Shown: in pieces, positions 1 to 64,000 of the stretch
Numbering within the stretch: the first letter of the stretch is position 1
How the letters are laid out: the number at the start of each line of letters is the position of its first letter
Notes under the pieces: generated by a model
Databases searched by the model: none
Told to the model about the DNA's origin: nothing
What the model saw: the letters and a program-made list of their open reading frames with translations, nothing else
Assembly: GCA_964476445.1 (NCBI GenBank)
Contig: CAYZAK010000004.1
Location: 491-64,490 of the forward strand
Reading direction: 5' to 3'
DNA from: an uncultured bacterium
GTDB taxonomy: Bacteria; CG03; SLGR01; JAGXOG01
DNA: 64,000 bases
Position numbers and translations under genes: made by a program

Positions 1-112
1 CCTGAAAGGAAAAAGGACTGCGCAAGCAGTTCATTCTAAGGAATTTGTTAGGGCGGTTAAAGAATATTCAAAGTTTTCAATATCCTATTATCCTCCTATT
101 TCAAAAGATAAT

Positions 113-1084
113 ATGGAAAAAAACTTTTCAAATAAAACGAAAAAGATTTTTTTAATACCCGGTAAAATTAAAAAGTTTTTAATAAATAAAAGAGAATGGA
201 GAAAATTAAAAAAGGTTATAAAAAAAGAAAAACCTGATGTGATTATAGCCCGTCACAATTTCCTCTTTATTTCAGTTATTAAAAAACTGGTAAATATACC
301 GCTACCATTTATTCTTGAGGTTAACGGTTTGGTAGAATACAGCTTCAATTTCACCGGAAAAAAGAAACAAAAAAAACTTGTAAGTTTGGAAAATGAAATT
401 TTAGAAAAAAGTAATTTTATCTTTACTATTTCGGAAATTTTCAAGTCAGGAATTATCTCAAAGGGCTTCAATGAAAATAAAGTTGCTGTATTTCCCAATG
501 CTGTAGATGTTGAAAAATTTAATCCGTCAAACTGCGAAACGAAAGAAAACAAAAATGAGTTTATTATAGGTTACATTGGAAGTTCTATGCCTGGCAGAGA
601 TATAAAAACGCTTATTGAGGCATATAAGATTGTAAAAAAGAAGTTGCCGGATACCAGACTTGAGTTGATTGGAAATTTTAAAAGTAAATGTAATATTGAG
701 GGGGTTGTTTATAGAGGGACTATTGCTCATGATAATATTCCCAAAGAAATAAACCGAATGGATATAACTGTTGCCCCATATTTTAAAACCCATACCGATC
801 GCTGTTCACCCTTGAAGATACTTGAATATATGGCAATGGAAAAACCCGTAATTACAACTAAAGGAAAAATGGCGGAAAGTATTTTTTTGGATGAAACCGA
901 AAAACATATTTATATACCGGAAAACCCTAAATCTTTAGCTAATGTTATTATTAAAATTTATGAGAATGACGAGTTAAGAAAAGAAATGGGAGTTAAAGCA
1001 AGAGGAATAGTAATGAATAATTTTAACTACAAAAGATATATCACAAGATTGGATAAAATTTGTGAAGAAAATTTGATACGTTAA
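113..1084 (+). CDS. GT4-family (GT-B fold) glycosyltransferase
   Basis: C-terminal half carries the GT4 signature (EYMAMEKPVITTK, E-x7-E-like nucleotide-sugar binding region). ATG start at 113. First gene of the glycan locus. Confidence 0.65.
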   Translation: MEKNFSNKTKKIFLIPGKIKKFLINKREWRKLKKVIKKEKPDVIIARHNFLFISVIKKLVNIPLPFILEVNGLVEYSFNFTGKKKQKKLVSLENEILEKSNFIFTISEIFKSGIISKGFNENKVAVFPNAVDVEKFNPSNCETKENKNEFIIGYIGSSMPGRDIKTLIEAYKIVKKKLPDTRLELIGNFKSKCNIEGVVYRGTIAHDNIPKEINRMDITVAPYFKTHTDRCSPLKILEYMAMEKPVITTKGKMAESIFLDETEKHIYIPENPKSLANVIIKIYENDELRKEMGVKARGIVMNNFNYKRYITRLDKICEENLIR

Positions 1085-1100
1085 AGGATAAAAATAAAAA

Positions 1101-2063
1101 TTGAAAAATTTTAATTACGACAAATATCCTCTTCCACTGTATTTCTTTAAAATATCAAACTCTTTAAAACTGATAAGAAACTTCTTTTTTAACAGGCACC
1201 CTAACAGAAAAAAAACATCCAATCTCAGCTGCATTCCTTTTTTTATTATCGGCTCCGGCAGGTCCGGCAATACTCTTTTAAGAAGAATTCTGTGCCAGCA
1301 TGGGAAAATAGCCATTCCTCCCGAATCCTATGTTCTGGGCAGCGTAATTAAAAAATTTCAGTATATTAATTTTTTACCCTGGCAGGAGATAGTAAAAATA
1401 GTTCTCGGAGAATTCCAATCCCATGAGGAATTCTATACCTGGGAGATAAGCTTAGATAAAGTTTATAAAAAACTATTCAATATTGAAGATGACGAGCGTT
1501 GTCTGGCAAAAATTATAGATGAAATTTATCGCCATTATTCAAAAGTCAAATTCCCGGAGGCCGAACTATGGGGCGATAAGACTCCTATTAACACTCTGAA
1601 TCTTGGATGGATAAATAAGCTTTACAAAGACGCGAAGGTTATAAATATGGTAAGAGACGGCAGGGACGTTGTAAGCTCCTACCTTAAGATGGGGCGCTAT
1701 AAAACAGTTGAGGAAGCCTGCTTGAGATGGGATAAAAGTATAGAAATGGTAGATAAATTCGGTAATTATAAACCGGAAGAGGAATATATAGATATAAAAT
1801 ACGAGAATCTGGTCTCTTCTCCCCAGAAAGAAGTTAAAAAAATATGCGAATTCCTATCCATAGAATATGAAGTTGAAATGATAAAAAGCTGTCAAGAAGT
1901 TGAAAAGCTTGGGGATGTCACGGATAAGGACCACCACAGGAATGTTTTGGGAAAGATAAATACGGATTCAATTGGAAAATGGGAGAAAAATCTATCAGAG
2001 AAGCAAAAAGAAAAAACCAATAAACTGCTTGAAAATAATCTAAAAAAGTTAGGTTATATATAA
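1101..2063 (+). CDS. Sulfotransferase-family protein (PAPS-dependent)
   Basis: 5'-PSB-like P-loop IIGSGRSGNTLL near the N-terminus and 3'-PB motif RDGRDVVSS. The frame opens with TTG at 1101 and has no internal ATG before the P-loop, so the exact start is uncertain. Confidence 0.6.
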   Translation: MKNFNYDKYPLPLYFFKISNSLKLIRNFFFNRHPNRKKTSNLSCIPFFIIGSGRSGNTLLRRILCQHGKIAIPPESYVLGSVIKKFQYINFLPWQEIVKIVLGEFQSHEEFYTWEISLDKVYKKLFNIEDDERCLAKIIDEIYRHYSKVKFPEAELWGDKTPINTLNLGWINKLYKDAKVINMVRDGRDVVSSYLKMGRYKTVEEACLRWDKSIEMVDKFGNYKPEEEYIDIKYENLVSSPQKEVKKICEFLSIEYEVEMIKSCQEVEKLGDVTDKDHHRNVLGKINTDSIGKWEKNLSEKQKEKTNKLLENNLKKLGYI

Positions 2064-4219
2064 TGTCAATTTTGTTTATCACCCCGGATTTTCCTCCTAG
2101 GGGGGGAGGAATGTCAGAAAGGGCCCGCCAGCTTGTTGATATATGGCAAGATAAAGAAAAGGTAATAGTCCTTACCGATGTTAAAGGAAAAATTTCAGAT
2201 AAATATGAAAGAATTTATATCCCCCTGAAAGGCCATTACGTAAGAAAATCAATTAAACTTTCCAAAAAAATAAAAGAAATAGTAAAAGAAAGGTCTATTA
2301 CAAAAATTTTCTGTTTGAGCTGGTCTCCCCCGGCGATAGCTGTACTGCTGTCGGGTGCTTATAAAAAAAGAAAATGGGCCGTTACGGTAAACGGGTTTGA
2401 TATCATAGACGGGGTTAAAAATTTTAGAACCCGGTTTCTTTTAAAAAAAATATTTAAAAGGTGTAATAATATATTTTCCCCTTCACTTTACCTGAGGGAT
2501 AAAATATTAACTTTGGGAGATTTTTCAGATAAAATCAGCGCTATATCTAACGGGGTTCAGCTTGACAGGTTTAAAAATCCGGATAGAGCAGGCGTAAGAG
2601 AAAAATACAACCTCAAAGATAATACTGTTATTATGAGCCTCTGCCGGCTTCACCCCATAAAAGGAATAGATACACTTATTAAAAGCTTTACCGATCTTAA
2701 AAACGATTCGGATAAAATAAAATTATTAATTGCCGGTGACGGCCCCCAGAGAAAAGAACTTGAAAAGCTTGCTTCTGATGAGGGGGTTAGAGAAGAAGTA
2801 ATATTTACCGGCTGGATTAGGCAGGATGAGGTGGCGGATTATTATGCCGCCTGCGATATTTTTGCGCAGCCCAACAGGAAATACAAAGGTTTTGAAGAAG
2901 GCCAGGGCATTACTCTTATGGAAGCCTCGGCAGCCGGCAGGCCTGTAATATCAACAAGAACCGGGGGTATTGGGGAAGTTGTTGATGATAATGAAACAGG
3001 GTTTCTTGTTAAGCCGGAATCAGAGGAGGAACTGACCGGGCGAATAAAAAGACTTATTGAGAATCCCGGTTTAAGAGAAAAAATGGGGAAAAAGGGAAAA
3101 GAGAAGGCTTTAAAAGAGTTCGACGGTATAAAAAACGGTAAATTAATATACAGAGAATTATCTTCCCAAAGAGTTTTGTATATAGATGAACCCCTTGACC
3201 CACCCGGAGGAGGCCAGAAAAGCCTTAAGATTATAATAGACAATATTGATAAAGGGAAATTTACTCCTTTTCTTTTTGAAGCGGGAAAATATTCAAAGAA
3301 CAGGTATTTTTCCCTGTGGGAAAACCTGTCCGAATGTATAAACAAAACAGGGTGTAGTATAATTCACTGCAACGCCGGTACTTCAAAGGTCAGTTTTATC
3401 TCTGCCCTGCTGGCAAAATTAAAAGGAATTCATTTTATCTGGCACGCAAGGGTTTCGGAGTCATCAAAACTTAGAGAAAGAATAATAGGGAGATTGGCAG
3501 ATAAGATTATTATTATATCCGATTCGGTTGGGAAACGGTTTAAAAAGAAAAGTGTAAGAAAAAAAGTTGTTAAAATTTACAATGCCGTTGATACAGAAAA
3601 ATTTAAACCCGGAACTCCTTCAGAGGCATTATACAAGGAATTAAAAAGAGATAAAGATAAATTCAGTATAGGTATTTTTTCAAGGCTTGTGCCTATGAAG
3701 GGACACCGTCTCTTTCTTGATACAGCCTCAAAGTTAATAAAAGATGGATTTGCTTCATATTTTTTAATAGCCGGAGATGGTGAAGAAGAATATACGGCGG
3801 AACTGAAAAATTATGCAAAGTCTTTAAATCTGGAGGAAAGGGTGAGGTTTCTGGGTTACATAGATAATAGTGAAGAAATTATGAACGCCTGTGATATAAT
3901 TCTTCATACTTCGATAGAACCGGAAGCCTTCGGGAGGACTATTGTTGAAGCAATGGCCTGCGGCAAGCCTGTAGTTGCAACTGATTTGGGAGGCCCAGTT
4001 GAAATAATTGACTATGGTACAAACGGCTTTCTCTGTGAAGCTGATGCAGCGGCTATGGCTCAAAAAACAAAAAAAATTATAGATAATAAAGACTTGAGAA
4101 GAAATTTAAGTTTAAATGCCAGGGAAAAAGTTGTTAAAGAATTTTCAATACCAAATCATATCGAAAAAATTTGTAAATTATACGAAGAAGTTAAGAGTAA
4201 TAAAAAATATGGCCAATAA
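2063..4219 (+). CDS. Tandem fusion of two complete GT4 glycosyltransferase modules (718 aa)
   Basis: Two separate N-terminal GT-B halves (ITPDFPPRGGG... and IDEPLDPPGGGQKSL...). Two separate C-terminal GT4 motifs (EGQGITLMEASAAGRPVISTRTGGIGEVV and EAFGRTIVEAMACGKPVVATDLGGPVEII). TAATG overlap with the upstream gene. Confidence 0.75.
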   Translation: MSILFITPDFPPRGGGMSERARQLVDIWQDKEKVIVLTDVKGKISDKYERIYIPLKGHYVRKSIKLSKKIKEIVKERSITKIFCLSWSPPAIAVLLSGAYKKRKWAVTVNGFDIIDGVKNFRTRFLLKKIFKRCNNIFSPSLYLRDKILTLGDFSDKISAISNGVQLDRFKNPDRAGVREKYNLKDNTVIMSLCRLHPIKGIDTLIKSFTDLKNDSDKIKLLIAGDGPQRKELEKLASDEGVREEVIFTGWIRQDEVADYYAACDIFAQPNRKYKGFEEGQGITLMEASAAGRPVISTRTGGIGEVVDDNETGFLVKPESEEELTGRIKRLIENPGLREKMGKKGKEKALKEFDGIKNGKLIYRELSSQRVLYIDEPLDPPGGGQKSLKIIIDNIDKGKFTPFLFEAGKYSKNRYFSLWENLSECINKTGCSIIHCNAGTSKVSFISALLAKLKGIHFIWHARVSESSKLRERIIGRLADKIIIISDSVGKRFKKKSVRKKVVKIYNAVDTEKFKPGTPSEALYKELKRDKDKFSIGIFSRLVPMKGHRLFLDTASKLIKDGFASYFLIAGDGEEEYTAELKNYAKSLNLEERVRFLGYIDNSEEIMNACDIILHTSIEPEAFGRTIVEAMACGKPVVATDLGGPVEIIDYGTNGFLCEADAAAMAQKTKKIIDNKDLRRNLSLNAREKVVKEFSIPNHIEKICKLYEEVKSNKKYGQ

Positions 4220-5153
4220 TAAATCAAGAATTCTGATAATCAGAAACGACAGAATAGGGGACATGGTCCTTACCCTTTCTGCGATTACGGCCTTGCGGAA
4301 AGAATATCCGCAGAGCCGGCTTTATCTGCTCTGCTCCAAAAGTAACAGGGAAGTGGCTCAGCTTCTGCCTTTTGATATAGATTTGATTGAAGATAGGGGT
4401 TTTAAGGCAAATATAAAGAAACTTAAAAACCTTGAACTTGATATTGGAATCGATTTTGTAAATAACTGGCGGGGAACAAACGCTGTTCAGATGTTTCTGT
4501 CTAAGATTAAAAAAAGAGCGGGTTTCTACGGTCTATTGAACAGGGCTTTTCTTAATACCGGCTTAAAAGCTAAAAAAGATGTTTCTCTTTTAAAGCAAAG
4601 CTTTATGCTTCTGAAAAAATTAGGTATAAATAGAATTGAAAGATACAGGCAGGAGTTGAATATTCCGGATACGGATATCAAAGTTGATATTGTCGTTCAT
4701 CCGGGAGGATATTACCCTTCCCAGAAGTGGCCGGTAGAATATTATATAAATCTTATGGAAAAAATTAAAAATAAAACCAACAAAAGTTTTTGCGTAATAG
4801 GTGTCACCGGAGAAAAAGATATTATAGGTAAAATAAGAGAAAAATTTTCCAATCAAATATATCTTATAGATGAACCGATAAAAAAAATAGCTGCTGTAAT
4901 GAAAAAGGCAGAGCTGTTCATAGGAAATAATTCCGGCCCGCTTCACCTGGCTTCTATGATAGGAATAAAAACGGTATCATTTATTGGCCCAACAAATCCG
5001 GATGTATTTTATCCCCAGGGGGAAAACGACTATGTTTTTAGAGAGGAGTTAGATTGTATAGGATGCGGTCGTGGGGAATGCGGACATCATTCATGTATGA
5101 AAGAGATTACTCCGGATAAGGTGTGGGAAAAAATTCGAAAATTAATATTATGA
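4209..5153 (+). CDS. GT9-family glycosyltransferase (ADP-heptose:LPS heptosyltransferase-like)
   Basis: N-terminal RILIIRNDRIGDMVLTLSAITALRKEYPQSRLYLLC is the classic RfaF/WaaC/WaaQ start. The C-terminal GNNSGPLHLASMIG donor-binding motif is present. The track ORF opens at 4116 inside the previous gene. The in-frame ATG at 4209 (MANNKSRILII) is the likely true start. Confidence 0.7.
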   Translation: MANNKSRILIIRNDRIGDMVLTLSAITALRKEYPQSRLYLLCSKSNREVAQLLPFDIDLIEDRGFKANIKKLKNLELDIGIDFVNNWRGTNAVQMFLSKIKKRAGFYGLLNRAFLNTGLKAKKDVSLLKQSFMLLKKLGINRIERYRQELNIPDTDIKVDIVVHPGGYYPSQKWPVEYYINLMEKIKNKTNKSFCVIGVTGEKDIIGKIREKFSNQIYLIDEPIKKIAAVMKKAELFIGNNSGPLHLASMIGIKTVSFIGPTNPDVFYPQGENDYVFREELDCIGCGRGECGHHSCMKEITPDKVWEKIRKLIL

Positions 5154-6286
5154 AGACCCTGTTAATATCAAGCGATTATCCGCCTATGGTAAGCGGGATA
5201 GCAAATGCCTGTTATAATTTCTGGAAATATTTACCTTCCGAAAAAGTTGTTGTACTGGCTCCGAAAGTAGAGGGGTATGAAAAATATGATAAAGAAGCGG
5301 AGTTAAAAACTTACCGTTATTCGCCGGCGTTCACCGGCACATCTATAATTTCCAGGGTTTGCCGTTTTATGATGCTGTTAAAGAAAATTTTGAAAATAGT
5401 AAATAAAGAAGATATTAAATTACTTCATGCAGGGCAGCCGGTTTTAGTTGGATTTGTTGCCAGATTATTTGCAGGGTTATTTGATATTCCCTATGTAATT
5501 TATGTCTATGGCGGCGAAGTAAAAAAATTCGAGGGAAGCATATTTTTTAAGTTATTTGTAAAAAACATGAAAGAATCCCGGGCTGTTATAGTAAACAGTA
5601 ATTACACCGCTTCGGAGATAAGGCATTTAATTCCCGAAAAAGAAATAAAAACGGTTTATCCGGGAGTGGATACAAAAAAATTTGTGCCCCAAATTAATAC
5701 GGAGGAGTTGGAAGAAAAGTATAATGTAAAGAAAAAAACCGTTTTACTGACAGTTGCCCGATTGGTAAAAAGGAAAGGACAGCATCTTGTTTTAGAGGCC
5801 ATAGACAGGCTCAAGAAAGAATATCCGGATTTAGTATATCTTATTGTAGGAGAGGGTCCGCGACGGGAAACCCTGGAAGAATTGGCGGAGGCATACGGAT
5901 TAAAAGATAGAGTAATTTTTGCGGGGGAGGTAGATGAAGAGGAACTTCCAGTTCTCTATAATGTATGTGATATATTTATTATGTTAAGTACTCTTACCGA
6001 TAATGAGGAGGTAGTGGAAGGTTTCGGTATATCCTTTATGGAGGCTAACAGCTGCGGGAAGCCGGTAATAGGAGGAAAAACCGGTGGGGTTGTTGAGGCC
6101 GTCAAGGATGGCGAAACCGGTTTTCTGGTAGTTCCAGAAGATATAAATCAGGTGGTTGCCAAAACCAGAAGGTTTTTGGAAAATAAGAGCCTGCGAAAGA
6201 AATTTGGAAAAAAAGGTCGTCAAAGGGCGCAGAAAGAGTTTGACTGGAGAAAACTCAGCCGACAGTTTCTTGATTATATTGTCTGA
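5150..6286 (+). CDS. GT4-family glycosyltransferase
   Basis: EGFGISFMEANSCGKPVIGGKTGGVVE motif. ATG at 5150 overlaps the upstream stop (ATGA). An alternative in-frame ATG exists at 5123. Confidence 0.75.
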   Translation: MKTLLISSDYPPMVSGIANACYNFWKYLPSEKVVVLAPKVEGYEKYDKEAELKTYRYSPAFTGTSIISRVCRFMMLLKKILKIVNKEDIKLLHAGQPVLVGFVARLFAGLFDIPYVIYVYGGEVKKFEGSIFFKLFVKNMKESRAVIVNSNYTASEIRHLIPEKEIKTVYPGVDTKKFVPQINTEELEEKYNVKKKTVLLTVARLVKRKGQHLVLEAIDRLKKEYPDLVYLIVGEGPRRETLEELAEAYGLKDRVIFAGEVDEEELPVLYNVCDIFIMLSTLTDNEEVVEGFGISFMEANSCGKPVIGGKTGGVVEAVKDGETGFLVVPEDINQVVAKTRRFLENKSLRKKFGKKGRQRAQKEFDWRKLSRQFLDYIV

Positions 6287-6303
6287 ATGCGAGGAGGAGA
6301 ACA

Positions 6304-7134
6304 GTGATTAGCCTAAACGAGGTAAGAGAAATTAATGCGGAAAAAAAAGACCCTCATATTCATTCCAGATTTATATACAGGCCCGTATCCATAATCATCT
6401 CCTGGATATTCTTAAACCTTAAAATAAGTGCGAATGCGGTAAGCGTTATGGTTATTATTTTATTGATATCCGGATCATTCTTAATTTTAAAAGAAGGTGT
6501 GAAATTTCATATTATGGCCGCTATATTGCTTATAATAGGCGTAATATTTGACTATGTTGACGGTAATATTGCCCGGTTTAACCGTAAAAAGAATAATAAA
6601 ACGGGTTCCGGTTTTGGGGGAATGTATTTGGATCGTCTGGGGCATTTTATAAGTTCTCCCGTGCTTTTTTTCTGTTTGGGACTTAGTGTATATTTTGAAT
6701 TTGGTTATTCGATGTTCCTTTATTTAAGTCCCGTTATTGCTCTCTCCATGACTTCTTTTCCCTCCATGCAGAAAGATTCGGTTTTTATGAGATATCTTAG
6801 GCCTCAAGTAAAAAGCGGAGGTGATTATAAGAAAAGTATTGTTGCCAACAAGCCCCTTGCAGCCGCACTTAATGAGAATATCAGGAAAGAAAAAAAATGG
6901 AGTAAAAAAATAGTTCAGGTAATATGGAAGTTTTTTTCGGAGATTATAATGCCGGGCTCATTAATAGGGATGGTGGCAGTTGCGGTTATTATGGATTTAA
7001 TTTTATCTCCGTTCAATATTTTCGGATATAGTGTAAATTTTAAATTGATAGTTTTTATGCTGTACGGTCTGCCGCTGTTTTTAAGACTGCCGTTTAGTAT
7101 CAGCAGGCATTATAAGAATCTTGAGAAACTTTAA
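6304..7134 (+). CDS. Polytopic membrane protein, CDP-alcohol phosphatidyltransferase-like
   Basis: DYVDGNIAR-x8-TGSGFGGMYLDRLGH approximates the D-G-x2-A-R...G-x3-D-x3-D motif of the CDP-OH_P_transf family. Several hydrophobic helices. GTG start preceded by GAGGAGG RBS. Confidence 0.45.
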   Translation: MISLNEVREINAEKKDPHIHSRFIYRPVSIIISWIFLNLKISANAVSVMVIILLISGSFLILKEGVKFHIMAAILLIIGVIFDYVDGNIARFNRKKNNKTGSGFGGMYLDRLGHFISSPVLFFCLGLSVYFEFGYSMFLYLSPVIALSMTSFPSMQKDSVFMRYLRPQVKSGGDYKKSIVANKPLAAALNENIRKEKKWSKKIVQVIWKFFSEIIMPGSLIGMVAVAVIMDLILSPFNIFGYSVNFKLIVFMLYGLPLFLRLPFSISRHYKNLEKL

Positions 7135-7142
7135 TAATTAAA

Positions 7143-7796
7143 TTGATACACAAACTCTATTCACGTTTCATAAAATTCTTCAGGCCTTCCGGGGAGAAGG
7201 ACAATCCTTCCTCCGGGCCTCTTTCGGGTAGGATCAGAAGATTGGCCCTGGGAGCTCTGGAAGATATTGAAGGGAAATTTTTGGATGTGGGGTGCGGTGA
7301 AGGATTGTTACTGGAAGATGTACTTGAACAAAATTCTGATCTTAAAATTTTCGGTATAGATATGGATACCGAACAGATAAAAAGATGCCGTTCAAAGATC
7401 GGGGTCCCTGCGGATGAGGTGAATTTGCTTACCGGAGATGCCGGTGAACTTCCTTTTAAAGATAATTTTTTTGACCTGGTTACGGCTATAAATATTTTTT
7501 ACAATCTTTCTGAAGATAAGATGACAAATATTATTAAAGAGATCAACAGGGTGTTAAAACCGGGGGGAATACTGGTGGCAGATTTTAGAAATAAAAATAA
7601 CTTTTTTCTAAGATTAAGATATCTGCTGGCCCCGGTATACGATAAAAGTTTCAGAAAGCAAGGAAAACTTTTAAAAGCGTATTCAAAAAAAGAAATGGAA
7701 AGTATTGTTAAAAAAACAGGTTTCCGGTTACGGGATATATATAAAACAGGTCGGATTATCACTTCTGCCCGGGTTACGGTTTTAGTAAAGAAGTAA
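7143..7796 (+). CDS. Class I SAM-dependent methyltransferase
   Basis: Motif I LDVGCGEGLL and post-I acidic D (FGIDMD). Motif II/III LKPGGILV. TTG start. No ATG upstream of motif I. Confidence 0.7.
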   Translation: MIHKLYSRFIKFFRPSGEKDNPSSGPLSGRIRRLALGALEDIEGKFLDVGCGEGLLLEDVLEQNSDLKIFGIDMDTEQIKRCRSKIGVPADEVNLLTGDAGELPFKDNFFDLVTAINIFYNLSEDKMTNIIKEINRVLKPGGILVADFRNKNNFFLRLRYLLAPVYDKSFRKQGKLLKAYSKKEMESIVKKTGFRLRDIYKTGRIITSARVTVLVKK

Positions 7797-7908
7797 ATTA
7801 AATTGGGCGGGGTAATTTGAACCCGTAAGTAAATCTGTTTATAATTAAAAATCAATATAAAACGGTAAAAAGGAAATTGGAAAAGAAAATTAAGCTTAAA
7901 AAAACTAA

Positions 7909-8709
7909 ATGTATTCAGAATACTGGGGACTAAAAGAAAAACCTTTTAAAAATACCCCCGATCCAAAATTTTTATATAGATCTGCACAGCATGAAGAGGC
8001 CCTGGCCCGGATGTCATATGTGGTTCAGGAAGGTATGGGCTGTATGGTAATGAGCGGGGTTTTCGGTTGCGGGAAAACTTTACTGCTTAACACTCTTACA
8101 GGGAAGTTAGCCGGGAGTAAATTTCATGTAGCCAGAATAAATAATCCCCAGCTGGATCCCTCCGGTCTGCTTCATTCTTTTATTTACCAGATGGGAATAA
8201 AAGATAAAATACCTTCTAAAAAAGCGCCGATGCTGAATCTTTTGGATAAGGCAATTGAAAATATATACAATGACGGCAAACATATTATTCTGATTGTGGA
8301 CGAAGCCCATGTTATAGGGGAAGTAGATGTTTTTGAGGAGTTAAGGATGCTACTTAACTGGCAGAAAAACGACCGGTATCTTTTGACTCTTATTCTTTCC
8401 GGTCAGCCGGAGCTGCTCAAGTCAATTTCCAATATAAAACAGCTGGCCCAGAGAGTGGGATTAAGAACGGAATTAGACCGGTTTGAGCTGGATGATACAG
8501 TTAAATATATAAATCACCGGCTGGATATTGTTGGAGCCGGTGATCCTATTTTTTCGGATAAGGCTCACCGGGAGATATATGATAACTCGGGGGGAATACC
8601 CAGGCGGATAAATACAATATGCGATTTGAGTCTGCTTACCGGATATATACGTAAAAAAAACTTTATCGGGGAGGATTTGATAAAAGAGACCATCGGGGAC
8701 TTGATTTGA
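7909..8709 (+). CDS. ExeA/GspA-like AAA ATPase (AAA_22-type), of the kind found in EPS/PEP-CTERM-type loci
   Basis: N-terminus MYSEYWGLKEKPF..PDPKFLY resembles the ExeA start. Walker A GVFGCGKTLL. Walker B ILIVDEAH. Confidence 0.6.
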   Translation: MYSEYWGLKEKPFKNTPDPKFLYRSAQHEEALARMSYVVQEGMGCMVMSGVFGCGKTLLLNTLTGKLAGSKFHVARINNPQLDPSGLLHSFIYQMGIKDKIPSKKAPMLNLLDKAIENIYNDGKHIILIVDEAHVIGEVDVFEELRMLLNWQKNDRYLLTLILSGQPELLKSISNIKQLAQRVGLRTELDRFELDDTVKYINHRLDIVGAGDPIFSDKAHREIYDNSGGIPRRINTICDLSLLTGYIRKKNFIGEDLIKETIGDLI

Positions 8710-8739
8710 GGCGATCTGTAAAAAAGAGCTGGTAATTAT

Positions 8740-9885
8740 ATGAAAACTCTTGTTCCCATATCCGGTACTCAATATTCTCCTCTGGAAATATTTTCTAAAC
8801 CGGATCTCGTTGAAATTTTAAAAGAAATACTGGGTAGAAAAAATTGTCTGCTTTACGGTTCCGGCGCTCAGGCACTTTATGTGGCTTTTAAAATTCTGAG
8901 TAAAATAACTAAAAAGGAAGAAGTTATAATACCCGCCTATACGGCAGATGCTGTATATGTAGCCGCTAAGGAGGCCGGATTCAGGGTTAAACTATGCGAT
9001 ATATCCCTGGATAGTTTTAATATGGATCTTGAGTACTTGAAGATGATTGTGAACGAAAAAACAGCTGCAGTTGTGGCTGTTCATCTTTTCGGTATTCCGG
9101 AAAATATGGACCGCGTATTTACAATAATAAAGGATTATTCGGGGCTGGTTATAGAGGATGCAGCTCAGGCTCTGGGAAGTTCGTATTCCGGGCGGTTGGC
9201 TGGGAGTGCAGGAGATATGGCAATTTTTTCTTTTAATAAGGGAAAAAATCTTCCCGCTTTAAACGGTGGAGCTTTACTGTTTGATAAAAAAGCGATGGCG
9301 GTGGAATCGCAAAAATTTCTCAAAAACAACAGTACCGGTTTTATAAAAGAGATTAAATCAGTATTAAAAGCCGGCGGTGTTTCTTTTTTTAGTCGTCCGG
9401 AGCTCTATGGTTCTTTGTACAACCGGTTATCTAAATTCCGAAAAGTTTCCGCAAAAAGGAGCATTGAACCCGGACCTATGCCCGTATCAAATAAAAGGCT
9501 GGCCAGTTCTTTACTTAAAAGAAGGGAAGAAATTTTTAAATCGAGAAGGGAAACGGGTATTAAACTGCTGGAAGGTTTAAAAGGAGTAAAAGATTTAAGA
9601 GTTCCCCGGATAAGCCCGAACAGCAATACCGTATTTAACAGAGTTCCGGTAATAATAAAAAACTTAAAAAAGAAAAGAGAAATAAAAAAATTACTAATGG
9701 AAAGCGGAATAGAAGCTAACTACTATTATAACAATCCTTTCTATTTTAACCGGGAGAAAATACCTGAAAAGGCGATTTATTTTAGTAAGCATTTGTTAAC
9801 TATTCCTTCCAATGAATTTATGAGTGAAGAAAACATAAAAGAAGTTATTGATATTTTTAGAAAGGTTTTAGATGTTTCCGGTTAA
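8740..9885 (+). CDS. DegT/DnrJ/EryC1/StrS-family PLP-dependent sugar aminotransferase
   Basis: DAAQALGS and FSFNKGKNL (PLP-lysine context) motifs. About 380 aa, typical of the family. Confidence 0.75.
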   Translation: MKTLVPISGTQYSPLEIFSKPDLVEILKEILGRKNCLLYGSGAQALYVAFKILSKITKKEEVIIPAYTADAVYVAAKEAGFRVKLCDISLDSFNMDLEYLKMIVNEKTAAVVAVHLFGIPENMDRVFTIIKDYSGLVIEDAAQALGSSYSGRLAGSAGDMAIFSFNKGKNLPALNGGALLFDKKAMAVESQKFLKNNSTGFIKEIKSVLKAGGVSFFSRPELYGSLYNRLSKFRKVSAKRSIEPGPMPVSNKRLASSLLKRREEIFKSRRETGIKLLEGLKGVKDLRVPRISPNSNTVFNRVPVIIKNLKKKREIKKLLMESGIEANYYYNNPFYFNREKIPEKAIYFSKHLLTIPSNEFMSEENIKEVIDIFRKVLDVSG

Positions 9886-11011
9886 GAATTTTAAAAGAAA
9901 TATATATAAATTTTTCCGCCAGCCTTTTTATGGGATGAAAGTTTTTTTAAAAAGGGTAAAAGCTGCTCTTTACTATAAACTGGGCCGGGGTCAGGCTCCT
10001 TTACCCGAAGCCGTTACTCTGTTTCTTACCCGCAGATGCAATCTTAAATGCAAAATGTGTGGTCAGTGGGGGGACCAGGGAGTTACCAAAAAAGGCAATA
10101 AAATTCAGCCGGATATGCCTCTGAAAAAATTAAGAGAAGTTATTTTGACTCTGGCTGAATTTAGACCTTCGATAACATTGTTCGGTGGAGAGCCTCTTCT
10201 TTATACTGAAATAGAAGAAATAATAAAATTGATAAAAAGAAACCAGCTGCACTGTGTAATGATAACCAATGGATATTTACTTGAAAAATATGCCCGGATT
10301 ATTACCAGTGAAGAGCTTGACGAACTAAATATATCTATTGATGGTCCAAAAAAAGTTCATGATAAGATAAGGGGAATCAACGGACTTTACAGTAAAATAG
10401 AAGAGGGAATTAAAGCGGTACATAACTTAAAAAAAGGGAAAAAACCGCTCATAAATTTGCAGACAACTATAACGAAATACAATATAAATGATATTGTGGA
10501 TATGCTGAATGTGGCTGAAGAGTTTAAAGCGGATTCTATAACTTTTCACCATCTTATATTTCTTGATAAAGAAGATATAAAAAATACGGAGGCACGGTTT
10601 CCTTCACTGGGCTGTAAAGACTGGGAGGGTTTTGTATTTAAACCCGGTATTGAACCGGGGAAATTGAGTGATATTATCGGGGAAATAAATGATAAAGCTA
10701 AAAACAGACCGTTTTCTGTTAATGTTTATCCGAATTTTAGTCCCAAAGAGATAGAACAATATTATCGGGACAGAAAATATTTTCCAAAATCTTACAGCGG
10801 CAGATGTAAATCTTCCTGGCTGTGCGCTTATGTGTTTCCGGACGGGGAACTAAGACCCTGTCTTAATTTCAAGTACAGTTTCGGTAATTTAAAAAACGAA
10901 AAATTTGAAGATGTCTGGAATTCCGAAAAGGCAGTTAAATTTAGAAAAATGCTTACTGATAATTGTCGATTTCCGGTCTGTTCGAGATGTACGGAGATTT
11001 TTAGATATTGA
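9872..11011 (+). CDS. Radical SAM enzyme with C-terminal SPASM-like cysteine cluster
   Basis: CNLKCKMCGQW (C-x3-C-x2-C). Glycine-rich SAM site LFGGEPLL. C-terminal CKSSWLC...C-x..CRFPVCSRC auxiliary Fe-S-like cysteines. Overlaps the upstream gene by 14 nt. Confidence 0.7.
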   Translation: MFPVKNFKRNIYKFFRQPFYGMKVFLKRVKAALYYKLGRGQAPLPEAVTLFLTRRCNLKCKMCGQWGDQGVTKKGNKIQPDMPLKKLREVILTLAEFRPSITLFGGEPLLYTEIEEIIKLIKRNQLHCVMITNGYLLEKYARIITSEELDELNISIDGPKKVHDKIRGINGLYSKIEEGIKAVHNLKKGKKPLINLQTTITKYNINDIVDMLNVAEEFKADSITFHHLIFLDKEDIKNTEARFPSLGCKDWEGFVFKPGIEPGKLSDIIGEINDKAKNRPFSVNVYPNFSPKEIEQYYRDRKYFPKSYSGRCKSSWLCAYVFPDGELRPCLNFKYSFGNLKNEKFEDVWNSEKAVKFRKMLTDNCRFPVCSRCTEIFRY

Positions 11012-12120
11012 AAGTTTTACATATTATAACCAGGCTGGATCCGGGAGGTTCCAGCGATATGTGTCTGAAAATTTCGGGGATGCTCCAAAAAAAGAAAGTG
11101 AAAAGTTACGTGGCTTCCGGACCGACTCAAGCCCGGGTGAACGATAATATTATTTCTCTTAGATTTTTGAAGAGAGAAATCTCTCTATTTTGGGATTGTC
11201 TCGCCGTTGCTGAGATTTTTTTTTTATGCCTCCGGTTAAAACCGGATATACTTCACCTGCATACTTCTAAAGCCGGATTCGCCGGCCGGATGGGGGGCTT
11301 TATGGCCGGGGTAAAAAAAATATTTTATCAACCTCACGGTATAGTATTTTACGGATATTTTTCACGGCTAAAAAGCAAGATTGTGCTGTCGGCGGAAAAA
11401 TTACTGGCCCCTCTGGCAGAAAAAATAATTGTATTGACTCCCAATGCTAAAAGAGAATTTCTCTCTTATGGAGTAGGAAAAGAAAAGCAGTTTCGGATAC
11501 TTGAAAACGGGATATGTCCGGAAAACTTTAACAGAGATAAAAAACTCAAAAATCAATTAAGAAAAAAATTTCATATAAAAGAAGATGAACTGGTTTTCGG
11601 AATGGCCGGCCGGTTAGTGCCTCTTAAAGGCCACCGTTTTTTCATAAAAGTTTTTTCTAAACTGGTTAAAACCGGGTCAAAAACAAAAGCGGTTATAATA
11701 GGAGCCGGTCCCGAAGACCCCGGACTTAAAAAAGTAGTTGAAAAATACGGGCTTAAAGATAAAGTTATATTTACCGGTTACCGAAAAGATATGGAAAAAG
11801 CGATACAGCTAATGGATGTACTAATACAACCTTCTTTGGTTGAAGGTTTCGGGCTCACTTTAATAGAAGCGGGAGCTGCCGGGATACCGGCAGTAGGGTT
11901 TAAAGTGGGGGGAATAAGGGATATAATTAAAAATATGTATAATGGTATTTTAGTGGATTGCAAGGATATTAAAGGTATTTACAAAGCAATGCAATATTTT
12001 ATTGATAATCCAGCAAAGGTAGAAGATATGGGCAAAAATGCCAAAAAAAGGGTTCAAAAACATTATACTCTGGATAACATGCAAAAAAAACTGTACAGAA
12101 TTTACGGGTTAACAACATGA
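11008..12120 (+). CDS. GT4-family glycosyltransferase
   Basis: EGFGLTLIEAGAAGIPAVGFKVGGIRDII motif. TTG start overlapping the upstream TGA. Confidence 0.75.
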   Translation: MKVLHIITRLDPGGSSDMCLKISGMLQKKKVKSYVASGPTQARVNDNIISLRFLKREISLFWDCLAVAEIFFLCLRLKPDILHLHTSKAGFAGRMGGFMAGVKKIFYQPHGIVFYGYFSRLKSKIVLSAEKLLAPLAEKIIVLTPNAKREFLSYGVGKEKQFRILENGICPENFNRDKKLKNQLRKKFHIKEDELVFGMAGRLVPLKGHRFFIKVFSKLVKTGSKTKAVIIGAGPEDPGLKKVVEKYGLKDKVIFTGYRKDMEKAIQLMDVLIQPSLVEGFGLTLIEAGAAGIPAVGFKVGGIRDIIKNMYNGILVDCKDIKGIYKAMQYFIDNPAKVEDMGKNAKKRVQKHYTLDNMQKKLYRIYGLTT

Positions 12121-12785
12121 GGCTGGGAATACATCAACCTCAGTATATGCCCTGGTTGGGATATCTGGATAAGATAAACAAATGCAAAAATTTTGTTTTT
12201 TTGGATGATGTACAGTACAAAAAACGGGAATTTCAAAACAGGAATCGGATAAAGACGCCCCAGGGAACCATGTGGCTTACCGTACCGGTAAGGGTAAAAG
12301 GACGATATTACCAGAATATAAATGAAGTGGTTATAAATAATAATACTAACTGGCAGAAAGAACATATAAAAGCTATACAACATAATTACAGCAGCTGCAG
12401 GTATTTTGAAAAATATTATCCTTTAATTAAAGAAATTGTAATGAAAGATTGGGAAATGCTCTGGGCACTTAATATGGAAGTTATAAAATTTTTTATGAAA
12501 ATTTTTAAGATTAATCCCCCGTACGTAATGAGTTCGGATATGGATATTAGAACCACTAAGACCCGGAGGCTGGTGGATATGTGTAAAAAACTTAATGCCG
12601 ATGAATATCTCAGCGGGACAGGGGCCAAAGATTATATGAAAGAAAATCTTTTTAGAAAATCCGGGATAAAACTTTCTTATCAAAAATTTAAACATCCCGA
12701 ATATTCCCAGAATTTTGAAGGATTTATCTCCCATCTCAGCGCTTTAGATTATCTTTTTAACTGCGGCCCGAATTTATTTAACTAA
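12117..12785 (+). CDS. WbqC-like family protein (O-antigen/glycan cluster protein of unknown function)
   Basis: N-terminus MRLGIHQPQYMPWLGYLDKI matches the WbqC family start (HQP.Y.PWLGY.DKI). ATGA overlap with the upstream gene. Confidence 0.6.
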   Translation: MRLGIHQPQYMPWLGYLDKINKCKNFVFLDDVQYKKREFQNRNRIKTPQGTMWLTVPVRVKGRYYQNINEVVINNNTNWQKEHIKAIQHNYSSCRYFEKYYPLIKEIVMKDWEMLWALNMEVIKFFMKIFKINPPYVMSSDMDIRTTKTRRLVDMCKKLNADEYLSGTGAKDYMKENLFRKSGIKLSYQKFKHPEYSQNFEGFISHLSALDYLFNCGPNLFN

Positions 12786-12920
12786 TTTATTCTGTTAATT
12801 CAAACTTTAAATTATTCGAATTTGTAGTACATAAAACTATGTATGAACTATTTGACATTTAAAATTTGATTTAATAGGTTATTATGCATTCATTTTTAAA
12901 ATTTTAACTTTTTTATGAGT

Positions 12921-12997
12921 GGGCCGCTAGCTCAACCCGGCAGAGCAACGGACTCTTAATCCGTAGGTTCGGGGTTCGATTCCCCGGCGGCTCACCA
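12921..12997 (+). tRNA. tRNA-Lys (anticodon CTT), CCA encoded
   Basis: GGGCCGC acceptor stem. TAGCTCA D-loop. Anticodon stem ACGGA/TCCGT with loop CTCTTAA. GGTTCGATTCC T-arm. Terminal CTCACCA. Confidence 0.85.
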
Positions 12998-13046
12998 TTT
13001 AAAGTTAAATTAAAAATTTAGTTTAGGATAACGTAATTTTAAAAGT

Positions 13047-13131
13047 GTCGCGGTGGCGGAACTGGCAGACGCGCCAGGTTTAGGACCTGGTTCTTTTAGG
13101 AGTGCGAGTTCAAATCTCGCCCGCGACACCA
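13047..13131 (+). tRNA. tRNA-Leu (anticodon TAG), class II with long variable arm, CCA encoded
   Basis: GTCGCGG/CCGCGAC acceptor. Anticodon stem CCAGG/CCTGG with loop TTTAGGA. Long extra arm. GAGTTCAAATCTC T-arm. ACCA end. Confidence 0.85.
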
Positions 13132-13177
13132 ACATTTTTAATGATGACGGAGAAAATATTTAAAAAGAGGTATAAAT

Positions 13178-14434
13178 ATGGAAAATTTAGATTATAAATT
13201 AGAAAAAAAACCCAAGTGTATAATTGAACTGGATATAACTATACCCTGGGAAGATTTAAAAGAAGAACTTGAAGGAATATATCTTGATATTAAGAATAAC
13301 GTAAAGATGCCCGGTTTCCGAAAGGGCAAAATTCCCATGAGCCAGATAAAAAATCAGTACCGCCAGCAGGCCCGGGGGCAGCTGATTCAGGAAGTTTTAC
13401 CCGACATACTGGATAATATTTTTAAACAGGAAAAAATTGTTCCGGTGACTACACCGCAGATTAAAAATTACAATTTTAAAGAAGACGAGGCATTAACTCT
13501 TAGCGTTAGCGTGGAAACTTCCCCGGACGTAAAATTAAAAAAGTACAAAAAATTGAAATTAGAGAAGAAGATAAAGCCCATTGAAGATGAAGAGATTCAG
13601 GGCACTATTCAGAATTTAAGAGAGCGCAACGCTTCTCTTAAGGGAAAAGAAGGTAAAGTGGAAGACGGTGATTTTCCGGTGGTGGAGTATAAAACCTTTT
13701 TAAACGGTAAAGAGATTGATCCCGGTATTCCTCAGGAAAGAATTGTGGAAGTGGGAAATGATAAGGCGATGCCCGGGTTTGGGGAAAAACTTAAAGGTTT
13801 AGAAAAGGGTGATGAAGAGAAAATAAGTTACCGGTTTCCCGAGAAATACCGTAAAAAAGAACTCCGAGGCAGAAAAGCGGATTTTGAAATTAAAGTTAAA
13901 GAAATAAAGGAGAAAGAATTACCGGCTGTAGAAGATATAGCAAAAAACCTTGATTTTGAAAGTGAAAAAGAAATGAAAAAACATATCCGGGAGAGTCTAG
14001 AAAACCAGATCGAACAGTCGGCCCAGAAAGAACTTGAAGAACAGATAATAGATGAAATGATAGATAAACACGATTTGGAAGTTCCGGACGGACTGGTTAA
14101 GGAAAGTTTTGAAAAAAACAAAGAACAGATGGAGAACTATTTAAAGCGACAGGGCGGTGATCCGTCTATGATAGAGGATGAAAAAATTCAAAAACAAAGC
14201 GAAAGAGAAGTTAAAGCCGGGCTTCTTCTTTCCAAAGTTGCCCAGGAAGAAGATATAAAAGTGACTCCCGAAGATAGGGAAGAAGAAAAGGATAATTTAA
14301 GAAAAATGTACGGAGAGAATACACCAGATAATTTAGATGAGTATGTTAATGATAATAAAATTTTGACCGGAAAGGTCTTTGATTTTTTGAAGGATAAAGC
14401 TAAAATAAAAGAAAAGAAAGTAAAGAAAAAATAA
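13178..14434 (+). CDS. tig: Trigger factor (ribosome-associated PPIase chaperone)
   Basis: Signature PGFRKGKIP in the N-terminal ribosome-binding domain. FKBP-like middle domain (GEKLKGLEKGDE). About 420 aa. Sits upstream of clpP-clpX as in most bacteria. Confidence 0.85.
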   Translation: MENLDYKLEKKPKCIIELDITIPWEDLKEELEGIYLDIKNNVKMPGFRKGKIPMSQIKNQYRQQARGQLIQEVLPDILDNIFKQEKIVPVTTPQIKNYNFKEDEALTLSVSVETSPDVKLKKYKKLKLEKKIKPIEDEEIQGTIQNLRERNASLKGKEGKVEDGDFPVVEYKTFLNGKEIDPGIPQERIVEVGNDKAMPGFGEKLKGLEKGDEEKISYRFPEKYRKKELRGRKADFEIKVKEIKEKELPAVEDIAKNLDFESEKEMKKHIRESLENQIEQSAQKELEEQIIDEMIDKHDLEVPDGLVKESFEKNKEQMENYLKRQGGDPSMIEDEKIQKQSEREVKAGLLLSKVAQEEDIKVTPEDREEEKDNLRKMYGENTPDNLDEYVNDNKILTGKVFDFLKDKAKIKEKKVKKK

Positions 14435-14446
14435 CAGGAGTATAAT

Positions 14447-15079
14447 ATGAATTATAAATCCAGTACAATGAATGAAGAACTTATGCAGCTGGTACCCATG
14501 GTTGTAGAAAAAACCCAGCGTGGCGAGAGAGCTTTTGACATATTTTCCCGTCTACTTAAAGATAGAATAATTTTTGTAGGCACGCCTATGAATGATACGG
14601 TATCTAATTTAATAATTGCTCAGCTTCTTTTTTTAGAAGCTGAAAATCCTGATAAGGAGATATCCCTTTATATAAATACTCCAGGGGGAGTAGTTACTTC
14701 CGGGCTGGCAGTTTATGATACCATGCAGTATATAAAACCCAAGATTTCAACTATATGCATGGGGCAGGCGGCCAGTATGGGCGCGGTACTTTTGGCAGCC
14801 GGTGAAGAGGGCAAAAGATTTGCTCTTCCCAACGCCCGGGTGATGATCCACCAGCCTCTCGGTGGCGTACAGGGGCAGGCTACAGATATCGGAATTCAGG
14901 CCGAGGAGATAATGAGAGTAAAGAAAAGGATTAATGAGATTCTTGCCCGTCATACCGGACAGGATATAGAAAAGATAAAAAAAGATACGGAAAGAGATTT
15001 TTTCATGGATGCCAAAACTGCTCAGGATTACGGAATAGTTGATGAAGTTATATCAAGTCGACGCCAGGTGGAGAAATAA
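14447..15079 (+). CDS. clpP: ATP-dependent Clp protease proteolytic subunit
   Basis: Catalytic Ser context GQAASMGA. His context [14 protein letters not shown] start region. Confidence 0.92.
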
Positions 15080-15082
15080 GTT

Positions 15083-16360
15083 ATGTCTGATGACGGAGTA
15101 TATAAGTACAACTTGAAAAAATGCACGTTCTGCGGGAAGAGTGAAAAGGAAGCCCAGAAACTGATAGGGGGGAAGGATACCTATATCTGTGCTGAATGTA
15201 TAGAGACTTCCCACCATATTATAAATCAGACTCTCAAAAAAGAGGAACAAAAAACCAAGCGGCCAATACCTCGCCCCCGTGTTATTAAAGAATTTCTGGA
15301 CGAGTATGTTATAGGACAGGAAGAGTCCAAGAAGATGATTTCCGTGGCTGTTTACAATCACTACAAGAGAGCCAGCGTTAACAAGAAAGGCCCTTTTATA
15401 TTACCCGATTCCCGGGATAATGACGTAAAAGTTGATCAGGATATAGAACTGGAAAAATCAAATGTTCTTATGATAGGCCCCACGGGAACGGGAAAGACAT
15501 TTATGGCCCGAACTCTGGCCAGGATACTCGATGTGCCCTTCGCCATAACGGATGCCACAACTTTAACCGAAGCCGGATATGTGGGGGAAGATGTGGAAAA
15601 TATTCTATTGAGGCTGCTTCAGAACGCTTCTTTTGATAAAAAACTGGCCGAGTGGGGAATAATATACGTGGATGAGATAGATAAGATCGCTCGTAAATCT
15701 GAGTCGCCTTCCATCACCAGAGACGTTTCGGGAGAAGGCGTACAGCAGGCTCTGTTAAAAATTTTAGAAGGGACTGTTGCCAACGTACCCCCTAAGGGCG
15801 GCCGTAAACATCCTAACCAGAAGTTTATAAAGTTCGATACTACCAATGTTTTGTTTATCTGCGGGGGAGCTTTCAGCGGCTTGGAGGATATAGCAGCTGA
15901 AAGGTTAAGCGATAAAAAAGTAGGTTTTGGAGCTGAACTGGTAAAATCCAGATCTAAAGATGTGGGGGAAGTCATAAAACATGTAGAACCCGAGGATATA
16001 ATAAAATACGGAATAATACCGGAATTAATGGGTAGGCTGCCGGTAGTGGGCCCTTTTCATAATTTAAGCGAGGAGGATCTGGTAAAAATACTTACCCAGC
16101 CTAAAAATTCTCTGGTTAAGCAGTATAAAAAATTGTTTGCCCTGGAGGGTATAGAATTAACCATAACCGATTCCGCTTTACATACTGTAGCCAGCAGGGC
16201 CAAACAAAAGTCCAGCGGTGCCCGGGGTTTAAAGACCATCATGGAAAAAATTATGGTTGAAATAATGTATGATATACCTGAAAGGAAAAATATAGTTGAA
16301 TGCGTTATTAATAAAGAAGTCATTGACAACAGCAAGAAACCTGTTTTAAAGACTGCTTAA
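15083..16360 (+). CDS. clpX: ATP-dependent Clp protease ATP-binding subunit ClpX
   Basis: N-terminal C4 zinc finger (CTFCGK...CAECIE). Walker [18 protein letters not shown] Walker B. About 425 aa. Confidence 0.92.
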
Positions 16361-18681
16361 TGACCGCAGATAAAAAAGTGAAAAAAAAGCTACCCCTGCT
16401 TCCGATTAGGGATATTGTTATTTTTCCCCACTCCTATGTTCAGCTGGCGGTGGGAAGATCAACATCCGTCAATGCTCTTAAAAAAGCTGAAAACACATCC
16501 GGGAAGCTTGTAATAGCCGCCCAGAAAGATATTTACGTTGAGAATCCAGAAAAAGAAGATATTTTTGATGTGGGAATTATTGTAGAAGTTAGGGACAGGC
16601 TGAAACTTTCCGATGGAACGTACAAAGTAATTATAGGGGGTAAAGACAGGGTAATATTAAATGATATCCGGGATACGGGATCTTTTCTGGAGACAGATAT
16701 TGTTATTCCTCCGGTTTCTGTATCAGATGGCCAAAAAACAGAAGTACGGGCCATAAAATCCACAGTTCTGGATCTTTTTAAGGAATACGTAAAGTTGAAG
16801 TCCGGTTTGGACCAATCTATAATTGTTACTATTTCCGAAATAGAATCTCCCGGGGAACTGGCCGATGTAATTATAGGTCATCTGGGCTTGAAAAAGAAAA
16901 AAGCCCAGAAGCTTTTAGAGGAATTCGATCCGGTAAAAAGGTTAAAAGCTCTGGGCAGAATATTAAAAAAAGAGATAGAAGTACAGAAGGTAAAAGAAAA
17001 TTTAAAAAAACAGTTTAATCCCCGGTCCGGACAAAAAAGTAAAAAAGATGATGACGATATACTAAAACAGGTCAAGGCCATGAAAAAGGATTTTATGGGA
17101 AGTCAGGAGAATAAAGAAGGCACAGAATACGAAAAAAAGATTAAGAATTCAGGGATGACCGCGCAGGCTAAACAAGCAGGATTAAAGGAGGCAAAAAGGT
17201 TAAAAAAAATGATGCCCTATTCCCCGCAGGCTTCGGTGGTTAGGACTTACCTGGACTGGCTGATTAAACTGCCTTGGCAGAATACTACACCGGATGAAAA
17301 TGATCTTAAAAAGTCGTTCCGTATTCTGGAAAACGAACATTACGGCTTAGAAGAAGCCAAGGATATGATTTTAGAACACCTGGCAGTCACTAAATTATCC
17401 AATGAACTTAAAACTCCTATCTTATGTTTTGTAGGGCCCCCGGGGACAGGCAAAACTTCATTTGGTAAAGCGGTCGCCCGGGCTATGAACCGAAAATTTA
17501 CCCGGGTATCTTTAGGGGGGATAAGGGACGAAGCGGAGATTCGAGGACACCGGAGAACATATATAGGAGCACTTCCGGGCCGAATAATTCAGTCTCTGAC
17601 TAAGGTCGGCTCCCGGAACCCGGTTTTTATACTTGACGAAGTGGATAAAATGGGCAAGGATTTCCGGGGTGATCCGGCGTCGGCACTTTTAGAAGCGCTG
17701 GATCCCGAACAAAACAGCCATTTTAGCGATCATTATCTGGAAGTTGATTTTGATCTTTCCGATGTTATGTTTATAACCACGGCCAATACTACAGCTACGA
17801 TACCTCCCACTTTACTTGACCGGATGGAGATTATAAAATTTCCCGGTTATACATTAAATGAAAAATTAAATATAGCTAAAAAATTTCTCGTTCCCAAACA
17901 GCAAAAAAAAGCCGGTCTCGGTGATTACAGAATAAATTTTGTAGATAAGGCCATAAAAATTATAATTAACAAGTACACCCAGGAAGCGGGAGTTCGAAAT
18001 GTGGAGCGGGAAATAGGAAAAGTGATGAGGAAGTTGGCCAGGGAAGTTGCCGAAGGGAAACGGAAAACCGCCAAGCTTACCGAAAATAATTTAGAAAATT
18101 TTTTGGGTGTCCCAAAATTCAATTACCCTCATAAAAGAAAGAACGATATAGGCATAGCTACAGGTCTTTCATGGACCCAGAAAGGCGGGGATACCATTTC
18201 TATAGAGATATCTTTAATGCCCGGCGACGGTAAATTAAAACTGACCGGAAAACTGGGAGACGTAATGAAAGAATCAGCCCAGACGGCGGTAAGTTATGTG
18301 AGGGCCAATGCTCATAATTTAACCGTCCCTGCTGATTTTTACAAGAATAAGGATATACACATTCATGTTCCTGCCGGGGCCATACCCAAGGAAGGTCCTT
18401 CAGCGGGAATAACTATCTGTACAGCCCTGGTTTCAGCCCTGAGAAAGACTCCGGTAAGGGAAGACGTGGCCATGACCGGGGAAATAACTTTAAGCGGCAA
18501 GGTACTGGGAATCGGGGGGGTTAAAGAAAAAATATTAGCCGCCCACCGGTCCGGTTATAAAAAGGTAATTTTCCCTTCAGATAACAAAAAGAATATCACC
18601 GAAATACCGGAAAGAGTTAAAAAAGAGTTGAACTTGTTTCCGGTGGAAAAGTTTGAGGAGGTTGATAAAATTGTATTCTAA
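16360..18681 (+). CDS. lon: Lon protease
   Basis: Walker [10 protein letters not shown]. Catalytic Ser [10 protein letters not shown], with the catalytic Lys region downstream. N-terminal LON substrate-binding domain. 773 aa. Confidence 0.92.
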
Positions 18682-20233
18682 TTTTAAGATTTTAATTACG
18701 GATTCTATACATGACTCCGGAGTAAAAAAACTTAAAGACGCCGGGTTCCGGGTAGAAGAAGATACATCGTTAAACAAAGACCGGTTGAAAAAAAAGATTA
18801 AAGGTTACGATGGACTTGTAATAAGAAGCGGTACGGATGTCACATCTGATATTATAGAAAATGGATTTGATCTTAAAGTCATAGGCCGGGCCGGTATAGG
18901 GGTTGATAACATAGATGTTAAAGCAGCCACCCGGGCCGGAATACTGGTGATGAATATCCCGTCCGGAAATACAATTTCGGCCTGTGAACATACCTGGGCT
19001 CTTATAATGAGTCTGGCAAGAAATATTCCGTTTGCCCATCAGGCGCTGGCCGCGGGCCGGTGGGAAAAGAAAAAATTTAAGGGCACCGAGCTTTATTCAA
19101 AGAGTCTGGGGATAATTGGCCTGGGTAAGATAGGAACCGAGGTGGCTAAAAGGGCCGGAGTTTTTAATATGGAAGTTCTGGTTTATGATCCGTATTTAAG
19201 CAAAGAAAAAGCTAAAGATAGGGGAGTAAAAAAAGTTGAACTTGAAGAATTATTATCCCGGTCTGATATAGTTACCGTGCATGTCCCCGGAAACAAAAAA
19301 ACTGAAAATATGATAACTTCAAAAGCTTTTAAAGTAATGAAAAAAGAAGCTTTTTTTATAAATTGCGCCCGGGGCAGCGTGGTTGAAGAAAAAGCGCTCG
19401 CGAATGCGGTAAAAAATAAAGAGATCCGGGGAGCAGCTGTTGATGTTTATAAACAGGAGCCGGTTACGGATTCACCTTTAATAGGAGTTCCGGGTATAAT
19501 TCACACCCCTCATCTGGGAGCAGCAACCGTAGAAGCTCAAAAAAGAGTTGCGGTCCGGCTGGCCGATCAGATAATTAAATATTTCAAAAAAGATAAGATT
19601 AAGAATGCCGTAAACACCGTCTCTGTCGATATAGATGAAGAGGTTAAGAACCTGGCACGTAATTTGGGCGTTTTGTGTGGCACCCTGTCTGAAAATTTGA
19701 CAGACAAGGTAATAATAAGTTATATAAGTAAGCAGAGTAAATCCGGTGAGGAGGCAGTAAGCCGTACTGTAATAACCGGATATCTTTCTCAATTTAACGA
19801 AGGTATAAATTTTATTAACTGTAAATACATTGCCAAAGAAAAAGGGCTGGAACTGATTAGTCGAACTTCGAGTAAGGAAAATTGTCCTGTTGGAGTAACC
19901 GTTGAATTGAGCAGCGGATTAAAAGTGAGCGGTAAACTAATCGGAGATACGGCCAGATTGACCGGAATTAATGAATTTATTATAGATATACCACTTTTGG
20001 GCCGCATGTTGATAATTGAAAATCAAGATCGTCCTGGAGTTATAGGTAAACTGGGAACTCTTCTGGGGAAAAAAGGTATAAATATAGGTAATATGGAAGT
20101 TGGGCGGAAAGATGAAAAAAATAGTGCGGTAACCGTAATTGGGGTGGACCAGGAAGTACCTTCGGAAATAATTAGCCAGATAGGACAGATAAAAGACATT
20201 ATAAAAGTAAATAATTTTGTGGTGGGCCCGTAG
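18671..20233 (+). CDS. serA: D-3-phosphoglycerate dehydrogenase, long form with C-terminal ACT domain
   Basis: NAD-binding GRAGIGVDNIDV/GIIGLGKIG. Catalytic HTPHLG. About 520 aa with an ASB/ACT tail. The track ORF opens at 18653. The TTG at 18671 lies 9 nt downstream of GAGGAGG and is the more likely start. Confidence 0.85.
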   Translation: MYSNFKILITDSIHDSGVKKLKDAGFRVEEDTSLNKDRLKKKIKGYDGLVIRSGTDVTSDIIENGFDLKVIGRAGIGVDNIDVKAATRAGILVMNIPSGNTISACEHTWALIMSLARNIPFAHQALAAGRWEKKKFKGTELYSKSLGIIGLGKIGTEVAKRAGVFNMEVLVYDPYLSKEKAKDRGVKKVELEELLSRSDIVTVHVPGNKKTENMITSKAFKVMKKEAFFINCARGSVVEEKALANAVKNKEIRGAAVDVYKQEPVTDSPLIGVPGIIHTPHLGAATVEAQKRVAVRLADQIIKYFKKDKIKNAVNTVSVDIDEEVKNLARNLGVLCGTLSENLTDKVIISYISKQSKSGEEAVSRTVITGYLSQFNEGINFINCKYIAKEKGLELISRTSSKENCPVGVTVELSSGLKVSGKLIGDTARLTGINEFIIDIPLLGRMLIIENQDRPGVIGKLGTLLGKKGINIGNMEVGRKDEKNSAVTVIGVDQEVPSEIISQIGQIKDIIKVNNFVVGP

Positions 20234-20299
20234 CTCAGACGGCAGAGCAACGGCCTTTTAAGCCGTGGGTCGAAGGTTCGATTCCTTCCGGGCTCACCA
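20224..20299 (+). tRNA. tRNA-Lys (anticodon TTT), CCA encoded
   Basis: GGGCCCG acceptor. TAGCTCAGA D-arm. Anticodon stem ACGGC/GCCGT with loop CTTTTAA. GGTTCGATTCC T-arm. CTCACCA end. Its 5' end overlaps the last 10 nt of serA. Confidence 0.85.
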
Positions 20300-20403
20300 A
20301 TTATTTACAATAAAAATTAATATTTAAATTTATCTATTTAAGTTACACTTCACACATAAATAAGGCAACTCTTTATAATTATACATAAATTCGGAGGAGA
20401 AAT

Positions 20404-20697
20404 ATGGAAACAAAAAAAAGATCGATAGCCAAATCACTTACCTGGAGAACTTTAGGAGTAGTGATGCTTTTAATAATAGGGTATTTAATAACCGGCAATA
20501 TAAAAGATACGGGAATTATTACAGTAATTTTTCACGGTTTAAGAATGATATTGTACTATATTCACGAGAGGCTATGGCTTAAGGTAAAGTGGGGTAAAAT
20601 AGAACATCCCCTGTGTGAGATACCGGTCACCGGTAAATTAAAGTCGGCTGATAAAAGTAATATTGAGGAGATGTTGAGGGATAATGGACACCTGTGA
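20404..20697 (+). CDS. Small two-TM membrane protein, DUF2061-like
   Basis: RSIAKSLTWRTLGVV...IFHGLRMILYYIHERLW resembles the DUF2061 consensus (..SL.K..TWR........HERLW). Strong GGAGGAG RBS. Confidence 0.5.
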   Translation: METKKRSIAKSLTWRTLGVVMLLIIGYLITGNIKDTGIITVIFHGLRMILYYIHERLWLKVKWGKIEHPLCEIPVTGKLKSADKSNIEEMLRDNGHL

Positions 20698-20749
20698 AAC
20701 CTCCTTAAAAATTTGACATAAGAAGATTAAATTAGTAAAAGATATAACT

Positions 20750-20962
20750 ATGAAAAAAGATATACACCCACAAGTACATAAAGCAAAAGTAAGTTGCGCC
20801 TGCGGCGCAGAATTTGATACCATCTCCACCAAAGAGAAGATTAAGGTGGAACTTTGTTCAAAATGCCATCCATTTTATACCGGCGAACAGAGACTTGTTG
20901 ATTCCGCCGGCCGGGTAGAAAAATTTAATCGGCGTTACGGCAAAAACAATAAAACTAATTAG
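20750..20962 (+). CDS. rpmE: 50S ribosomal protein L31
   Basis: MKKDIHPQ start. C-x-C...C-x2-CHPFYTG zinc ribbon. 70 aa. Confidence 0.9.
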
Positions 20963-21016
20963 CAATTCTGTATTTCGCCTAAAATCCTGAATTCTTTCGG
21001 GGTTTGGGTTTTTACT

Positions 21017-22084
21017 ATGAGCAAATTTGATAAGTTTGAAGAGTATTTAAAAGAATTCAAGAAACTGGAGAGCGAACTCACCCGCCCCGAGGTAATAAAT
21101 AACCGGAAAAAATTCAAGCAATATTCTAAAAGGCACGGAGAACTGCGCCAGCCCGTTGATAAGTATATTACCTATAAAAAATTAAAATATCAGTACTCCC
21201 AGGCGGAAAGTCTGTACAGGGAAGAAAAAGGCGAGATGCAAGATCTGGCCGCACGGGAGAAAAAAGAACTTTCTGGAAAATTAAAAGAGCTGGAAACAGA
21301 TTTGAAATCGTATTTGTTGCCCCGCGATCCGGACAGGGACAGGGATGTTATTATAGAACTCCGGGCGGGCACCGGGGGCGATGAGGCAGCTCTTTTTTGC
21401 GGTCACCTTTTCCGGATGTACCAGAAATATTTTGATCACCGGGGCTGGAAATCCGAAGTTTACAGTTTAAATAAAACTGGTCTGGGGGGGTATAAAGAAA
21501 TTGTCTGTTCTGTTTCAGGGTCCCGTGTTTACGGTAATCTTAAATGGGAAAGCGGAGTCCACCGGGTTCAGAGAATTCCGGAGACCGAAACCGGTGGACG
21601 GATACATACCTCCGCCTGCAGCGTGGCGGTACTGCCTAAAGCCGATCCGGTTGATGTAAATATTAAAAAAGAGGATCTCCGGATAGACACCTACCGGGCG
21701 TCGGGAAAAGGGGGTCAGCATGTAAACGTTACTGATTCGGCGGTAAGAATCACCCACATACCCACCCAAATTGTGGCCCAGTGTCAGGATGAGCGGTCTC
21801 AGAAACGGAACCGGGATAAGGCCATGGATATATTGAGTGCCCGGGTTAAAGAAAAAAAGATAAGAGACCAGCAGAAAAAGAAAGAGAACCGTCGCAGGGA
21901 ACAGATAGGATCCGGGGACCGGAGCGAAAAGATCAGAACCTATAATTTCACCCAGAACAGGATAACCGATCACCGGGTTAACTTAACACTTTACAATCTT
22001 GAAACTATAATTGACGGTGAATTTGAAAAATTCCTATTAAAACTCCAGAAAAAAATAAAGGAAAAACAGCTTGAAAACCTGTAA
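21017..22084 (+). CDS. prfA: Peptide chain release factor 1
   Basis: GGQ motif (SGKGGQHVNVTDSAVRITHIPT). The RF1-type PxT tripeptide region is present. 355 aa. prmC follows, as in the canonical prfA-prmC pair. Confidence 0.92.
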   Translation: MSKFDKFEEYLKEFKKLESELTRPEVINNRKKFKQYSKRHGELRQPVDKYITYKKLKYQYSQAESLYREEKGEMQDLAAREKKELSGKLKELETDLKSYLLPRDPDRDRDVIIELRAGTGGDEAALFCGHLFRMYQKYFDHRGWKSEVYSLNKTGLGGYKEIVCSVSGSRVYGNLKWESGVHRVQRIPETETGGRIHTSACSVAVLPKADPVDVNIKKEDLRIDTYRASGKGGQHVNVTDSAVRITHIPTQIVAQCQDERSQKRNRDKAMDILSARVKEKKIRDQQKKKENRRREQIGSGDRSEKIRTYNFTQNRITDHRVNLTLYNLETIIDGEFEKFLLKLQKKIKEKQLENL

Positions 22085-22094
22085 CATAAGAAAA

Positions 22095-22952
22095 ATGTTA
22101 GACTGGGGATATAAAAATTTAAAATCAAAAGATATCGATTCCCCCCGGGTGGACGCCCGGTTGATTCTGGCCTATTTAATGGGTACCTCCCCGACAGGTT
22201 TGTATTTAGAGCCGGAGATACATTTAGATGAAAAGACAGTTCAGAAGTATAAAAATTTAATTGAAAAACGGGGCCGCAATTATCCGGTTTACTATTTGTT
22301 AGGGAAGGCTAATTTTATGGGGTTAGAATTTAAGGTGACCGGAGACACGTTAATACCCCGACCCGAAACCGAGATAATGACCGAAAACGTTATTGATTAT
22401 CTTAAAAAACATACCGAAAAAAATGACAGAATACCGTCAGTACTGGATATGGGAACCGGCTGCGGCAACATAGGAATAACCATAGCTAATGCGGTAGAGA
22501 CCCAAGTTACAGCAGTTGATATAGACAAAAATGCTTTAAAAGTGGCCAAAGAAAATGCCTGTTTTCACGGCGTAAAGGATAAGATAACTTTTTTAATGAG
22601 CAATCTATTTGAAAATTTAGATTCTTCAGAAAAACATAAATATGATGTTATTGTCTCCAATCCCCCCTATATTAAGGACCGGGAATATGTTAATATATCA
22701 AAAGAAGTGAAAAAGGAACCTCGAATTTCTTTAAAAGGGGGAAAAGAGGGACTTGATTGTATAGCCAAAATAATAAAAGCGGGCCCTGATTATGTAAAAG
22801 ATAATGGCCAGATTTTTATAGAGATCGGTTACAGTCAGAAAAAAGAAGTTGAGAGTTTGTTAAAGGTAAATCCTAAAATCAAGGAGTACAGCATTATAAA
22901 AGATTACAATGATATAGACCGTATTGTTAGAGCGGGAGTGATTAATGAATAA
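22095..22952 (+). CDS. prmC: Release factor glutamine N5-methyltransferase (HemK/PrmC)
   Basis: NPPY motif (VSNPPYI). SAM motif I LDMGTGCGNIG. The track ORF opens with TTG at 22071. The in-frame ATG at 22095 (MLDWGYKNLK) gives a more typical N-terminus. Confidence 0.8.
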   Translation: MLDWGYKNLKSKDIDSPRVDARLILAYLMGTSPTGLYLEPEIHLDEKTVQKYKNLIEKRGRNYPVYYLLGKANFMGLEFKVTGDTLIPRPETEIMTENVIDYLKKHTEKNDRIPSVLDMGTGCGNIGITIANAVETQVTAVDIDKNALKVAKENACFHGVKDKITFLMSNLFENLDSSEKHKYDVIVSNPPYIKDREYVNISKEVKKEPRISLKGGKEGLDCIAKIIKAGPDYVKDNGQIFIEIGYSQKKEVESLLKVNPKIKEYSIIKDYNDIDRIVRAGVINE

Positions 22953-24201
22953 AAAAGAACAGAAAATAGTTATCCGGGGTCCAGCCCAACTTAAAGGAAA
23001 TATAGGTATTTCCGGGTCTAAAAACGCGGTCTTGCCTATGCTGGCGGCTACTCTGCTTACCGATGAGAAATGCGTTATAGAAAATGTTCCCCGGCTGAGT
23101 GATATTAGGACAATGATAAATTTAGTCCAGGTTATAGGAAAAAAAGTAGTTAGAACCGGGGATACTGTAACTGTTAAATCTACAGGTAAATTAAAAAATG
23201 AAGCCCCCTATGACCTGGTTAAAAAACTAAGGGCATCGGTTCTGGTTATGGGGGGATTGGTGGGCAGAATGAAGAATCTTAACGTAGCTTTACCAGGAGG
23301 CTGCCCAATAGGTTCCCGGCCCATAGATATACATCTTAAGGGATTCAGAAAAATGGGGGTACAGACCAGAGTTGAGAGAGGATTTGTGAATTTAAAGTCC
23401 CCCGTATTAGAAGGAGCCAGAGTATGTCTGGATTTTCCTTCGGTGGGGGCCACCGAGAATCTGGTAATGGCAGCCTGTTTGGGTGAAGGCACTACAGTAC
23501 TTGAAAATACAGCCACCGAACCGGAGGTTATCCAGCTGATGAAATTTTTAAAAAGTATGGGTGCTTCAATAACTACTGACGGGAATATAGTGAAAGTAGA
23601 AGGATGTGACCATCTTAAAGGGACAAAATTCAGGGTAATGGATGATCGCATTCAGGCGGGAACTTATCTTCTAGCCGGATTAATAAAAGGCTCAAAAATA
23701 AATTTTGAATTTTCCCACCCTCGGGCTTTAGAATCGGTAATGGATAAGGCTACAGAGTGTGGGGGTAAAATAAAAGTTGATAACGGTAAAATTTCCATAA
23801 AAGCTCCTCGGGTACTTAAAAGCGCTGACATAAGAACTTCTCCGTATCCTGGATTTCCCACTGATCTACAGGCTCCTTTTGCCACTTTAATGACTGTTGC
23901 CGAAGGAACAAGTGTCATAACAGAAGAAATTTTTGAGAACCGGATGATGCACTGTTCGGAACTTTTAAGGATGGGGGCTGAGATAGAAGTGAAAAAACAG
24001 TCCGCTATAATAACGGGAGTGGATAGTTTGAGCGGAGCGCCGGTTTCCGCCGCCGATTTGAGAGGTGGCGCGGCCATGGTAATAGCCGGACTTATAGCCC
24101 GGGGCCAAAGTGAAGTGTACGATATTTATCACATTGAAAGAGGATATGAAAATATAGTGGAAAAATTTTCCAAACTGGGAGCTAAAATATGGAAAAAGTA
24201 A
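22945..24201 (+). CDS. murA: UDP-N-acetylglucosamine 1-carboxyvinyltransferase
   Basis: EPSP-synthase fold with a catalytic Cys-containing loop (LPGGCPIGSRPID). K-x-x-K start region. 418 aa. Confidence 0.9.
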   Translation: MNKKEQKIVIRGPAQLKGNIGISGSKNAVLPMLAATLLTDEKCVIENVPRLSDIRTMINLVQVIGKKVVRTGDTVTVKSTGKLKNEAPYDLVKKLRASVLVMGGLVGRMKNLNVALPGGCPIGSRPIDIHLKGFRKMGVQTRVERGFVNLKSPVLEGARVCLDFPSVGATENLVMAACLGEGTTVLENTATEPEVIQLMKFLKSMGASITTDGNIVKVEGCDHLKGTKFRVMDDRIQAGTYLLAGLIKGSKINFEFSHPRALESVMDKATECGGKIKVDNGKISIKAPRVLKSADIRTSPYPGFPTDLQAPFATLMTVAEGTSVITEEIFENRMMHCSELLRMGAEIEVKKQSAIITGVDSLSGAPVSAADLRGGAAMVIAGLIARGQSEVYDIYHIERGYENIVEKFSKLGAKIWKK

Positions 24202-25388
24202 AAAAAGCGGTTAAAAATATTATAAAAAAAGTAAACCGTGATGGAGATGAGGCATTAATTGAATTTACCTCCAGATTTGACGGAGTTAGGCTGGGCAGGG
24301 ATGATATAGAAGTTAACGAGAAGACCAAAGAGAGGGAAAGTTCTAAAGTTGACCGGGAAACTCTGGAATCCTTAAAAAAAGCGGCCAAAAATATTAAAGA
24401 GTATGCCGCCCAAAATTATAAGACAATTCCCCGGGAAGAGCTGATTAAGGGAAACGGAGTAATAATAAGGGATCGCTACATCCCAGTAAAACGGGCCGGT
24501 TTGTATGTTCCCGGAGGAGAGTTCAGTTATCCATCTTCGGTACTTATGACCGCAATTTTTGCTCAGGAAGCAGGGGTTAAAGAGGTAGTGATGATGTCTC
24601 CGCCGGGTAAACTTACCCCTGAGGTAATTAAAGCGGCTCAGATTTCCGGAGTGGACAGAATATTCAGGATAGGCGGCGCCCAGGCAATAGCCGCTATGGC
24701 TCTGGGAACCGAGAGTGTACCCGGGGTAGATATAATTGTTGGTCCCGGAAATATGTATGTTCAGGAAGCTAAAAAAGAACTGTCCGATAAAGTGGGCATA
24801 GATATGCTTGCCGGTCCCAGCGAAGTGGTTATAATAGCCCATGAATCCAAAGAATACTCCTGGCTGGCCACCGATCTGATGGCCCAGGCGGAACATGCCC
24901 CGGATGCCCGAGCAGTACTGGTTACCCCTGATAAAGATATAATAGAAAATGTTAAAAAGTTGATAATACCCCGGTTAAGGGAAAGAGTGGAGTTTAAACT
25001 GGCGGAGGATATTGGCTCTGCGGTGAATATATCCAACCGGATAGCCCCGGAGCATCTTCAAATTATCTGTCCGGAAAAAGCAGAGAAAAATGTTTTAGAG
25101 GGCATATATAATGCCGGTGCCGTATTTGTGGGCAAGTACACCCCGGTAGCTTTAGGAGATTACTGGGCCGGTCCTTCCCATACTCTGCCTACAGGCATGA
25201 CAGCCAGGTACAGCGAAGGACTTAACGTGAGGACATTTTTGAAAAAAGTTTCTTTTATGGAAAGTTCAAAAGCAAGTTTTCAGGGGTGGATGAAAGATGT
25301 GGAAAGATTGGCCGGAATTGAGGGGATGGAATATCATAAAAAATCGGTTAGCCTGAGAAGGAAGAATACAAAAAATGAAACACCTTAA
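24189..25388 (+). CDS. hisD: Histidinol dehydrogenase
   Basis: IGGAQAIAAMA, DMLAGPSEV and QAEHAP catalytic region motifs. 399 aa, slightly short at the N-terminus compared with typical HisD. Confidence 0.85.
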   Translation: MEKVKKAVKNIIKKVNRDGDEALIEFTSRFDGVRLGRDDIEVNEKTKERESSKVDRETLESLKKAAKNIKEYAAQNYKTIPREELIKGNGVIIRDRYIPVKRAGLYVPGGEFSYPSSVLMTAIFAQEAGVKEVVMMSPPGKLTPEVIKAAQISGVDRIFRIGGAQAIAAMALGTESVPGVDIIVGPGNMYVQEAKKELSDKVGIDMLAGPSEVVIIAHESKEYSWLATDLMAQAEHAPDARAVLVTPDKDIIENVKKLIIPRLRERVEFKLAEDIGSAVNISNRIAPEHLQIICPEKAEKNVLEGIYNAGAVFVGKYTPVALGDYWAGPSHTLPTGMTARYSEGLNVRTFLKKVSFMESSKASFQGWMKDVERLAGIEGMEYHKKSVSLRRKNTKNETP

Positions 25389-26409
25389 ATTTGTCAATGA
25401 CCGTATTAAAAGTTTAAAATCCTATACCGTTCCCCCGGTTTTAGAGGGAGAAATAAAGCTGGATGCCCAAGAAAATCCCTACCAGCTTCCAGATAAATTA
25501 AAAGAAAAGCTGTCCCGGATTTTATCCGAGGTGGAACTTAACCGTTACCCCGATCCCGGGTGTTCTGAATTGAGAATTAAAATAGGGGAATACTGTAATC
25601 TTGAAGCCGGGAATATTCTGGTTGGCAACGGTTCCGACGAACTGATACTGATGCTGTTTTTAGCCTGCGGGGGAGTGGGGAAAAAAGCGGTTTTTCCGGT
25701 ACCCACTTTTTCTATGTACCGGATTTTATCCCGGCTTACGGGTACCGGTTACCGGGGAGTACCCCTGGAAGAAAATTTTGCTCTGCCGGCAAAAAAAATA
25801 ATGTCCGCCAGACCGGACATGTTGTTTATAACCTACCCTAATAATCCTACGGGGAACTGTTTTTCAAGAAAAAAAATAATAGATATTGTGGAAAACACCG
25901 CCGGATTAGTGGTAATAGATGAAGCTTACTTTGAATTTTCGGGAAAAACTTTTCGGGATCGGTTAAATAGGTATGACAATTTAGTTATTTTGAGGACTTT
26001 CTCCAAGGCTTTTTCCCTGGCCGGTATCCGGGCCGGATATATAATGGGGGGAAAGAAAATCATAAAAGAACTGGAGAAAGTTCAGCTTCCCTATAATGTA
26101 AGTATAGTTAATCAAAAATTATTAGAAGCGGTAATGTCCGAGAGAGATTTAATAAAACCGGTAGTTGAAAAATTAAACCGGTCCAGGGAAAAGTTAATGA
26201 CCGGGCTTAAAAGAATTGAAGGGATAACACCGTATCCGTCGGAAGCAAACTACATATTGATGAAAATAGACAATATAGATAAAGTGGTGAGAAATCTTAA
26301 ACGGAACAATATAAAGGTGCGGGAATTTTCCGACGAGTCCCTTAAAAATCATCTAAGGGTGACCGTGGGTACCGACAGGGAAAATAAAAAATTAATAGAA
26401 GCTTTATAG
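25375..26409 (+). CDS. hisC: Histidinol-phosphate aminotransferase
   Basis: Class II aminotransferase with the PLP lysine in TFSKAFSLAGIRAGY. Position in the his cluster. Confidence 0.8.
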   Translation: MKHLKFVNDRIKSLKSYTVPPVLEGEIKLDAQENPYQLPDKLKEKLSRILSEVELNRYPDPGCSELRIKIGEYCNLEAGNILVGNGSDELILMLFLACGGVGKKAVFPVPTFSMYRILSRLTGTGYRGVPLEENFALPAKKIMSARPDMLFITYPNNPTGNCFSRKKIIDIVENTAGLVVIDEAYFEFSGKTFRDRLNRYDNLVILRTFSKAFSLAGIRAGYIMGGKKIIKELEKVQLPYNVSIVNQKLLEAVMSERDLIKPVVEKLNRSREKLMTGLKRIEGITPYPSEANYILMKIDNIDKVVRNLKRNNIKVREFSDESLKNHLRVTVGTDRENKKLIEAL

Positions 26410-26435
26410 GGTTAAAATAAGAGCAGGGAGGAAAT

Positions 26436-27017
26436 ATGAGAACAGCCCAGAAAAAAAGAGAGACCCGGGAGACCCAAATAGTTGCAAGGGTAAATCTTGA
26501 CGGTAAAGGGGAGTACAGTATTGATACGCCTTACGGATTTTTTAATCATATGTTGGAATTATTATCCAAACACTCGGGGATTGATATGAATATAAAAGCC
26601 AACGGGGATACAGAGGTTGATCCCCATCACACTGTAGAGGATGTAGGCATAGTTCTGGGCCAGGTCATAGATGCGGCCCTGGGGGACAGAAAAGGAATAG
26701 AGAGGTATGCCAGTATAATGATGCCCATGGATGAGACCAGGTGCGATGTTGTCCTGGATTTAGGGGGTCGATCCAATTTGGTGTACCGAATAAACGAAAA
26801 TATGAAATCGGAAAATAAATTTGATTTCACCCTGTTTAAGAGCTTCATGAAGGCATTTTCGGATAATTTAAAAGCTACCCTACATATAAATCTGGTATAT
26901 GACGAAGGGGATTTTCATCACGCCGCCGAAGCAGTATTTAAAGGCCTGGCCAGAACCCTTAAAAAAGGTATTAGGATAACCGGCGAGGATTTACCTTCCA
27001 GTAAAGGGGTTATATAA
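26436..27017 (+). CDS. hisB: Imidazoleglycerol-phosphate dehydratase
   Basis: DPHHTVEDVGIVLGQ and HH..E metal motifs. 193 aa monofunctional form. Confidence 0.88.
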   Translation: MRTAQKKRETRETQIVARVNLDGKGEYSIDTPYGFFNHMLELLSKHSGIDMNIKANGDTEVDPHHTVEDVGIVLGQVIDAALGDRKGIERYASIMMPMDETRCDVVLDLGGRSNLVYRINENMKSENKFDFTLFKSFMKAFSDNLKATLHINLVYDEGDFHHAAEAVFKGLARTLKKGIRITGEDLPSSKGVI

Positions 27018-27018
27018 G

Positions 27019-27741
27019 ATGATTGTAATTCCGGCCATAGATTTAAAAAACGGTAAATGCGTGAGGCTTACCCGGGGAAAACCGGAGAACGAAACTATTT
27101 ACTCCAACGATCCGGTAAAGATGGCTGAATTATGGCAGTCCAAAGGGGCGGGAAGACTGCACATAATAGATCTTGACGGAGCTTTTTCGGGAAAAATGGG
27201 TAACGGCGATATTATAGAAAAAATTGTAAAAGAGGTTAAAATACCCGTTCAGGTTGGCGGCGGAATAAGAGAGTTTTCGGTAATTGAAAATCTGATAGAA
27301 AAAGGGGTTTCCCGGGTGATTATGGGAAGCGCGGCAATCTACGACAAAAATTTGGTGAAGAGAGCGGTAAAAAAATGGCCGGAAAGGATTACTGTGGGCA
27401 TAGATTCCGATTCCGGAAAAGTGGCTGTAAAAGGTTGGAAGGATATTACCCAAATACCGGCTGTTGAACTGGCCCGGGAAATGGAGCAGATAGGGGTCAC
27501 CGAACTGATTGTGACCGATATAAAAAAAGACGGGACCTTAGAGGGTCCCAACATAAAATGGTTTAAAGAGATCTCCGGCAGTGTATCGGTGCCGGTAATA
27601 GGGGCCGGGGGTATGTCCAAGCTGGAAGATGTGAAAAATTTAGACCGGGCGGGTATTGAAAACTTAAAAGGGGTTATAATAGGAAAAGCCCTTTACAGTA
27701 AATCCATTGATCTGTCCCGTGCTATCGATATTGTTAAGTAG
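27019..27741 (+). CDS. hisA: ProFAR isomerase (HisA)
   Basis: [17 protein letters not shown] start. LHIIDLDGA and GGGIR motifs are HisA-type rather than HisF-type. Confidence 0.8.
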
Positions 27742-27764
27742 GTAATAAAAAAAAGAGGAAAGAT

Positions 27765-28145
27765 ATGAATGTAGATGAATTAAAATTTAACCCGAAGGGT
27801 TTGATACCCTGTGTGACTCAGGATTACAGAGACGGAAAAGTACTTATGGTGGCCTACATGAACAGGGAGTCCATTAAAATAACTTTAGAAAAGAAAAAGG
27901 CCTGTTATTTTTCCAGATCCAGAAACGAGCTGTGGTTGAAAGGGGAAGAGTCGGGTAACGTTCAGGAAGTAAAAGAGATGTACATAGACTGCGATAAAGA
28001 CACCATTCTTTTAAAAGTTAACCAGATTGGTGACTGTGCCTGTCATAAGGGATACCGGTCCTGTTTTTTTAGAAAATATGACGTTTCTGGATGGAAGGCA
28101 GTAGGTAAAAAAGTACAAGACCCGGATAGTATGTATGATAAATAA
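27765..28145 (+). CDS. hisI: Phosphoribosyl-AMP cyclohydrolase (HisI domain only, no HisE fusion)
   Basis: [11 protein letters not shown]...C-x-C-H zinc-site motif. 126 aa. Confidence 0.8.
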
Positions 28146-28153
28146 TACGGGTG

Positions 28154-28771
28154 ATGAATTTTCCCAAAAAGGGTATATATTTTTTATTTAACCCTTTAAA
28201 CTGGGAATCCGGTGTCTGGGAGAAAAACTTAAAAAAAATTGTACCCTTACTCTCTGCCATACAGTTAAGGGCCCCGGATTTAACCGACAGGGAATTTTAC
28301 AGAATTTCTTTAAAATTAAAAGAAATTCTGAAGAATTCCGGGACTCCTTTTATAGTAAACAACCGGGTGGATCTGGCTATAGCCGTGAAGGCGGACGGGA
28401 TTCATCTGGGAGAAAAAGATTTGCCCCTTAACCCGGCCCGCCGGATATTTGAAGGTATAATAGGTTCTTCCCGCCATACTTCCCGGGGGGCAAAACAGGC
28501 CGAAAAAGATGGAGCGGATTATATAGGATGCGGTCCCGTATTTAAGACTGAAACCAAAAAATTAGACCGCAAAGTTTTAGCCCCGGAAGGGTACAAAAAA
28601 GTGAAAAATAGCGTAAATATACCGGTAATCCCGGTGGGGGGGATCAAACCTGAAAATATTAAATATATTAAAGGTTACTCATCAATATTCGCCCTTTCTT
28701 CTGCAATAAACTGCTCGCTTTATCCTCTTAGAACTTGCCGTAAAATAAAAAAAACAATCAGTTTAGTTTGA
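28154..28771 (+). CDS. thiE: Thiamine-phosphate synthase
   Basis: GIHLGEKDLP, GSS.HT and DYIGCGPVFKTETK motifs of TMP-TENI/ThiE. The ATG at 28154 is preceded by an in-frame GTG at 28151. Confidence 0.75.
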   Translation: MNFPKKGIYFLFNPLNWESGVWEKNLKKIVPLLSAIQLRAPDLTDREFYRISLKLKEILKNSGTPFIVNNRVDLAIAVKADGIHLGEKDLPLNPARRIFEGIIGSSRHTSRGAKQAEKDGADYIGCGPVFKTETKKLDRKVLAPEGYKKVKNSVNIPVIPVGGIKPENIKYIKGYSSIFALSSAINCSLYPLRTCRKIKKTISLV

Positions 28772-28967
28772 AATAATTTTAATTCTATATTAATATTTAA
28801 TATCATACTTCGAAAAAAAGTAAAGGTGTTGCAGAGGATATAATTATATTCTCACGTGTGCTACTGCAATACTAATATACTGCGGAATAAAGGCCGTACC
28901 ACAGATCAGATCTCAGGCTGGTAGCAACATGCTGAGCTGTGAATATGGCCTTTAAGAAAGGGGATTC

Positions 28968-29339
28968 TTGCCTGAAAAGATACTGGTGATAGAAGACGAT
29001 CCTGGAATTCGCGCATTATGCGGAAAAATTTTAACGAAAGTTGGTTTCAAAGTAAATACCGCTGCAGATTTTAAACGGGGTATAGATCTACTTTCCAGGG
29101 AAAACTGGGCTGTTGTTATAATCGACATCCAGCTTACCGACGGTTCAGGCATGGATATCTTAAAAAAATGTGTAAAAACCCACCCAGGTAGTGTTCCAGT
29201 TATGCTTTCCGGGGCAACCTCCGTTAAGGAAGCGGTAACAGCAATTAAAATAGGTGCAAAAGATTTTATCACCAAACCTTTCAATATAAGTAAGTTGCGC
29301 GATTCTGTCACAGAAGCGGTATCTCAAAACTCTTCTTAA
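28968..29339 (+). CDS. Orphan single-domain response regulator (CheY-like receiver)
   Basis: Acidic pocket IEDD. Phospho-acceptor D in VVIIDIQLTDGSGMD. Conserved K (KPF). TTG start. Confidence 0.75.
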   Translation: MPEKILVIEDDPGIRALCGKILTKVGFKVNTAADFKRGIDLLSRENWAVVIIDIQLTDGSGMDILKKCVKTHPGSVPVMLSGATSVKEAVTAIKIGAKDFITKPFNISKLRDSVTEAVSQNSS

Positions 29340-29453
29340 CCTGCCTTTTTTTTAAAAATAAAAAGTGAATTACAGATAGTATTTGAATTTGATTAATCCC
29401 TGGGTATATATTATAATTAGGATAATTAGAATAATAGTAATAAAGGGATTAAA

Positions 29454-32126
29454 TTGAAAAACCAAAAAATACTAATAAAATTTGTAAAGGTACTTCTTAC
29501 AGCATTAATATTGCTGGGGCTTTATGTTATGGCGGAAGTTAATTACTTACTGTTTCATTCTCTTGTCGAAATATTCAGTGTGGTTGTGGCTTGTACATTA
29601 TTTATTATTGTCTATAATTCTAAAGTTGATAAAGAGCAGAACGCGTATCTCATTTTACTGGGTGTCGCCTACCTATTTGTGGGTTTAACCGATCTTGTCC
29701 ATGTACTTGCCTATTCGGGAATGGGGATTTTTCAGGAGGGAGGGGGAAATTTAGCCACCCAACTTTGGATCGCCGGCCGGTATCTGGAAGTATTTTCTCT
29801 TCTGGGGGCATTTATTGTTTATAAGAAAAAAGTAATATGCAAAAATGCCAATTATCTTTTAGGGTTTTATTCTTTTATATTTACGCTTTTAATGCTCTCA
29901 ATATTTTGGTGGAATATATTTCCGGTCTGTTTTGTCGAAGGTGCCGGTCTTACCCGGTTTAAGGTTATAAGTGAATACTTTATCGTAGGCCTGCTTTTAA
30001 TATTGATTGCTCTAGTTTATAAAAACAGAAAAATTTTTATTAAAGGAAATGATAAGCTAATTTTAAAAATAGTGGTATTTACAATGCTCGCAGAACTGGC
30101 TTTTACTTTTTATGTGGGAGTCTATGATATTTCAAACTTTATAGGTCATATATTTAAATTAATATCTTTTTACTATGTCTATAAATTTATTGTTAAAAAT
30201 CTAATAAAAGAGCCCCAGGAAGTACTGTATGAAAAACTCAGCGAAAAAGAACGAAAGTACAGAGAATTATCTGAAGAATTCGAACTTATATTAGACCATA
30301 TTCCCGATATTATATATTACAAGGATAACCACAATAGTTTTCTAAAGGTAAATAAAAGTCTTGCCAAAGCCCACGGGATGACAAAAGAAGAATTAGAAGG
30401 GAAAAGCCTTTTTGACTTATACCCTGAAGATGAAGCTCGGGAGTATTGGGAGGATGACATGGAGGTTTTGGAGACAAAAAAACCGAAATTGAATATAATT
30501 GAACCCTGGTCTCCGGATGAAAACCGCTGTGTTAAGACCAGTAAGATACCCTATATAGTTAACGGAGAAGTAAGGGGAATAGTGGGGATTTCGACCGATA
30601 TTACAAAGCAGAAAAAAAAAGAACAGCAAATTAAAAATGAACGCAAAAAATTTAAAAAGATATTCCACAGTTCCAATGACGCAATGTATATACACAACTT
30701 AACGAAAGAGGGTATGCCCGGTAGGTTTGTGGAAGTTAACAGTACTGCCTGTAAAATGTTGGGCTATACCCGGGAAGAACTTTTAGATATGTCTCCAAAA
30801 GAGATTGATGCCGGAGAAAAGAGCAAAAAAATGGCTGCAATTATGGAAAAGCTGGTAAGAGCCGGGTCTATGAAATTCGAAATGACTCACCAATCTAAGG
30901 ACGGGAAATGTATTCCCGTGGAAATACATTCCCACATTTTTAAACTGGATGGAAAAGATAGGGTACTATCTGTGGCCCGCGATATATCAGACAGGCTGAA
31001 AAAAGAGAAAAAACTGGTAAAACTTAACGAATATTTAACCAAAATTTTTGACAACACCAATATGTGGATAAATGTTCTGGATAAAGAAGGGAATGTCCTT
31101 ATATGGAACCGGGCAGCCGAAGAAATCTCCGGTTACTCCGCGGAGGAGGCTAAAGGAAATAATAAAATATGGAAATTACTCTACCCTGAAAAAGCATACT
31201 GGAAGAAGGTATTTCAAAAAGTTAAAAATATAATTCAAAACGACGAAACCGTAGAGGGTTATGAAACGATAATTACCGATAAGGCCGGCAATAAGAAATA
31301 TATTCAATGTACATATAACTCTTTAAAAGATAAAGACGGTCAAATAATAGGTTCTGTGGCTATAGGCCGGAATGTTACAAATATTAAAAAAATGAGAGCA
31401 AGAGAGAAAGAACTGCAAAAAGAAATTGCTGAAAGGGAAAAGATGTATCATCTAGGTCAGATGTCCGCCGGGGTGGCCCACGAGATAAATAATCCTCTGA
31501 CCAACATACTTACAACCGCCCAGTTGCTTTTAGAAGAAGATATAAATGCGCAATACCGCGATGATATAGAAATTATAAGAAAAAATACCGAAAGAATAGC
31601 AGCCACCGTAAAAGGATTTCTGGGATTTACAAAAGATCGGGATTTTAAGTTCAGGGCCGTGGATGTAAATAAACTGCTTGATAAAACTATTAAGTTGGTA
31701 GATAAAGATCGAAGGGATGATATTGAAATTTTGAAAAAATATGACAGAAATATGTCCAATATCAAAACCAGCAGTTTTCACTTAGAAGAAGTATTTGTCA
31801 ACCTGATTAAAAATGCATTAGAAAGTATGGAGAGTTCTCCTGAAAAAGTGTTGACTTTAAAAACAGAGGTGGAAGGGAAATATGTACGAATTTCCATAAA
31901 AGATACGGGGGAGGGGATAAAACAAGAGAATTTCAAAAAGTTATTTGAGCCATATTTTACCACAAAAGGTAAAAAAGGAACCGGGCTAGGGCTGCCCACC
32001 TGCAAATATATTCTGAAAAAACTCGACGGGAAAATTAATGTAAAAAGTGAAGGAAAGGGTAATGGTATCGAATTTATACTGATATTGCCATTAGCAAAAA
32101 AAGAAAAAGGAGGTAAAAGTATATAA
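29454..32126 (+). CDS. Membrane sensor histidine kinase: polytopic MASE3-like N-terminal domain, three PAS/PAC domains, HisKA and HATPase_c
   Basis: About 260 aa of hydrophobic helices (LFHSLVEIFSVVVACTLFII is reminiscent of the MASE3 signature). Three PAS cores. H-box GQMSAGVAHEINNPLT. N, G1 (DTGEGI) and G2 (GTGLGL) boxes. TTG start. Confidence 0.85.
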   Translation: MKNQKILIKFVKVLLTALILLGLYVMAEVNYLLFHSLVEIFSVVVACTLFIIVYNSKVDKEQNAYLILLGVAYLFVGLTDLVHVLAYSGMGIFQEGGGNLATQLWIAGRYLEVFSLLGAFIVYKKKVICKNANYLLGFYSFIFTLLMLSIFWWNIFPVCFVEGAGLTRFKVISEYFIVGLLLILIALVYKNRKIFIKGNDKLILKIVVFTMLAELAFTFYVGVYDISNFIGHIFKLISFYYVYKFIVKNLIKEPQEVLYEKLSEKERKYRELSEEFELILDHIPDIIYYKDNHNSFLKVNKSLAKAHGMTKEELEGKSLFDLYPEDEAREYWEDDMEVLETKKPKLNIIEPWSPDENRCVKTSKIPYIVNGEVRGIVGISTDITKQKKKEQQIKNERKKFKKIFHSSNDAMYIHNLTKEGMPGRFVEVNSTACKMLGYTREELLDMSPKEIDAGEKSKKMAAIMEKLVRAGSMKFEMTHQSKDGKCIPVEIHSHIFKLDGKDRVLSVARDISDRLKKEKKLVKLNEYLTKIFDNTNMWINVLDKEGNVLIWNRAAEEISGYSAEEAKGNNKIWKLLYPEKAYWKKVFQKVKNIIQNDETVEGYETIITDKAGNKKYIQCTYNSLKDKDGQIIGSVAIGRNVTNIKKMRAREKELQKEIAEREKMYHLGQMSAGVAHEINNPLTNILTTAQLLLEEDINAQYRDDIEIIRKNTERIAATVKGFLGFTKDRDFKFRAVDVNKLLDKTIKLVDKDRRDDIEILKKYDRNMSNIKTSSFHLEEVFVNLIKNALESMESSPEKVLTLKTEVEGKYVRISIKDTGEGIKQENFKKLFEPYFTTKGKKGTGLGLPTCKYILKKLDGKINVKSEGKGNGIEFILILPLAKKEKGGKSI
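31799..31867 (+). repeat. 69-nt segment about 93% identical to 34637-34705 (HATPase_c N-box region of two paralogous histidine kinases)
   Basis: Direct reading: caacctgattaaaaatgcattagaaagtatggaga is identical in both copies, with about 5 mismatches over 69 nt. The flanking coding DNA is much more diverged. Confidence 0.6.
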
Positions 32127-32184
32127 TTAAGAGTTTTCATTATTAAGTTCATAACAGTGCTCTTTTTTATATAACAGTAAATAT

Positions 32185-32457
32185 ATGATACAAGATTTTA
32201 AATTTAAAGTTTATTATATGGGCAATAAAGTTGCTATTGAAGACGAAGTAGAGGAGTTTAAAAATAAATTCAAGGAAAAATTTGATGAATTTCCGGAAGT
32301 TGAACTTATTTCTATTTCCAAAAATACAGAAAGCGCTGAATCTAATAATATACTGGTAACTCCAACTATTTTGAGGATTTCACCGGAACCAAAGATGAAA
32401 ATTGTAGGAGATTTTCCTCAGAAAGAAGAAACATGGAATAAAATTATAAAGGAGTAA
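32185..32457 (+). CDS. kaiB: KaiB-family protein (thioredoxin-like circadian/hourglass component)
   Basis: 90 aa. ILVTPTILRISPEPKMKIVGDF aligns with the KaiB core ILATPTLVKxLPPPVRRIIGDL. Immediately upstream of kaiC. Confidence 0.8.
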   Translation: MIQDFKFKVYYMGNKVAIEDEVEEFKNKFKEKFDEFPEVELISISKNTESAESNNILVTPTILRISPEPKMKIVGDFPQKEETWNKIIKE

Positions 32458-32461
32458 TAAA

Positions 32462-33907
32462 ATGACTGAAGCAGTAAAAAAGTTAAAGACAGGGATAGAA
32501 GGGTTGGATAATATGCTTAAAGGCGGTATTCCCCAAAACCGGATGGTGGTAGTTTCCGGTGCCGCGGGTACTGGAAAATCGGTTATGTTAAATAATTTTT
32601 TGTATACGGGAATCCGGGACTTTTCACAGAACGGCGTGCTGGTAACGTTTGAAGAATCGCCGAGAGATATAAAAAAGAATGTGAAAGGGTTTGGCTGGGA
32701 TTACGACAAGTTAGAAGAAGAAAATAAGTTGTTTATTGTAGATATGACTCCGGCAATTTCAGGTAAAGTAATGGTTATAAAAGAAGATTTTGACATGGAC
32801 CCTATAATTGAAAGAGTGCTGTACGCGGTGAACAAAGTCGGGGCCAAAAGAGTGGCATTAGACGGTATAGATTCACTTTTTTCCAGGTTTAAGAATAAAA
32901 AAATAATAAGAAATACGATATACAGGCTGAGCACAGCCCTAAAGGAAAAGGGTATAACCGGCTTTATAGCCATGGAATCTTTAACATCTTCTCCCGGAAG
33001 TACCCGATACGGCGTAGAAGAGTTTGTCACCGACGGGGCTGTTGGACTGAAAATGATAGAAGGAGAGCTGGAATTTGTACGGAAACTTTTTATAAGGAAA
33101 CTCAGAGGGTGCAGTTTTCGCAGCGGGATAGTTGAGTATGAAATAAACAGCCAGGGAATGAGAGTTTTTTCCAGACTAAATAAAAAAGATTTAGATGTTA
33201 AGACGGATTTTAAAAATAGATTAAAAACGGGAATGGAAGGAGTTGATTCGGCATTGACCGGAGGGATACCCCGGGGACATAGCGTACTGTTGTCCGGAAA
33301 TTCGGGTACGGGTAAGACTCTTTTTGGGATTAAATTCTTAATTGAAGGTATAGAACAAGGAGATAAATCCGTAATGGTGGCTCTGGAAGAATCTAAAACA
33401 CAGATTAAAAAGACATCCTTAGAACACGGCTGGGATCTGGATAAAATGGAAAAAAACGGCCAAATTTCGTTTATAACAGCCAATCTCCTAGACACCCAAA
33501 TTAATAAGCTGTTGAACGATATTAAAGATGAAATCAAAAAGACGGGGGCCACCAGACTTGTAATAGATTCTATATCCAGTCTGGAATCCGCGTCTATGCA
33601 GGGTAATAAAGTGAGACAATTTATGATTCAGTTAAATAATTTTTTAAAAAATCAGGGAACTACTACCATATTGAATTATTTATCTTCAGCTAATTTCGGG
33701 GCTGCGGGCAACCATCTGCTTTCCGCTTTAAAGACAAATACTTTACGATTGAGTTCCATAACCGACGGTATATTAATTATGCTTTATGTTGAGGGCAAGA
33801 AAGAAGTTGGGCGAGTCTTTAATGTACTTAAAATGAGAGGAATACAACACGATAAAAGTATAATTAAGTATGAGATAATAAAAGGTGGGGTAAAACTTAA
33901 AAAGTAA
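32462..33907 (+). CDS. kaiC: KaiC-family double-RecA ATPase/autokinase (481 aa, lacks a KaiA-binding C-terminal tail)
   Basis: CI domain has Walker A SGAAGTGKS and catalytic glutamates VLVTFEESPRDIKKNVKGFGWDY (compare KaiC VFVTFEETPQDIIKNARSFGWDL). CII domain has Walker A SGNSGTGKT and VMVALEESKTQI. The phosphosite region LSSITDGILIM corresponds to the KaiC ...HISTITDTIILL (S431/T432) loop. Confidence 0.88.
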   Translation: MTEAVKKLKTGIEGLDNMLKGGIPQNRMVVVSGAAGTGKSVMLNNFLYTGIRDFSQNGVLVTFEESPRDIKKNVKGFGWDYDKLEEENKLFIVDMTPAISGKVMVIKEDFDMDPIIERVLYAVNKVGAKRVALDGIDSLFSRFKNKKIIRNTIYRLSTALKEKGITGFIAMESLTSSPGSTRYGVEEFVTDGAVGLKMIEGELEFVRKLFIRKLRGCSFRSGIVEYEINSQGMRVFSRLNKKDLDVKTDFKNRLKTGMEGVDSALTGGIPRGHSVLLSGNSGTGKTLFGIKFLIEGIEQGDKSVMVALEESKTQIKKTSLEHGWDLDKMEKNGQISFITANLLDTQINKLLNDIKDEIKKTGATRLVIDSISSLESASMQGNKVRQFMIQLNNFLKNQGTTTILNYLSSANFGAAGNHLLSALKTNTLRLSSITDGILIMLYVEGKKEVGRVFNVLKMRGIQHDKSIIKYEIIKGGVKLKK

Positions 33908-33911
33908 TTTC

Positions 33912-34940
33912 ATGAATTCTAAAAATCAGTTAGATGAGAACATGAATTTTAGAAAAATGGTTGAGAACAGTCTCGACGGTCTGGTGGTGGTAGATGATTA
34001 TGGGACTATTATTTACGGCAACCGGGCGGCAAAGAAGATTTTCGGAAGAAAAAATATCAATGGAACAGATTTTGGAATACCCTGTAAAGAAAATGAGATG
34101 AGTGAAGTTCAGATACCCGGTTATAAAGATTCGGGGTTTAAATACGCGGAAATAAAAACCGCCCGGGTCAGTTTGGAGATCGGGCCGGTATATGTTGTTA
34201 ATATAAGGGATATAACCCGGAGAAAAAAAGCGGAAAGGAATTACAGAAAATACCGTAAATTATTTGAAAAGAACGAAAAAAAAGTTTTAATGGGCAAAAT
34301 GGCCGGGGGTATGGCTCATGAAATAAATAATCCTCTTACCTCCATTATGGCGATAGTTCAGTTGCTGTTAGAAAAATGCAATGATCGAAAAAACAGGGAG
34401 GATTTAAAGGTTCTGGAGAAAAATGCAAATAGAATTTCCAATACGGTCAAAAGCTTCCTGAGTTTTTCAAAAGACCGGGACTATGTGTATAAAAAAGTTA
34501 AACTGGGCAAAATAATAGATAAAAGCCTAAGTTTTTTAGATAGAAAAAGAAAAGCAAAAGTTAAGATAAATAAAAAATACGGTAAAAATATACCGGAGGT
34601 GAAAACCAGCCGGTTTCATTTAGAAGAGGTGCTGACCAACCTGATTAAAAATGCATTAGAAAGTATGGAGAATTCTCCCAAAAAAGTTTTGACTTTAAAA
34701 ACAGAAGAAAAAGAAGGGCAGATTGTTATTTATGTAAAGGATACTGGCCGGGGCATAGAAAAAGAAAATTTTGAGAAAATATTTGAACCCTACTGCACTA
34801 CTAAAGGCAAAAAAGGTACGGGTCTGGGACTGCCCACGTGTAAGGATATAATGAAAAATCTCGGAGGATATATTGAGTTAAAAAGTAAGGGTGAGGGTAA
34901 AGGAGCGGAGTTTATAGTTAAGTTACCCAATAACATCTAA
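33912..34940 (+). CDS. Soluble PAS-HisKA-HATPase_c histidine kinase, paralogous to the kinase core of the 890-aa kinase
   Basis: One PAS domain. H-box GGMAHEINNPLTSI. HATPase_c about 75% identical at protein level to residues about 770-890 of the upstream kinase, including a 69-nt near-identical DNA stretch. Confidence 0.85.
   Translation: MNSKNQLDENMNFRKMVENSLDGLVVVDDYGTIIYGNRAAKKIFGRKNINGTDFGIPCKENEMSEVQIPGYKDSGFKYAEIKTARVSLEIGPVYVVNIRDITRRKKAERNYRKYRKLFEKNEKKVLMGKMAGGMAHEINNPLTSIMAIVQLLLEKCNDRKNREDLKVLEKNANRISNTVKSFLSFSKDRDYVYKKVKLGKIIDKSLSFLDRKRKAKVKINKKYGKNIPEVKTSRFHLEEVLTNLIKNALESMENSPKKVLTLKTEEKEGQIVIYVKDTGRGIEKENFEKIFEPYCTTKGKKGTGLGLPTCKDIMKNLGGYIELKSKGEGKGAEFIVKLPNNI
34637..34705 (+). 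repeat. Second copy of the 69-nt near-identical segment (see 31799-31867)
   Basis: As above. Lies in the HATPase_c of the 342-aa kinase downstream of kaiC. Confidence 0.6.
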
Positions 34941-34987
34941 ATGATATTATTTATTGAAAGGAAAAGGTTAAAAATAAGGAGAATATA

Positions 34988-36577
34988 ATGGAAGGTAAAC
35001 AAGATAAACGGGTTCTTGTGGTTGATGATGAAGAAAATATAAGAAATATAAGCAAGAGAATACTTTCAAAAAAGAGGCTTATGGTAAAAACCGCCCGTTC
35101 CGCCGAAGTGGGGTGGGAATTAATAAAGAAAGAAGAAGATTTTAATGCAATTCTTTTAGATATTGATTTACCGGGCATGAGCGGAATTGATTTCCTAAAA
35201 AAAATGAAAGGTAAAAATATCAGTGCCGAAGTTGTCATGGTTTCGGGTAAGGGTACAATTGAAGATGCGGTAGAGGCCATGAAGCTGGGGGCTTATGATT
35301 ATATAACAAAACCTTTTGATATAAATAAACTACGGACCGTGGTAAAAAAAGCTGTTGAGAAACAAGCTCTTTCCCGGGAACTGGATATATTGCAAGCGGT
35401 TAACAGTATAATTGAGAAGATCAGCCGTCTTAAACCTGTTGAGGAAATAATGGAAAGTATTATTGACTTTTTAATGGAGGCAACCGGAGCTGACGGCGGC
35501 TCTATAGGAATTTGGGATGATAGTAAAGAACTTATAGTAATAGAAGTGGCTAAAGGAGCGGGAGCGGATGAGAGTATAGGTAAAAAAATTAAAAAAGGGG
35601 AAAGACTCTGTGGGTGGGTGGCCGAACATAGAGCGCCGGTTTTTTTAAATAATTCTCCAAATATGGATAAAAGATTTAAAAATATTTACCCAAGAAAAGA
35701 AATATCATCGGGAATAAGCGTTCCTATTGTTAATAGAGATGAGTTTATGGGTGTATTAAATATTAAAAAAATTAATTCCAAAAAAAAATTTACCCGGAAA
35801 GATTTTGAGGTGTCTTCCCTCATAGCAACCCAGGCAGCTTTTGCGGTTAAGAACGCCGCTGATTATGAAAAACTTTTAGATCTGGATAAACTTAAAGACG
35901 AGTTTATTGCCAATGTCTCCCATGAACTCAGAACTCCACTTCAATCTATAATGGTGAGTTGTGAAATAATAGAACAGGAGTTGCCTGAAGATCAGATGGT
36001 TAAAGTGTGTCTTAGGAATTCTAAAAGAATGCATAAACTTATATCTCAGTTATTGGATTTTTCCCGGTGGGAATCGGTGGGTATTTCACTCAATAAGGAA
36101 AAAATAAACTTAAAACAGCTTTGCCGGGAAGTTGAGGAAGATATTGGTCACAAGATAAAACAAAATAATATAAAAGTATCCCATAAATTTAAAAAGAAAG
36201 ATGAAGTATACGGTGATCATGAGGCCCTAAAAAGGGTAATGATAAATCTGCTGGATAATTCTATAAAATACAGTAATAAAGGCAGTAAAGTTAAAGTATT
36301 TGGAAAGAAAAAAAGATATAGTGTTGAAATTTCTGTTGAAGACAACGGAAAAGGTATACCCGCAAATGAAAAGGAAAATATTTTCAACCGGTTTCATCAG
36401 CAGGAACCGGGGAAGCTGATGACTGCAAAACACAAGGGTCTGGGCCTGGGTTTGTCTATGGTAAAAAAAATAGTTGAGGCTCACGGCGGTAAAGTGGGAG
36501 TTGATAGTGTTTCTGGTAAGGGAAGCCGGTTTTATTTTACCATACCCCGTTTTAAAGAGGGAAAACATGAAAAATAA
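34988..36577 (+). CDS. Hybrid REC-GAF-HisKA-HATPase_c histidine kinase
   Basis: N-terminal receiver (VLVVDDEE...LLDIDLPGMSG...KPF). GAF-like middle domain. H-box SHELRTPL. G-boxes DNGKGI and GLGLGL. Confidence 0.85.
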   Translation: MEGKQDKRVLVVDDEENIRNISKRILSKKRLMVKTARSAEVGWELIKKEEDFNAILLDIDLPGMSGIDFLKKMKGKNISAEVVMVSGKGTIEDAVEAMKLGAYDYITKPFDINKLRTVVKKAVEKQALSRELDILQAVNSIIEKISRLKPVEEIMESIIDFLMEATGADGGSIGIWDDSKELIVIEVAKGAGADESIGKKIKKGERLCGWVAEHRAPVFLNNSPNMDKRFKNIYPRKEISSGISVPIVNRDEFMGVLNIKKINSKKKFTRKDFEVSSLIATQAAFAVKNAADYEKLLDLDKLKDEFIANVSHELRTPLQSIMVSCEIIEQELPEDQMVKVCLRNSKRMHKLISQLLDFSRWESVGISLNKEKINLKQLCREVEEDIGHKIKQNNIKVSHKFKKKDEVYGDHEALKRVMINLLDNSIKYSNKGSKVKVFGKKKRYSVEISVEDNGKGIPANEKENIFNRFHQQEPGKLMTAKHKGLGLGLSMVKKIVEAHGGKVGVDSVSGKGSRFYFTIPRFKEGKHEK

Positions 36578-37136
36578 AAAGATATATACTACTAAAGAAG
36601 CATCTGAACTTCTAAACGCGGACATAACTACTATTTCTAACTGGATAGACGAAGGCAAATTAAAAGCCTACCGGACACCCGGAGGGCACCGGAGAGTGCA
36701 GCAGAAGGCATTGTTGAGTTTTGTGAAAAAGTATGAAATGCCGATCTTTGACCGGCAAACTACAACTACAAATTTTCTTATAGTGGACGATGAGCCTAAA
36801 ATCCAGAAAACGGTTAAAAAAATCTTATCTAAAAAATATCCGGAGGCACGTATATTTAAATCCGATAACGGTTTTAAGTCGGGAAAATATCTGGCCCGGG
36901 GAGATATAGATTGCGTTATTCTGGATATTAGAATGCCGGGGATGGACGGTTTTGAAGTTATGGAGCAGATTAAAACCGACCCCGATCTGGGTTCACCGGC
37001 TGTCATAGTAATAACCGGATACTCCGAGGAAGGTCTGAAAGAAGAAGTAAAGGACAAAGGAGCCCAAAAACTTCTTTACAAACCGTTCGATATTAAAGAG
37101 CTAAGGAATGCCGTGGCCGAGGTATTAAATGAGTAA
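36567..37136 (+). CDS. Atypical response regulator: N-terminal excisionase/MerR-type HTH (HTH_17-like) followed by a C-terminal receiver
   Basis: YTTKEASELLNADITTISNWIDEGKLKAYRTPGGHRRV is the Xis/MerR-type HTH. The receiver follows (LIVDDEP...ILDIRMPGMDG...KPF). ATG at 36567 overlaps the upstream stop by 11 nt. The track ORF extends to 36474. Confidence 0.7.
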   Translation: MKNKKIYTTKEASELLNADITTISNWIDEGKLKAYRTPGGHRRVQQKALLSFVKKYEMPIFDRQTTTTNFLIVDDEPKIQKTVKKILSKKYPEARIFKSDNGFKSGKYLARGDIDCVILDIRMPGMDGFEVMEQIKTDPDLGSPAVIVITGYSEEGLKEEVKDKGAQKLLYKPFDIKELRNAVAEVLNE

Positions 37137-40100
37137 AAGAAGGGTAAAATTTTTTTTGTGCTTTGCTTTATTTATTCTTCAACTGAATATTAAGTTATTT
37201 GGAATTACAGTTGAAAATGAATCGGGAGAAAATTTTAGCGGTGAATTGGGTTATTTAATGGTTACCTCAACAGGAGTAACTCTGGCTAATAAATTTGAAC
37301 AGTTAACCCCCGAACAGTCACCCGAGCCCAGGTACTGGCATGCCATGTGGACCGATAATATAGTTGAAAAAATATATCTTTTCGGGGGTCGGGGGGTTGT
37401 TGTTGATGGGGGCAGCCTGGGGGATACTCAATATTTCAGTGAAAATACATGGAACATACAGGAAGGAACCGGGCCTTCAAAAAGATCCAATATGGCGATT
37501 ACCGACTGCGGCCTACTATTTGGAGGTGTACATAGTGACACATTGTATGACGATACCTGGCGATTTAATGATGGTAATTGGAAAAAAATAGATGTTTCCA
37601 CTCACCCTTCCGCCCGGTTTGGGCATACCCTGAATATGACCGAAAAAGGCATGGTTCTTTTTGGTGGCAGTGAAGGAGCCGGGGAGACCTGGATTTTAGA
37701 TACTCAAGTTGATGAGTGGACTGAGGTTACGCCGGCAAATTCACCGCCCGGCCGGGAGAGACATGTATCCTGGGTTACTGAAACCGGGGAAGTTATTATT
37801 TTCGGAGGCCGGAACGGAGATGATTTTTTTGGTGATACCTGGAAGTATGATCCGGTAAGTGAGGAGTGGGAAAATCTGGAAATTGAAGGCCCTTCCGAAA
37901 GAGAGTTCGGTACAGTATTTTTCGATAAAGATACCCAGGCAGCGGTATTGTTTGGCGGCGGAAAAGGACCTTCAGCTATATATTTAAATGATTTATGGAT
38001 TTTTCACGACGGTAAATGGCATCAGAGTTATCCTTATTTACCCGGTGAAGCGCCGGAGGAAAGAACCAGCGCCGCCGCTTCGTACTATCCGTCGGAAAAA
38101 TGGGGTATGTTTTTCGGGGGCTATCAGGATTTAAAGAATTCTGAAGAAAAATATTTCGGGGATACCTGGAAACTCGAGCTTTCCACCGGCGGTGTTTATG
38201 TATCCCCTGTTTTTGATACCGGCGAAATTAATACCAGGCTGTACTATGAAAGGTTGGATTGGTCCGTAAAGGGGGCCTCCGGCAGCGTTAAATTTCAGGT
38301 CGCCTCTTCTTCGATAAATCAACCGGCTCCGGATAATTTCACCGGCCCTGACGGTTCTACGGAAAGCTATTACACCGCGCCCGGCGAGGTTGATTCCTAC
38401 CATTACAATAACCGGTATTTCAGGTACCGTTTTTTTATGGAAAATGATAAACCAGGGGTTGTTGACCCGGTCAGTGTGGTATCCGCTTCGGTGACATATA
38501 ATCATGCTCCCACTACCCCTACATTGAATTCCCATGAATCCTCGGCTGAAGACGGGGGAGTATCCGGAGCGGCAACTAAATTTGCATGGAACCATGCCGA
38601 TGATAGTGACGGAGATGAGATTAAATATAATCTACAGGTGGCTTATACACAAAATTTCAGTGATTTTATAATAAACGAAACTAATATTGAAGAGCACGAT
38701 CATTCGCCGACAGGCATTGAGAGAGAAATGGAGCACGGAGGTCCCTACTACTGGCGGGTCAGGGCTAATGACGGTTCGGTCTACGGGAATTTTTCTTCAA
38801 CCTGGTCCATTTATATAGATACGGTCCCCCCGGCGGCTGTAACTACCCTTACCGCTCAAAGAGATGATTATAAAAGCGGCGCGGTTGAGCTGGAGTGGAC
38901 CGTACCCGACGAACGGGAACTTACCCGGATTAGATGGACACATTTATATGAAATTGATAGTGAAAGCAGATGGGGTAATTCTGATGAAAAAGAATATACT
39001 TCTACCGTACCCACAGGTTCAACGGACAGTTATGTGGTCACCGGTCTTAACGATGCTACCACCTACTGGTTCTCGGTCCGGCTGGAAGACGAAGCTGGAA
39101 ACCTGAGCGATTTTTTTTCCAGCCCGGCCTGTAAGACCAATTCTCCTCCTGAAATAACTCTTACTCAGGATCTTGACGGAGAGTGGGGAACGGCTTCGGA
39201 TAAGGGAACCTCAACAATAGTGTTTTCCTGGGATATATACGATCCGGACCCCGAGGACACCCATGAAGTGGATATATGGATGGCCGAAGATATAGATCGG
39301 GATTTCGATATCCGGGTGGCTACCGGTATAATCGGCAGCGCCGGGGAATATAGCTGGGATTCCCGGCACGTAAGAAACGCCCCTTCCTACCGGGCCCGTT
39401 TCATGGTCAAAGACCAGCGGGGGCTTTCGGGATATATCATAAGTCCGGGTACGATGAATATAACTAACTACAATGAACCCCCGGAAATAACCTTGATTAC
39501 TCCTTCCGGCGGAGAGGAGTGGAACGATATTAATTATATAGACTGGGACTGGTACGATCCCAATCGCACGGATACGGTATATTTTGAAATTTTAGTGTCC
39601 ACCGATGCCGGCCAAAATTTTACCTATGTAGAGGAGTATGTCCGGCCATCGGAGATACCCTACCGTTGGGGCACGGGAAACGTCCCCGACAGTGATGAGT
39701 CTGTAGTAAAAGTTATAGGCATAGATAATCACGGTGCCGAAGGCAAAGATATATCCGGGGAATTTTCCATAAAAAATGATTCTCTGCCTCCCAAACCTTT
39801 TGATTTAATATCTCCGGAATATGGTTCTTTTTCGTATTCCACCCAGGTTGTATTTTCGTGGGAGGAGACCGCCGACGCCGACGGCGGGGAGATTACCTAT
39901 ACCTTATGTATTTCTGAAAATCCTGATTTTGTACCACATAATCTTTACGAAGATTTAACCGGGACTCAGAAAGAACTTGCCCTTGAAGATGAGACTATTT
40001 ACTACTGGAAGGTTCTGGCCAAGGACGAAAAACTGGTGGATACAGAGAGCTCATCCTGGGGTAAATTCGCCGTTAATATAAATCCCCCCCAAATTCTTTC

Positions 40101-41208
40101 TTCCTGGCCGGAAGACGGGGATATGCTTATTATGACCGGCACGGAGACGGTAAGGTTCGAACTTAACAAAAATTATGACGATCGAAATCCCAAAACTATT
40201 TCCGTTCACGAGCATATTAGCATATATGATGAATACGGTAATTATATCAGCGCAATGTACTATGATCTTTCATTGGATACTCATACCCATATTTTAAAAA
40301 TCACCCCTGATGCAGAACATAGAAAATTTATGCCTTCCCGGAAGTATACAGTAAAAATTGGTAAAAAAATTACCGATTCTGTGGGGCATACTTTTTTAGG
40401 AGACCGGAAAATAGAATTTGTCCGGCTTCTGGAGGATAAAGATACCGCCGGCCTTGAAATTACAGAGCTTGCCTCTCTAGAAATCCCCTCCGGTTTTATA
40501 GGGGAAAGCAGCTATGTTCGATTGACCAGGAGGGATCAGACCGAAGAGACCCGCCGGGCCGACAGAATGGTTGCTACTAATCCGCTGGTCAGTATTGAAA
40601 CATTGGATATGGTTGAACTTAGGGCGTTTGATTCTTCGGGAGAAAGAGTAGATGATTTTATTAAAAATCCTGATTTAACTATGTACTACACTGAAGAAAA
40701 GGGACTGGCCGGTGGTAAAAATATTGATGAGAGATTTCTTAAAATTTTCAGGTTGAATTCTGACGGTACGGTCAGTGGAAGTTTCTCCGGCGGGTCCAGT
40801 TCCGGATGGGAGTATGTAGGCGGGGAGAACGACTATACTCAAAATAAAGTTACGGTAAGTCCGTCCCGGTCGGGATTATATTCTTTAAAAGCCTATTCCG
40901 AGCCGGTAAAGGAGGTTTCAGAGGTAATTGCTTACCCCAATCCGTTCAATCCTTTTGAAGATGAGTTAAACATTAAATTTATTATTACTAAGAATATGAG
41001 TCTGGAACTGGAATTTTACACTCTGACCGGGGATCTGGTTTACAGACATGAAAAAGAATTTCAGGGAGATTCGGCAGGAACCCAGGTAAGTTTTACCTGG
41101 GATGGAAGAAATAATGAACATACTCTTGTAGGTAATGGAATGTACTACGGGCGTATTAAAAACAAGGGTGAGGAGAAGGAAAGTTTTTTAATAGGAGTAG
41201 TTAAATAG
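37129..41208 (+). CDS. Large secreted protein: signal peptide, six-bladed Kelch/galactose-oxidase-like beta-propeller, FN3/Ig-like repeats, and T9SS (Por) C-terminal sorting domain
   Basis: N-terminal hydrophobic signal. Six LFGG-type Kelch blades (YLFGGRG, LLFGGVH, VLFGGSEG, IIFGGRNG, VLFGGGKG, MFFGGYQD). Tandem beta-sandwich repeats with W-rich FN3-like cores. The C-terminus is AYPNPFNPFEDEL...GMYYGRIKN...VVK, typical of a type-A T9SS C-terminal domain. Confidence 0.7.
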   Translation: MSKRRVKFFLCFALFILQLNIKLFGITVENESGENFSGELGYLMVTSTGVTLANKFEQLTPEQSPEPRYWHAMWTDNIVEKIYLFGGRGVVVDGGSLGDTQYFSENTWNIQEGTGPSKRSNMAITDCGLLFGGVHSDTLYDDTWRFNDGNWKKIDVSTHPSARFGHTLNMTEKGMVLFGGSEGAGETWILDTQVDEWTEVTPANSPPGRERHVSWVTETGEVIIFGGRNGDDFFGDTWKYDPVSEEWENLEIEGPSEREFGTVFFDKDTQAAVLFGGGKGPSAIYLNDLWIFHDGKWHQSYPYLPGEAPEERTSAAASYYPSEKWGMFFGGYQDLKNSEEKYFGDTWKLELSTGGVYVSPVFDTGEINTRLYYERLDWSVKGASGSVKFQVASSSINQPAPDNFTGPDGSTESYYTAPGEVDSYHYNNRYFRYRFFMENDKPGVVDPVSVVSASVTYNHAPTTPTLNSHESSAEDGGVSGAATKFAWNHADDSDGDEIKYNLQVAYTQNFSDFIINETNIEEHDHSPTGIEREMEHGGPYYWRVRANDGSVYGNFSSTWSIYIDTVPPAAVTTLTAQRDDYKSGAVELEWTVPDERELTRIRWTHLYEIDSESRWGNSDEKEYTSTVPTGSTDSYVVTGLNDATTYWFSVRLEDEAGNLSDFFSSPACKTNSPPEITLTQDLDGEWGTASDKGTSTIVFSWDIYDPDPEDTHEVDIWMAEDIDRDFDIRVATGIIGSAGEYSWDSRHVRNAPSYRARFMVKDQRGLSGYIISPGTMNITNYNEPPEITLITPSGGEEWNDINYIDWDWYDPNRTDTVYFEILVSTDAGQNFTYVEEYVRPSEIPYRWGTGNVPDSDESVVKVIGIDNHGAEGKDISGEFSIKNDSLPPKPFDLISPEYGSFSYSTQVVFSWEETADADGGEITYTLCISENPDFVPHNLYEDLTGTQKELALEDETIYYWKVLAKDEKLVDTESSSWGKFAVNINPPQILSSWPEDGDMLIMTGTETVRFELNKNYDDRNPKTISVHEHISIYDEYGNYISAMYYDLSLDTHTHILKITPDAEHRKFMPSRKYTVKIGKKITDSVGHTFLGDRKIEFVRLLEDKDTAGLEITELASLEIPSGFIGESSYVRLTRRDQTEETRRADRMVATNPLVSIETLDMVELRAFDSSGERVDDFIKNPDLTMYYTEEKGLAGGKNIDERFLKIFRLNSDGTVSGSFSGGSSSGWEYVGGENDYTQNKVTVSPSRSGLYSLKAYSEPVKEVSEVIAYPNPFNPFEDELNIKFIITKNMSLELEFYTLTGDLVYRHEKEFQGDSAGTQVSFTWDGRNNEHTLVGNGMYYGRIKNKGEEKESFLIGVVK

Positions 41209-41233
41209 TTAAATTAAAAGGAGTTATATTAAA

Positions 41234-41608
41234 ATGATGGAAGAAAAAAAGAGAGTATTAATTGCCGAAGATGACGAGGATGTAATACTGGTACTGAAAG
41301 AAGGTTTAAAAGGATATGAATTTATAACTGCCAAAGATGGGAAGGAGGCTTATAAGAAGATAAAATCAGAACATCCGGATTTAATCATTTTGGATGTTAT
41401 GATGCCTGAAATTAATGGAGCCGATTTAAATAAAAGGTTGAAAAGAGAAGATGAAGTTAAGGATATTCCGGTTTTAATAATTACCGGCCGCCCGAATCTC
41501 CGGGGCCTTTTTTCAGATTCGGGGGTCAATAAAGTCTCCGGATTTTTGGAAAAACCTTTTAGTCTAAAAATACTTAAGGAGGAATTAGAAAAAATTATTA
41601 ATAAATGA
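41234..41608 (+). CDS. Orphan single-domain response regulator (CheY-like receiver)
   Basis: VLIAEDDED, LIILDVMMPEINGAD and KPF motifs. 124 aa. Confidence 0.75.
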   Translation: MMEEKKRVLIAEDDEDVILVLKEGLKGYEFITAKDGKEAYKKIKSEHPDLIILDVMMPEINGADLNKRLKREDEVKDIPVLIITGRPNLRGLFSDSGVNKVSGFLEKPFSLKILKEELEKIINK

Positions 41609-43107
41609 GAAAGAGTTTTTTTACATACTGTATAATAATGATTGTAGTAACTCCTGCCGGTGCTTTTTATGCTCCTTCCGGTGGAACCGGGGGAGTGCCG
41701 GGAGAGTATCTCTCTTATTTTTCTGCCTCGGCCAGGGCGCTGGGTATGGGGGAGGCCCATACTTCAATTTCAGACAGCGCGTCGTCTATTTACTATAATC
41801 CGGCAAATATTGGTGGTTTGGGCAATCATACCGTAGACACTCTTTACACGACTTTGTTGGGAGGAGGCAATTACGCGTCTCTATTTTACTCGGGTGCGCT
41901 GGGTATGGATTATACGGTGGGAGCCGGGGTGGTATCCTTAAATTCCGGTGAAGGGGTAAAGAGAAACCGATGGGGAGCTGACGAAGGTAAGTTTAGAGAT
42001 TACAGAACTGCAATTTACCTTGCTCTGGCAAAAAATTTTGAACCTAAATTTAAGCTGGGTTTAAATTTAAAAATCTTAAATCAGCAGATAGATACTTATG
42101 AAGATTCGGGGTTGGGTTTGGACGGAGGTTTAAAATTAAGGGCAACTGATAGAATTGATGTAGGCTTAAATATCCAAAATATACTTTCTCCCGCCTTAAA
42201 GCTAATAAATGAAGAGGAAAGATACCCCCTCAATATAAAAATGGGAGTTAGCCGCAGTTTTTTTCTGGACCGGCGGTTGACTGTTACAGGCGATTTAGGT
42301 TTACTTGACCCCGGCGGTCAGAGAACTTTAAGATGGCATACCGGATTAGAATATAAAATTTTTGACCTTATCTATTTGAGGGGAGGATTGAACTATAAAA
42401 ATATTACCGGCGGACTGGGATTAAAAACGGATAAATTTGGATTTTCCTATGCGGTTAGATATTCTGACCCCGGTCTTTTCCATACGGTGAGTACATCCTA
42501 TATGTTTGGCATGCTTCCATCCAAGAAGGAAAAACAGCTAGCCCGTAAAGAAGAACTGCTGGATGAACGGGAGCAAAGATTTAAAGAGTGGAGAAAAGAA
42601 CAGGAGAGAGCTCTCAGGGAAAGGTTGGGACGTACCCAGGAGGAATTAGAAGAACAGATGGAAGAAGCCAGGTCCAAAAATGAGGAGCTGGAAGCTTTAA
42701 TACAGGCGGCTATAGATATTAGACGTGGGGATTATGCCCGTGCCGAGGAGAGTCTCAGGGGAATTTTAGAGCGGGATCCCCATCAGGAAGATGCTGGTAA
42801 ACTGCTGGAAATTATCGAGAAAGAACTGGCTAAAGAGTTTTCGTTTAATCGGATGATGGGCGCCTATAACGAGGGAAACTATGAAGTAGCTTTAAACGAA
42901 TCCCGTAAAGCAAAAAGGGATAATACCCAGTTTGAGCAGATTCAGATTATAGGTCTTTTGTCATCGGCCCGGGTAAATATACTGTCTGAAAATTTTGAGC
43001 GGGCCAAAAGTGAGTTGCGTAAAGTGATGGATATACGTCCAGATAGCGAGACGGCCCGTTCTCTTCTCAGGAGAGCTGAAAGATTAGAGGAAATACATGG
43101 ACAGTAA
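41605..43107 (+). CDS. Outer-membrane beta-barrel protein (PorV/FadL-like N-terminal motif) fused to a C-terminal coiled-coil/TPR-like helical domain
   Basis: Signal peptide. Conserved ARALGMGEAHT...IYYNPANIG motif, of the GMGGA...NPAG type seen in PorV/FadL/UPF0164 barrels. Alternating beta-strand pattern over about 300 aa, then about 190 aa rich in E/R/K/L heptads. Confidence 0.5.
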   Translation: MRKSFFTYCIIMIVVTPAGAFYAPSGGTGGVPGEYLSYFSASARALGMGEAHTSISDSASSIYYNPANIGGLGNHTVDTLYTTLLGGGNYASLFYSGALGMDYTVGAGVVSLNSGEGVKRNRWGADEGKFRDYRTAIYLALAKNFEPKFKLGLNLKILNQQIDTYEDSGLGLDGGLKLRATDRIDVGLNIQNILSPALKLINEEERYPLNIKMGVSRSFFLDRRLTVTGDLGLLDPGGQRTLRWHTGLEYKIFDLIYLRGGLNYKNITGGLGLKTDKFGFSYAVRYSDPGLFHTVSTSYMFGMLPSKKEKQLARKEELLDEREQRFKEWRKEQERALRERLGRTQEELEEQMEEARSKNEELEALIQAAIDIRRGDYARAEESLRGILERDPHQEDAGKLLEIIEKELAKEFSFNRMMGAYNEGNYEVALNESRKAKRDNTQFEQIQIIGLLSSARVNILSENFERAKSELRKVMDIRPDSETARSLLRRAERLEEIHGQ

Positions 43108-44338
43108 AAATAAATTAATGAGGCTGGCTTTTTTAGTGGTGTTGTTAGGGTTTAGAAGTTATGTTCCAGTTGTGGCCGTTCAGGATGCCTACCAGCAAGG
43201 AGTAAATTTTTATTTGGACGGAAATATAGAACAGGCCATGACATCTCTCAATGAAGCCTATGAAGAGTCTCCGGAGAATGAGAGGGTAAAAGGGCTGTTA
43301 GCCGAGGTATTAATTTTAAAAGCCGGAGAGTTAAACGAAAGAGAAGAGTATGAAAAAGCGCTTGACCATATTGGAAAAGCTAAAGATTTAAGACCGGACG
43401 ATGATAAGGTCAATAGAGTTTATAATATGTTGCATTCAAAAGTCCATCCGGATGAGTATTTAAAAGAAAAAGAGATTGAAACTACTGACCCGGAATTTGA
43501 GGAAGAACCTGAACACCGGGATTTACAGGAGATTAAAGAAGAAGAAGAAGAAAAACGGGAAGAAAGGGTCCGGATAATAGAAAAACCTCCGCAAAAACTT
43601 ACCGTAAGAGAAAGGGAGCTTTTAAGACCTATAATTATGACCGGGGAAGACAAGACAGATAGTACAATTTATTATGTAATGGGGGGAACTGTTTTTTCAT
43701 TGATGTTGTTTATGAGTATGGCGGGATTCTGGATAAAAAACCTTACTCAAAGTAACCGGGAGAGTATGGAACAAATCACCCAGGCCTCGTCAGAGAAAGT
43801 GGAACGGATGGAAAAAGAATTAAAAAAGGTCCGCCGTGAAAAACAAAGGATAAATAAAAAAGAAAAAAAGGATTCTCATCGGCAAAAAAAAGACCGTAAA
43901 GTCAGGGAAGAACGACTTAAAAAAGAATACGCTCAGCTTCTTAAAGAGGCAATTCAATCCGATAACGCGCCCCGGGTGATTGAAGAACCCAGAATAGCTG
44001 AAAGTCCGGCCGATAAAGAAGAAGAAAAAGAAGTTAAAAATTCATTTAAAAGATTAAGGAAAACTAAGTACAATGAGGCATTTAAATTATTAAAAAGTAT
44101 GACCGGTAAAGGTAATTCTTGGGTCCGGTTATGGGCCGCCGAGCTTACGCCGGATTTAAAAGTACAGGATCGCCTTAATATTTTAAAAGAACTGGTTACT
44201 GACCCGGAATACCAGGTAAAAAAGAGGGCCCTTAAGGAACTTAAGAATATAACCGATTCCAAAGAGGTTGATAAAGTTTACCGGATAGAAGCTAATAATA
44301 TTTTAAAAGAGGTTAAGACCGACGGTTGGGTAGTGTAA
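43097..44338 (+). CDS. Hypothetical protein: signal/TPR-like N-terminal region, one internal TM helix, K/E/R-rich coiled coil, HEAT/TPR-like C-terminus
   Basis: Coding potential supported by length and overlap-coupled position. No catalytic motif recognised. TM segment IYYVMGGTVFSLMLFMSMAGFWI. Confidence 0.4.
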   Translation: MDSKNKLMRLAFLVVLLGFRSYVPVVAVQDAYQQGVNFYLDGNIEQAMTSLNEAYEESPENERVKGLLAEVLILKAGELNEREEYEKALDHIGKAKDLRPDDDKVNRVYNMLHSKVHPDEYLKEKEIETTDPEFEEEPEHRDLQEIKEEEEEKREERVRIIEKPPQKLTVRERELLRPIIMTGEDKTDSTIYYVMGGTVFSLMLFMSMAGFWIKNLTQSNRESMEQITQASSEKVERMEKELKKVRREKQRINKKEKKDSHRQKKDRKVREERLKKEYAQLLKEAIQSDNAPRVIEEPRIAESPADKEEEKEVKNSFKRLRKTKYNEAFKLLKSMTGKGNSWVRLWAAELTPDLKVQDRLNILKELVTDPEYQVKKRALKELKNITDSKEVDKVYRIEANNILKEVKTDGWVV

Positions 44339-44526
44339 CTACAAATATATCAGGTTGACCAGAAATATTAATTATGGTATATATAATTTATAAACTGGGA
44401 AAAAATTTATTATGACAAAAAACCGTATACCGGAACCGATAAGATACACCAACCAGAACGTACTAAATACCTTAGACCGTTCAACGTATAATACAGACTA
44501 TTTGAATTCCTCCGGCAATTATAAAG

Positions 44527-46458
44527 ATGACTAAAAAAAAACCGTTACTATGTATTACCGTTTCAGTAATTTTTACAGTTCTTATATTTTTTACCTTAGG
44601 GTGGCTTAAAGTTGTTGATTATAAAATAATGGACCAGATGTTTGAGCTCAGAGGTCCGGGAGAGTTTTCAGAATCAATAAACGTGGTAGCCATGGGGGAT
44701 GGCAGTTTAAATGCCCTGGGGCGTTGGCCGTGGCGGAGAGCCTATATGGCCTCTTTTATAAATATAATGAACAAATATGATTTGAGGACCCTGGTTTTTG
44801 ATGTACTTTTCTTAGAAGAGGACGAAGAGCATCCCGGCGACGATGTTTTACTTCGGAATCAGACTGAACTTCTGGGTAATGTCTTATATCCCTTTTACGG
44901 TATCCCTGAACATATTTATCGTGAAACAACCTATAAAATTCATATTGATGAAACTCAGAGAAAGATTTTAGAAAAAAGTTCATTGGGTAAAGTTTCCGAA
45001 CTGGAAAATCCCGAAAATTTAATTGAGGTTGGGGGGGTATCACTTCCGATTTCCAGTTTATGTGAAGTTGCCGCCGGTGTGGGAGCTATCAATGCGGATT
45101 CTGATTCAGACGGTATATATAGGAGAGTTCCTCTGGTTTTAAGGTTTGAAGATTTAATCGTTCCCAATATGGCTCTGGCTTCAGTGTTAAATTATCTAGG
45201 AGCTCAAAAAGAAGATGTAACTATAACCCCCGGACGCTCAATAACAATAAAAACTGATTCAGATACAATTGTAATTCCCGTAGACAGTAAGTACCAGATG
45301 ATGGTTAATCATACCGGTGATTTTAAACCTGATAATATCAATGTAGCATCGTTCATCCAGATAGTTAGATCTGACTATGACGATATGGAAGACCCGCCGA
45401 TTGATTTAACTATACTTAAGGAAAAAATGGCTTTTATAGGCCTTACGGGAACGGGAACAGCGGATTTAAGTCCCACACCCTATTCTAACGTATATCCAAT
45501 GGTCGGGTTCCTGGCAACAATATCTTCAAATATTTTAGAAGGAAATTTTCTTAGACCTGTACCGAGCTGGGTAAATTATTTTATTATAGTATCGATAATT
45601 TTAATGGCCATCTTAATTACAGTAAAGTTTAAAGCCTTACCATCGGCAATACTTAATATTATTATGGGCACGGTGTATTTTTATCTGAGTTATATGTTAT
45701 TTAAAAATGAGTACGTAGTGAGTACCTTTTATCCCCTTATGGGAATATTTTTTTCATACACCAGTTTTACAGTATACAAATTTGCCACCGAAGAAGAGGA
45801 AAAAAAGATCATAAGAAATATGTTTCAGCGATATGTTTCAACTCAAGTTGTGGATGTATTACTTGATAAGCCGGACCAGATCCGTCTCGGCGGCCAGAGA
45901 AAGCTTCTTACAGTTTTCTTTTCAGATATAAGAGGATTCACTTCAATGTCCGAGAAACTGCAGCCGGAAGAGGTGGTGCAGGTTTTAAATGAATACCTTA
46001 CCGAAATGATTAAAATTGTTTTTAAGTACAACGGTACTCTTGATAAATTTATGGGCGATGCTGTTATGGCTTTATGGGGAGCGCCAGTAGAGCAAAACGA
46101 TCACTCCATCCAGGCGGTGAGGGCAGCCTGGGAAATGAAAAAGACTCTTAAAAAACTACAAAAAAAATGGGCCCGGGAGGGAAAGAAATCCATAGCCGTG
46201 GGTATGGGAATTAATACCGGTGATGTAGTCGTCGGGAATATGGGTTCCGAACAGTTTGCGGATTACACCGTGATAGGTGATAATGTAAATCTGGCTGCCC
46301 GGCTTGAAGAAAATGCCGAACCGGATCAGATTTTAATAAGTGAAACAACTTACGAACAGGTAAAGGATATGATAAGAGCAAAGAAAATGCCCCCCCTGAA
46401 AGTTAAAGGAAAAGAAAAGCCTGTTAAAGTGTACGAAGTTTTAGAGGTAAAAAATTAG
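44527..46458 (+). CDS. CHASE2-domain class III adenylate/guanylate cyclase
   Basis: N-terminal TM. Periplasmic CHASE2-like region. Three to four TM helices. Cyclase catalytic core (TVFFSDIRGFTSMSE metal-binding D, KFMGDAVMALWGAP, GINTGDVVVGNMGS). Confidence 0.8.
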   Translation: MTKKKPLLCITVSVIFTVLIFFTLGWLKVVDYKIMDQMFELRGPGEFSESINVVAMGDGSLNALGRWPWRRAYMASFINIMNKYDLRTLVFDVLFLEEDEEHPGDDVLLRNQTELLGNVLYPFYGIPEHIYRETTYKIHIDETQRKILEKSSLGKVSELENPENLIEVGGVSLPISSLCEVAAGVGAINADSDSDGIYRRVPLVLRFEDLIVPNMALASVLNYLGAQKEDVTITPGRSITIKTDSDTIVIPVDSKYQMMVNHTGDFKPDNINVASFIQIVRSDYDDMEDPPIDLTILKEKMAFIGLTGTGTADLSPTPYSNVYPMVGFLATISSNILEGNFLRPVPSWVNYFIIVSIILMAILITVKFKALPSAILNIIMGTVYFYLSYMLFKNEYVVSTFYPLMGIFFSYTSFTVYKFATEEEEKKIIRNMFQRYVSTQVVDVLLDKPDQIRLGGQRKLLTVFFSDIRGFTSMSEKLQPEEVVQVLNEYLTEMIKIVFKYNGTLDKFMGDAVMALWGAPVEQNDHSIQAVRAAWEMKKTLKKLQKKWAREGKKSIAVGMGINTGDVVVGNMGSEQFADYTVIGDNVNLAARLEENAEPDQILISETTYEQVKDMIRAKKMPPLKVKGKEKPVKVYEVLEVKN

Positions 46459-46608
46459 GTTAAAGATAATTGTTAAATAAATTTTTTACTGTAAATGTGA
46501 GTAAAGTCACTGAAAATTTAAGTTAAATAAGCTATTATTTGTAATGCTGGCACTAATTAACAGGGAACCAGCGTAGAAAGATGGTAAGTTAACCGGAGGA
46601 TTTTTAAA

Positions 46609-48093
46609 ATGGAAAATTTTTATAAAAAGATAATGTTTATTTTTGGGGTATTGTTTATGTTTTCATACGGAGCAGCGTTAGGCGGTGTGGCGCTGTTAAC
46701 TCAGTTAGAAGGTTCGGTAGAATATAGATCGGAGGGTTCAGAAGACTGGACCGTCGCACAGGTAGAGCAGCAGCTTAACAGAAAAGATCATCTTAGAACC
46801 GGCAGTGATTCTATGGCTGTAGTAGAGTTTAACACCGGTCATGAAATTGAAATTTCTGCAGAAAGTTCTTTTGAGATAAGAGAATCTAATAAAGCTCAGA
46901 CCGATCTTGAGCTTTTTAAAGGTAAACTCAGGTCCAGAGTAAAAGAATTAAGTAAGGATGAAAGTTATGAGGTCCAGGCTCCCCAGGCAGTTACCGGAGT
47001 CCGAGGTACCGATTTTTCAGTAGAGGTAGTGGATAACACTACCCGGGTTGAAGTTTTTGAAGGGAAAGTTTTGGCCAGAGAGCTAATTACTGGCCAGAGC
47101 GTGGAAGTTAGTGCCGGGCAGTACACCAGTATAGAGAGCAACCAGCCGCCCGCCGCTCCTCGGCAGTTAGAACCTGCTGAACCGGCTCCTCAAAAAACTG
47201 AAGCCATCGAAGAAAGAGACTTCGGGAATATCAGGGAAGAAGTCCGCCGTGAAATGTTTGAAGAGATATCCAGGGAAGCGGTTCTATCCCGTGCCGCCGA
47301 GGAAATAAAACAGGCTGAGTATGAAAATGGAAAAGTTATGATCGATGTACATGGAAATAGAGTTAGGCTGGAAGAGTATGTTGTAAGACTCAAAGAGAAC
47401 GAATTTAAATACGTGGTTTTAAATCACCGGGATGAAAGATTTGATTTCGGTAAAATAGATTTTGTATTCGACAGCAGTTTACCCGGGGACTTAAGCCGGG
47501 CCACCGAAAATATGTTTTATTCGGATAATTCTGAAAAGCCGGACTGGATACTCACTGATTTAACTTCGGTTATTTCCAACACTAAAGACAGGGTAAACGA
47601 AGTGGCCACCGGCGGAAATATGATCCAGGATTCGGAAGATAACTGGAGACATTATTTTTCAGATTTTACTTTTTCCATTAAGGGTTTTGAAAAAGAGGAA
47701 AAAGTATTGTGGGCCAGGGAAATTTACGGTGGATACGGAGGAGCGGTTTACGATGACTTAACCGTGGAATACGAATATCTCGGAGGTGATGATCCGGAAG
47801 TTGAAAAAAAGTATCCATCCGGTGAAGAGTCTTTCCATTTTTACAATAGAAACACTTTTGCCGACGGGACCTGGATATCAACTGAAGATTATTTTATAGA
47901 TGACGAGGGAAATATACAGAGTTCATCTGACCTTTCCGATAATTTTAATTCGGAAATAGGAGGAAGTTTTAAAGAGTATCTGGCCGGACTTAATTTTGAG
48001 AGAAAATATGAAAGTTCTGAATTTGGAGACCGGGATATTGACCTGGTATTTTCGACAAAACTGATTCTGGATGCGGGCATGGTTTCATATTAA
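46609..48093 (+). CDS. Secreted FecR-domain-like protein
   Basis: Signal peptide. The region about 40-170 has the FecR-like beta-sandwich pattern (VEYRSEGSEDW...LRTGSDSMAVVEF..G.EIEISAESSFEI...VQAPQAVTGVRGTDFSVEV). Acidic C-terminal half. Confidence 0.45.
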   Translation: MENFYKKIMFIFGVLFMFSYGAALGGVALLTQLEGSVEYRSEGSEDWTVAQVEQQLNRKDHLRTGSDSMAVVEFNTGHEIEISAESSFEIRESNKAQTDLELFKGKLRSRVKELSKDESYEVQAPQAVTGVRGTDFSVEVVDNTTRVEVFEGKVLARELITGQSVEVSAGQYTSIESNQPPAAPRQLEPAEPAPQKTEAIEERDFGNIREEVRREMFEEISREAVLSRAAEEIKQAEYENGKVMIDVHGNRVRLEEYVVRLKENEFKYVVLNHRDERFDFGKIDFVFDSSLPGDLSRATENMFYSDNSEKPDWILTDLTSVISNTKDRVNEVATGGNMIQDSEDNWRHYFSDFTFSIKGFEKEEKVLWAREIYGGYGGAVYDDLTVEYEYLGGDDPEVEKKYPSGEESFHFYNRNTFADGTWISTEDYFIDDEGNIQSSSDLSDNFNSEIGGSFKEYLAGLNFERKYESSEFGDRDIDLVFSTKLILDAGMVSY

Positions 48094-48116
48094 ATAGCAT
48101 TGAAAGGAGAAAAGTA

Positions 48117-49349
48117 GTGAAATATTTAACCAGTTTAATTGTAGGAATAGTATTTAGTTTTGGGCTTTACAACCGGGTAGAAGCTGAGATTAAGTATACT
48201 CCGGTGGCCGATATTTCGGTATCCGGCGGCCAGTATTTTTTACAGGGAGATCCGTCTTCTTTAGGGGGAAATGCCAGTATATATTTTTCACCTGCTCTCA
48301 ATTTCAATCCGGAGACTTCTTTGATTCCCATTTTAAGTTTAAATTATTCGGGAACCCGCGATGTCAGAGAACTTGTGGGCGGGGATACGTTAACCCGGCA
48401 GACCGGAGATGGGGGAATAAATTTAATATATGTAACTTCTTTTTCGGATATTAAAACCCGGGTCCGTACCGGCTACAGAAAATCTCTTATAAATGAGACT
48501 AAAGACGAGGATTGGTCGGATGGTCTTTTTAACTATAACCGTATTCTTTTTGGAGTACAGGGAGAAAAGAAGATTTTTGGATATGATATATCTTTGTCCG
48601 GAGACTATTACCGTATGAATTTCCCCAACTATTCCAGTCTTGTATCAGAAGCCCGGGAGGATTTTGAAACTTCCATAGATACCTATACTTATACCGAGAT
48701 ATCCGAAAATGCCGGTGAAAATGTCCTGAACTATTCCAATATTATGGTACGTCTTAAAGGTGCAAAAAATTATACCGGTAACCTTTCAGCCGCGTACTCT
48801 TATGGAGTGGATTTAAGAAACTACGATGACCAGACAATAGTTCAAAAAGCCGGGTCCTTTTCTGAAACTTTAAGAAGTGATCTGGTACATACTTTCACCG
48901 CCGGTTTGGATTACCGTTACAAAAAAGCGGTGCTGGGACTGGAAAATAAAACTACTTTTTTAAGTTCCAATCAGAACTCTTATGATTCCCGCACCCCGAA
49001 ATACATAGATAATTTTTATTCATACTCTGCAACTTCCTTTATTCCTTCGTTAACTTTGTATCTGGGCGATGAAAATAAGATTAGCAGTTTTAACATAAAC
49101 TGGTATATAAGTTTAAGAAAGTACAATGACCGACTGGCACGTGAAGAGGATGGAGACTATACCGAAGATAATATAAAACAGCTTTACAATAATTTTGGCT
49201 TATCCTACAGATACCCGGTATCGAATAATATATACGCATTTGCCCGGTTAAACCGGCAGGTGGTATCCTCAAACATGGATTACGAGGCCGCTTATAAATA
49301 CAACTACACTGCGACCAACTACAGTCTGGGAGTAAACTGGCAGTATTAA
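48117..49349 (+). CDS. Putative outer-membrane beta-barrel protein
   Basis: Signal peptide. Alternating hydrophobic beta-strand pattern rich in Y/N/S/T. The C-terminal residue pattern ...YSLGVNWQY ends in an aromatic. GTG start with AAAGGAGAAAAG RBS. Confidence 0.4.
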   Translation: MKYLTSLIVGIVFSFGLYNRVEAEIKYTPVADISVSGGQYFLQGDPSSLGGNASIYFSPALNFNPETSLIPILSLNYSGTRDVRELVGGDTLTRQTGDGGINLIYVTSFSDIKTRVRTGYRKSLINETKDEDWSDGLFNYNRILFGVQGEKKIFGYDISLSGDYYRMNFPNYSSLVSEAREDFETSIDTYTYTEISENAGENVLNYSNIMVRLKGAKNYTGNLSAAYSYGVDLRNYDDQTIVQKAGSFSETLRSDLVHTFTAGLDYRYKKAVLGLENKTTFLSSNQNSYDSRTPKYIDNFYSYSATSFIPSLTLYLGDENKISSFNINWYISLRKYNDRLAREEDGDYTEDNIKQLYNNFGLSYRYPVSNNIYAFARLNRQVVSSNMDYEAAYKYNYTATNYSLGVNWQY

Positions 49350-49455
49350 ACTTTAAAAATAAAAGTGACTAAAATCACAGACATATATTTAGAATTAAAT
49401 TATAATGATACTAAATAAATATAAAAATTTATAAAATTTACGGAGGAAAATTTAT

Positions 49456-52400
49456 ATGAAAAAAAGAATATTTTGTACTGTTGCGGCCTTATTAATATAC
49501 TTTGCCGGTATAGCGGCAGCTGCAGAGGATGTAACTTTAACTGTTAAGGTTGAAGACGGTTACGGGGAGAGTGTAAGGGGTGCCCGGGTGGTACTTGCTG
49601 ATTTTGAAGATTTGGCAAATTCCTATATTGACTATACCGCAGAAAACGGCGAAACCTCATTTACCGTTCCCAATGACGGAAAACAATATGCAATAATACC
49701 CTCTTCTCACGGCTGGACTCCGACTTTTCTTGACTGGGTAAATTCAGCCGATTACGAGCCGGTTGAATGGGCCGCATCCACGGCTGAGGAAACAGTTACA
49801 GTCGGGCTTCAGAAAATGACGGATTTAAGCGGGATATGCAAAGTTAAATCTGAGGTCACAGTAGATACAACTACAGTTATCTTCGGCGGCATAGGACACG
49901 ACAGCCGCACGGGGGATGTGGCAATGGGGGCAGGCTTTGCGCCCGATGCCGACACCGATTCCATCTATTATTACAATGTGCCCAACCATCTCGGTGACGA
50001 CGGCTATGGCGCGGGATGCTTTTCTCCGGTTATGAATACGCATATTGACGGTACGATTTCGGGCATTACCTCATCGGAAACAGGAACAGTTGCCGGCCCG
50101 ACGCTGGATCTTACTTCTACGGAGGCGGAAAGTCCTGATACTACGGAAAGTTCCGCCGGAACCGCCGACCTCCTTATTTTCCGCGGTGTTGTGACAAGCC
50201 CGGGCGGCGAGGCCCTGCCCGACGCCGAGGTAAAGATTGAATACGGCACTACTACGGCCGACGGTAACTTGGTTTGGGATTCCTTTACTTCCTGGACGGA
50301 CTCAAACGGGATTTACCGGGTTTACGGCGACACCGTACCGCCCTCGGCGACTTTTCACTACTATGTTTCAAGAAAAGGCAGCGTTGGGGTCAGCACCGCG
50401 GTCCCCGTTAACTTTCAAGAAACTACCCTGCCTGCAAGAAAGAATTTCACGCTTGATGTGGCAGATGGGAAACTAAAAGGAGTGCTTCTGCTGGACGGTA
50501 CCCCTGTTCCCGACGGCCACGTTCACGTTCACGGGGACTGGACGGCCTGGAGTATTGACGGGAGCACAACCAATTTGGTTAAAGAAGAGCCGTTTATCTG
50601 GGCGGACTCCCGGATAAGGTCAGACGGGACTTTCGATATAGGAGGACTTCCCCGGGGAAACTATATACTGGAGATATGGTCGGATTTTTCGCAGGACGAA
50701 ATTATTTACAACAACGGCCCCAACGGCCGCGAAGATATCGTAGACTGGAGCTACAGGCGTGTGGGGAGCGACGATTTAAGGATTAAGGTATGGTCCAGCA
50801 CTTTCAGCGTCTTTACCTCCACAGGAGGGGATGTTACCGTCCAGGAAACCAACGAAGACGGCCGGCTTAAAGTAAATATCCCTCCCAAGGATTTTACGGA
50901 AAGTTCAACCGCTACTATTACCGGGTTTGTTAAACTGCTTTCCGGAGATGAGATTGTTGATGAGAGCCCGGTGACTTTAATTGTCAGCGAAAACAATTAT
51001 GAACACGAATTTTCGACACACGGAGTAAACTCCGGTACTGCCACGGAAGAAGAAGACCTTGTATATGTTGATCTTCCCCACAGCCGGGTGAGCGAGGATA
51101 GTGTTGAACTTTTATCACATGAAGACTTTGCGTGGGTTGACTGGGAACACCCGGAGACCGGAAAAAGCCGGATATACTGGTATGCTACGCAGGCACCGGA
51201 AAAAGGGGAAACAGTTGAATTAAACTACGATTATCAGAACCCGGACATGCCGGTGCGCTTATTTGAGACGGTTTCCGGTACGGGCACGGACTTTCCGTTT
51301 GAAATAACAGTGGAGGCCGGCAAAAAATACCGGATGAATATAAGGTCGCTTTACTACGGCGAGTCGCTTAAAATGGGCCAGTGGGATCAGCTTGACAATA
51401 TAGATTTTACCGGTGACAGGACAACTCTTGATATAGGCGAGCTGGCGGTAGCCCCGGCCGGGCAGGTAAGGGGATATGTAAGAAAACCCGACGGCAATTA
51501 CTTTAGGCCTGTATACAAATTGATTGAGGATGATGCGAATGATTACAAGGTGGAGCTTGGTATGGAGGTAGTAGCCGACGGGATAACGGTGGATTCCTGG
51601 GACGATGCGGAAGTTCACGATGACGGCTCTTTCCTGTTGACCGGCCTTCTTCCCGGAGAGTACCACCTCAAGACCAGGACCGGGCTCTGGGTGGAACCGA
51701 AAGAAAAATTAAACGAGGAACTCGGTAAAGTACCCTGGGCCGATACAAGAAGGGAGATTACCGTGAGGGCTTCAACCGAGCCCGCCAGGATAAACTTGAA
51801 TCTTGAGAGAGGGATAAACATAAAGCCCGAGGGTATAAGCGTAGATCTTACTCCGGGGGCGACTCATTATTTTTCCAAAGAGGAAGAATGTTGGGAGACC
51901 GGCGATGTCAGGCGCGAGGGTATGATAGGGTTTTTCGCGCTTAAAAAAGATACCCAACTCACCCCGAAAACTTTGAAAAGTTTCTTTATGGGCGGCAGTG
52001 AGTTTTTTGACATAGGGTTCGGCTACAACCCTGATAGCGATGAATTTTTCGCCGGCGAGACCTTTGAAAAGAGGGTTGCCCCGGGCGAGTTTGATTTTTA
52101 CGGAGGGGCGATAAGAGAATACGATCCCGAGACCGATCAGGACGATATGAATATGCTTTTTCTCTCCCGCCGGAGGGGAGTGACGGTAAGCGAGGACCTG
52201 GCAGAGTATATCGAACAGGAAGGCCCCGTCCAGGAGATAAATATTCCGGACTTGGAACTGGGGAGCGTCGAGCTTACCGGACATATTGCAGGAGACCATA
52301 TTATTACTAAGGAAGATCTGCCTGCAATTAAGGCAAATCCAAACGCAGTAATTGAGTTACTGCCCTCTGTGATGCTCTATGATGATACCGACGGCCGCCT

Positions 52401-54516
52401 GGCCGGCTTTTCGGCGCTGGTACCCAAACCCAGCGAAGATTTTGGTGAAGAGTTTCAGGCTATTATTGACCAAATAGGGGAAGATGACGCTCAGGCACTT
52501 GAAGATTTTAATGTTCTTCTATCCTCTGATAATGCATCCTATAGGTTTAGATTTTTGAGGCCGGATACCTATAACGCTGTATTTTACAGCCCGAACTATC
52601 CTGCTGTATCGGCAAAAGTTGATTTAACTGCCGACGACCAAAAAACTCTTAATATAGATTTTGACTATGGAGCAGCCGAAGGAGAGGAAAAAAGAGAAGT
52701 AAGAACAGCTTCAATATACGCTACGTTTGTGGATACGAACACTCTGCCGATTAGCGGGGTAAAGGTTACTGCAAAAGGACCTAATTTTGACCAGAACTAT
52801 CTATCTGACACCGAAGGTAATATAGAAATAAACCGTCTTCCCCTGGGGTTATACTACTTTTTTATAAACGCAGATGGTTACGAAAGGAAAGCAACCAAGG
52901 TTAGGGTTGATAAAACCGGTGTTCACGAAAACGAAGTGGTACTCAAAAAAGCGCCGGAAATATTCTGGGGAGAAGTTCTATCCCGTAGACTTCCCAGTAA
53001 AGTAGCTTATGAAGGTGCTGATATAGTGGCGTATCATTATCTCGATGATTCAGGGGCTCGGGTAACAGATGAACTTGTGGGTATTTATTCGGATACGTCG
53101 GATTCAGAAGGAAATTATTTAATAAATAACCTGCTTACCGACCATACTTACCGTATGTGGCTTGTTGTCCCCGGCCATCTGAAATATTCCGCTGATTTTA
53201 AAGCCGACGGTACCTTTTCAGGAGCGAATTTTCTTTTAAGAAATCTTGAACCTAATTTCAGTGTTAATTACCGTTTGGACGGCTCGTCTTTTGTATTTAC
53301 AATTAATGCAAATAAAACTATGAACGGTGCTCCTTTGGTAAGATATACCAAAGGTAACTTTTCAAGCGCTGGTTCAGCGGAATGGACAGATGTAAATTTA
53401 AATACTGTAACCTCCTCAAGAAGATGGAGGGCAACTATTGACGGCAGTGATTTTGATCCCGAAAATTTATATACGTTAAGAGTGACAGGGGAAGATACCA
53501 ACGGAGTAACAGTTGAAAACTATTCCTCTAAATTTGCAAAAAAGTATCCAACCCGGAACATAAAACTTCTGGAAGACCTGCTGGCTGAGGGAGGCACAGT
53601 GGAAGTAGATGATACTGGAGATGACGTATCAGTAGTGGAAGTTCCTGCCGGGGCTATTGAGATAGATGAAAGTTCCGCAGAAGCAACGGTTTCTGCATTT
53701 TCGTCTTCGGGAGAAGAGACCGAGATAAAGGCAATGGCCCTTGGAGGTTTTGCTTCCCTGCTCTTTTCAAAAGAAAGTCTTGTAAGTCAGGTAAGCAACC
53801 TTATAAGCGAGGTTTATACTGTAGAGTTAGAAGCCGAGGACAGCGTAGCCATAACAAAGCCTCTTAAAATTAAACTTGAGTTCAACCGGTCGGATTTTAG
53901 TGATGCCGGCAATAATTCGGATAATATAAATATCAGGAGAAAAAATTCTGCCGGAGAATGGGAAGTGGTAGAAGGTATAATATCGGTTGATGAGACAAAC
54001 GGTACTGCGGCAATAGAGGTATCCGATCTAAATTCTGCCTCATTTGCCTCGGATATGACTTATTCCGCTCAGTCCGGTTCCCAGGGCGGGGAATACGCGG
54101 TCTTCTACGGGATACCCGAAGAGCAGACCGGTCCTCAGGAATATATCGAGGAGAAGTTCAGGGCCTATAATTTCCCCAATCCTTTTAATCTGAAACAAAA
54201 ACAGGTGACTCTTGAAAATTACGGGACCTCTTTTACCGGAGCCCAGCAGACAGTAGAGGGGACGGTGTTAAAATATTATCTGCCGTCAAAATACGGTACG
54301 GACGCCGACGTGGAGTTTAACATATACAATGTGGCCGGAGAGTTGGTAAGAACCATAAACGAACCGTCCCGGGAGGGAGGCTACATATATTTCACCGAAT
54401 GGAACGGAAGAAACGATAGCAACAATAAATGCGCCAGCGGGGTATATCTTGCAATACCCCGGGTTGACGGAGCCGCTGTAATGAGCGATGCTCTTAAGAT
54501 GGCCATAATAAGATAA
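49456..54516 (+). CDS. Giant secreted protein (1686 aa) with at least six carboxypeptidase-regulatory-like (CarboxypepD_reg) beta-sandwich domains and a T9SS C-terminal sorting domain
   Basis: Signal peptide. Repeated V.V.D..G.P..GA.V and DENGNY-type CarboxypepD_reg cores at about aa 25, 240, 340, 670, 1030 and 1100. C-terminal NFPNPFNL...GVYLAIPRVDG...AIIR tail. Markedly higher GC than the flanking genes. Confidence 0.7.
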   Translation: MKKRIFCTVAALLIYFAGIAAAAEDVTLTVKVEDGYGESVRGARVVLADFEDLANSYIDYTAENGETSFTVPNDGKQYAIIPSSHGWTPTFLDWVNSADYEPVEWAASTAEETVTVGLQKMTDLSGICKVKSEVTVDTTTVIFGGIGHDSRTGDVAMGAGFAPDADTDSIYYYNVPNHLGDDGYGAGCFSPVMNTHIDGTISGITSSETGTVAGPTLDLTSTEAESPDTTESSAGTADLLIFRGVVTSPGGEALPDAEVKIEYGTTTADGNLVWDSFTSWTDSNGIYRVYGDTVPPSATFHYYVSRKGSVGVSTAVPVNFQETTLPARKNFTLDVADGKLKGVLLLDGTPVPDGHVHVHGDWTAWSIDGSTTNLVKEEPFIWADSRIRSDGTFDIGGLPRGNYILEIWSDFSQDEIIYNNGPNGREDIVDWSYRRVGSDDLRIKVWSSTFSVFTSTGGDVTVQETNEDGRLKVNIPPKDFTESSTATITGFVKLLSGDEIVDESPVTLIVSENNYEHEFSTHGVNSGTATEEEDLVYVDLPHSRVSEDSVELLSHEDFAWVDWEHPETGKSRIYWYATQAPEKGETVELNYDYQNPDMPVRLFETVSGTGTDFPFEITVEAGKKYRMNIRSLYYGESLKMGQWDQLDNIDFTGDRTTLDIGELAVAPAGQVRGYVRKPDGNYFRPVYKLIEDDANDYKVELGMEVVADGITVDSWDDAEVHDDGSFLLTGLLPGEYHLKTRTGLWVEPKEKLNEELGKVPWADTRREITVRASTEPARINLNLERGINIKPEGISVDLTPGATHYFSKEEECWETGDVRREGMIGFFALKKDTQLTPKTLKSFFMGGSEFFDIGFGYNPDSDEFFAGETFEKRVAPGEFDFYGGAIREYDPETDQDDMNMLFLSRRRGVTVSEDLAEYIEQEGPVQEINIPDLELGSVELTGHIAGDHIITKEDLPAIKANPNAVIELLPSVMLYDDTDGRLAGFSALVPKPSEDFGEEFQAIIDQIGEDDAQALEDFNVLLSSDNASYRFRFLRPDTYNAVFYSPNYPAVSAKVDLTADDQKTLNIDFDYGAAEGEEKREVRTASIYATFVDTNTLPISGVKVTAKGPNFDQNYLSDTEGNIEINRLPLGLYYFFINADGYERKATKVRVDKTGVHENEVVLKKAPEIFWGEVLSRRLPSKVAYEGADIVAYHYLDDSGARVTDELVGIYSDTSDSEGNYLINNLLTDHTYRMWLVVPGHLKYSADFKADGTFSGANFLLRNLEPNFSVNYRLDGSSFVFTINANKTMNGAPLVRYTKGNFSSAGSAEWTDVNLNTVTSSRRWRATIDGSDFDPENLYTLRVTGEDTNGVTVENYSSKFAKKYPTRNIKLLEDLLAEGGTVEVDDTGDDVSVVEVPAGAIEIDESSAEATVSAFSSSGEETEIKAMALGGFASLLFSKESLVSQVSNLISEVYTVELEAEDSVAITKPLKIKLEFNRSDFSDAGNNSDNINIRRKNSAGEWEVVEGIISVDETNGTAAIEVSDLNSASFASDMTYSAQSGSQGGEYAVFYGIPEEQTGPQEYIEEKFRAYNFPNPFNLKQKQVTLENYGTSFTGAQQTVEGTVLKYYLPSKYGTDADVEFNIYNVAGELVRTINEPSREGGYIYFTEWNGRNDSNNKCASGVYLAIPRVDGAAVMSDALKMAIIR

Positions 54517-54532
54517 ACAGGAGGATAATTTT

Positions 54533-55480
54533 ATGAAAAAATTAATAATTTTGAGTATAGCGTCCCTGCTGGGAGCCGTTCCGGTGTCTTACGGCGGATT
54601 GGGAACCACTGGCGCGCAGTTTTTAAAAATAGACCCGGGAGCCCGCCCGGTGGGAATGGGAGGAGCCTATTCAGCGGTGGTAAGCGATGCCAATACATTG
54701 TTTTACAATCCCGCCGGAATAGCTCAAATGGAAAACCGACAGGTTTCGGGAACCTACCTGAGATATTTTCAATCCATCAACTACGGTAATATAGCCGGAG
54801 TTATGCCCTCGGAAGGGTCATCCTCCTGGGGAATGGGAATAACGTATCTGGGAGTAACAGATATTCCCCACAGAGGGCTTGTGGATACCGATGATCCCAC
54901 CGGAACCGGTTCACCGGAATCCACTTTTGGGTCCATGGATACTGCTTTTAACCTGGCCTATGCCCGGCAAAATCCTTTTCCGTCTGTTTTAGACGGCCTG
55001 GATCTGGGCGCAAAACTGGGTGTAATTTATCAGACTCTTGAAGATAAGAACTCTGTTACGGCCATGGTTGATGTAGGAGGTTTTTACAGTGTAAACGAGA
55101 AACTCTCTTTAGCCCTGGTATTTCAGAATATAGGTATGGGGGTAAAATTTGATTCCAAAACCGATCCCCTTCCCTTTAATATAAAAGCGGGAGTGGCGTT
55201 TAAACCGGTTGACGGGTTAACTCTGGCATGTGATATAAACGAATACATTTTAGATGAACAGCTATACGCTTCTATAGGAGCGGAGTATTGGATTATGGAT
55301 ATGCTGGCTTTGAGGGGAGGCTATAAATACGGTTACGATACCCAGGCATTGGATTCTTCCATGGTGGGTTTTTCCGGCGGCCTGGGGTTTAGCATATCGA
55401 ATATGAATTTTGATTACGCCATGGCTCCCTTTGGAGATTTAGGCGATACCCACCGGGTTACTTTATCAGTTAATTTTTAA
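54533..55480 (+). CDS. PorV/FadL-like outer-membrane beta-barrel (T9SS-associated shuttle-like protein)
   Basis: Signal peptide. GAQFLKIDPGARPVGMGGAYSAVVSDANTLFYNPAGIA is the conserved PorV/UPF0164-type N-terminal motif. 315 aa ending in an aromatic-rich strand (LSVNF). Directly downstream of a T9SS cargo gene. Confidence 0.55.
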   Translation: MKKLIILSIASLLGAVPVSYGGLGTTGAQFLKIDPGARPVGMGGAYSAVVSDANTLFYNPAGIAQMENRQVSGTYLRYFQSINYGNIAGVMPSEGSSSWGMGITYLGVTDIPHRGLVDTDDPTGTGSPESTFGSMDTAFNLAYARQNPFPSVLDGLDLGAKLGVIYQTLEDKNSVTAMVDVGGFYSVNEKLSLALVFQNIGMGVKFDSKTDPLPFNIKAGVAFKPVDGLTLACDINEYILDEQLYASIGAEYWIMDMLALRGGYKYGYDTQALDSSMVGFSGGLGFSISNMNFDYAMAPFGDLGDTHRVTLSVNF

Positions 55481-55574
55481 TTATACGCCCTATTAAAAAA
55501 TATTTTGTCCATTAGGGCGCTGGGGGTATTAAAATTACTTGTAAGTAAATTAAAAAATTATTATACTTAAGCCT

Positions 55575-56441
55575 ATGGACAATAATGCAGTACTACTAAT
55601 TTCGTGTCCCGATCGGAGGGGATTAATTGCCAAGGTTACCGATTTTGTTTATAAAAACAACGGGAATATTGAACATTCAGATCAGCATGTGGATCACCGC
55701 CCGGAAACATTTTTTATGCGGATAGAATGGTCTCTGGATGGATTTAATCTGGATAAAAAAGGTATTAAACAGAGTTTTTCTGAACTGGCCGGAGATTATA
55801 ATATGAAATGGGAACTGTATTTTAAAAAAAATACTAAAAATACGGCTATTTTTGTCTCCAGAAACCTTCACTGTCTGTATGAACTTCTTTACCGTTACGA
55901 GTCAAATCAGTTCAATACTACTATTCCCCTTATAATATCCAATTACAAAAAGGCGGGAAGGATATCCGAAAAGTACGGCATAGATTTTTATTATATACCC
56001 ACGGATTCTGACCGGGAAAAAGATTACGAAGAAAAGCAGTTAAGATTACTGGATAAATACGGAATCAATACGGTTGTGTTAGCCCGGTATATGAAAATAC
56101 TATCGCCCAGGTTTGTAAATAAGTATCCCAACCGGATAATAAATATACATCATTCATTTTTACCTGCTTTTGTGGGATCCAAACCCTACGAAAGAGCCCA
56201 CAGGCGGGGAGTAAAATTAATAGGGGCGACCAGTCATTATGTTACCCGGGATCTGGATGACGGCCCTATAATAGAACAGGATGTTACCCGGATAAGCCAC
56301 AGAGATGCAGTTAAGGATTTAAAAATAAAAGGTGAAGATCTTGAAAAACTGGTCCTTTCCCGGGCGTTGAACTGGCATCTGGACAGAAAAGTGCTTGTCT
56401 ATGGAGACAAAGAGCGTAAAAAGACAGTAATTTTCGATTGA
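55575..56441 (+). CDS. purU: Formyltetrahydrofolate deformylase
   Basis: N-terminal ACT domain (LLISCPDRRGLIAKV). C-terminal formyltransferase core (NIHHSFLPAF, HYVT.DLD.GPII). Confidence 0.85.
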   Translation: MDNNAVLLISCPDRRGLIAKVTDFVYKNNGNIEHSDQHVDHRPETFFMRIEWSLDGFNLDKKGIKQSFSELAGDYNMKWELYFKKNTKNTAIFVSRNLHCLYELLYRYESNQFNTTIPLIISNYKKAGRISEKYGIDFYYIPTDSDREKDYEEKQLRLLDKYGINTVVLARYMKILSPRFVNKYPNRIINIHHSFLPAFVGSKPYERAHRRGVKLIGATSHYVTRDLDDGPIIEQDVTRISHRDAVKDLKIKGEDLEKLVLSRALNWHLDRKVLVYGDKERKKTVIFD

Positions 56442-56442
56442 T

Positions 56443-57705
56443 ATGAAAAAAGGTTTAAAGCTGAAAAGCCGAAAACATTCCACCCGGTTTAAAAGGATAG
56501 AAAAGATTCCTGTACCCGGTGAAGTATTACTTCATCTCGACCAGCATATAGGCGCTCCGTCTCGGGCGATGGTAAATAAAGGAGATAAAGTTAAAAAAGG
56601 AACGATGGTGGCTGAGGCTTCCGAAGGCTGTTCGGCGGCGCTGCACTCCCCTATTGCCGGTATTGTAAAAGATATAGGTCCGTATCCCCGGCTCGATGGT
56701 CAAATATCCCCTGCGATAGCTATTAAAAAGAGCGGCGACCAGAAAAAAGATTATATGGAACCCGTAGAGGATATTACCCCGGAAAATATTTATGAAAGAA
56801 TAAGAGAATCCGGAATAGTAGGTATGGGGGGAGCGGGTTTTCCGGCTCACGTAAAATTGAAACCCCCCGTGGAAGTGATAACTTCTTTTTTAAACGGTTG
56901 CGAATGTGAGCCCTACCTTACCGCCGATGAAAGAATTATGGATGAAGAAGCAAAGAAAATTGTTCGGGGATTTGACTATGTAAGACAGGCTGTGGGTGCC
57001 CGGGAAGGTGTAATAGGAATAGAGGCCGATAAAGAGGATGCCATAAAAAGTATGAAAAGTTTCGTCGCCCGTCATAAAAATATCCGGGTGGAGGTGGTTC
57101 CAAAAGTTTATCCCCAGGGTTATGAAAAAATGCTGATAAGCAAAGTAACAGGCCGGGAAGTGCCGTCCGGGGGTTTGCCCCATGATGTGGGGGTTTCAGT
57201 TCACAACGCGGCGACCTGTATGGCCGTGTACGAAAGTATAGCCGAAGGAAAACCTCTTATAGAGAGAGTTCTTACGGTCAGCGGAAACAGGATGGTAAAA
57301 ACCGGTAATGTAAGGGTTCCTCTGGGAGTATCCTTTGGTGAAATTATTGACTACTATGATTTTCAAAGGTCAGATAGTGGGTTCGAACTTTTTGCAGGAG
57401 GACCGATGATGGGTACGCCGGTGGATTCTTTGGAAGTTCCGGTAGAGAAAACTACTTCCGGCATTCTTATAAACCGGGCCCGGTCTATCGGAAGTGAACC
57501 ATGTATAAGGTGCGGTAAATGTGTAAATGTATGCCCGATGGGGCTTGTTCCCCAGGAGCTGAATAAATACTTTGAGGGGCTGGATTATGAAAGGATAAAG
57601 GAGGCGGGGCTGGAGGATTGCATGGAGTGCGGTAGCTGTACGTATAAATGTCCTTCGGATATTTCTTTAACTTACAATTTTAAGATAGCCAAAACCAAGT
57701 TGTGA
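56443..57705 (+). CDS. rnfC: Rnf electron-transport complex subunit C
   Basis: NADH/FMN-binding GMGGAGFPAHVKL. Two 4Fe-4S motifs CIRCGKCVNVCP and CMECGSCTYKCP. 420 aa. Confidence 0.85.
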   Translation: MKKGLKLKSRKHSTRFKRIEKIPVPGEVLLHLDQHIGAPSRAMVNKGDKVKKGTMVAEASEGCSAALHSPIAGIVKDIGPYPRLDGQISPAIAIKKSGDQKKDYMEPVEDITPENIYERIRESGIVGMGGAGFPAHVKLKPPVEVITSFLNGCECEPYLTADERIMDEEAKKIVRGFDYVRQAVGAREGVIGIEADKEDAIKSMKSFVARHKNIRVEVVPKVYPQGYEKMLISKVTGREVPSGGLPHDVGVSVHNAATCMAVYESIAEGKPLIERVLTVSGNRMVKTGNVRVPLGVSFGEIIDYYDFQRSDSGFELFAGGPMMGTPVDSLEVPVEKTTSGILINRARSIGSEPCIRCGKCVNVCPMGLVPQELNKYFEGLDYERIKEAGLEDCMECGSCTYKCPSDISLTYNFKIAKTKL

Positions 57706-58223
57706 AAAATAAAAATTCAAATTTCAATATGATTCTTATCCTAGCCGGGGTCTGTTTAATTTCGGCCGGTATTTTGGGTTTACTGTACTCAGAGACCAGG
57801 GAAAAAATTGAACAGAACCGACAAAAGAGAATTGAGAAATCTGTTTACGAAGTTATCCCCGGCATAGACAGTTATGAAGGGTCGGGAGAAGATATAAAAT
57901 CATTTAAAGGGAAAAAAGGAGATCATGTAGTCGGTTACGCTGTGTTAACTGAAGGTATGGGATTTCAGGGAGAGATAGAGCTTATAGTAGGTGTAGCCAG
58001 CAATATGAGGAGTATAACCGGGGTCCGGGTATTGGATTCGGTAGAAACCCCCGGACTGGGAAATAAAATTGCCTCAAAAGAATTTTTAAATCAGTTTGAC
58101 GGTTTAAAGATACCCCGCCAAAAAGGTATTGAAGTGGAGGCCATAACGGGAGCCACAATCTCCTCTCAGTCCGTACAGAGAATAATAAACGAGGCCATAG
58201 AAGATGCTAAAAGAATTCATTAA
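57702..58223 (+). CDS. rnfG: Rnf complex subunit G (FMN-binding)
   Basis: N-terminal TM anchor. FMN_bind domain with the flavinylation-site context ITGATISSQSV. GTG start overlapping the rnfC stop. An alternative ATG exists at 57729. Confidence 0.75.
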   Translation: MKNKNSNFNMILILAGVCLISAGILGLLYSETREKIEQNRQKRIEKSVYEVIPGIDSYEGSGEDIKSFKGKKGDHVVGYAVLTEGMGFQGEIELIVGVASNMRSITGVRVLDSVETPGLGNKIASKEFLNQFDGLKIPRQKGIEVEAITGATISSQSVQRIINEAIEDAKRIH

Positions 58224-58794
58224 AGGACTCTGGGAAGAAAACCCTGTTTTATGTCAGTTGCTGGGCATGTGTCCCACCCTGGCGGTAACCACTTCGGCTA
58301 TAAACGGGTTGTCCATGGGGGCGGCTACAACTTTTGTGGTAGTGAGTTCGGGGATAGTGATATCCCTGTTTAGAAACGCCATACCCGATAACGTGCGTAT
58401 ACCTGTGTTTACCGTGGTAATAGCTACTTTTGTCACGGTGGTGGATATGACTTTAAAAGCCTATTTTCCAGATATATCCAGAGCTTTAGGCCCGTATGTG
58501 CCCTTAATAGTGGTAAACTGCCTTATCTTAGGCAGGCAGGAAGCTTTTACTTCCAAGAACCCCGTTTCCCTGGCAATAAGCGATACCCTGGGCATGGGGC
58601 TGGGGTTTACCTGGCTTCTTACCGTACTGGGTTCGATACGGGAAATTTTGGGATCCGGCAGCCTGATGGGAATAAATATAATGCCCTCTAATTTTAGACC
58701 GTGGGTGGTTATGGTTCTGCCGGCAGGGGCTTTTATAACCCTGGGTTTCCTGGCAGCTCTTTATAACTACATTAATCGTAGACGGAGATGTTAG
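58204..58794 (+). CDS. rnfE: Rnf complex subunit E (NqrD/RnfE family)
   Basis: NPVLCQLLGMCPTLAVTTS signature start of RnfE/NqrD. Six TM helices. Confidence 0.8.
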   Translation: MLKEFIKGLWEENPVLCQLLGMCPTLAVTTSAINGLSMGAATTFVVVSSGIVISLFRNAIPDNVRIPVFTVVIATFVTVVDMTLKAYFPDISRALGPYVPLIVVNCLILGRQEAFTSKNPVSLAISDTLGMGLGFTWLLTVLGSIREILGSGSLMGINIMPSNFRPWVVMVLPAGAFITLGFLAALYNYINRRRRC

Positions 58795-59384
58795 GAATGA
58801 ATCTGGCAACCATATTTATATCAGCGGTCTTAGTAAACAACTTTGTACTTTACTATTTTCTGGGCATATGTCCTTTTTTAGGGGTATCCAACCGTATAGA
58901 TTCGTCGCTGGGCATAGGTATGGCCACAACTTTTGTCATGACCATGACTTCTCTGGTAACCTGGCCGCTTTACTACTATATAATTTCACCCGAGACGGGA
59001 CTGGACCTTCCTTTTTTAGAATACGTGGTTTTTATTCTTGTAATAGCTTCTTTAGTTCAGTTTGTGGAGATGTTTTTAAGAAAAAACTTTAAGAAACTGT
59101 ACAAGGCTCTGGGTATATATCTTCCTCTAATAACTACAAACTGCGCTATTCTGGGTATGGCTTTATTTATGGTGTTAAGAGATTATAATTATTTACAGAG
59201 CATGGTTTTCGGTTTTGGTGCGGGGGTGGGGTTTACCCTGGTAATTACCATAATGGCCGGAATTAGGGAAGAGTTAAAATATGCTCCCGTTCCCGATGTT
59301 TTTAAAGGAGCTCCGGTAACTTTGATTACCGCCGGCCTGCTGGCCCTGGCCTTTATGGGTTTTACGGGAATGATTACTCCTTAG
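58788..59384 (+). CDS. rnfA: Rnf complex subunit A (NqrE/RnfA family)
   Basis: FISAVLVNNFVLYYFLGICPFLGVS signature start of RnfA/NqrE. Six TM helices. Confidence 0.8.
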   Translation: MLGMNLATIFISAVLVNNFVLYYFLGICPFLGVSNRIDSSLGIGMATTFVMTMTSLVTWPLYYYIISPETGLDLPFLEYVVFILVIASLVQFVEMFLRKNFKKLYKALGIYLPLITTNCAILGMALFMVLRDYNYLQSMVFGFGAGVGFTLVITIMAGIREELKYAPVPDVFKGAPVTLITAGLLALAFMGFTGMITP

Positions 59385-59387
59385 AAA

Positions 59388-60185
59388 ATGACAGTCTTAT
59401 ACAGCGTTTTAGTTTTTGGGATAATAGGTCTGGCGGCGGGGGTGATACTGGTAATATCCTACGGAAAGCTTAAGGTATCGGAAACCCCCGACATTAAAAA
59501 AGTTTCTCGGGTTTTACCCGGAGTTAACTGCGGGGCATGCGGCTACGCTTCATGTCACGAATACGCTGTTTCCGTGGTAGAGGGTAAAGCAGAAATAAAT
59601 GAGTGTATTCCAGGAGGCGACAAGACTGCTGAAAAAATAGGAAAAATACTTGGCCTGGAGTCTGAAGCCGGCGGGCAGTTTAAAGCAGTTGTAAAATGCG
59701 GTGTCCGGGACAGAAAATACAATGCCCGGTACAAAGGCCCGAAAAGTTGCGTTGCTGCTGATTTAGTCGCCGGCGGTCTCAGCTGTAAATACGGGTGTTT
59801 CGGATACGGTGATTGTGTTGAAGTGTGTCCTTTTGACGCTATTTATTTAAATGAGAATAATTTACCTAAAGTAGATTTTAAAAAATGTACCGGTTGCGGT
59901 CTCTGCGTTAAAGCCTGCCCCAGGAATATAATAGAGTTAGTTGAACCGGAAAAGAATAGAATAGTTTATGTAGGTTGTTCCAGCAAACAGAGCGGTAAGA
60001 ATACCCGGACTGTTTGCGATTCGGGTTGCATAGGATGTAAAATCTGTGAAAAACAGGGTCCGGAAGGAATGTTTAAGGTAGAAGATAATCTAGCCGGAGT
60101 GAAAATACAGAATCAAAAGGCGGATACAGATAAGATAAAATGTCCCCCCGGATGTATTTATGAATTCTCCAAAGATAACGGTTAA
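59388..60185 (+). CDS. rnfB: Rnf complex subunit B (polyferredoxin)
   Basis: N-terminal TM anchor. C-x2-C-x4-C-x..C cluster (GVNCGACGYASCHEYA). Two 4Fe-4S ferredoxin motifs (CFGYGDCVEVCP, CTGCGLCVKACP). Further C-x2-C pairs. Confidence 0.8.
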   Translation: MTVLYSVLVFGIIGLAAGVILVISYGKLKVSETPDIKKVSRVLPGVNCGACGYASCHEYAVSVVEGKAEINECIPGGDKTAEKIGKILGLESEAGGQFKAVVKCGVRDRKYNARYKGPKSCVAADLVAGGLSCKYGCFGYGDCVEVCPFDAIYLNENNLPKVDFKKCTGCGLCVKACPRNIIELVEPEKNRIVYVGCSSKQSGKNTRTVCDSGCIGCKICEKQGPEGMFKVEDNLAGVKIQNQKADTDKIKCPPGCIYEFSKDNG

Positions 60186-60555
60186 AGGAAGGGTAGTCCG
60201 GGTTTTTGAGCAGAAAATTGAGATAAAAATTTTAAATCCCGACCGGTGCGAAGAATGCGGACTCTGTCTTGAAGATAATAAAAGCCTTACTGTTTCTGTA
60301 GAAAATAATTTTAACAAAAACGATAATGTAAACGTTGAGTTTGACTGTAATATTATGAGGAGAATAATATTCTGGCTTTATTTTGTTCCCGCTTTATGTC
60401 TAATAGCGGGATTTACCGGGGGGTATATTTTTTGGGGCAACTGGGGCGGTTTTATTGGCGGGATGTTATCTTTAGGCGCAGGGTACTGGGGAGTTAAAAA
60501 GCTAACTTCCGGGTTTAAAAATAAAATAAAGGTGAGCAAAGATGAAAAAGGATAA
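60160..60555 (+). CDS. RseC/MucC-family protein (SoxR-reducing-system-associated small membrane protein)
   Basis: N-terminal beta-rich segment with a C-x2-C-x2-C pair (RCEECGLC). Two C-terminal TM helices rich in G/W/Y. About 130 aa. Overlaps the rnfB 3' end by 26 nt. Confidence 0.5.
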   Translation: MNSPKITVKGRVVRVFEQKIEIKILNPDRCEECGLCLEDNKSLTVSVENNFNKNDNVNVEFDCNIMRRIIFWLYFVPALCLIAGFTGGYIFWGNWGGFIGGMLSLGAGYWGVKKLTSGFKNKIKVSKDEKG

Positions 60556-61483
60556 AAGATATTTTAATTACTCCAGGTATTTAGAACACATGTTTGGGGG
60601 TAAGGTTTACAAAGTAAGTGTTGACGCGGGTTTTGATTGTCCCAATCTTGACGGAAAGGAGAGCGACACCGGGTGTATATACTGCGATAATAAAGCATTC
60701 AGTTACCACACTCAAAGGGATAGAAAACCTCTTGAAGAACAGATAAAGACCGGTATGTCGTTTATGGAAAAACGTTACGGTGCCAAAAAGTTTATAGTAT
60801 ATTTTCAGGCCCGGACTAATACCTATACCAAACCTGATATTTTAAGAGAGAAGCTGGATGTTATTAAAAAATTTGAAAGGGTAGTTGGGATATCAATAGG
60901 TACAAGACCGGATTATGTCAATGCCGCCATTCTTGATGTTATAGATGAATATTCCGGGAATTACGAGATATGGATGGAATACGGCCTACAGAGTATACAC
61001 AATAAAACTTTAAATGAGATTAACCGTAACCATTCTTACCAGAATTTTATCCAGGCGGTGGAGCTTACCCGCCATTATGATAAATTTAAAATCTGCGCCC
61101 ATATAATACTGGGACTTCCCGGGGAGACAAAAGAAAATATGCTGGAAACAGCCAGGGAATTAGCCCGTTTAAAACTTGAAGGGGTCAAAATACATCCTCT
61201 GTACGTAGTAAAGGATACCCCCCTTGAAAAACTATATGACGAGGGAAAATTTTCACCTCTCTCACAGTATGAATATATAGAAATTATTTCCCGGGTTCTA
61301 TCCCTGCTTCATCCGGATACGGTAATACAGAGAGTTACTGCCTCCTGCTCTCCTGAGTATCTGGTTGCTCCGGAGTGGATAAATAATAGAAATGAGTTAC
61401 TTAAAGCCTTAGACATCAAGCTTGAAAAGGACGGTTTGTGGCAGGGTAAAAAATACAGTTATGTTGAAAGAGACGCCAGGTAA
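60542..61483 (+). CDS. Radical SAM protein, TIGR01212 (YhcC-like) family
   Basis: [16 protein letters not shown] cysteine motif near the N-terminus. TIM-barrel-like GISIGTRPD and LGLPGET. 313 aa. Confidence 0.7.
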
Positions 61484-63329
61484 ATATCAGATTATAGTAG
61501 TCGGCGGCGGTCACGGCGGAACAGAGGCGGCTTACATAGGGGCTCGCATGGGCTGTACCACTGCCCTGGTAACTTTTGAAAAAGATAACTTGGGAATGAT
61601 GTCCTGTAATCCGGCTATAGGGGGAGTGGGAAAAGGTCAGCTGGTAAGGGAAATCGATGCTCTGGGTGGAATAATGGCCCGAGCGGCCGACTATGGGCTT
61701 ATACATTATAAAAAGTTAAATACTTCTAAGGGACCAGCGGTTCAATCTTCCCGGGCCCAGGAAGACAGAGACAGATACAAAAAGTATATTTACACCACCT
61801 TAACCTCCCTTGAAAATCTGGATATAATTGAGGCCGGTGCTCAAGAAATAATATTTAAAAAAAAGAAAGCGGTGGGCATTCGTACAAATTTAGGAAAAAA
61901 GATATACGGAGAAAAAATTGTAGTTACTCCGGGAACTTTTTTAAACGGTATGATGCATGTGGGAATGGAAAATTTTTCCGGCGGGCGGATTAACGAACCG
62001 TCCTCAAAAGGTTTGGCCGGTTCCATAAAACAGGCCGGCTTTAATACTATGAGATTTAAAACGGGTACCTGTCCCCGCTTAGAAGGAAAGACTATTAACT
62101 TTGACCTTTTAAAGGAGCAAGAAGGAGATGGATTTATAGATCCTTTTTCCCTACTGACGGATAAAAAACTTAAGAACAGGATAGTATGCCATATAACCCA
62201 CACCAATAAAAAGACCCATGCCATTATAAAAGAGGGATTTGACAAATCCCCTCTGATGACCGGAAAAATAGAGGGTACCGGAGTTCGTTATTGCCCCTCG
62301 GTTGAGGATAAAATCGAAAAATTTCCAGATATGAACAGCCACCATATATTTCTTGAACCGGAGGGACTGGATACGGACTGGTACTATCCCAACGGGATTT
62401 CAACCAGTTTACCCCGGGAGGTGCAGGAAAAGTTTATTCGAACAATTCCGGGTCTTGAGAACGTAAAAATAGCAAGGTTTGGGTACGGTATAGAGCATGA
62501 TGTAGTCGATCCTCGGGAACTTAAACCCACTCTTGAAACTAAACGGGTAAAAAATCTATATTTTGCCGGCCAGATTAACGGGACTACCGGTTATGAAGAG
62601 GCCGCGGCCCAGGGATTAATAGCCGGTATAAACGCTGTTTTGAGTATAAAAGGCGCCGATCCTTTTGTGCTTAAAAGACATCAGGCCTACATAGGAGTTT
62701 TAATAGATGATTTGATTACCAAAGGTACTCGGGAGCCTTACCGTATGTTTACCTCCAGAGTGGAATACAGGCTTCGTTTAAGGGAGGACAATGCGTATTT
62801 AAGATTGGCAAAAAAAGGTTTTAAGCTGGGAAGCACCGGAAAAAAACTTTACAAAAAAGTTAAAAATTTTAAAGAATATTTAGAAAAAGCCCGTAAAATT
62901 ACAGAAGAAATAAAAGTTAATCCAGAATCCGAATTTGGCCGGAAATTTAAATTTTCCGGGGTAAAATCTGTAAAAGAATTACTTAAAAATCCTAAAATAA
63001 ACTGGTCGGATATTAAAAATTATTCCGAAAAAATAAAAAATATACCCGGAAAATTGGGGCGGGAGCTGGATATCCAGACAAAATACGAAGGTTATATAAA
63101 AAGAGAACAGAATAAAATAGATAAGTTAAAAGATCTCGAGAACTGCAAATTGCCCGAAAATATAAATTACCGGAAAGTGGAGGGGCTGTCTAACGAAGAA
63201 ATAGAAAAATTAAGCCGGGTCAAACCGGATAATTTGGCCCGGTCTTCCAGGATACCGGGAGTTACTCCCGCGGCGGTATCCATACTTAGAGTATATTTAA
63301 AGGGTAGAAAAAGAAATACTAAAAAATAA
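61461..63329 (+). CDS. mnmG: tRNA uridine 5-carboxymethylaminomethyl modification enzyme MnmG (GidA)
   Basis: FAD site [25 protein letters not shown] and GYEEAAAQG conserved blocks. C-terminal MnmE-interaction helix. The ATG at 61461 is preferred over the track start at 61422, which overlaps the upstream gene by 62 nt. Confidence 0.9.
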
Positions 63330-63358
63330 GAGGTGAGTCATTCAACCGGTGAAAATCT

Positions 63359-63721
63359 GTGGAAACTAATAAAAACAGGGGAAAGGAAAAAAGAAAATTT
63401 ATCCGGGTAAAATTCAGCATTCCGTTAAGGATTGAAACTCCGGATATTACCTACTCAAGCTGTGAAGGTAATTTAAAAAACGTCAGCGCCGACGGTGCTA
63501 TGGTTGAACTGCCCCGGCGGTTAACTACGGGATTACTTGTAAAAATAAATTTTAGTCTGGACAAAGAAGAAGCCTCTCTTGTAGGATATGTAAAGTGGCA
63601 GAGAAAGCACAAAGATAATTACCGCATAGGAATAAAATTTGACCATAGTTGTGCCGAACAAAACGATCGTACGGTGACCGCCATAACCCAAAAAATTATT
63701 AATAAAAATAAAAACCGTTAA
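63359..63721 (+). CDS. PilZ-domain protein (putative c-di-GMP receptor)
   Basis: RKFIRV (RxxxR) followed by NVSADGAMV (D/NxSxGG-like). 120 aa single-domain. GTG start. Confidence 0.5.
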   Translation: METNKNRGKEKRKFIRVKFSIPLRIETPDITYSSCEGNLKNVSADGAMVELPRRLTTGLLVKINFSLDKEEASLVGYVKWQRKHKDNYRIGIKFDHSCAEQNDRTVTAITQKIINKNKNR

Positions 63722-63836
63722 GCCGGAAAGAAGAATTATAGTTAGGGGATATTGACATAAATTAAAAAATTTGTTAAAAAAATATTGACTGAAGAATAAG
63801 TTTTGAATTATATTTATTAAATTAAGGAGGAAAGAT

Positions 63837-64000
63837 GGGAGAAAAAGTAGCAAAAGCAGGTGTAGACAAAAAGAGTGGGTATCTTTATTTTGTGGATAAA
63901 GACGGAGATATTTCTGAAGTAAAAATGGCTCGTGGGGGTAAAGGAAAAGGAAAACCTCAAAAAGTGGCCGATACTGGAGTTGATAAAGAATCAGGGTATC
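63837..64000 (+). CDS. Hypothetical protein, 5'-partial view only (continues past the window end), with repeated GVDK(K/E)SGY motifs
   Basis: Strong AAGGAGG RBS 8 nt upstream of ATG. Two copies of (A/T)GVDK(K/E)SGY spaced about 40 aa apart within the 54 visible residues. Confidence 0.35.

Follow-up and report, generated by a model that had tools for sequence, protein, structure and literature searches.

The first 12,785 positions of the window (the whole stretch of DNA analyzed, 64,000 nucleotides) are a true sugar-polymer gene cluster, probably for an envelope glycan. This cluster is a mosaic, with a cassette shared by three phyla making up two thirds of it. The cassette occupies positions 4209–12785 without 6304–7134 and encodes a GT9 glycosyltransferase, a GT4 glycosyltransferase, a methyltransferase, an ExeA-like ATPase, a DegT aminotransferase, a radical SAM enzyme, a second GT4, and a WbqC family protein. 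Its gene order recurs in dozens of loci of Elusimicrobiota, Omnitrophota, and Nitrospirota, which is the main new point of this work. An interpretation made previously from the nucleotide sequence (the sequence-only reading) had regarded the locus as one bespoke assembly and the ATPase, radical SAM, DegT, WbqC, methyltransferase, and GT9 proteins as independent decorations. Both views had to be given up, as the locus is a mosaic and all six proteins are members of one cassette.

Pfam searches and the ORF list placed 13 closely packed ORFs in positions 1–12785, all on the + strand. Every family named in the sequence-only reading was found in its place, with Pfam scores far above chance. The genes are co-directional, as it had claimed; its count of twelve was too low, and its description of them as overlap-coupled applies to 6 of the 12 junctions, where the overlap is 1–14 nt (2063, 4209–4219, 5150–5153, 9872–9885, 11008–11011, and 12117–12120). 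The other junctions are gaps of 8–30 nt, except for a single 112-nt gap at 7797–7908. This only long gap contains a promoter-like element, TTGAAC-17-TATAAT (7817–7845, + strand; 10/12 matches in a consensus scan), a possible internal promoter, for which the consensus match is by itself weak evidence. The first GT4 gene (1–1084) is truncated by the window edge, with the ATG at 113 being internal and the frame open from base 2. The complete gene encodes 373 amino acids, of which the window holds the C-terminal 361, and starts 38 nt before the window (positions 3021–4142 of locus L002, to which the window sequence is identical from L002 position 3059). For the GT9 and third GT4 genes, the starts at 4209 and 5150 are likelier than those at 4116 and 5123 and agree with the gene calls of the source contig. 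Upstream of the window, the locus runs on for at least 3 kb in both the source contig and another assembly, encoding LicD, a 261-aa methyltransferase, and a 404-aa GT4, so that the predicted upstream continuation proved right. The full cluster spans at least 15.8 kb, of which positions 1–12785 make up the downstream four fifths; it lies on one strand and is partly translationally coupled. The downstream edge is marked by tRNA-Lys(CTT) and tRNA-Leu(TAG) genes (12921–13131, + strand), followed by tig-clpP-clpX-lon.

The conservation of the cassette was counted in 80 metagenome loci found with a radical SAM profile, in 44 of which the radical SAM protein shares at least 44% identity with that of the window. 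Among informative loci, 27 of 31 have the DegT gene immediately before the radical SAM gene, and 28 of 29 have a GT4 gene downstream of it. The methyltransferase gene precedes DegT in 20/24 informative related loci, GT9 lies upstream of the methyltransferase-DegT-radical SAM genes in 12/16, and WbqC is present in 18/22. The ATPase is an optional member: 5 of the 12 informative loci hold a copy of it, with 43–48% identity, within the cassette. Elsewhere, the cassette usually closes with genes for a PIG-L-family deacetylase and a WecA/MraY-family HexNAc-1-phosphate transferase (each in 11 of 12 informative loci from the 44), and in one relative a Wzx gene lies within the cassette operon. Copies were found in Elusimicrobiota MAGs (L024 and L114), Omnitrophota (L025), and Nitrospiraceae (L026), with that of L114 being complete, including the PIG-L and WecA-like genes. 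The order in L024 equals that of the window (methyltransferase-ATPase-DegT-radical SAM-GT4-WbqC-tig-clpP-clpX-lon-serA), with proteins 59–82% identical (ATPase, 82%) and the same tRNA/housekeeping boundary. The PIG-L and WecA-like genes are missing from this locus and also from L024, its closest relative; used as tblastn queries together with a 489-aa membrane protein of related loci, they gave no match in the window. The closest organism-named homologues of the radical SAM protein are labelled Elusimicrobiota (72%, then 55–57% identity). The locus belongs to an uncultured member of the Elusimicrobiota that is probably anaerobic and diderm; the diderm look is based on an encoded PorV-like outer-membrane protein.

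The signature gene of the cassette is that of the radical SAM enzyme (9872–11011, 379 aa; PF04055 81.6 bits, SPASM PF13186 48.7 bits), which has a twitch-like single-cluster C-terminal domain. In the alignment of its homologues (mean column identity 66%), the CX3CX2C cysteines C56/C60/C63 are invariant, as are C128, C312, C330, C370, and C373; the C-terminal domain carries four invariant cysteines with the spacing Cx17C...Cx2C. The only PDB sequence matching this domain is BtrN; the match, in which three cysteines align, is weak (E = 4e-4 over 56 residues). A fold search with the AF2 model (pLDDT 90) gave SuiB, SkfB, BlsE, MoaA, anSME, viperin, and DesII as top matches at TM ~0.6, without singling out BtrN, and no NCBIfam model was matched at its cut-off. 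The DegT/DnrJ/EryC1-type PLP sugar aminotransferase (8740–9885, 381 aa; PF01041 159.6 bits) retains the SFnxGKN..GG motif, including the PLP lysine, as do 48 cassette homologues. The other members are a class I SAM methyltransferase (7143–7796, 217 aa; Methyltransf_11 77.8 bits), the ExeA/GspA-like P-loop ATPase (7909–8709, 266 aa; AAA_22 65 bits), and the WbqC family protein, encoded by the last gene of the locus (12117–12785, 222 aa; PF08889 268 bits). Four plasmid clusters, from Bacillus, Mariluticola, Desulfolutivibrio, and Streptomyces, were also examined, and each encodes WbqC together with a DegT-family aminotransferase.

The rest of the cluster is a lineage-specific, low-GC arm. Genes for the sulfotransferase, LicD, and the CDP-alcohol-transferase-like protein had no match in 83 cassette-sharing loci. 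The GC content is 25–30% from LicD to the first GT4 (29%; Glycos_transf_1 65.8 bits), 35% in the sulfotransferase gene, and 41% in the rest of the window. The sulfotransferase gene (1101–2063, TTG start) encodes 320 amino acids matching Sulfotransfer_3 (PF13469 110 bits; PF00685 56 bits). The protein aligns to the CurM sulfotransferase (4gbm) and TPST and carries the 5'-PSB motif GSGRSGNTLLR, the glutamate of IPPESY, and the 3'-PB motif RDGRDVvSSY, all conserved at 95% or more across 118 homologues. Judged from these motifs, it is a genuine PAPS-type sulfotransferase, as previously proposed, and not a kinase. Sulfation of the glycan is plausible at this locus. Against the pathway proposed below, neither a PAPS-synthesis gene nor a cytidylyltransferase gene is visible. 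The rarity of bacterial glycan sulfation had been overstated, as 805 homologues were found at E ≤ 1e-5. Halanaerobacter, Methanococcoides, Oceanobacillus, Salinibacter, Ca. Mcinerneyibacterium, and numerous marine contigs supplied the nearest (50–58% identity). In each of the three homologue contexts looked up, the sulfotransferase lies beside GT4 genes in a Wzx-type polysaccharide locus. The sulfotransferase shares 55–57% identity with homologues whose adjoining GT4 genes share only 22–31%. Sulfation is thus less exotic than first claimed, because halophilic bacteria and one archaeon carry the orthogroup in polysaccharide loci of the Wzx type. Sulfotransferases within polysaccharide clusters have published precedents (PMC8205485, PMC7356697), among them Pontiella, with an experimentally sulfated exopolymer and a PF13469 sulfotransferase in a glycosyltransferase/methyltransferase/transaminase cluster (PMC7356697).

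The gene at 6304–7134 is a lineage-specific insertion into the cassette and encodes the sole multi-span protein of the locus (276 aa). This CDP-alcohol phosphotransferase-like integral membrane protein matches PF01066 (CDP-OH_P_transf) with 29.1 bits (cut-off 22) and aligns to AF2299 (4o6m). The family assignment made previously was upheld; what had been missed is that the motif DxxDGxxAR..GxxxDxxxH has His in place of the family's fourth Asp, and its chemistry may therefore differ. An exhaustive search yielded 1439 relatives, the best 39% identical. D83, D86, G87, and G106 are invariant in the alignment, and A90, R91, D110, and H114 are conserved at 90% or more. By these features, the protein is a member of a divergent subfamily, 36 of 40 members of which match PF01066. 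Distant relatives occur in Wzx/Wzy or phosphoglycosyl-transferase loci beside donor-activating genes (a TarI/IspD-type cytidylyltransferase and an SDR in one relative, a PEP mutase-nucleotidyltransferase fusion in another).

From the observed family assignments, catalytic motifs, synteny, conservation statistics, and GC contrast, we infer a pathway that includes a lipid carrier, an order of reactions, a role for the radical SAM enzyme, and a sulfate acceptor. There is about an even chance that the locus is a mosaic cluster for a polyprenyl-linked envelope glycan, which combines a radical-SAM/DegT amino sugar with a lineage-specific sulfate/phospho-alcohol arm. The cassette enzymes would build an oligosaccharide on polyprenyl phosphate at the cytoplasmic membrane face. 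By analogy to BtrN, the radical SAM enzyme would turn a sugar hydroxyl into a ketone, which DegT would transaminate to give an amino sugar, and WbqC and the methyltransferase would, in their putative roles, tailor the amine or its neighborhood. No NAD-dependent sugar oxidoreductase (SDR, GFO/IDH/MocA, or UDP-sugar dehydrogenase) was found in any annotated cassette copy; alternatively, enzymes encoded outside the locus could provide DegT with its keto-sugar. The low-GC arm, which starts upstream of the window, reaches 4219, and also takes in the inserted gene, comprises LicD, a methyltransferase, two GT4, the sulfotransferase, a GT4-GT4 fusion, and the CDP-alcohol-transferase-like protein. It would add further hexoses and anionic substituents, with PAPS as the sulfate donor and a CDP-activated alcohol as the source of a phospho-alcohol. 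The previously proposed product, a sulfated, amino-sugar-containing, phospho-alcohol- and methyl-substituted glycan, stands as a prediction from sequence. It would be destined for an O-antigen-like chain, a capsule, or a glycoprotein. Carrier and destination are extrapolated from relatives because the 67-kb contig lacks genes for a priming transferase, a flippase, a polymerase, and an exporter. Consistent with the sequence-only reading, Wzx, Wzy, Wza, Wzc, and a priming transferase were absent among window ORFs of at least 150 aa, and no match to a characterised O-antigen cluster was found.

In a doubtful but real alternative, the glycan is the same but its keto-sugar is not made by the radical SAM enzyme, which would instead act after DegT, as DesII deaminates/deoxygenates the product of DesI, or as an epimerase, C-methylase, or decarboxylase on a sugar nucleotide. 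DesII, viperin, and the sugar-nucleoside decarboxylase BlsE scored in the fold search equally to dehydrogenase-type enzymes, BlsE was also matched in a profile search, and DegT scores 90 bits against the DesI model. However, every annotated cassette lacks the 4,6-dehydratase that a route of the DesI/DesII type requires, and by sequence the C-terminal cluster domain matches BtrN only. It is unlikely that the locus serves the LPS core or a lipo-oligosaccharide, with GT9 and GT4 extending lipid A-Kdo at the inner membrane face, MsbA flipping the product, and LicD, the sulfotransferase, and the CDP-alcohol-transferase-like protein decorating the core. GT9 enzymes classically act on lipid A-Kdo and not on polyprenyl carriers, which speaks against the polyprenyl-linked glycan, and two GT9 genes are typical of related loci. 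LicD decorates Haemophilus LOS with phosphocholine, all glycosyltransferases here have the GT-B fold and are soluble or peripheral, the host looks diderm, and such a pathway would not need the Wzx, Wzy, and priming transferase that locus and contig lack. Nevertheless, GT9 is below every heptosyltransferase equivalog cut-off, and its surroundings lack genes for a Kdo transferase, for lipid A, and for ADP-heptose. Furthermore, the WecA/MraY-family transferase that closes the cassette of relatives primes polyprenyl-linked, not lipid-A-linked, assembly, and the Wzx gene of one relative is in the same operon.

An exopolysaccharide locus of the PEP-CTERM/exosortase type is very improbable. An ExeA-like ATPase with stp-like GT4 enzymes is a hallmark of XrtA-associated EPS operons, and the best NCBIfam match of the ATPase, over its full length, is the XrtA/PEP-CTERM system-associated ATPase TIGR03015, while stp2 and stp3 are the best matches of two GT4 enzymes. 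None of the three scores comes near its curated cut-off (212 vs 324.5, 147 vs 409, and 97 vs 442 bits), the scanned ORFs include no exosortase and the 64-kb window no PEP-CTERM motif protein, and the ATPase is optional in a cassette that has a WecA-type primer. Equally hard to credit is a cluster for a diffusible aminoglycoside-like pseudo-oligosaccharide, in which DegT, the twitch radical SAM enzyme, GT4, and PIG-L would correspond one to one to BtrS, BtrN, BtrM, and BtrD of the butirosin/paromamine pathway. BtrN is the sole PDB match of the C-terminal domain, DegT also matches 2-deoxy-scyllo-inosose aminotransferases, and WbqC-DegT-PIG-L sets occur with an MFS exporter in Bacillus plasmid clusters. 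However, 2-deoxy-scyllo-inosose synthase, inositol-phosphate synthase, exporter, and resistance genes are absent, the locus has six GT4 modules and a GT9, and across three phyla the cassette is conserved next to housekeeping genes and coupled to a membrane primer of the WecA type.

The five GT4 modules claimed for the window were confirmed, one each at 113–1084, 5150–6286, and 11008–12120 and two at 2063–4219. The GT9 protein (4209–5153, 314 aa; PF01075 51.9 bits), encoded by the first cassette gene, belongs to the family stated, but its label as LPS inner-core-type was not established (82.7 bits against the heptosyltransferase II model TIGR02195, cut-off 134.6). The third GT4 (378 aa; Glycos_transf_1 170 bits) has homologues of 37–42% identity adjoining the methyltransferase gene upstream in L035, L036, L087–L090, L092, and L102, and the last GT4 (370 aa; 145.8 bits) is a cassette member. 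The GT4-GT4 fusion (718 aa) contains two Glycos_transf_1 stretches with 277 bits in total. Fused glycosyltransferases of 658–697 aa, only 23–35% identical to it, occupy its position in several related loci, and that of L025 is a GT2-GT4 fusion.

The glycan locus opens the window, where 13 co-directional ORFs on the + strand fill base 2 to 12785 with near-zero non-coding DNA and the window edge cuts the first gene. The sequence-only reading had counted twelve genes here, and some of the gene starts that it assumed also had to be moved. All protein families that it named were recovered, each with a Pfam score above the curated cut-off. In the order of transcription, Pfam assigned a GT4 (113-1084; the gene truly begins upstream of the window and encodes 373 aa), a sulfotransferase of the Sulfotransfer_3 family (1101-2063), a 718-aa fusion of two GT4 modules (2063-4219), a GT9 (4209-5153; PF01075), a GT4 (5150-6286), a CDP-OH_P_transf protein (6304-7134), a class I methyltransferase (7143-7796), an ExeA-like AAA_22 ATPase (7909-8709), a DegT aminotransferase (8740-9885), a radical SAM protein with a SPASM match (9872-11011), a further GT4 (11008-12120), and WbqC (12117-12785). 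Neighboring genes overlap by 1-14 nt at six junctions, and a promoter-like TTGAAC-17-TATAAT sits in the sole long gap (112 nt), 5' of the ATPase gene. Downstream, the locus is bordered by tRNA-Lys and tRNA-Leu, followed by tig-clpP-clpX-lon-serA.

The sulfotransferase sequence was also found on the ENA contig ERZ27266011:k141_575824 (67,396 bp; L001), which starts 2,548 bp before the window. The Logan contig SRR9330141_7596 (L002) carries the same locus and extends 510 bp beyond the ENA contig, and both contigs are identical to the window across the shared part. They place a LicD-family gene (253 aa), a methyltransferase gene (261 aa), a GT4 gene (404 aa), and then the start of the first GT4 gene 5' of the window, which bears out the earlier guess that the locus continues upstream. 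The locus is at least 15.8 kb long, a lower bound given that both assemblies stop within 0.65 kb of the LicD start. LicD was also used to scan metagenomes for a further upstream extension, which gave no match. When the two contigs were compared, 44 differences were found in 175 bp of LicD (L002 534-709), at the start of the ENA contig, and both contigs break nearby. They may reflect microdiversity among strains at this variable end, or they may be an artefact of the assembly ends.

No flippase, polymerase, exporter, or priming transferase was detected among the scanned window ORFs of at least 150 aa. The absence of a polymerase and a flippase had already been noted from the sequence; the priming transferase, Wzx, and Wzy that together define a Wzx/Wzy locus are also absent from the window plus 3 kb upstream. 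Among the relatives of the cassette described below, a WecA-like primer was present in 11 of 12 and Wzx in one.

The GC content is 25-30% in LicD, the 261-aa methyltransferase gene, and the two upstream GT4 genes, 35% in the sulfotransferase gene, 34-41% in the cassette (4209-12785 without 6304-7134), and 41% in the window past 13 kb. This contrast agrees with a mosaic locus, in which a variable arm (the genes from upstream of the window to 4219 and the inserted 6304-7134) adjoins the cassette. The closest organism-named homologues of the radical SAM protein are from Elusimicrobiota (72% and 55-57% identity), and the Elusimicrobiota MAG locus L024 has the same order methyltransferase-ATPase-DegT-radical SAM-GT4-WbqC-tig-clpP-clpX-lon-serA, with protein identities of 59-82%. 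Because of these labels and this synteny, the host is very probably an Elusimicrobiota bacterium. A genome-contig scan of GTDB representatives with the 718-aa GT4-GT4 fusion returned generic GT4 relatives only (local identity at most 47%) and no close genome. The remaining genes of the window, which encode histidine biosynthesis, sensor kinases, a KaiC homologue, large surface proteins, a PorV-like outer-membrane protein, and an Rnf complex, fit an anaerobic diderm host.

The cassette recurs in other phyla. Its order is GT9-GT9-methyltransferase-DegT-radical SAM-GT4-(489-aa membrane protein)-WbqC-PIG-L-Glycos_transf_4 in the Omnitrophota locus L025, Wzx-...-GT4x4-methyltransferase-DegT-radical SAM-GT4-WbqC-PIG-L-Glycos_transf_4 in the Nitrospiraceae locus L026, and GT9-methyltransferase-DegT-...-radical SAM-GT4-WbqC-PIG-L-Glycos_transf_4 in L114, from a second Elusimicrobiota MAG. 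A metagenome scan with the radical SAM profile added 80 further loci, in which ORFs were called and assigned by blastp against the window proteins. Counting was confined to the 44 of these 80 loci whose radical SAM protein shares 44% identity or more with that of the window, with the informative loci as denominators. On this basis, the downstream GT4 was present in 28/29, the upstream DegT in 27/31, the methyltransferase in 20/24, and WbqC in 18/22 loci, followed by GT9 (12/16), PIG-L (11/12), the WecA-like transferase (11/12), and the ExeA-like ATPase (5/12). None of the 83 related loci gave a match to the sulfotransferase, LicD, or the CDP-alcohol-transferase-like gene. Neither the 64-kb window nor L024, its closest relative, contains PIG-L, the WecA-like gene, or the 489-aa protein. 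No NCBIfam model is specific to the methyltransferase-DegT-twitch radical SAM-GT4-WbqC(-PIG-L-WecA) cassette, and no description of this multi-phylum arrangement was found in the literature searched.

An IS200/Y1_Tnp-like gene of ~400 aa lies directly 3' of the WecA-like gene in L025 (16833-18065) and in L062, another of the loci (17364-18569). A 211-aa copy lies within the cassette of L114 (11014-11649).

The radical SAM protein belongs to a family of more than 1,000 homologues of 380-386 aa that share ~50% identity over the full length; the mean column identity was 66% in 31 sequences. No NCBIfam model attained its cut-off with this protein. The cysteines of the CX3CX2C motif (C56, C60, and C63) are invariant, as are C312-x17-C330 and C370-x2-C373 in the C-terminal part (PF13186, 48.7 bits). 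Measured against the cysteine counts that distinguish twitch from SPASM domains, the four invariant C-terminal cysteines indicate a twitch-like, probably single-cluster domain rather than a full seven-cysteine SPASM domain. The only PDB sequence match of the cluster domain was BtrN, and this match is weak (E = 4e-4), with three of the four cysteines inside the aligned stretch. In butirosin synthesis, the radical SAM dehydrogenase BtrN supplies the substrate of BtrS, an aminotransferase of the DegT type. The DegT of the locus, whose gene overlaps the radical SAM gene by 14 nt, scored 159.6 bits, and its PLP lysine in SFNKGKNL is conserved in 48 homologues. DegT-family aminotransferases require a keto-sugar, yet neither the window and its upstream genes nor the annotated cassette relatives encode an SDR, GFO/IDH/MocA, or UDP-sugar dehydrogenase. 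Since a keto-sugar is needed, no NAD-dependent oxidoreductase is encoded in these cassettes, and BtrN is the only PDB match, we tentatively propose, at somewhat less than an even chance, that the radical SAM enzyme oxidizes a sugar hydroxyl and that DegT aminates the resulting ketone. Searches for literature on SPASM with DegT and glycosyltransferases, or on Elusimicrobia LPS with radical SAM, returned nothing relevant.

Alternatively, the radical SAM enzyme would act later than DegT, in the manner of DesII, or would be an epimerase or a decarboxylase; we regard this as rather unlikely. A Foldseek search with the radical SAM model (pLDDT 90) returned SuiB, SkfB, BlsE, MoaA, anSME, viperin, and DesII at similar TM, so that peptide-modifying and sugar-modifying enzymes were not separated. 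The proposed oxidation before amination follows the logic of butirosin synthesis, where radical SAM oxidation feeds the transaminase without NAD. The likeness extends to the families of BtrS, BtrN, BtrM, and BtrD, namely DegT, twitch radical SAM dehydrogenase, GT4, and PIG-L/LmbE, the last of which occurs only in the relatives of the locus. It could be taken to mean that the genes form an aminoglycoside-like metabolite cluster, which is highly improbable: no 2-deoxy-scyllo-inosose (DOI) synthase domain was found in the window, the upstream genes, or the annotated relatives, exporter and resistance genes are lacking, and the cassette is conserved beside housekeeping genes. Unlike the butirosin genes, those of the locus form a multi-glycosyltransferase envelope-glycan operon with a WecA-type primer context. 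In addition, the radical SAM protein of the window has 379 aa with a conserved basic N-terminal extension, compared to ~270 aa for the PDB BtrN chains, and the similarity between the two is confined to the cluster domain.

The glycosyltransferases and the ATPase bear on two other interpretations of the locus. Like the LPS inner-core waa genes (WaaC/WaaF of GT9, WaaG of GT4), the locus combines GT9 and GT4 enzymes, and assembly at the cytoplasmic face requires no flippase or polymerase, so that an LPS-core locus might be envisaged. The sequence-only reading had pointed this way by calling the GT9 heptosyltransferase-like. The GT9 domain itself is clear (PF01075, 51.9 bits versus a cut-off of 22), but the best heptosyltransferase model, TIGR02195, reached 82.7 of the required 134.6 bits and no heptosyltransferase cut-off was attained. 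Furthermore, no Kdo, heptose, or lipid A gene was found in the window, and the cassette relatives carry a WecA-type primer and in one case Wzx, which together make an LPS core unlikely. An exopolysaccharide locus of the XrtA/PEP-CTERM (exosortase) type also places an ExeA/GspA-like ATPase amid GT4 genes (TIGR03015, stp1-3), and TIGR03015 was indeed the best match of the ATPase. This match scored 212 versus 324.5 bits, however, and those to stp2/stp3 scored 97-228 bits versus cut-offs of 409-442, all of them under the family cut-offs. With no exosortase in the scanned window ORFs and no PEP-CTERM pattern in any of the six frames, this assignment has very little probability. The ATPase had no PDB relative by sequence.

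WbqC was matched over its full length (PF08889, 268 bits). It had no PDB relative by sequence or profile, its single-sequence AF2 model reached a pLDDT of 33.6, and papers that mention WbqC gave no function for it. The name wbqC was given to a gene of an O-antigen cluster that encodes an N-acyl-amino sugar. In all four plasmid clusters examined, WbqC shares the cluster with a DegT-family aminotransferase; PIG-L is also present in two and a sulfotransferase in one. The gene orders are dehydrogenase-DegT-SDR-aminotransferase-GNAT-WbqC-PIG-L (Bacillus), pseB-pseC-pseF-PIG-L-pseG-...-WbqC (Mariluticola), DegT-methyltransferase-sulfotransferase-WbqC (Desulfolutivibrio), and radical SAM-SPASM-UGM-WbqC-DegT (Streptomyces). 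These shared clusters fit a role of WbqC in tailoring the amine that DegT would make. The radical SAM protein beside WbqC-DegT in Streptomyces was rejected as an orthologue of that of the window, as the two are 19% identical.

Two of these plasmid clusters deserve separate description. The Bacillus thuringiensis plasmid pKBT365 (L110; NZ_CP072692.1 212561-229217) encodes a nucleotide-sugar dehydrogenase, DegT, an SDR epimerase/dehydratase, a class V aminotransferase, GNAT, WbqC, PIG-L, a sugar-phosphate isomerase, and an MFS transporter. This compact type of cluster recurs, in 28 Bacillus cereus-group plasmids in all, and looks like an uncharacterized amino-sugar small-molecule pathway with a WbqC/PIG-L/DegT trio. 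The small plasmid p1 of Desulfolutivibrio sulfodismutans (L112; 5549-9687) encodes, in a run of four genes, a fused DegT (635 aa), a methyltransferase, a sulfotransferase, and WbqC, with a PAPS-reductase-family gene ~2 kb downstream. It is a second case of WbqC/DegT with a sulfotransferase, the latter unrelated to that of the window at E <= 1e-4.

The sulfotransferase of the variable arm scored 110 bits with PF13469 (cut-off 27) and 56 bits with PF00685 (cut-off 22), and could be aligned along its length with tyrosylprotein sulfotransferases (TPST2) and with the sulfotransferase domain of CurM. GSGRSGNTLLR (51-61) corresponds to the 5'-phosphosulfate loop, IPPESY (72-77) to the catalytic Glu region, and RDGRDVVSSY (185-194) to the 3'-phosphate motif, and the loops match those of CurM and TPST2. 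Except for one position each in the first and third motifs, the motif residues are at least 95% conserved in 118 homologues. The suspicion that this P-loop protein might be a kinase was thus dispelled by the PAPS motifs and the CurM/TPST alignment, and it is a genuine PAPS-type sulfotransferase.

The homologue search returned 805 proteins at E <= 1e-5. Those nearest to the window protein, with 50-58% identity, belong to Halanaerobacter jeridensis, Methanococcoides orientis, Oceanobacillus salinisoli, Alkalibacillus, Ca. Mcinerneyibacterium, and Salinibacter, besides many marine contigs. In all three homologue loci inspected, the sulfotransferase gene adjoins GT4 genes in a Wzx-type polysaccharide locus: Wza-Wzz-kinase-CpsB-primer-Wzx-sulfotransferase-GT4-sulfotransferase in Halanaerobacter, a JGI contig with cysD and cysNC-type PAPS genes, Wzx, three further sulfotransferases, and GT4 genes, and an archaeal contig with Wzx and GT4 genes. 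This context gives good support to a glycan as the predicted sulfate acceptor. The sulfotransferases of these loci are 55-57% identical, whereas the neighboring GT4s share only 22-31% identity and are non-orthologous; therefore, the sulfotransferase gene moves singly between glycan loci. A mobile two-gene module of sulfotransferase and GT4 was rejected on the same identities. That halophilic bacteria and an archaeon share the orthogroup suggests that the decoration is mobile and linked to habitat.

The argument that glycan sulfation is rare in bacteria, made in the sequence-only reading, is dated. Sulfotransferases have been described inside the cyanobacterial synechan polysaccharide cluster, and sulfated polysaccharides are mostly made by cyanobacteria of saline habitats (PMC8205485). 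The anaerobe Pontiella has a PF13469 sulfotransferase within a glycosyltransferase/methyltransferase/transaminase cluster and a measurable sulfated exopolymer (PMC7356697). Like the synechan (xss) cluster of Synechocystis PCC 6803, the present locus unites many glycosyltransferases with sulfotransferase genes, XssA and XssE in the former (PMC8205485). Unlike the present locus, where none was found in 67 kb, xss has its own Wzx, Wzy, and PCP, and its product is chemically defined (PMC8205485). The present locus has one sulfotransferase, of a different orthogroup, and in addition the radical SAM/DegT/WbqC cassette, GT9, LicD, and the CDP-alcohol-transferase-like protein. The putative sulfated glycosaminoglycan cluster of Pontiella sulfatireligans F21 resembles it in uniting GT4/GT2 enzymes and a methyltransferase with a sulfotransferase of PF13469 and a transaminase of the DegT type (VioA). 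It differs in having a flippase-like TuaB, YfhO, GtrA, and an NAD-dependent dehydratase (Gmd), and in lacking radical SAM, WbqC, GT9, LicD, and the ExeA-like ATPase (PMC7356697).

The CDP-alcohol-transferase-like protein is the only integral membrane protein of the locus, with at least five hydrophobic segments. PF01066 matched its N-terminal part only (29.1 bits versus a cut-off of 22). A word-based homologue search gave two weak matches; an exhaustive search gave 1,439 relatives, three of them below 1e-30 (one being the same protein with a shorter gene call) and the best at 39% identity. In a 40-member alignment, 36 of whose members match PF01066, D83, D86, G87, and G106 never vary, while A90, R91, D110, and H114 reach a conservation of 90% or more. 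The resulting subfamily motif is DxxDGxxAR...GxxxDxxxH, with His in place of the canonical fourth Asp. The protein thus has D83, D86, G87, A90, R91, G106, and D110 of the full motif D1xxD2GxxAR...GxxxD3xxxD4, and H114 at the fourth position, which is why we call it CDP-alcohol-transferase-like and not a strict member of the family. The profile score and the membrane spans agree with the original call of a CDP-alcohol phosphatidyltransferase-like membrane protein; the complete four-Asp motif is absent. The locus points to a distinct DxxxH subfamily in glycan loci, for which no description was found in the literature searched; a search on CDP-alcohol phosphatidyltransferases in polysaccharide clusters found nothing relevant.

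No cytidylyltransferase is encoded in the window or the 3 kb upstream. Distant relatives of the protein were found in glycan loci that contain a donor-activating enzyme. One of them (L109) encodes Wzz, Wzx, an IspD/TarI-like cytidylyltransferase, an SDR, two paralogues of the protein, and Wzy; another (L023) encodes a primer transferase, GT4, a PEP-mutase-nucleotidyltransferase fusion, and phosphonopyruvate decarboxylase. Because of these neighbors, a reasonable reading would be that the protein transfers a phospho- or phosphono-alcohol to the glycan or a lipid carrier, with a CDP/CMP-activated compound as the donor. At the 5' end of the locus, the LicD model was matched by the N-terminal 40 residues of the LicD-family protein only (45.5 bits). 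As in LicD systems (Haemophilus LOS, pneumococcal teichoic acids), a LicD-family gene is present, here with a second enzyme in the same operon that probably uses a CDP/CMP-activated donor; unlike in those systems, no licA/B/C, tarI/J, or pntC donor genes are visible. LicD-like genes also occur in phosphonoglycan loci (PMC6697681).

These results can be combined into a putative pathway for a polyprenyl-linked envelope glycan. In the full cassette, the terminal WecA/MraY-family transferase would prime polyprenyl phosphate with HexNAc-1-phosphate. PIG-L-family enzymes de-N-acetylate GlcNAc conjugates, and GT4/GT9 enzymes extend chains at the cytoplasmic face; by extension, the GT4 and GT9 enzymes of the cassette would lengthen the chain on that side, and its PIG-L would remove the N-acetyl group. 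The radical SAM enzyme would then convert a sugar hydroxyl to a ketone, DegT the ketone to an amine, and WbqC would tailor this amine. From the variable arm would come sugars (through its three or four GT4 modules), methyl groups, and sulfate, as well as phospho-alcohol added by LicD and the CDP-alcohol-transferase-like protein. Polysaccharide loci that combine glycosyltransferases and a sulfotransferase with an aminotransferase and methyltransferases are already known, and the decorated glycan predicted from the sequence is reasonable. The further proposal is that the cassette may constitute an undescribed oxygen- and NAD-independent amino-sugar route in a conserved envelope glycan of Elusimicrobiota, Omnitrophota, and Nitrospirota, with a BtrN-like radical SAM enzyme in place of the usual SDR-type oxidoreductase and WbqC as the missing N-tailoring enzyme, the product here being also sulfated and phospho-alcohol substituted through genes horizontally acquired from saline-habitat microbes. 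Taken as a whole, this is possible, if on the doubtful side.

If true, several large, mostly uncultured phyla would share an envelope-glycan pathway with a radical SAM key step. To our knowledge, accounts of radical SAM chemistry on sugars come mainly from antibiotic pathways (BtrN, DesII), and not from the synthesis of cell-surface glycans. The orphan WbqC family would gain a concrete, testable role beside DegT, and Elusimicrobiota would join the organisms predicted to make sulfated surface glycans. The combination of the cassette, the DxxxH subfamily, and a halophile-type sulfotransferase in Elusimicrobiota was not found described in the literature searched. It extends known polysaccharide-locus logic without overturning current ideas and supplies candidates for enzymology.

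Several features were observed elsewhere in the window. The stretch 32462-37136 encodes a KaiC-centered signaling module in a putative non-phototrophic anaerobe, in which a homologue of KaiC with two KaiC domains (384 bits) precedes a PAS histidine kinase, a hybrid response-regulator/GAF kinase, and a response regulator of the MerR-HTH type; an 890-aa MASE3-PAS kinase is encoded upstream of it (29454-32126). A 1,359-aa Kelch-repeat protein (37129-41208) follows. The tandem at 44527-49349 consists of a CHASE2 adenylate/guanylate cyclase, a FecR-domain protein, and a 410-aa protein without a Pfam match that has a beta-barrel-like C-terminus ending in ...NWQY. At 49456-55480, a 1,686-aa surface protein (CarboxypepD_reg, C-terminal FlgD_ig-like) is directly followed by the PorV-like outer-membrane protein (27.8 bits, barely above the cut-off), a pair that hints at T9SS-like cargo handling in an Elusimicrobiota genome. 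The Rnf genes encode RnfC-like (56443-57705) and FMN_bind RnfG-like (57702-58223) proteins, two Rnf-Nqr membrane subunits (58204-59384), and an RnfB-like Fe-S protein (59388-60185). Because no RnfD ORF was listed between RnfC and RnfG at the length limit of 150 aa (window 56443-60185), this could be an incomplete complex or one whose RnfD gene lies at another place. All real-looking ORFs of at least 150 aa in window 1-64000 are on the + strand, and the cumulative GC skew climbs monotonically over the 64 kb; therefore, the window lies wholly on one replichore with extreme gene strand bias. The GC maxima at 38-40 kb (0.47) and 50-52 kb (0.51) fall within the two giant surface-protein genes.

Follow-up and report, generated by a model that had tools for sequence, protein, structure and literature searches.

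The question raised by this locus is what a kaiB-kaiC pair lying among two-component genes, outside the cyanobacteria and apparently with no KaiA, is used for. Within the 64-kb stretch of DNA analyzed here (the window), an earlier note had described a seven-gene signaling island built around such a pair, and an ORF and Pfam domain search found all seven genes with the domains ascribed to them. We consider that the locus probably encodes a KaiA-independent KaiB-KaiC signaling module of Elusimicrobiota, in which a phospho-switch or hourglass is read by the adjacent kinase, and would give this reading a probability of roughly 0.6.

The pair itself is bona fide, both proteins matching their Pfam models and solved KaiB and KaiC structures in the PDB. 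The kaiC gene (32462-33907, + strand) encodes a protein of 481 aa with two PF06745 stretches (384 bits), that is, tandem CI and CII RecA-like KaiC domains. Its alignment to solved KaiCs spans residues 4-480, its best solved relatives are cyanobacterial KaiCs (best E 2e-89), and it is about 35% identical to S. elongatus KaiC. The catalytic elements recognized earlier from the letters are all there: the Walker A boxes are GAAGTGKS at 33-40 and GNSGTGKT at 279-286, and K39, E64/E65 (FEES) and R215 of CI, like K285, E309/E310 and R459 of CII, align to the Walker A lysine, the catalytic glutamate pair and the arginine finger of S. elongatus KaiC. The serines S431/S432 in the RLSSITD motif, the SS-I-T loop of the earlier description, are the predicted phospho-acceptor pair of CII, and the B-loop region is present. 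We take the protein for a genuine KaiC of the double-domain kind, complete in its catalytic residues, a KaiC homologue but no equivalog of the cyanobacterial clock protein, since it stays below the cut-offs of the NCBI equivalog models for KaiC (391.9 vs 408 with PRK09302 and 324.4 vs 546 with TIGR02655). Weak, sub-threshold matches to the RadA, RecA, DnaB and FlaH families might lead one to take the ORF for a RadA or an archaeal KaiC-like recombinase or ATPase that plays no part in signaling, the outcome against which the earlier interpretation had been staked. This reading is effectively refuted by the two full KaiC domains, by a RadA score of 57.9 bits, far short of the cut-off of 403, when the KaiC model gives 391.9, by the phosphosite loop and B-loop region, by the adjacent kaiB and kinase genes, and by the grouping of the protein with double-domain KaiCs.

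The KaiC ends at the residue aligned to S. elongatus position 481, with only 2 residues beyond position 480, and the A-loop and the C-terminal KaiA-binding segment (S. elongatus residues 487-519) are absent, which bears out the missing KaiA-docking extension proposed before and adds to it the loss of the whole A-loop. It belongs to a large, fully supported clade of two-serine (RLSS) KaiCs (bootstrap 100/100), which lack the A-loop, the KaiA-binding tail and the coiled coil because they end 2-13 residues past S. elongatus position 480; at 46% identity to this class, compared with 53% within it, the window KaiC is no outlier. T426 is needed for dephosphorylation in S. elongatus KaiC, and the residue aligned to it here is N426, with T425 adjacent. 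Neighbor joining puts the clade next to the KaiC of R. sphaeroides, with support from 47 of 60 replicates. The R. sphaeroides system (Cereibacter; locus L095) likewise has no KaiA, shares the triad of kaiC, kaiB and a histidine-kinase gene, and carries two serines at its phosphosite (GLSSLMD there, RLSSITD here); by analogy with this sister lineage, KaiA-independent autophosphorylation would be expected of the window KaiC. The two KaiCs are, however, only 32% identical and differ in length (481 aa here, 570 there), with 2 residues past position 480 here and ~105 in R. sphaeroides; the ~50-aa C-terminal coiled coil of the R. sphaeroides/R. palustris KaiC2-type hourglass is absent here, as is the A-loop; and the Walker-B arginine, kept here as R365, is a valine in R. 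sphaeroides. The gene order also differs (kaiB then kaiC here, kaiC-kaiB there), as does the type of the neighboring kinase (HisKA here, HWE there). In the R. sphaeroides hourglass the driving factor is the ATP/ADP ratio (Pitsawong et al. 2023, PMC10076222), and its KaiC, when deprived of the coiled coil, autophosphorylates at 5.5 vs 7.4 per hour and nearly loses dephosphorylation (PMC10076222).

The kaiB gene (32185-32457, + strand; 90 aa) ends 4 nt before kaiC, whose ribosome-binding site AAGGAG lies 8 nt upstream of its start, and the two genes are adjacent in most sampled loci. Its product passes the Pfam cut-off (PF07689, 37.1 bits vs 27), finds solved KaiBs in the PDB at up to E 5e-9, including those of Legionella and R. 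sphaeroides, and misses the NCBIfam KaiB equivalog cut-offs (36.4 vs 110 and 35.1 vs 145). This very divergent KaiB is the sole feature of the locus that stands out, the layout of kaiBC among kinases being a familiar one outside cyanobacteria. With the KaiBs of sister loci, which are ~61% identical among themselves, it shares 24% identity, and a search of 1.84 billion representatives with it returned only one close cluster and only 172 weak matches. Despite the divergence KaiB is under purifying selection, with a dN/dS of 0.17 against its orthologue. In the alignment, the residues that stabilize the KaiB ground state are missing: G89 and D91 of T. elongatus KaiB are replaced by K86 and I88, the position of Y94 lies beyond the C terminus, and TWNKIIKE stands in place of the C-terminal VL(I/L)GLDL (VLLGLDL) motif, while the TPT and IVGD motifs are kept. 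The R. sphaeroides KaiB, in contrast, is canonical and fold-switching, with the G89 and D91 equivalents that are lost here. The changes G89A, D91R and Y94A with truncation favor fold-switched KaiB, and Legionella KaiB, which has A89, crystallizes in that state (PMC11665890, PMC10808063). An AlphaFold2 model of the window KaiB displayed the tested order of elements and, with a mean pLDDT of 42 from a two-sequence alignment, is unreliable, so the fold state is argued here from the sequence.

Because KaiB is so divergent, its binding to KaiC is not assured. It might even have ceased to regulate KaiC and become an adaptor of thioredoxin fold for kinase recruitment, similar to the KaiB-like N-domain of SasA, or serve an unrelated partner; the disparity between the drifting KaiB and a KaiC that is no outlier, the handful of weak matches among so many representatives, the replacement of VLLGLDL and a weak hit on the N-terminal domain of SasA (E 0.09) would all accord with such a change. 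We nevertheless think it improbable, given that the protein still passes the Pfam KaiB cut-off, retains the TPT and IVGD motifs, is encoded 4 nt upstream of kaiC like its counterparts at other loci, and evolves under purifying selection.

If the module is KaiB and KaiC with a kinase, are the other parts of a clock at hand? The claim that the locus is KaiA-less holds in the window, where PF07688 matched no scanned ORF, the scan covering its ORFs apart from three of at least 150 aa at 57702-59384. The cluster likewise contains no SasA, CikA or OmpR-type RpaA, in agreement with the earlier note: its three kinases carry neither a KaiB-like nor a pseudo-receiver domain, and its regulator is an HTH_17-REC protein. 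The system thereby shares with S. elongatus KaiABC (PDB 1U9I) the double-domain KaiC fold, all catalytic residues, the position of kaiB before kaiC and, as far as output via histidine kinases can be counted as a likeness, its type of output, but differs from it in having no KaiA, A-loop or tail, an SS rather than an ST phosphosite, N in place of T426, and none of the KaiB-like-domain kinase (SasA), the pseudo-receiver kinase (CikA) and RpaA. The KaiA3-KaiB3-KaiC3 system (Köbler et al. 2024, PMC11372060), which is found outside cyanobacteria too, has a receiver-domain gene upstream of kaiB-kaiC, as does the window; KaiA3, however, is a protein of ~300 aa in which REC is followed by a KaiA-like C terminus, and its gene lies directly upstream of kaiB (PMC11372060), whereas the REC protein here has 123 aa and a kinase gene intervenes between it and kaiB. 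This REC (28968) was rejected as a KaiA3-like protein because it has no C-terminal extension. The loci with KaiA3-type architecture have tailed KaiCs with a HIST motif, 33-36% identical to that of the window.

A self-sustained circadian oscillator composed of KaiB and KaiC alone, or completed by an unrecognized KaiA substitute elsewhere in a genome seen through 64 kb only, could be conceived of, inasmuch as KaiA-less Synechococcus shows a damped ~24 h oscillation (PMC7205874) and noncanonical KaiA3 proteins exist outside cyanobacteria (PMC11372060). It is very unlikely here, because the KaiC offers neither A-loop nor tail to a KaiA-type activator, the REC encoded upstream lacks any KaiA-like extension, and the ground-state determinants of KaiB, the source of the slow step, are missing. 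The Rnf genes found at 56443-60185, which presumably indicate an anaerobic lifestyle, and a 64-kb window with nothing in it suggesting phototrophy point in the same direction.

The other five genes of the seven are all of two-component type. The stand-alone REC (28968-29339, + strand; Pfam Response_reg 82.9 bits) begins at a TTG behind the ribosome-binding site GAAAGGGGA, has the canonical DD, D, S and K residues, and finds its best NCBIfam matches among NtrX/NtrC-type receivers. It is followed by a membrane histidine kinase of 890 aa (29454-32126, + strand) composed of MASE3 (253.7 bits), three PAS domains, HisKA and HATPase_c. Downstream of the pair, 4 nt after kaiC, comes a cytoplasmic PAS-HisKA-HATPase_c kinase (33912-34940, + strand; 342 aa), the candidate reader of the KaiC state, and since the cores of these two kinases are 57% identical, they are paralogues. 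Then come a REC-GAF-HisKA-HATPase_c hybrid kinase (34988-36577, + strand; 529 aa), whose core has its nearest counterparts among the kinases of other Kai loci (31-37% identity), including several REC-PAS proteins encoded directly after kaiC, and a DNA-binding response regulator (36567-37136, + strand; 189 aa) with an N-terminal, excisionase/MerR-like HTH_17 (43.4 bits; TIGR01764 44.1) and a REC domain (86.1). The ORF of the latter was listed as 36474-37136, but its start is most likely the ATG at 36567, which lies behind the ribosome-binding site AGAGGGA and yields 189 aa, the same length as the orthologue; the overlap with the kinase gene is thus 11 nt and not ~100. The H-box reads AHEINNPL in two of the kinases and SHELRTPL in the third, and all four receivers have the canonical acidic DD, phospho-acceptor D, S/T and K residues.

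The spacers from REC to HTH-REC are, in order, 114, 58, 4, 4 and 47 nt, followed by the 11-nt overlap, so the range of 4-60 nt or overlaps given earlier applies throughout except to the gap of 114 nt between REC and the MASE3 kinase. That gap contains a promoter-like site rated good (TTGATT-17-TATAAT, 29389-29417), the 58-nt gap upstream of kaiB contains an AT-rich hairpin, and these two gaps together with that of 47 nt could split the cluster into several transcripts, while the spacings of 4, 4, -11 and -8 nt would fit co-transcription. Co-direction, offered before as evidence for an operon, is uninformative by itself because every gene-like ORF of at least 150 aa across the 64-kb window is on the + strand. 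The boundary drawn around seven genes is also arbitrary because tight packing continues downstream of 37136, with successive spacings of -8, 25, -4 and -11 nt (negative values being overlaps), as far as 44338, where a 188-nt gap closes the string. A gene for a large surface protein with a Kelch beta-propeller and Ig-like domains (37129-41208, + strand; Kelch family model 153 bits) may continue the transcription unit because it overlaps the regulator gene by those 8 nt. It is followed by a second stand-alone receiver (41234-41608, + strand; 124 aa, Response_reg 73.1 bits), a PorV/PorQ-family outer-membrane protein with a TPR region (41605-43107, + strand; 500 aa, PorV_fam 102 bits vs a cut-off of 90), whose gene overlaps that of the receiver by 4 nt, and, as the last of the string, a TPR/HEAT-repeat protein (43097-44338, + strand; 413 aa).

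Comparison with other Kai loci separates a conserved core, kaiB, kaiC and the PAS kinase gene, from more variable surroundings. Of the loci of this KaiC class, 11 were evaluable; each has a PAS-containing ORF directly adjoining kaiBC, and in eight a kinase core was detected as well. MASE3, GAF and HTH_17-REC were detected next to kaiBC in this lineage only among the sampled loci, with neighborhood models of low sensitivity, each derived from a single sequence; because of this restriction, their link to Kai could be mere adjacency, and the HTH-REC protein as the Kai output is unproven. The earlier note had considered the density of two-component genes unusual, but a count over the 24 KaiC loci flanked by 6 kb or more on both sides gave eight such genes at two of them and five at three, one of which is the window, so that five of the 24 have five or more. 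Indeed, KaiC homologues nearly always adjoin a kinase and often receivers as well (bioRxiv 10.1101/2022.01.26.477890).

One may ask whether KaiBC and the PAS kinase are the only functional unit, with the upstream and downstream RECs, the MASE3 kinase, the REC-GAF kinase and the HTH-REC regulator being separate systems that happen to be neighbors. A window wholly co-directional and tightly packed, the restriction of HTH_17, GAF and MASE3 to this lineage, the gaps of 114, 58 and 47 nt with their promoter-like or hairpin elements, and a different kinase complement upstream of kaiB in the relative whose KaiC is 82% identical (L001) would all be compatible with that. We regard it as rather unlikely, since the core of the MASE3 kinase is a 57%-identical paralogue of that of the KaiC-adjacent kinase, since L001 has kept the gene order between kaiB and the receiver at 41234, with the position of the Kelch gene occupied there too, although synonymous divergence is near-saturated (dS 0.9-3.3), and since multi-gene two-component islands also surround kaiBC at the unrelated loci L013, L039, L057 and L065. 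In the same stretch, dN/dS is 0.09-0.17 in seven of the eight genes compared, those from kaiB to the receiver; for the eighth, the PorV-TPR gene, dS is not estimable.

The preferred reading, the KaiA-independent module, starts from the observed gene content, conservation of domains and residues, clade membership, synteny and purifying selection; its activities, interactions and wiring are all steps that we infer, as follows. KaiC, which lacks both an A-loop that could be buried and a tail for KaiA docking, would be a double-ring ATPase and autokinase that phosphorylates itself at S431/S432, and its phosphorylation and ATPase state should, as in R. sphaeroides, track a signal from outside or from metabolism, for instance the ATP/ADP ratio, rather than cycle autonomously, which would make it an hourglass or a stress-duration or energy switch and not a self-sustained circadian clock. 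KaiB would bind the CI ring without having to wait for a fold switch, as its inactive ground-state fold has probably been lost in this lineage. The soluble PAS kinase, whose gene follows kaiC after 4 nt, would read the state of KaiC, and the MASE3/PAS membrane paralogue may feed environmental input into a related kinase core. The next recipients of the signal would probably be the REC-GAF kinase and its partner with an overlapping gene, the HTH_17-REC regulator, with the single-domain receivers possibly acting as phosphate sinks or shuttles.

Two further systems outside the cyanobacteria resemble this arrangement. In Pseudomonas, the KaiC gene adjoins a PAS kinase and single-domain receivers, like the window locus; KaiC binds the neighboring kinase via its PAS domain, and its phosphorylation follows culture age or stress and not the time of day (Terrettaz et al., bioRxiv 10.1101/2022.01.26.477890). 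KaiB, present here, is not among the conserved neighbors listed in that study, and the regulators associated with Pseudomonas KaiC are non-DNA-binding, whereas the window cluster has an HTH_17-REC with a DNA-binding domain. Legionella pneumophila KaiBC belongs, like the window system, to those without KaiA, in a host that is no phototroph; its KaiB is similarly short (~90 aa), has no Gly89 and was crystallized in the thioredoxin-like, fold-switched form, and the window KaiB matches its structure 4KUN (E 2.5e-6). To our knowledge, no dense two-component cluster has been reported around Legionella KaiBC. For that operon (Loza-Correa 2014, as cited in PMC11665890 and PMC10808063), the function put forward is one in stress response and not in circadian timing. 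The window locus adds one more case to the known KaiA-less kaiBC-kinase layouts outside cyanobacteria.

A bolder version of the module is conceivable, although we hold it only tentatively and as less probable than not by a wide measure: the Elusimicrobiota KaiBC may have been stripped of both known elements of delay and regulation and become a fast, non-oscillating energy or redox sensor, with KaiB locked in the binding-competent thioredoxin-like fold and with output that would run directly to the HTH_17-REC regulator and the overlapping locus of the Kelch surface protein and PorV-like protein. If true, Kai evolution would here have left timekeeping behind and come to a natural end-point, in a host that is likely anaerobic and nonphototrophic. 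The host is of Elusimicrobiota and not of the FCB-like lineage assumed before, because that phylum supplies both the nearest KaiC (82%) and all the best named relatives of MnmG (76%, 60%, 59%, down to 55%). Core machinery of the type IX secretion system (T9SS) was not seen within the 64-kb window. The Kelch protein has a weak T9SS-type C-terminal domain, for which Por_Secre_tail, the C-terminal domain of T9SS cargo, scores below threshold (20.3 bits vs 27) and the C-terminal tails of PorU and PorZ give weak matches, and the window encodes PorV/PorQ-family proteins that exceed the NCBIfam cut-off of 90, at 102 and 182.8 bits.

The 28968-37136 interval of the window carries, with a probability of roughly 0.9, a signalling module composed of kaiBC and kinase genes. 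ORF listing and profile searches recovered all seven genes that the earlier note had claimed for it, each on the + strand: a 123-aa receiver (REC; 28968-29339), an 890-aa kinase with MASE3, three PAS, HisKA, and HATPase_c domains (29454-32126), a 90-aa KaiB (32185-32457; PF07689, 37.1 bits against a cut-off of 27), a 481-aa KaiC (32462-33907; two PF06745 stretches, 384 bits), a 342-aa PAS-HisKA-HATPase_c kinase (33912-34940), a 529-aa REC-GAF-HisKA-HATPase_c kinase (34988-36577), and a 189-aa regulator with HTH_17 and REC domains (36567-37136). The start of the regulator gene was reassigned from the mechanical ORF start at 36474 to the ATG at 36567, which is preceded by AGAGGGA and gives a protein equal in length to the orthologue. 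From REC to regulator the spacers are 114, 58, 4, 4, and 47 nt, followed by an 11-nt overlap. The gene for a 1359-aa Kelch/Ig surface protein follows directly with an 8-nt overlap, and the tight packing extends, still on the + strand, through genes for a 124-aa receiver, a PorV/PorQ-family-TPR fusion, and a TPR/HEAT protein, the last of which ends at 44338. Upstream, a histidine-biosynthesis block with thiE ends at 28771. The shared direction of the seven genes, which had been offered as a sign of a single operon, carries no weight because transcription runs from the + strand throughout the window, and promoter and terminator scans of the window gave enrichments over shuffles too low to define transcripts. 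All gene-like ORFs of at least 150 aa in window positions 1-64000 lie on that strand, and each 2-kb bin has a positive GC skew; 64 kb is unusually long for a run of genes on one strand.

Two inverted repeats lie within the cluster. The first, TTAATCCC ... GGGATTAA at 29393-29452 (22-nt arms, 73% complementary, outer 8 nt perfect), encloses, for the MASE3 kinase gene, both a promoter-like -10 box and the ribosome-binding site; an operator is one possible role, a hairpin that sequesters the ribosome-binding site another. The second, AT-rich and located at 32120-32173 (14-nt arms, 86% complementary, 26 nt between arms, a T-run at the end), covers the stop codon of the same kinase gene and the spacer ahead of kaiB, and could act as a weak terminator or attenuator. 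No obvious ribosome-binding site is seen for kaiB.

The window KaiC is a genuine KaiC. Among solved structures, its closest relatives are KaiCs from cyanobacteria and reconstructed ancestral ones (E 2e-89 to 1e-83), with a weaker match (211 bits) to that of R. sphaeroides KaiC, and it narrowly misses the NCBI equivalog cut-off for clock KaiC (391.9 vs 408). Identity as RadA or another recombinase was rejected on account of these relatives and of the RadA, RecA, DnaB, and FlaH models, which all score far below threshold. Alignment to S. elongatus KaiC, whose sequence is identical to 1U9I, bears out the catalytic motifs and CII phosphosite read earlier from the sequence: all catalytic positions are conserved, with K39, E64/E65, and R215 kept in CI and K285, E309/E310, and R459 in CII, and the phospho-acceptor pair is S431/S432. 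T426 of S. elongatus aligns to N426, which has T425 adjacent to it. The window KaiC, whose last residue aligns to S. elongatus position 481, therefore has neither the A-loop (487-497) nor the KaiA-binding tail, in agreement with the claim that a C-terminal KaiA-docking extension is missing.

When 80 further Kai loci from a metagenome scan with the KaiC alignment were considered together with database homologues, the KaiCs fell cleanly into two classes (NJ bootstrap 100/100); S. elongatus KaiC, R. sphaeroides KaiC, and synteny-defined classes took the place of a KaiC1/KaiC2/KaiC3 reference set. The class of the window KaiC carries an RLSS phosphosite motif, whereas the other carries HIST, as in S. 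elongatus; the RLSS class has 2-13 residues past position 480 compared with 19-62 in complete genes of the other, called gene lengths of 481-517 aa compared with about 490-540 aa, and identities to the window KaiC of 41-50% compared with 30-37%. In 47 of 60 NJ replicates, R. sphaeroides KaiC, with the sequence taken from plasmid pRSKD131A, groups as the sister lineage of the RLSS class, at an identity of only 32%. A scan of genome contigs with the window KaiC alone returned only a relative with 82% identity and distant archaeal single-domain KaiC-like genes. By published criteria the two-serine phosphosite is KaiC2-like (PMC5520375, PMC10076222), but the window KaiC differs from the KaiC2 type in two ways: it has no coiled-coil extension of ~50 aa, and it keeps the Walker-B arginine (R365), which is V in R. 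sphaeroides.

KaiB presents a different picture. The KaiBs beside other RLSS-class KaiCs are canonical, sharing 61% identity with one another and 62% with S. elongatus KaiB, and carry a conserved C-terminal VLLGLDL, whereas the window KaiB shares just 24% identity with them and 26% with the S. elongatus protein, and is one of the two most divergent KaiBs in the sample of 81. The window KaiC is no outlier (46% to its class vs 53% within the class): in this lineage, the divergence of KaiB far exceeds that of KaiC. A KaiB homologue search returned only the protein itself and one 67% relative, and a full HMMER search of 1.84 billion representatives gave just 172 matches at E <=1e-3 and a single close cluster (66%). 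One of the proteins from this search of representatives, of 2235 aa, has 12 repeated stretches matching residues 46-77 of the window KaiB (E 1e-13), and appears to be a giant protein made of repeated KaiB-like segments (P0244). K86 and I88 of the window KaiB align to G89 and D91 of T. elongatus KaiB, and the protein stops before Y94. Substitutions at G89 and D91 and truncation at 94 lead to a fold-switched, binding-competent KaiB, and Legionella KaiB, which has A89, crystallises in the fold-switched state (PMC11665890, PMC10808063). The window KaiB lacks these ground-state determinants. Its AlphaFold2 model has a thioredoxin-like order of elements but is unreliable (pLDDT 42). Degeneration of kaiB, an alternative reading of such divergence, was rejected on a dN/dS of 0.17 against the orthologue, from which kaiB is judged to be maintained as a gene; in this comparison, where synonymous sites are near saturation, the value is 0.12 for kaiC and 0.09-0.16 for five other neighbours, and dS of the PorV-TPR gene could not be estimated.

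The neighborhood of kaiBC was surveyed with domain models built from the window's own proteins and run on all fetched loci. Gene kaiB adjoins kaiC in most sampled loci, and in the RLSS class a PAS-containing ORF stands directly beside kaiBC in all 11 evaluable loci, with a kinase core in 8. HTH_17, GAF, and MASE3 were found beside Kai only in the window and its 82% relative, a weak negative given the insensitivity of single-seed models. The two HEINNPL-type kinases on either side of kaiBC are paralogues with 57% identity, and the 82% relative has three copies, the extra PAS-kinase paralogue (L001, 1055-2170) lying between the MASE3 kinase orthologue and kaiB, which suggests that one kinase family has recently expanded around kaiBC. 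The GAF kinase core is closest to kinases at other Kai loci, several of which are REC-PAS kinases right after kaiC. The density of signalling genes, described earlier as unusual, is not exceptional: in the 24 loci where both flanks reach 6 kb or more, counts of two-component genes no more than 6 kb away are 8, 8, 5 (the window), 5, and 5, and at most 2 in the remainder. In work on Pseudomonas, KaiC homologues are almost always beside a kinase, often with receivers, and KaiC binds the PAS domain of the neighboring kinase (10.1101/2022.01.26.477890). A different arrangement is seen in many loci with tailed, HIST-motif KaiCs (L004, L038, L041, L048, L053, L057, L061, L064, L065, L068, L081, L086, and L089), where a REC protein of ~275-315 aa is encoded directly upstream of kaiB. 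Pfam found the REC domain alone in seven of eight such ~295-aa proteins and a weak KaiA C-terminal match (19.4 bits) in that of L057, and the architecture may be KaiA3-like. L057 and L081 have tandem duplicated REC-kaiB-kaiC units.

Gene content, residues, clade, synteny, and selection are established directly for the locus, and we infer from there every step of a mechanism, a switch or hourglass, that we consider moderately probable. KaiC would autophosphorylate without KaiA because its active site would not be buried, as in A-loop-deleted S. elongatus KaiC, an analogue for KaiA-independent autophosphorylation. The delta-coil form of KaiC-RS, a second analogue, phosphorylates at 5.5 per hour vs 7.4 for the wild type and hardly dephosphorylates (PMC10076222). 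The state of the window KaiC might then track ATP/ADP or another cue with no free-running, and KaiB would bind CI, probably with no fold-switch delay. The soluble PAS kinase encoded 4 nt downstream may read the KaiC state, while its MASE3 paralogue would supply membrane input. The REC-GAF kinase and the product of the overlapping HTH_17-REC gene are likely a cognate pair leading to transcriptional output, and the single-domain receivers might serve as sinks or shuttles.

Of the known systems, the R. sphaeroides hourglass, Legionella KaiBC, and the Pseudomonas KaiC-kinase-regulator modules come closest. Searches found no KaiA in the window ORFs scanned, no A-loop in KaiC, and no SasA/CikA/RpaA in the cluster, and the locus belongs neither to the KaiABC oscillator class nor to the coiled-coil KaiC2 type; it fits the known kind of KaiA-independent KaiBC with two-component output. 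KaiA-less KaiBC modules are presumed to be ancestral to the cyanobacterial clock, and to our knowledge only those of Rhodobacter, Rhodopseudomonas, Legionella, and Pseudomonas have been studied. The present locus adds an example from Elusimicrobiota, and the tail-less KaiC clade, the divergent KaiB, the DNA-binding regulator in the cluster, and the host are its locally notable features. No biochemical study of the tail-less two-serine clade was found in the literature surveyed, and this large clade is in effect a natural counterpart of the engineered delta-coil KaiC. With the divergent KaiB, nature would provide a useful way to ask if systems other than true clocks require KaiB to switch folds. 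Current understanding is unchanged by the locus, which serves for comparison and as a candidate for biochemical work.

The FCB-like label given to the host was wrong because the closest KaiC (82%) comes from an Elusimicrobiota MAG, in which the gene order from kaiB through the TPR genes is identical, and the best MnmG matches bearing an organism name are almost all from Elusimicrobiota (76% to 55% identity). As to the description of the genome as T9SS-bearing, PorV/PorQ-family proteins are present, but the match to a cargo C-terminal domain is sub-threshold. Two gene pairs encode a very large surface protein and then a PorV/PorQ-family protein: at 37129-44338, the Kelch/Ig protein and the TPR-fused PorV-like protein whose gene is at 41605 (102 bits, cut-off 90), and at 49456-55480, a 1686-aa protein with CarboxypepD_reg and FlgD_ig domains and a protein at 54533 (182.8 bits). 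Both resemble the cargo and shuttle pairs of a T9SS, here in a genome from Elusimicrobiota. Between them, just downstream of the packed string, further signalling genes encode a 643-aa CHASE2-adenylate/guanylate cyclase and a FecR-domain protein (44527-48093). Rnf genes at 56443-60185, a sign of anaerobic metabolism, suggest an anaerobic lifestyle. The Rfam scan of the window gave three tRNA genes only (12921-13128 and 20224-20296). A long run of glycosyltransferase, sulfotransferase, aminotransferase, radical-SAM, and WbqC genes at 113-12785 probably makes a surface polysaccharide; a sulfotransferase gene also precedes kaiC in R. sphaeroides, probably by coincidence.

Follow-up and report, generated by a model that had tools for sequence, protein, structure and literature searches.

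A conventional six-subunit Rnf complex (Na+/H+-coupled ferredoxin:NAD+ oxidoreductase) appears to be encoded at two separate loci in this organism, with a probability of roughly 0.85 as judged from sequence comparison. Locus 1, purU-rnfC-rnfG-rnfE-rnfA-rnfB-rseC-mnmL-mnmG, is carried by the window (the whole 64-kb stretch of DNA analysed here), and locus 2 would be a lone rnfD elsewhere on the chromosome, in translational coupling with the HEAT-repeat gene that precedes it. From what is established for Rnf and Nqr, both transcription units would supply one complex. For the Elusimicrobiota-type clade as a whole, the data favour an Rnf that is complete, its rnfD having a locus of its own; a D-less machine is not supported.

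The rnf locus of the window

Open reading frames were located and assigned by profile search (Table 1). The order rnfC-G-E-A-B without rnfD, reported in an initial annotation made from the sequence alone, was reproduced at exactly the same positions, and the families were confirmed by profiles, with curated family cut-offs exceeded by 5/5 in-window subunits (RnfC, RnfG, RnfE, RnfA and RnfB). RnfC carries PF13375 (RnfC_N), PF01512 (Complex1_51K) and Fer4 domains. RnfG has an N-terminal membrane anchor (hydrophobic segment, residues 5-32), and RnfB has an N-terminal hydrophobic segment (residues 1-31), PF04060 and 4Fe-4S (Fer4) domains and 21 cysteines. The cluster is tightly packed: purU lies directly upstream of rnfC with a gap of 1 nt, the start of rseC overlaps the end of rnfB, and the start of mnmL, the radical SAM gene already recognised behind the RseC-like gene, overlaps the end of rseC. 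For mnmG, the Logan twin contig has a start called near 61461, which is probably the true one. Promoter and terminator scans of 54-64 kb gave counts close to shuffled expectation, a weak guide to transcription units, and no convincing internal terminator. Rfam and tRNA scans returned three tRNAs only, all distant from the rnf locus.

Table 1. Genes of the rnf locus and its flanks in the window, with their profile matches.
Gene and predicted product	Position	Strand	Match
purU, formyltetrahydrofolate deformylase	55575..56441	+	TIGR00655, 365 bits
rnfC, cytoplasmic NAD(H)/FMN subunit, two 4Fe-4S motifs	56443..57705	+	TIGR01945, 461 bits (cutoff 246)
rnfG, periplasmic FMN-binding subunit	57702..58223	+	TIGR01947, 105.5 bits (cutoff 102); PF04205 FMN_bind
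rnfE, polytopic membrane subunit, NqrD homologue	58204..58794	+	TIGR01948, 247 bits (cutoff 213); PF02508, 224 bits
rnfA, polytopic membrane subunit, NqrE homologue	58788..59384	+	TIGR01943, 251 bits (cutoff 229); PF02508, 212 bits
rnfB, membrane-anchored polyferredoxin, ferredoxin-side entry module	59388..60185	+	TIGR01944, 110.6 bits (cutoff 68.7)
rseC, RseC/MucC-family small membrane protein, Rnf/Rsx accessory factor	60160..60555	+	PF04246, 57.1 bits (cutoff 24.4)
mnmL/ytqA-type tRNA-modification radical SAM gene	60542..61483	+	TIGR01212, 320 bits
mnmG/gidA, tRNA U34 modification enzyme	61422..63329	+	GIDA Pfam families, matched by the identical product in L001

The end of rnfC reads ...AAG TTG TGA, with the stop codon at 57703-57705, and rnfG begins with a GTG at 57702. 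The two genes overlap by 4 nt, as the initial annotation had held, and some 330 codons of a further gene would find no space between them. Searches of the window by tblastn and phmmer with Clostridiales RnfD detected no RnfD or NqrB (best E = 0.17). About 165 RnfD sequences were also combined into an HMM, which gave no match at E <= 1e-3 in a --max search of all six frames of the 64 kb; in every control locus it recovered RnfD at E < 1e-97. Neither an RnfD nor a remnant of one was found inside the window by tblastn, phmmer or the purpose-built HMM. An rnfD in the same operon, a feature of the Rnf complex, is absent from the 64 kb searched.

Conservation of the D-less order

The same junction and gene products are encoded by an independent Logan assembly (L001), with exact identity for the three proteins looked up. 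D-less operons with a tight rnfC-rnfG junction were also present in L002-L006 and L008-L010, eight related metagenome-assembled genomes (MAGs) from different studies, which share the order purU-rnfCGEAB-(rseC)-mnmL-mnmG and have RnfC proteins 52-80% identical. Upstream of rnfC, purU was found in L001-L006, L008 and L009; mnmL follows rnfB or rseC in L001-L004, L006, L009 and L010, and the downstream position of mnmG is kept across the clade. Because the D-less order recurs in L001 and the eight relatives, the arrangement is considered real and old. An assembly error or a deletion where rnfC meets rnfG, raised in the initial annotation, would have only the unusual gene order in its favour; it is refuted by the independent assembly and by the synteny of the eight sister genomes, base composition runs smoothly across the junction, and the explanation is left with next to no probability.

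Lone rnfD genes in related genomes

In one related MAG (L007; CAZPHG010000058, uncultured bacterium), rnfD (PF03116, 353 bits) was found directly upstream of an rnfC whose product is 52% identical to that of the window. A search with this RnfD returned a discrete clade of 26 clusters at 54-65% identity, a good many of which bear the name Elusimicrobiota RnfD. Within that clade rnfD is a lone gene in 7/7 contexts examined; its neighbourhood is dxr-rseP-ispG-proS-(X)-rnfD ... nifS-like-cysE-thioredoxin-like-mnmA. The lone proteins scored 294-314 bits with TIGR01946 (cutoff 207) and fell under the cut-offs of the nqrB models, by which they are RnfD, not NqrB. In a neighbour-joining RnfD tree (drawn without support values), the in-operon L007 RnfD falls among the lone genes, a weak guide to the direction in which the rearrangement went.

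In all three MAGs that could be paired, the D-less operon is accompanied by a lone rnfD that lies on a different contig (operon JAFGSA010000026, L004, with rnfD JAFGSA010000020, P0011; operon JBNJDT010000042, L002, with rnfD JBNJDT010000013, P0015; and operon JBNJFW010000046, L010, with rnfD JBNJFW010000039, P0023). RnfC/RnfD identities between the paired MAGs were 56.9/57.2, 55.3/53.3 and 56.2/55.9%; the two values track each other, which indicates co-divergence of both loci. Of the possibilities named in the initial annotation, an operon split by an rnfD at another place in the genome is accordingly supported by these three pairs and by a lone rnfD in the sequencing run of the window's organism (below). 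Its alternative of a D-less lineage is not supported, a bona fide rnfD accompanying the operon in each of the three MAGs.

The rnfD of the window's organism

A lone rnfD (P0018) was identified on ERZ27266011 k141_273951 (TIGR01946, 295.6 bits, cutoff 207), and its neighbour proteins, like those of the window, are present in NCBI, ENA and Logan. Among the Logan contigs of run SRR9330141, L056 bears proS-HEAT-rnfD, and its rnfD product is 331/331 identical to P0018; in this Logan assembly rnfD ends at the contig edge and is incomplete. L001 and L054, obtained from that run too, encode window proteins exactly. Between the contig of the window and that of P0018, GC content compares as 0.399 against 0.388, and the tetranucleotide correlation is 0.98. 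Against the JBNJDT MAG, genes of the window showed 63-95% identity (RnfG 68.4%, RnfC 79.7%) and those of the rnfD contig 52-86% (RnfD 68.5%, close to RnfG). On the shared run, composition and equal divergence, P0018 is with high probability the rnfD of the window's organism.

Alternatively, the window genome could have lost rnfD recently, and P0018 would then come from another, related population of that sample. In favour of this, P0018 shares 68.5% identity with the RnfD of JBNJDT, against 79.7% for RnfC, and the link between P0018 and the window is one of run, composition and divergence, not of a common bin. Against such a loss, RnfG is likewise only 68.4% identical, the per-gene ranges overlap, the two contigs agree in composition, and a collection of 5.8 billion proteins contains no other rnfD closer to P0015. 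The five remaining rnf genes are moreover conserved and without damage, contrary to what one would expect once an essential partner was gone. Recent loss is considered quite unlikely.

Cofactor sites and electron route

The flavinylation motif of RnfG, ITGATISS (S/T-G-A-T type), is kept in eight clade members, and the flavinylated Thr of RnfD, in an ATP(L/M/V) motif, is invariant in 35/35 aligned sequences, lone genes included. Paired membrane cysteines are readable in the translations of RnfE (LGMCPTL and VVNCLIL) and RnfA (LGICPFL and TTNCAIL), and are taken here, from Nqr/Rnf structures, to be ligands of the intramembrane Fe-S centre. ApbE is required to flavinylate RnfG and RnfD. Among the window and all loci examined (loci only), ApbE was detected in Gemmatimonadota only, downstream of rnfA, and was absent from the window and the Elusimicrobiota-type loci, which counts against the two-locus reading.

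If established knowledge of Rnf and Nqr applies, electrons would pass from the Fe-S centres of RnfB through the intramembrane Fe-S centre of RnfA/E to RnfG-FMN in the periplasm, and onward through RnfD-FMN/riboflavin to RnfC (Fe-S, FMN) and NAD+, or in reverse. RseC, bound to the membrane, would serve as an Fe-S accessory factor or a regulator.

A split complex or a D-less one

It is unusual for a membrane complex to have one subunit gene kept apart from the other five over long times, which counts against the two-locus reading. That separation, kept across the clade while RnfC diverged to about 52% identity, would also suit a D-less RnfCGEAB with RseC working alone and the lone RnfD serving another role; such a complex could, for example, pass electrons in one direction only, out of cytoplasmic NADH or ferredoxin to periplasmic RnfG-FMN and on to an extracytosolic acceptor. 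The tight linkage of rseC to the operon fits this too, and partial NQR/RNF-like systems with only one of the two transmembrane paths have been described (PMC8238504). The systems described there are of the opposite type, however, being fusions of RnfD-like and NqrF-like domains. Both loci occur in every MAG that could be paired, RnfC and RnfD co-diverge, and the lone RnfD, which keeps its flavinylation Thr, shares a clade with the in-operon RnfD of L007. According to a review (PMC12174285), RnfD, A, E and G are strictly conserved in Rnf, and RnfC takes its electrons from the riboflavin of RnfD; the RnfC retained here would therefore be stranded without RnfD. A self-sufficient D-less complex is therefore held to be very unlikely.

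Very little weight is likewise given to the proposal that the clade-wide uncoupling of rnfD from rnfCGEAB-rseC is functional, not neutral. Incorporation of RnfD could be separately regulated, with a conditional D-less RnfCGEAB-RseC subcomplex using a different electron path, or Rnf could be a dedicated low-potential electron supply to neighbouring tRNA U34 (xm5s2U), Fe-S and sulfur-relay enzymes. Neighbours of this kind are mnmL and mnmG after rseC, and the nifS-like gene, cysE, the thioredoxin-like gene and mnmA after rnfD.

Comparison with known Rnf systems

Like the canonical rnfCDGEAB of Acetobacterium woodii, Clostridium spp. and Thermotoga maritima (PMC12174285), the split system has six families above cutoff, the clostridial-type order C-(D)-G-E-A-B, an intact RnfG TGAT and RnfD ATPL Thr, the RnfA/E membrane cysteines and the RnfB/RnfC Fe-S cysteines. 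Unlike it, rnfD is gone from between rnfC and rnfG and stands alone at a distant housekeeping locus, and the remaining operon is packed tightly between purU and mnmL-mnmG. The closest Rnf with six genes together is rnfD-C-G-E-A-B of L007, whose RnfD is 54-65% identical to the lone clade; it differs from the window in having rnfD attached upstream of rnfC and no purU in front.

The partial NQR/RNF-like systems (Meheust et al. 2021, PMC8238504) resemble the present case in that the two transmembrane electron paths are encoded separately. They were rejected as a model, being fusions of an RnfD/NqrB-like with an NqrF-like NAD-binding part without RnfA/E/B/C, whereas here all parts are encoded, at two loci. 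The non-canonical Rnf of Treponema pallidum keeps RnfD and RnfC and was not comparable (PMC4436053). No description of a D-less Rnf or a split rnfD was found in the literature.

In one Elusimicrobia survey, 4/6 subunits in an operon were accepted as Rnf. Scoring by operon content, in annotation pipelines or comparative studies, would call this lineage complete without the split being noticed, or would wrongly infer a D-less pump. A complete split Rnf supports Rnf-dependent energy conservation in uncultured Elusimicrobiota-type bacteria, and with the D-C-G-E-A-B order of L007 it provides a small natural example of a membrane-complex subunit gene relocated without loss; knowledge of the Rnf mechanism is unchanged by it.

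The RseC-like protein

The product of the last gene before mnmL, described in the initial annotation as RseC/MucC-like with a C-x2-C-x2-C motif, matched PF04246 (residues 12-124 on model positions 1-123 of 130) and had no NCBIfam match. The cysteines C30-x2-C33-x2-C36 and a fourth, C63, are all kept in 7/7 relatives. A strongly hydrophobic segment (63-93) is followed by a weaker, Gly-rich second segment, so that the protein has the features of PF04246 members, an N-terminal cysteine cluster and then two predicted transmembrane segments. The tie of this family to Rnf/Rsx, also noted initially, is described for Clostridium ljungdahlii, C. autoethanogenum and C. kluyveri, where rseC and rnf are linked, and for E. 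coli RseC with RsxABCDGE (PMC9124969, PMC11729352). Like these proteins, the window RseC belongs to PF04246, combines an N-terminal cytoplasmic cysteine cluster with a membrane segment and is encoded beside rnf genes. Unlike in these systems, its gene stands not upstream of rnfC but downstream of rnfB, which it overlaps, and its cysteines are arranged as CxxCxxC with one more, distal Cys as opposed to CX2CX5C in E. coli.

Gene content of the window operon

Six co-oriented, closely packed ORFs were read at 56443-60555 of the window. The GTG start of rnfG (57702) overlaps the TGA stop of rnfC (57703-57705), and purU (formyl-THF deformylase) stops one base before rnfC. In the clade loci purU also stands directly 5' of rnfC (1-nt gap or overlap) and co-transcription of purU with the rnf genes is probable. 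Downstream of rseC lie a TIGR01212 MnmL/YtqA radical SAM gene, mnmG/gidA and a PilZ-domain gene. The 265-aa RnfB ORF read from ATG 59388 is absent from the protein collection. Logan calls this gene from a start 18 codons further on (247 aa), which would remove the membrane anchor at the N-terminus (residues 1-31, hydrophobic), and ATG 59388 is more likely the correct start.

Features of the rnf region in the window
Product	Position	Profile match
PurU	55575-56441	
RnfC	56443-57705	TIGR01945, 461 bits
RnfG	57702-58223	TIGR01947, 105.5 bits (barely over cutoff 102); PF04205
RnfE	58204-58794	TIGR01948, 247 bits
RnfA	58788-59384	TIGR01943, 251 bits
RnfB	59388-60185	PF04060 and ferredoxin domains
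RseC/MucC-family protein	60160-60555	PF04246, 57 bits
MnmL and MnmG	60542-63329	

RnfD/NqrB was searched for in the 64-kb window by tblastn and phmmer with Clostridiales RnfD, yielding noise only. An unfiltered six-frame search with an RnfD HMM gave no match at E <= 1e-3, although with the same HMM the RnfD of each control locus was detected at E < 1e-97. The order rnfC-G-E-A-B without rnfD, as described in the initial annotation, is thus fully confirmed by the ORFs, the curated models, the rnfC-rnfG overlap and these searches, and the trailing RseC-like and TIGR01212 genes that it listed are both borne out by profile matches.

Conservation of the D-less order

An independent Logan assembly from SRR9330141 (L001) carries the same gene set in the same order as the window, with an exact RnfC. 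A genome scan with RnfC gave 40 loci, and their gene orders were sorted into four groups. Eight related MAG loci (L002-L006, L008-L010; RnfC 52-80% identical to that of the window), labelled mostly Elusimicrobia or Elusimicrobiota, share purU-rnfC-G-E-A-B-(rseC)-mnmL-mnmG without rnfD within the extent of each contig. Clostridia loci have the canonical rnfC-D-G-E-A-B, and in Gemmatimonadota loci apbE comes after rnfC-D-G-E-A. In one relative, L007 (CAZPHG010000058, 495-5377), the order is D-C-G-E-A-B, with rnfD directly 5' of rnfC and a glycosyltransferase gene upstream of rnfD in place of purU. Because L001 and the eight MAG loci share the order, the D-less operon is an old, conserved feature of the clade. 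A misassembly or recent deletion at the rnfC-rnfG junction, one of the explanations offered at the outset, is refuted by the same independent contig and by synteny in the related MAGs.

Two of these loci, L003 (labelled Deltaproteobacteria) and L005 (labelled Candidatus Sumerlaeota), have the purU-rnfC-G arrangement of the Elusimicrobiota MAGs and RnfC proteins 54-56% identical to that of the window; the taxonomy assigned to these MAGs, or their binning, may not be reliable. In L003, moreover, no rseC separates rnfB from mnmL.

Identification of lone rnfD genes

With L007 RnfD as query, a discrete group of 26 clusters was recovered at 54-65% identity, well apart from the next matches; many carry the name RnfD of Elusimicrobiota MAGs. 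All genomic contexts inspected (7/7) hold a lone rnfD with no other rnf gene in the flanks (<=10 kb per side), and the recurring neighbourhood is ...dxr-rseP-ispG-proS-(variable gene)-rnfD-(nifS-like)-(nifU)-cysE-like-thioredoxin-like-...-mnmA. The lone proteins scored 294-314 bits against the RnfD model TIGR01946 (cutoff 207), with NqrB models under their cut-offs, and keep the invariant Thr of the '..ATPL' flavinylation site; judged by sequence, they are genuine RnfD. L007 RnfD groups among them in a neighbour-joining tree calculated without support values.

Three lone rnfD genes share an assembly with a D-less operon, which bears out the suggestion that rnfD is encoded elsewhere. Pairwise RnfC/RnfD identities among these three MAGs are near-equal (56.9/57.2, 55.3/53.3 and 56.2/55.9%), as would be expected of jointly inherited partners.

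Lone rnfD genes and D-less operons in the same assembly
Lone RnfD	Contig	Operon	Assembly
P0011	JAFGSA010000020	L004, JAFGSA010000026	GCA_016934855.1
P0015	JBNJDT010000013	L002, JBNJDT010000042	GCA_051745145.1
P0023	JBNJFW010000039	L010, JBNJFW010000046	GCA_051747165.1

Genes for tRNA U34 (xm5s2U) modification adjoin both halves of the split system: mnmL and mnmG come after rseC (7 clade loci), and nifS-like desulfurase, cysE-like, thioredoxin-like and mnmA genes lie 3' of the lone rnfD in L042, L044, L047, L049 and L053. This adjacency may reflect chance synteny, or it may point to a redox/sulfur link.

Candidate RnfD of the window organism

The RnfD nearest to P0015 of the closest sister MAG (JBNJDT) is P0018 (68.5%), encoded on ENA contig ERZ27266011 k141_273951 (45,957 nt), where its surroundings match those of rnfD in the sister MAG; the start codon overlaps the stop of the HEAT-repeat gene that precedes it (ATGA). 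The window proteins and the P0018 neighbours have a like pattern of sources (NCBI, ENA and Logan). Run SRR9330141, which yields contigs L001 and L054 encoding window proteins exactly, also yields L056 (proS-HEAT-rnfD), where rnfD breaks off at the contig end; over 331/331 residues its product is identical to P0018. In a comparison of composition between the P0018 contig and the window, the two GC values are 0.399 and 0.388 and the correlation of tetranucleotides is 0.98; composition is not discriminating alone, same-MAG pairs giving 0.94-0.98 and sister-MAG contigs being equally high. Gene by gene, identity to the JBNJDT MAG ranges over 63-95% in the window and 52-86% on the rnfD contig, with RnfD (68.5%) resembling RnfG (68.4%). 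The P0018 contig and the window very probably belong to the same genome. That the window genome recently lost rnfD and P0018 comes from a second population is improbable.

Proposed complex

The membrane core of RnfD, A, E and G is strictly conserved, and RnfC receives electrons from the riboflavin of RnfD (PMC12174285), so an RnfC lacking RnfD would be left with no known partner. In the window the RnfG motif ITGATISS is intact, as are the paired membrane cysteines of RnfE and RnfA (read in translations), and RnfB and RnfC keep numerous Fe-S cysteines. These data support a model of one complex from two loci, whose assembly and activity we infer: products of two transcription units would build a conventional ion-pumping ferredoxin:NAD+ oxidoreductase. 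A D-less variant that functions, as considered in the initial annotation, would leave the lone RnfD to moonlight elsewhere; it is very unlikely, given that both loci co-occur in MAGs, that RnfC and RnfD co-diverge and that RnfC is retained, and given the gene order of L007.

The literature search turned up no paper on this split. An Elusimicrobia survey counted Rnf as complete at 4/6 subunits in an operon, a criterion that would hide it. What varies is the gene order of a well-known complex; in GenBank its parts already carry Rnf subunit annotations.

RseC

The rseC product is a clear PF04246 member with a hydrophobic segment, and the cysteine motif first noticed in it (CxxCxxC) is conserved, with a fourth cysteine, in 7/7 clade homologues. 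The link of this family to Rnf was already known (PMC9124969, PMC11729352), and the association itself is not new. In several clostridia rseC lies directly 5' of rnfC, and C. ljungdahlii needs it for autotrophy (PMC9124969); E. coli RseC has RsxB and RsxD as binding partners, and an oxygen-sensitive Fe-S cluster can sit on its conserved cysteines (PMC11729352). Unlike these cases, the window gene follows rnfB and its cysteine spacing is different.

Additional observations

In Gemmatimonadota loci L011, L013-L019, L023, L031 and L037-L040, apbE directly follows rnfC-D-G-E-A and an RnfB-like gene lies ~5-6 kb upstream, outside the operon, another split arrangement. RnfG frames in Clostridia/Christensenellales loci (L024-L036, L041) span ~480-790 codons (e.g., L025 10623-12704; L028 2632-5004) against 173 in the window, consistent with a published account of multi-flavinylated or multihaem RnfG in Christensenellales (PMC8238504).

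All family-matching ORFs of the window (1-64000) are on the + strand, an unusually strict bias for 64 kb, and cumulative GC skew climbs steadily across 52-64 kb. A KaiC-like double-domain ATPase (32462-33907; PF06745, 384 bits) lies in a gene set within 29454-37136 with a MASE3-PAS histidine kinase, a second kinase, a receiver-GAF-kinase hybrid and an HTH response regulator. In two regions, 37129-43107 and 49456-55480, PorV-like genes are preceded by very large ORFs, of 1359 and 1686 aa. The PorV-like ORF at 54533-55480 comes straight after the larger of these, and ORF 41605-43107 matches that PorV-like protein by phmmer, which suggests that the large ORFs encode putative type IX secretion-style cargo.
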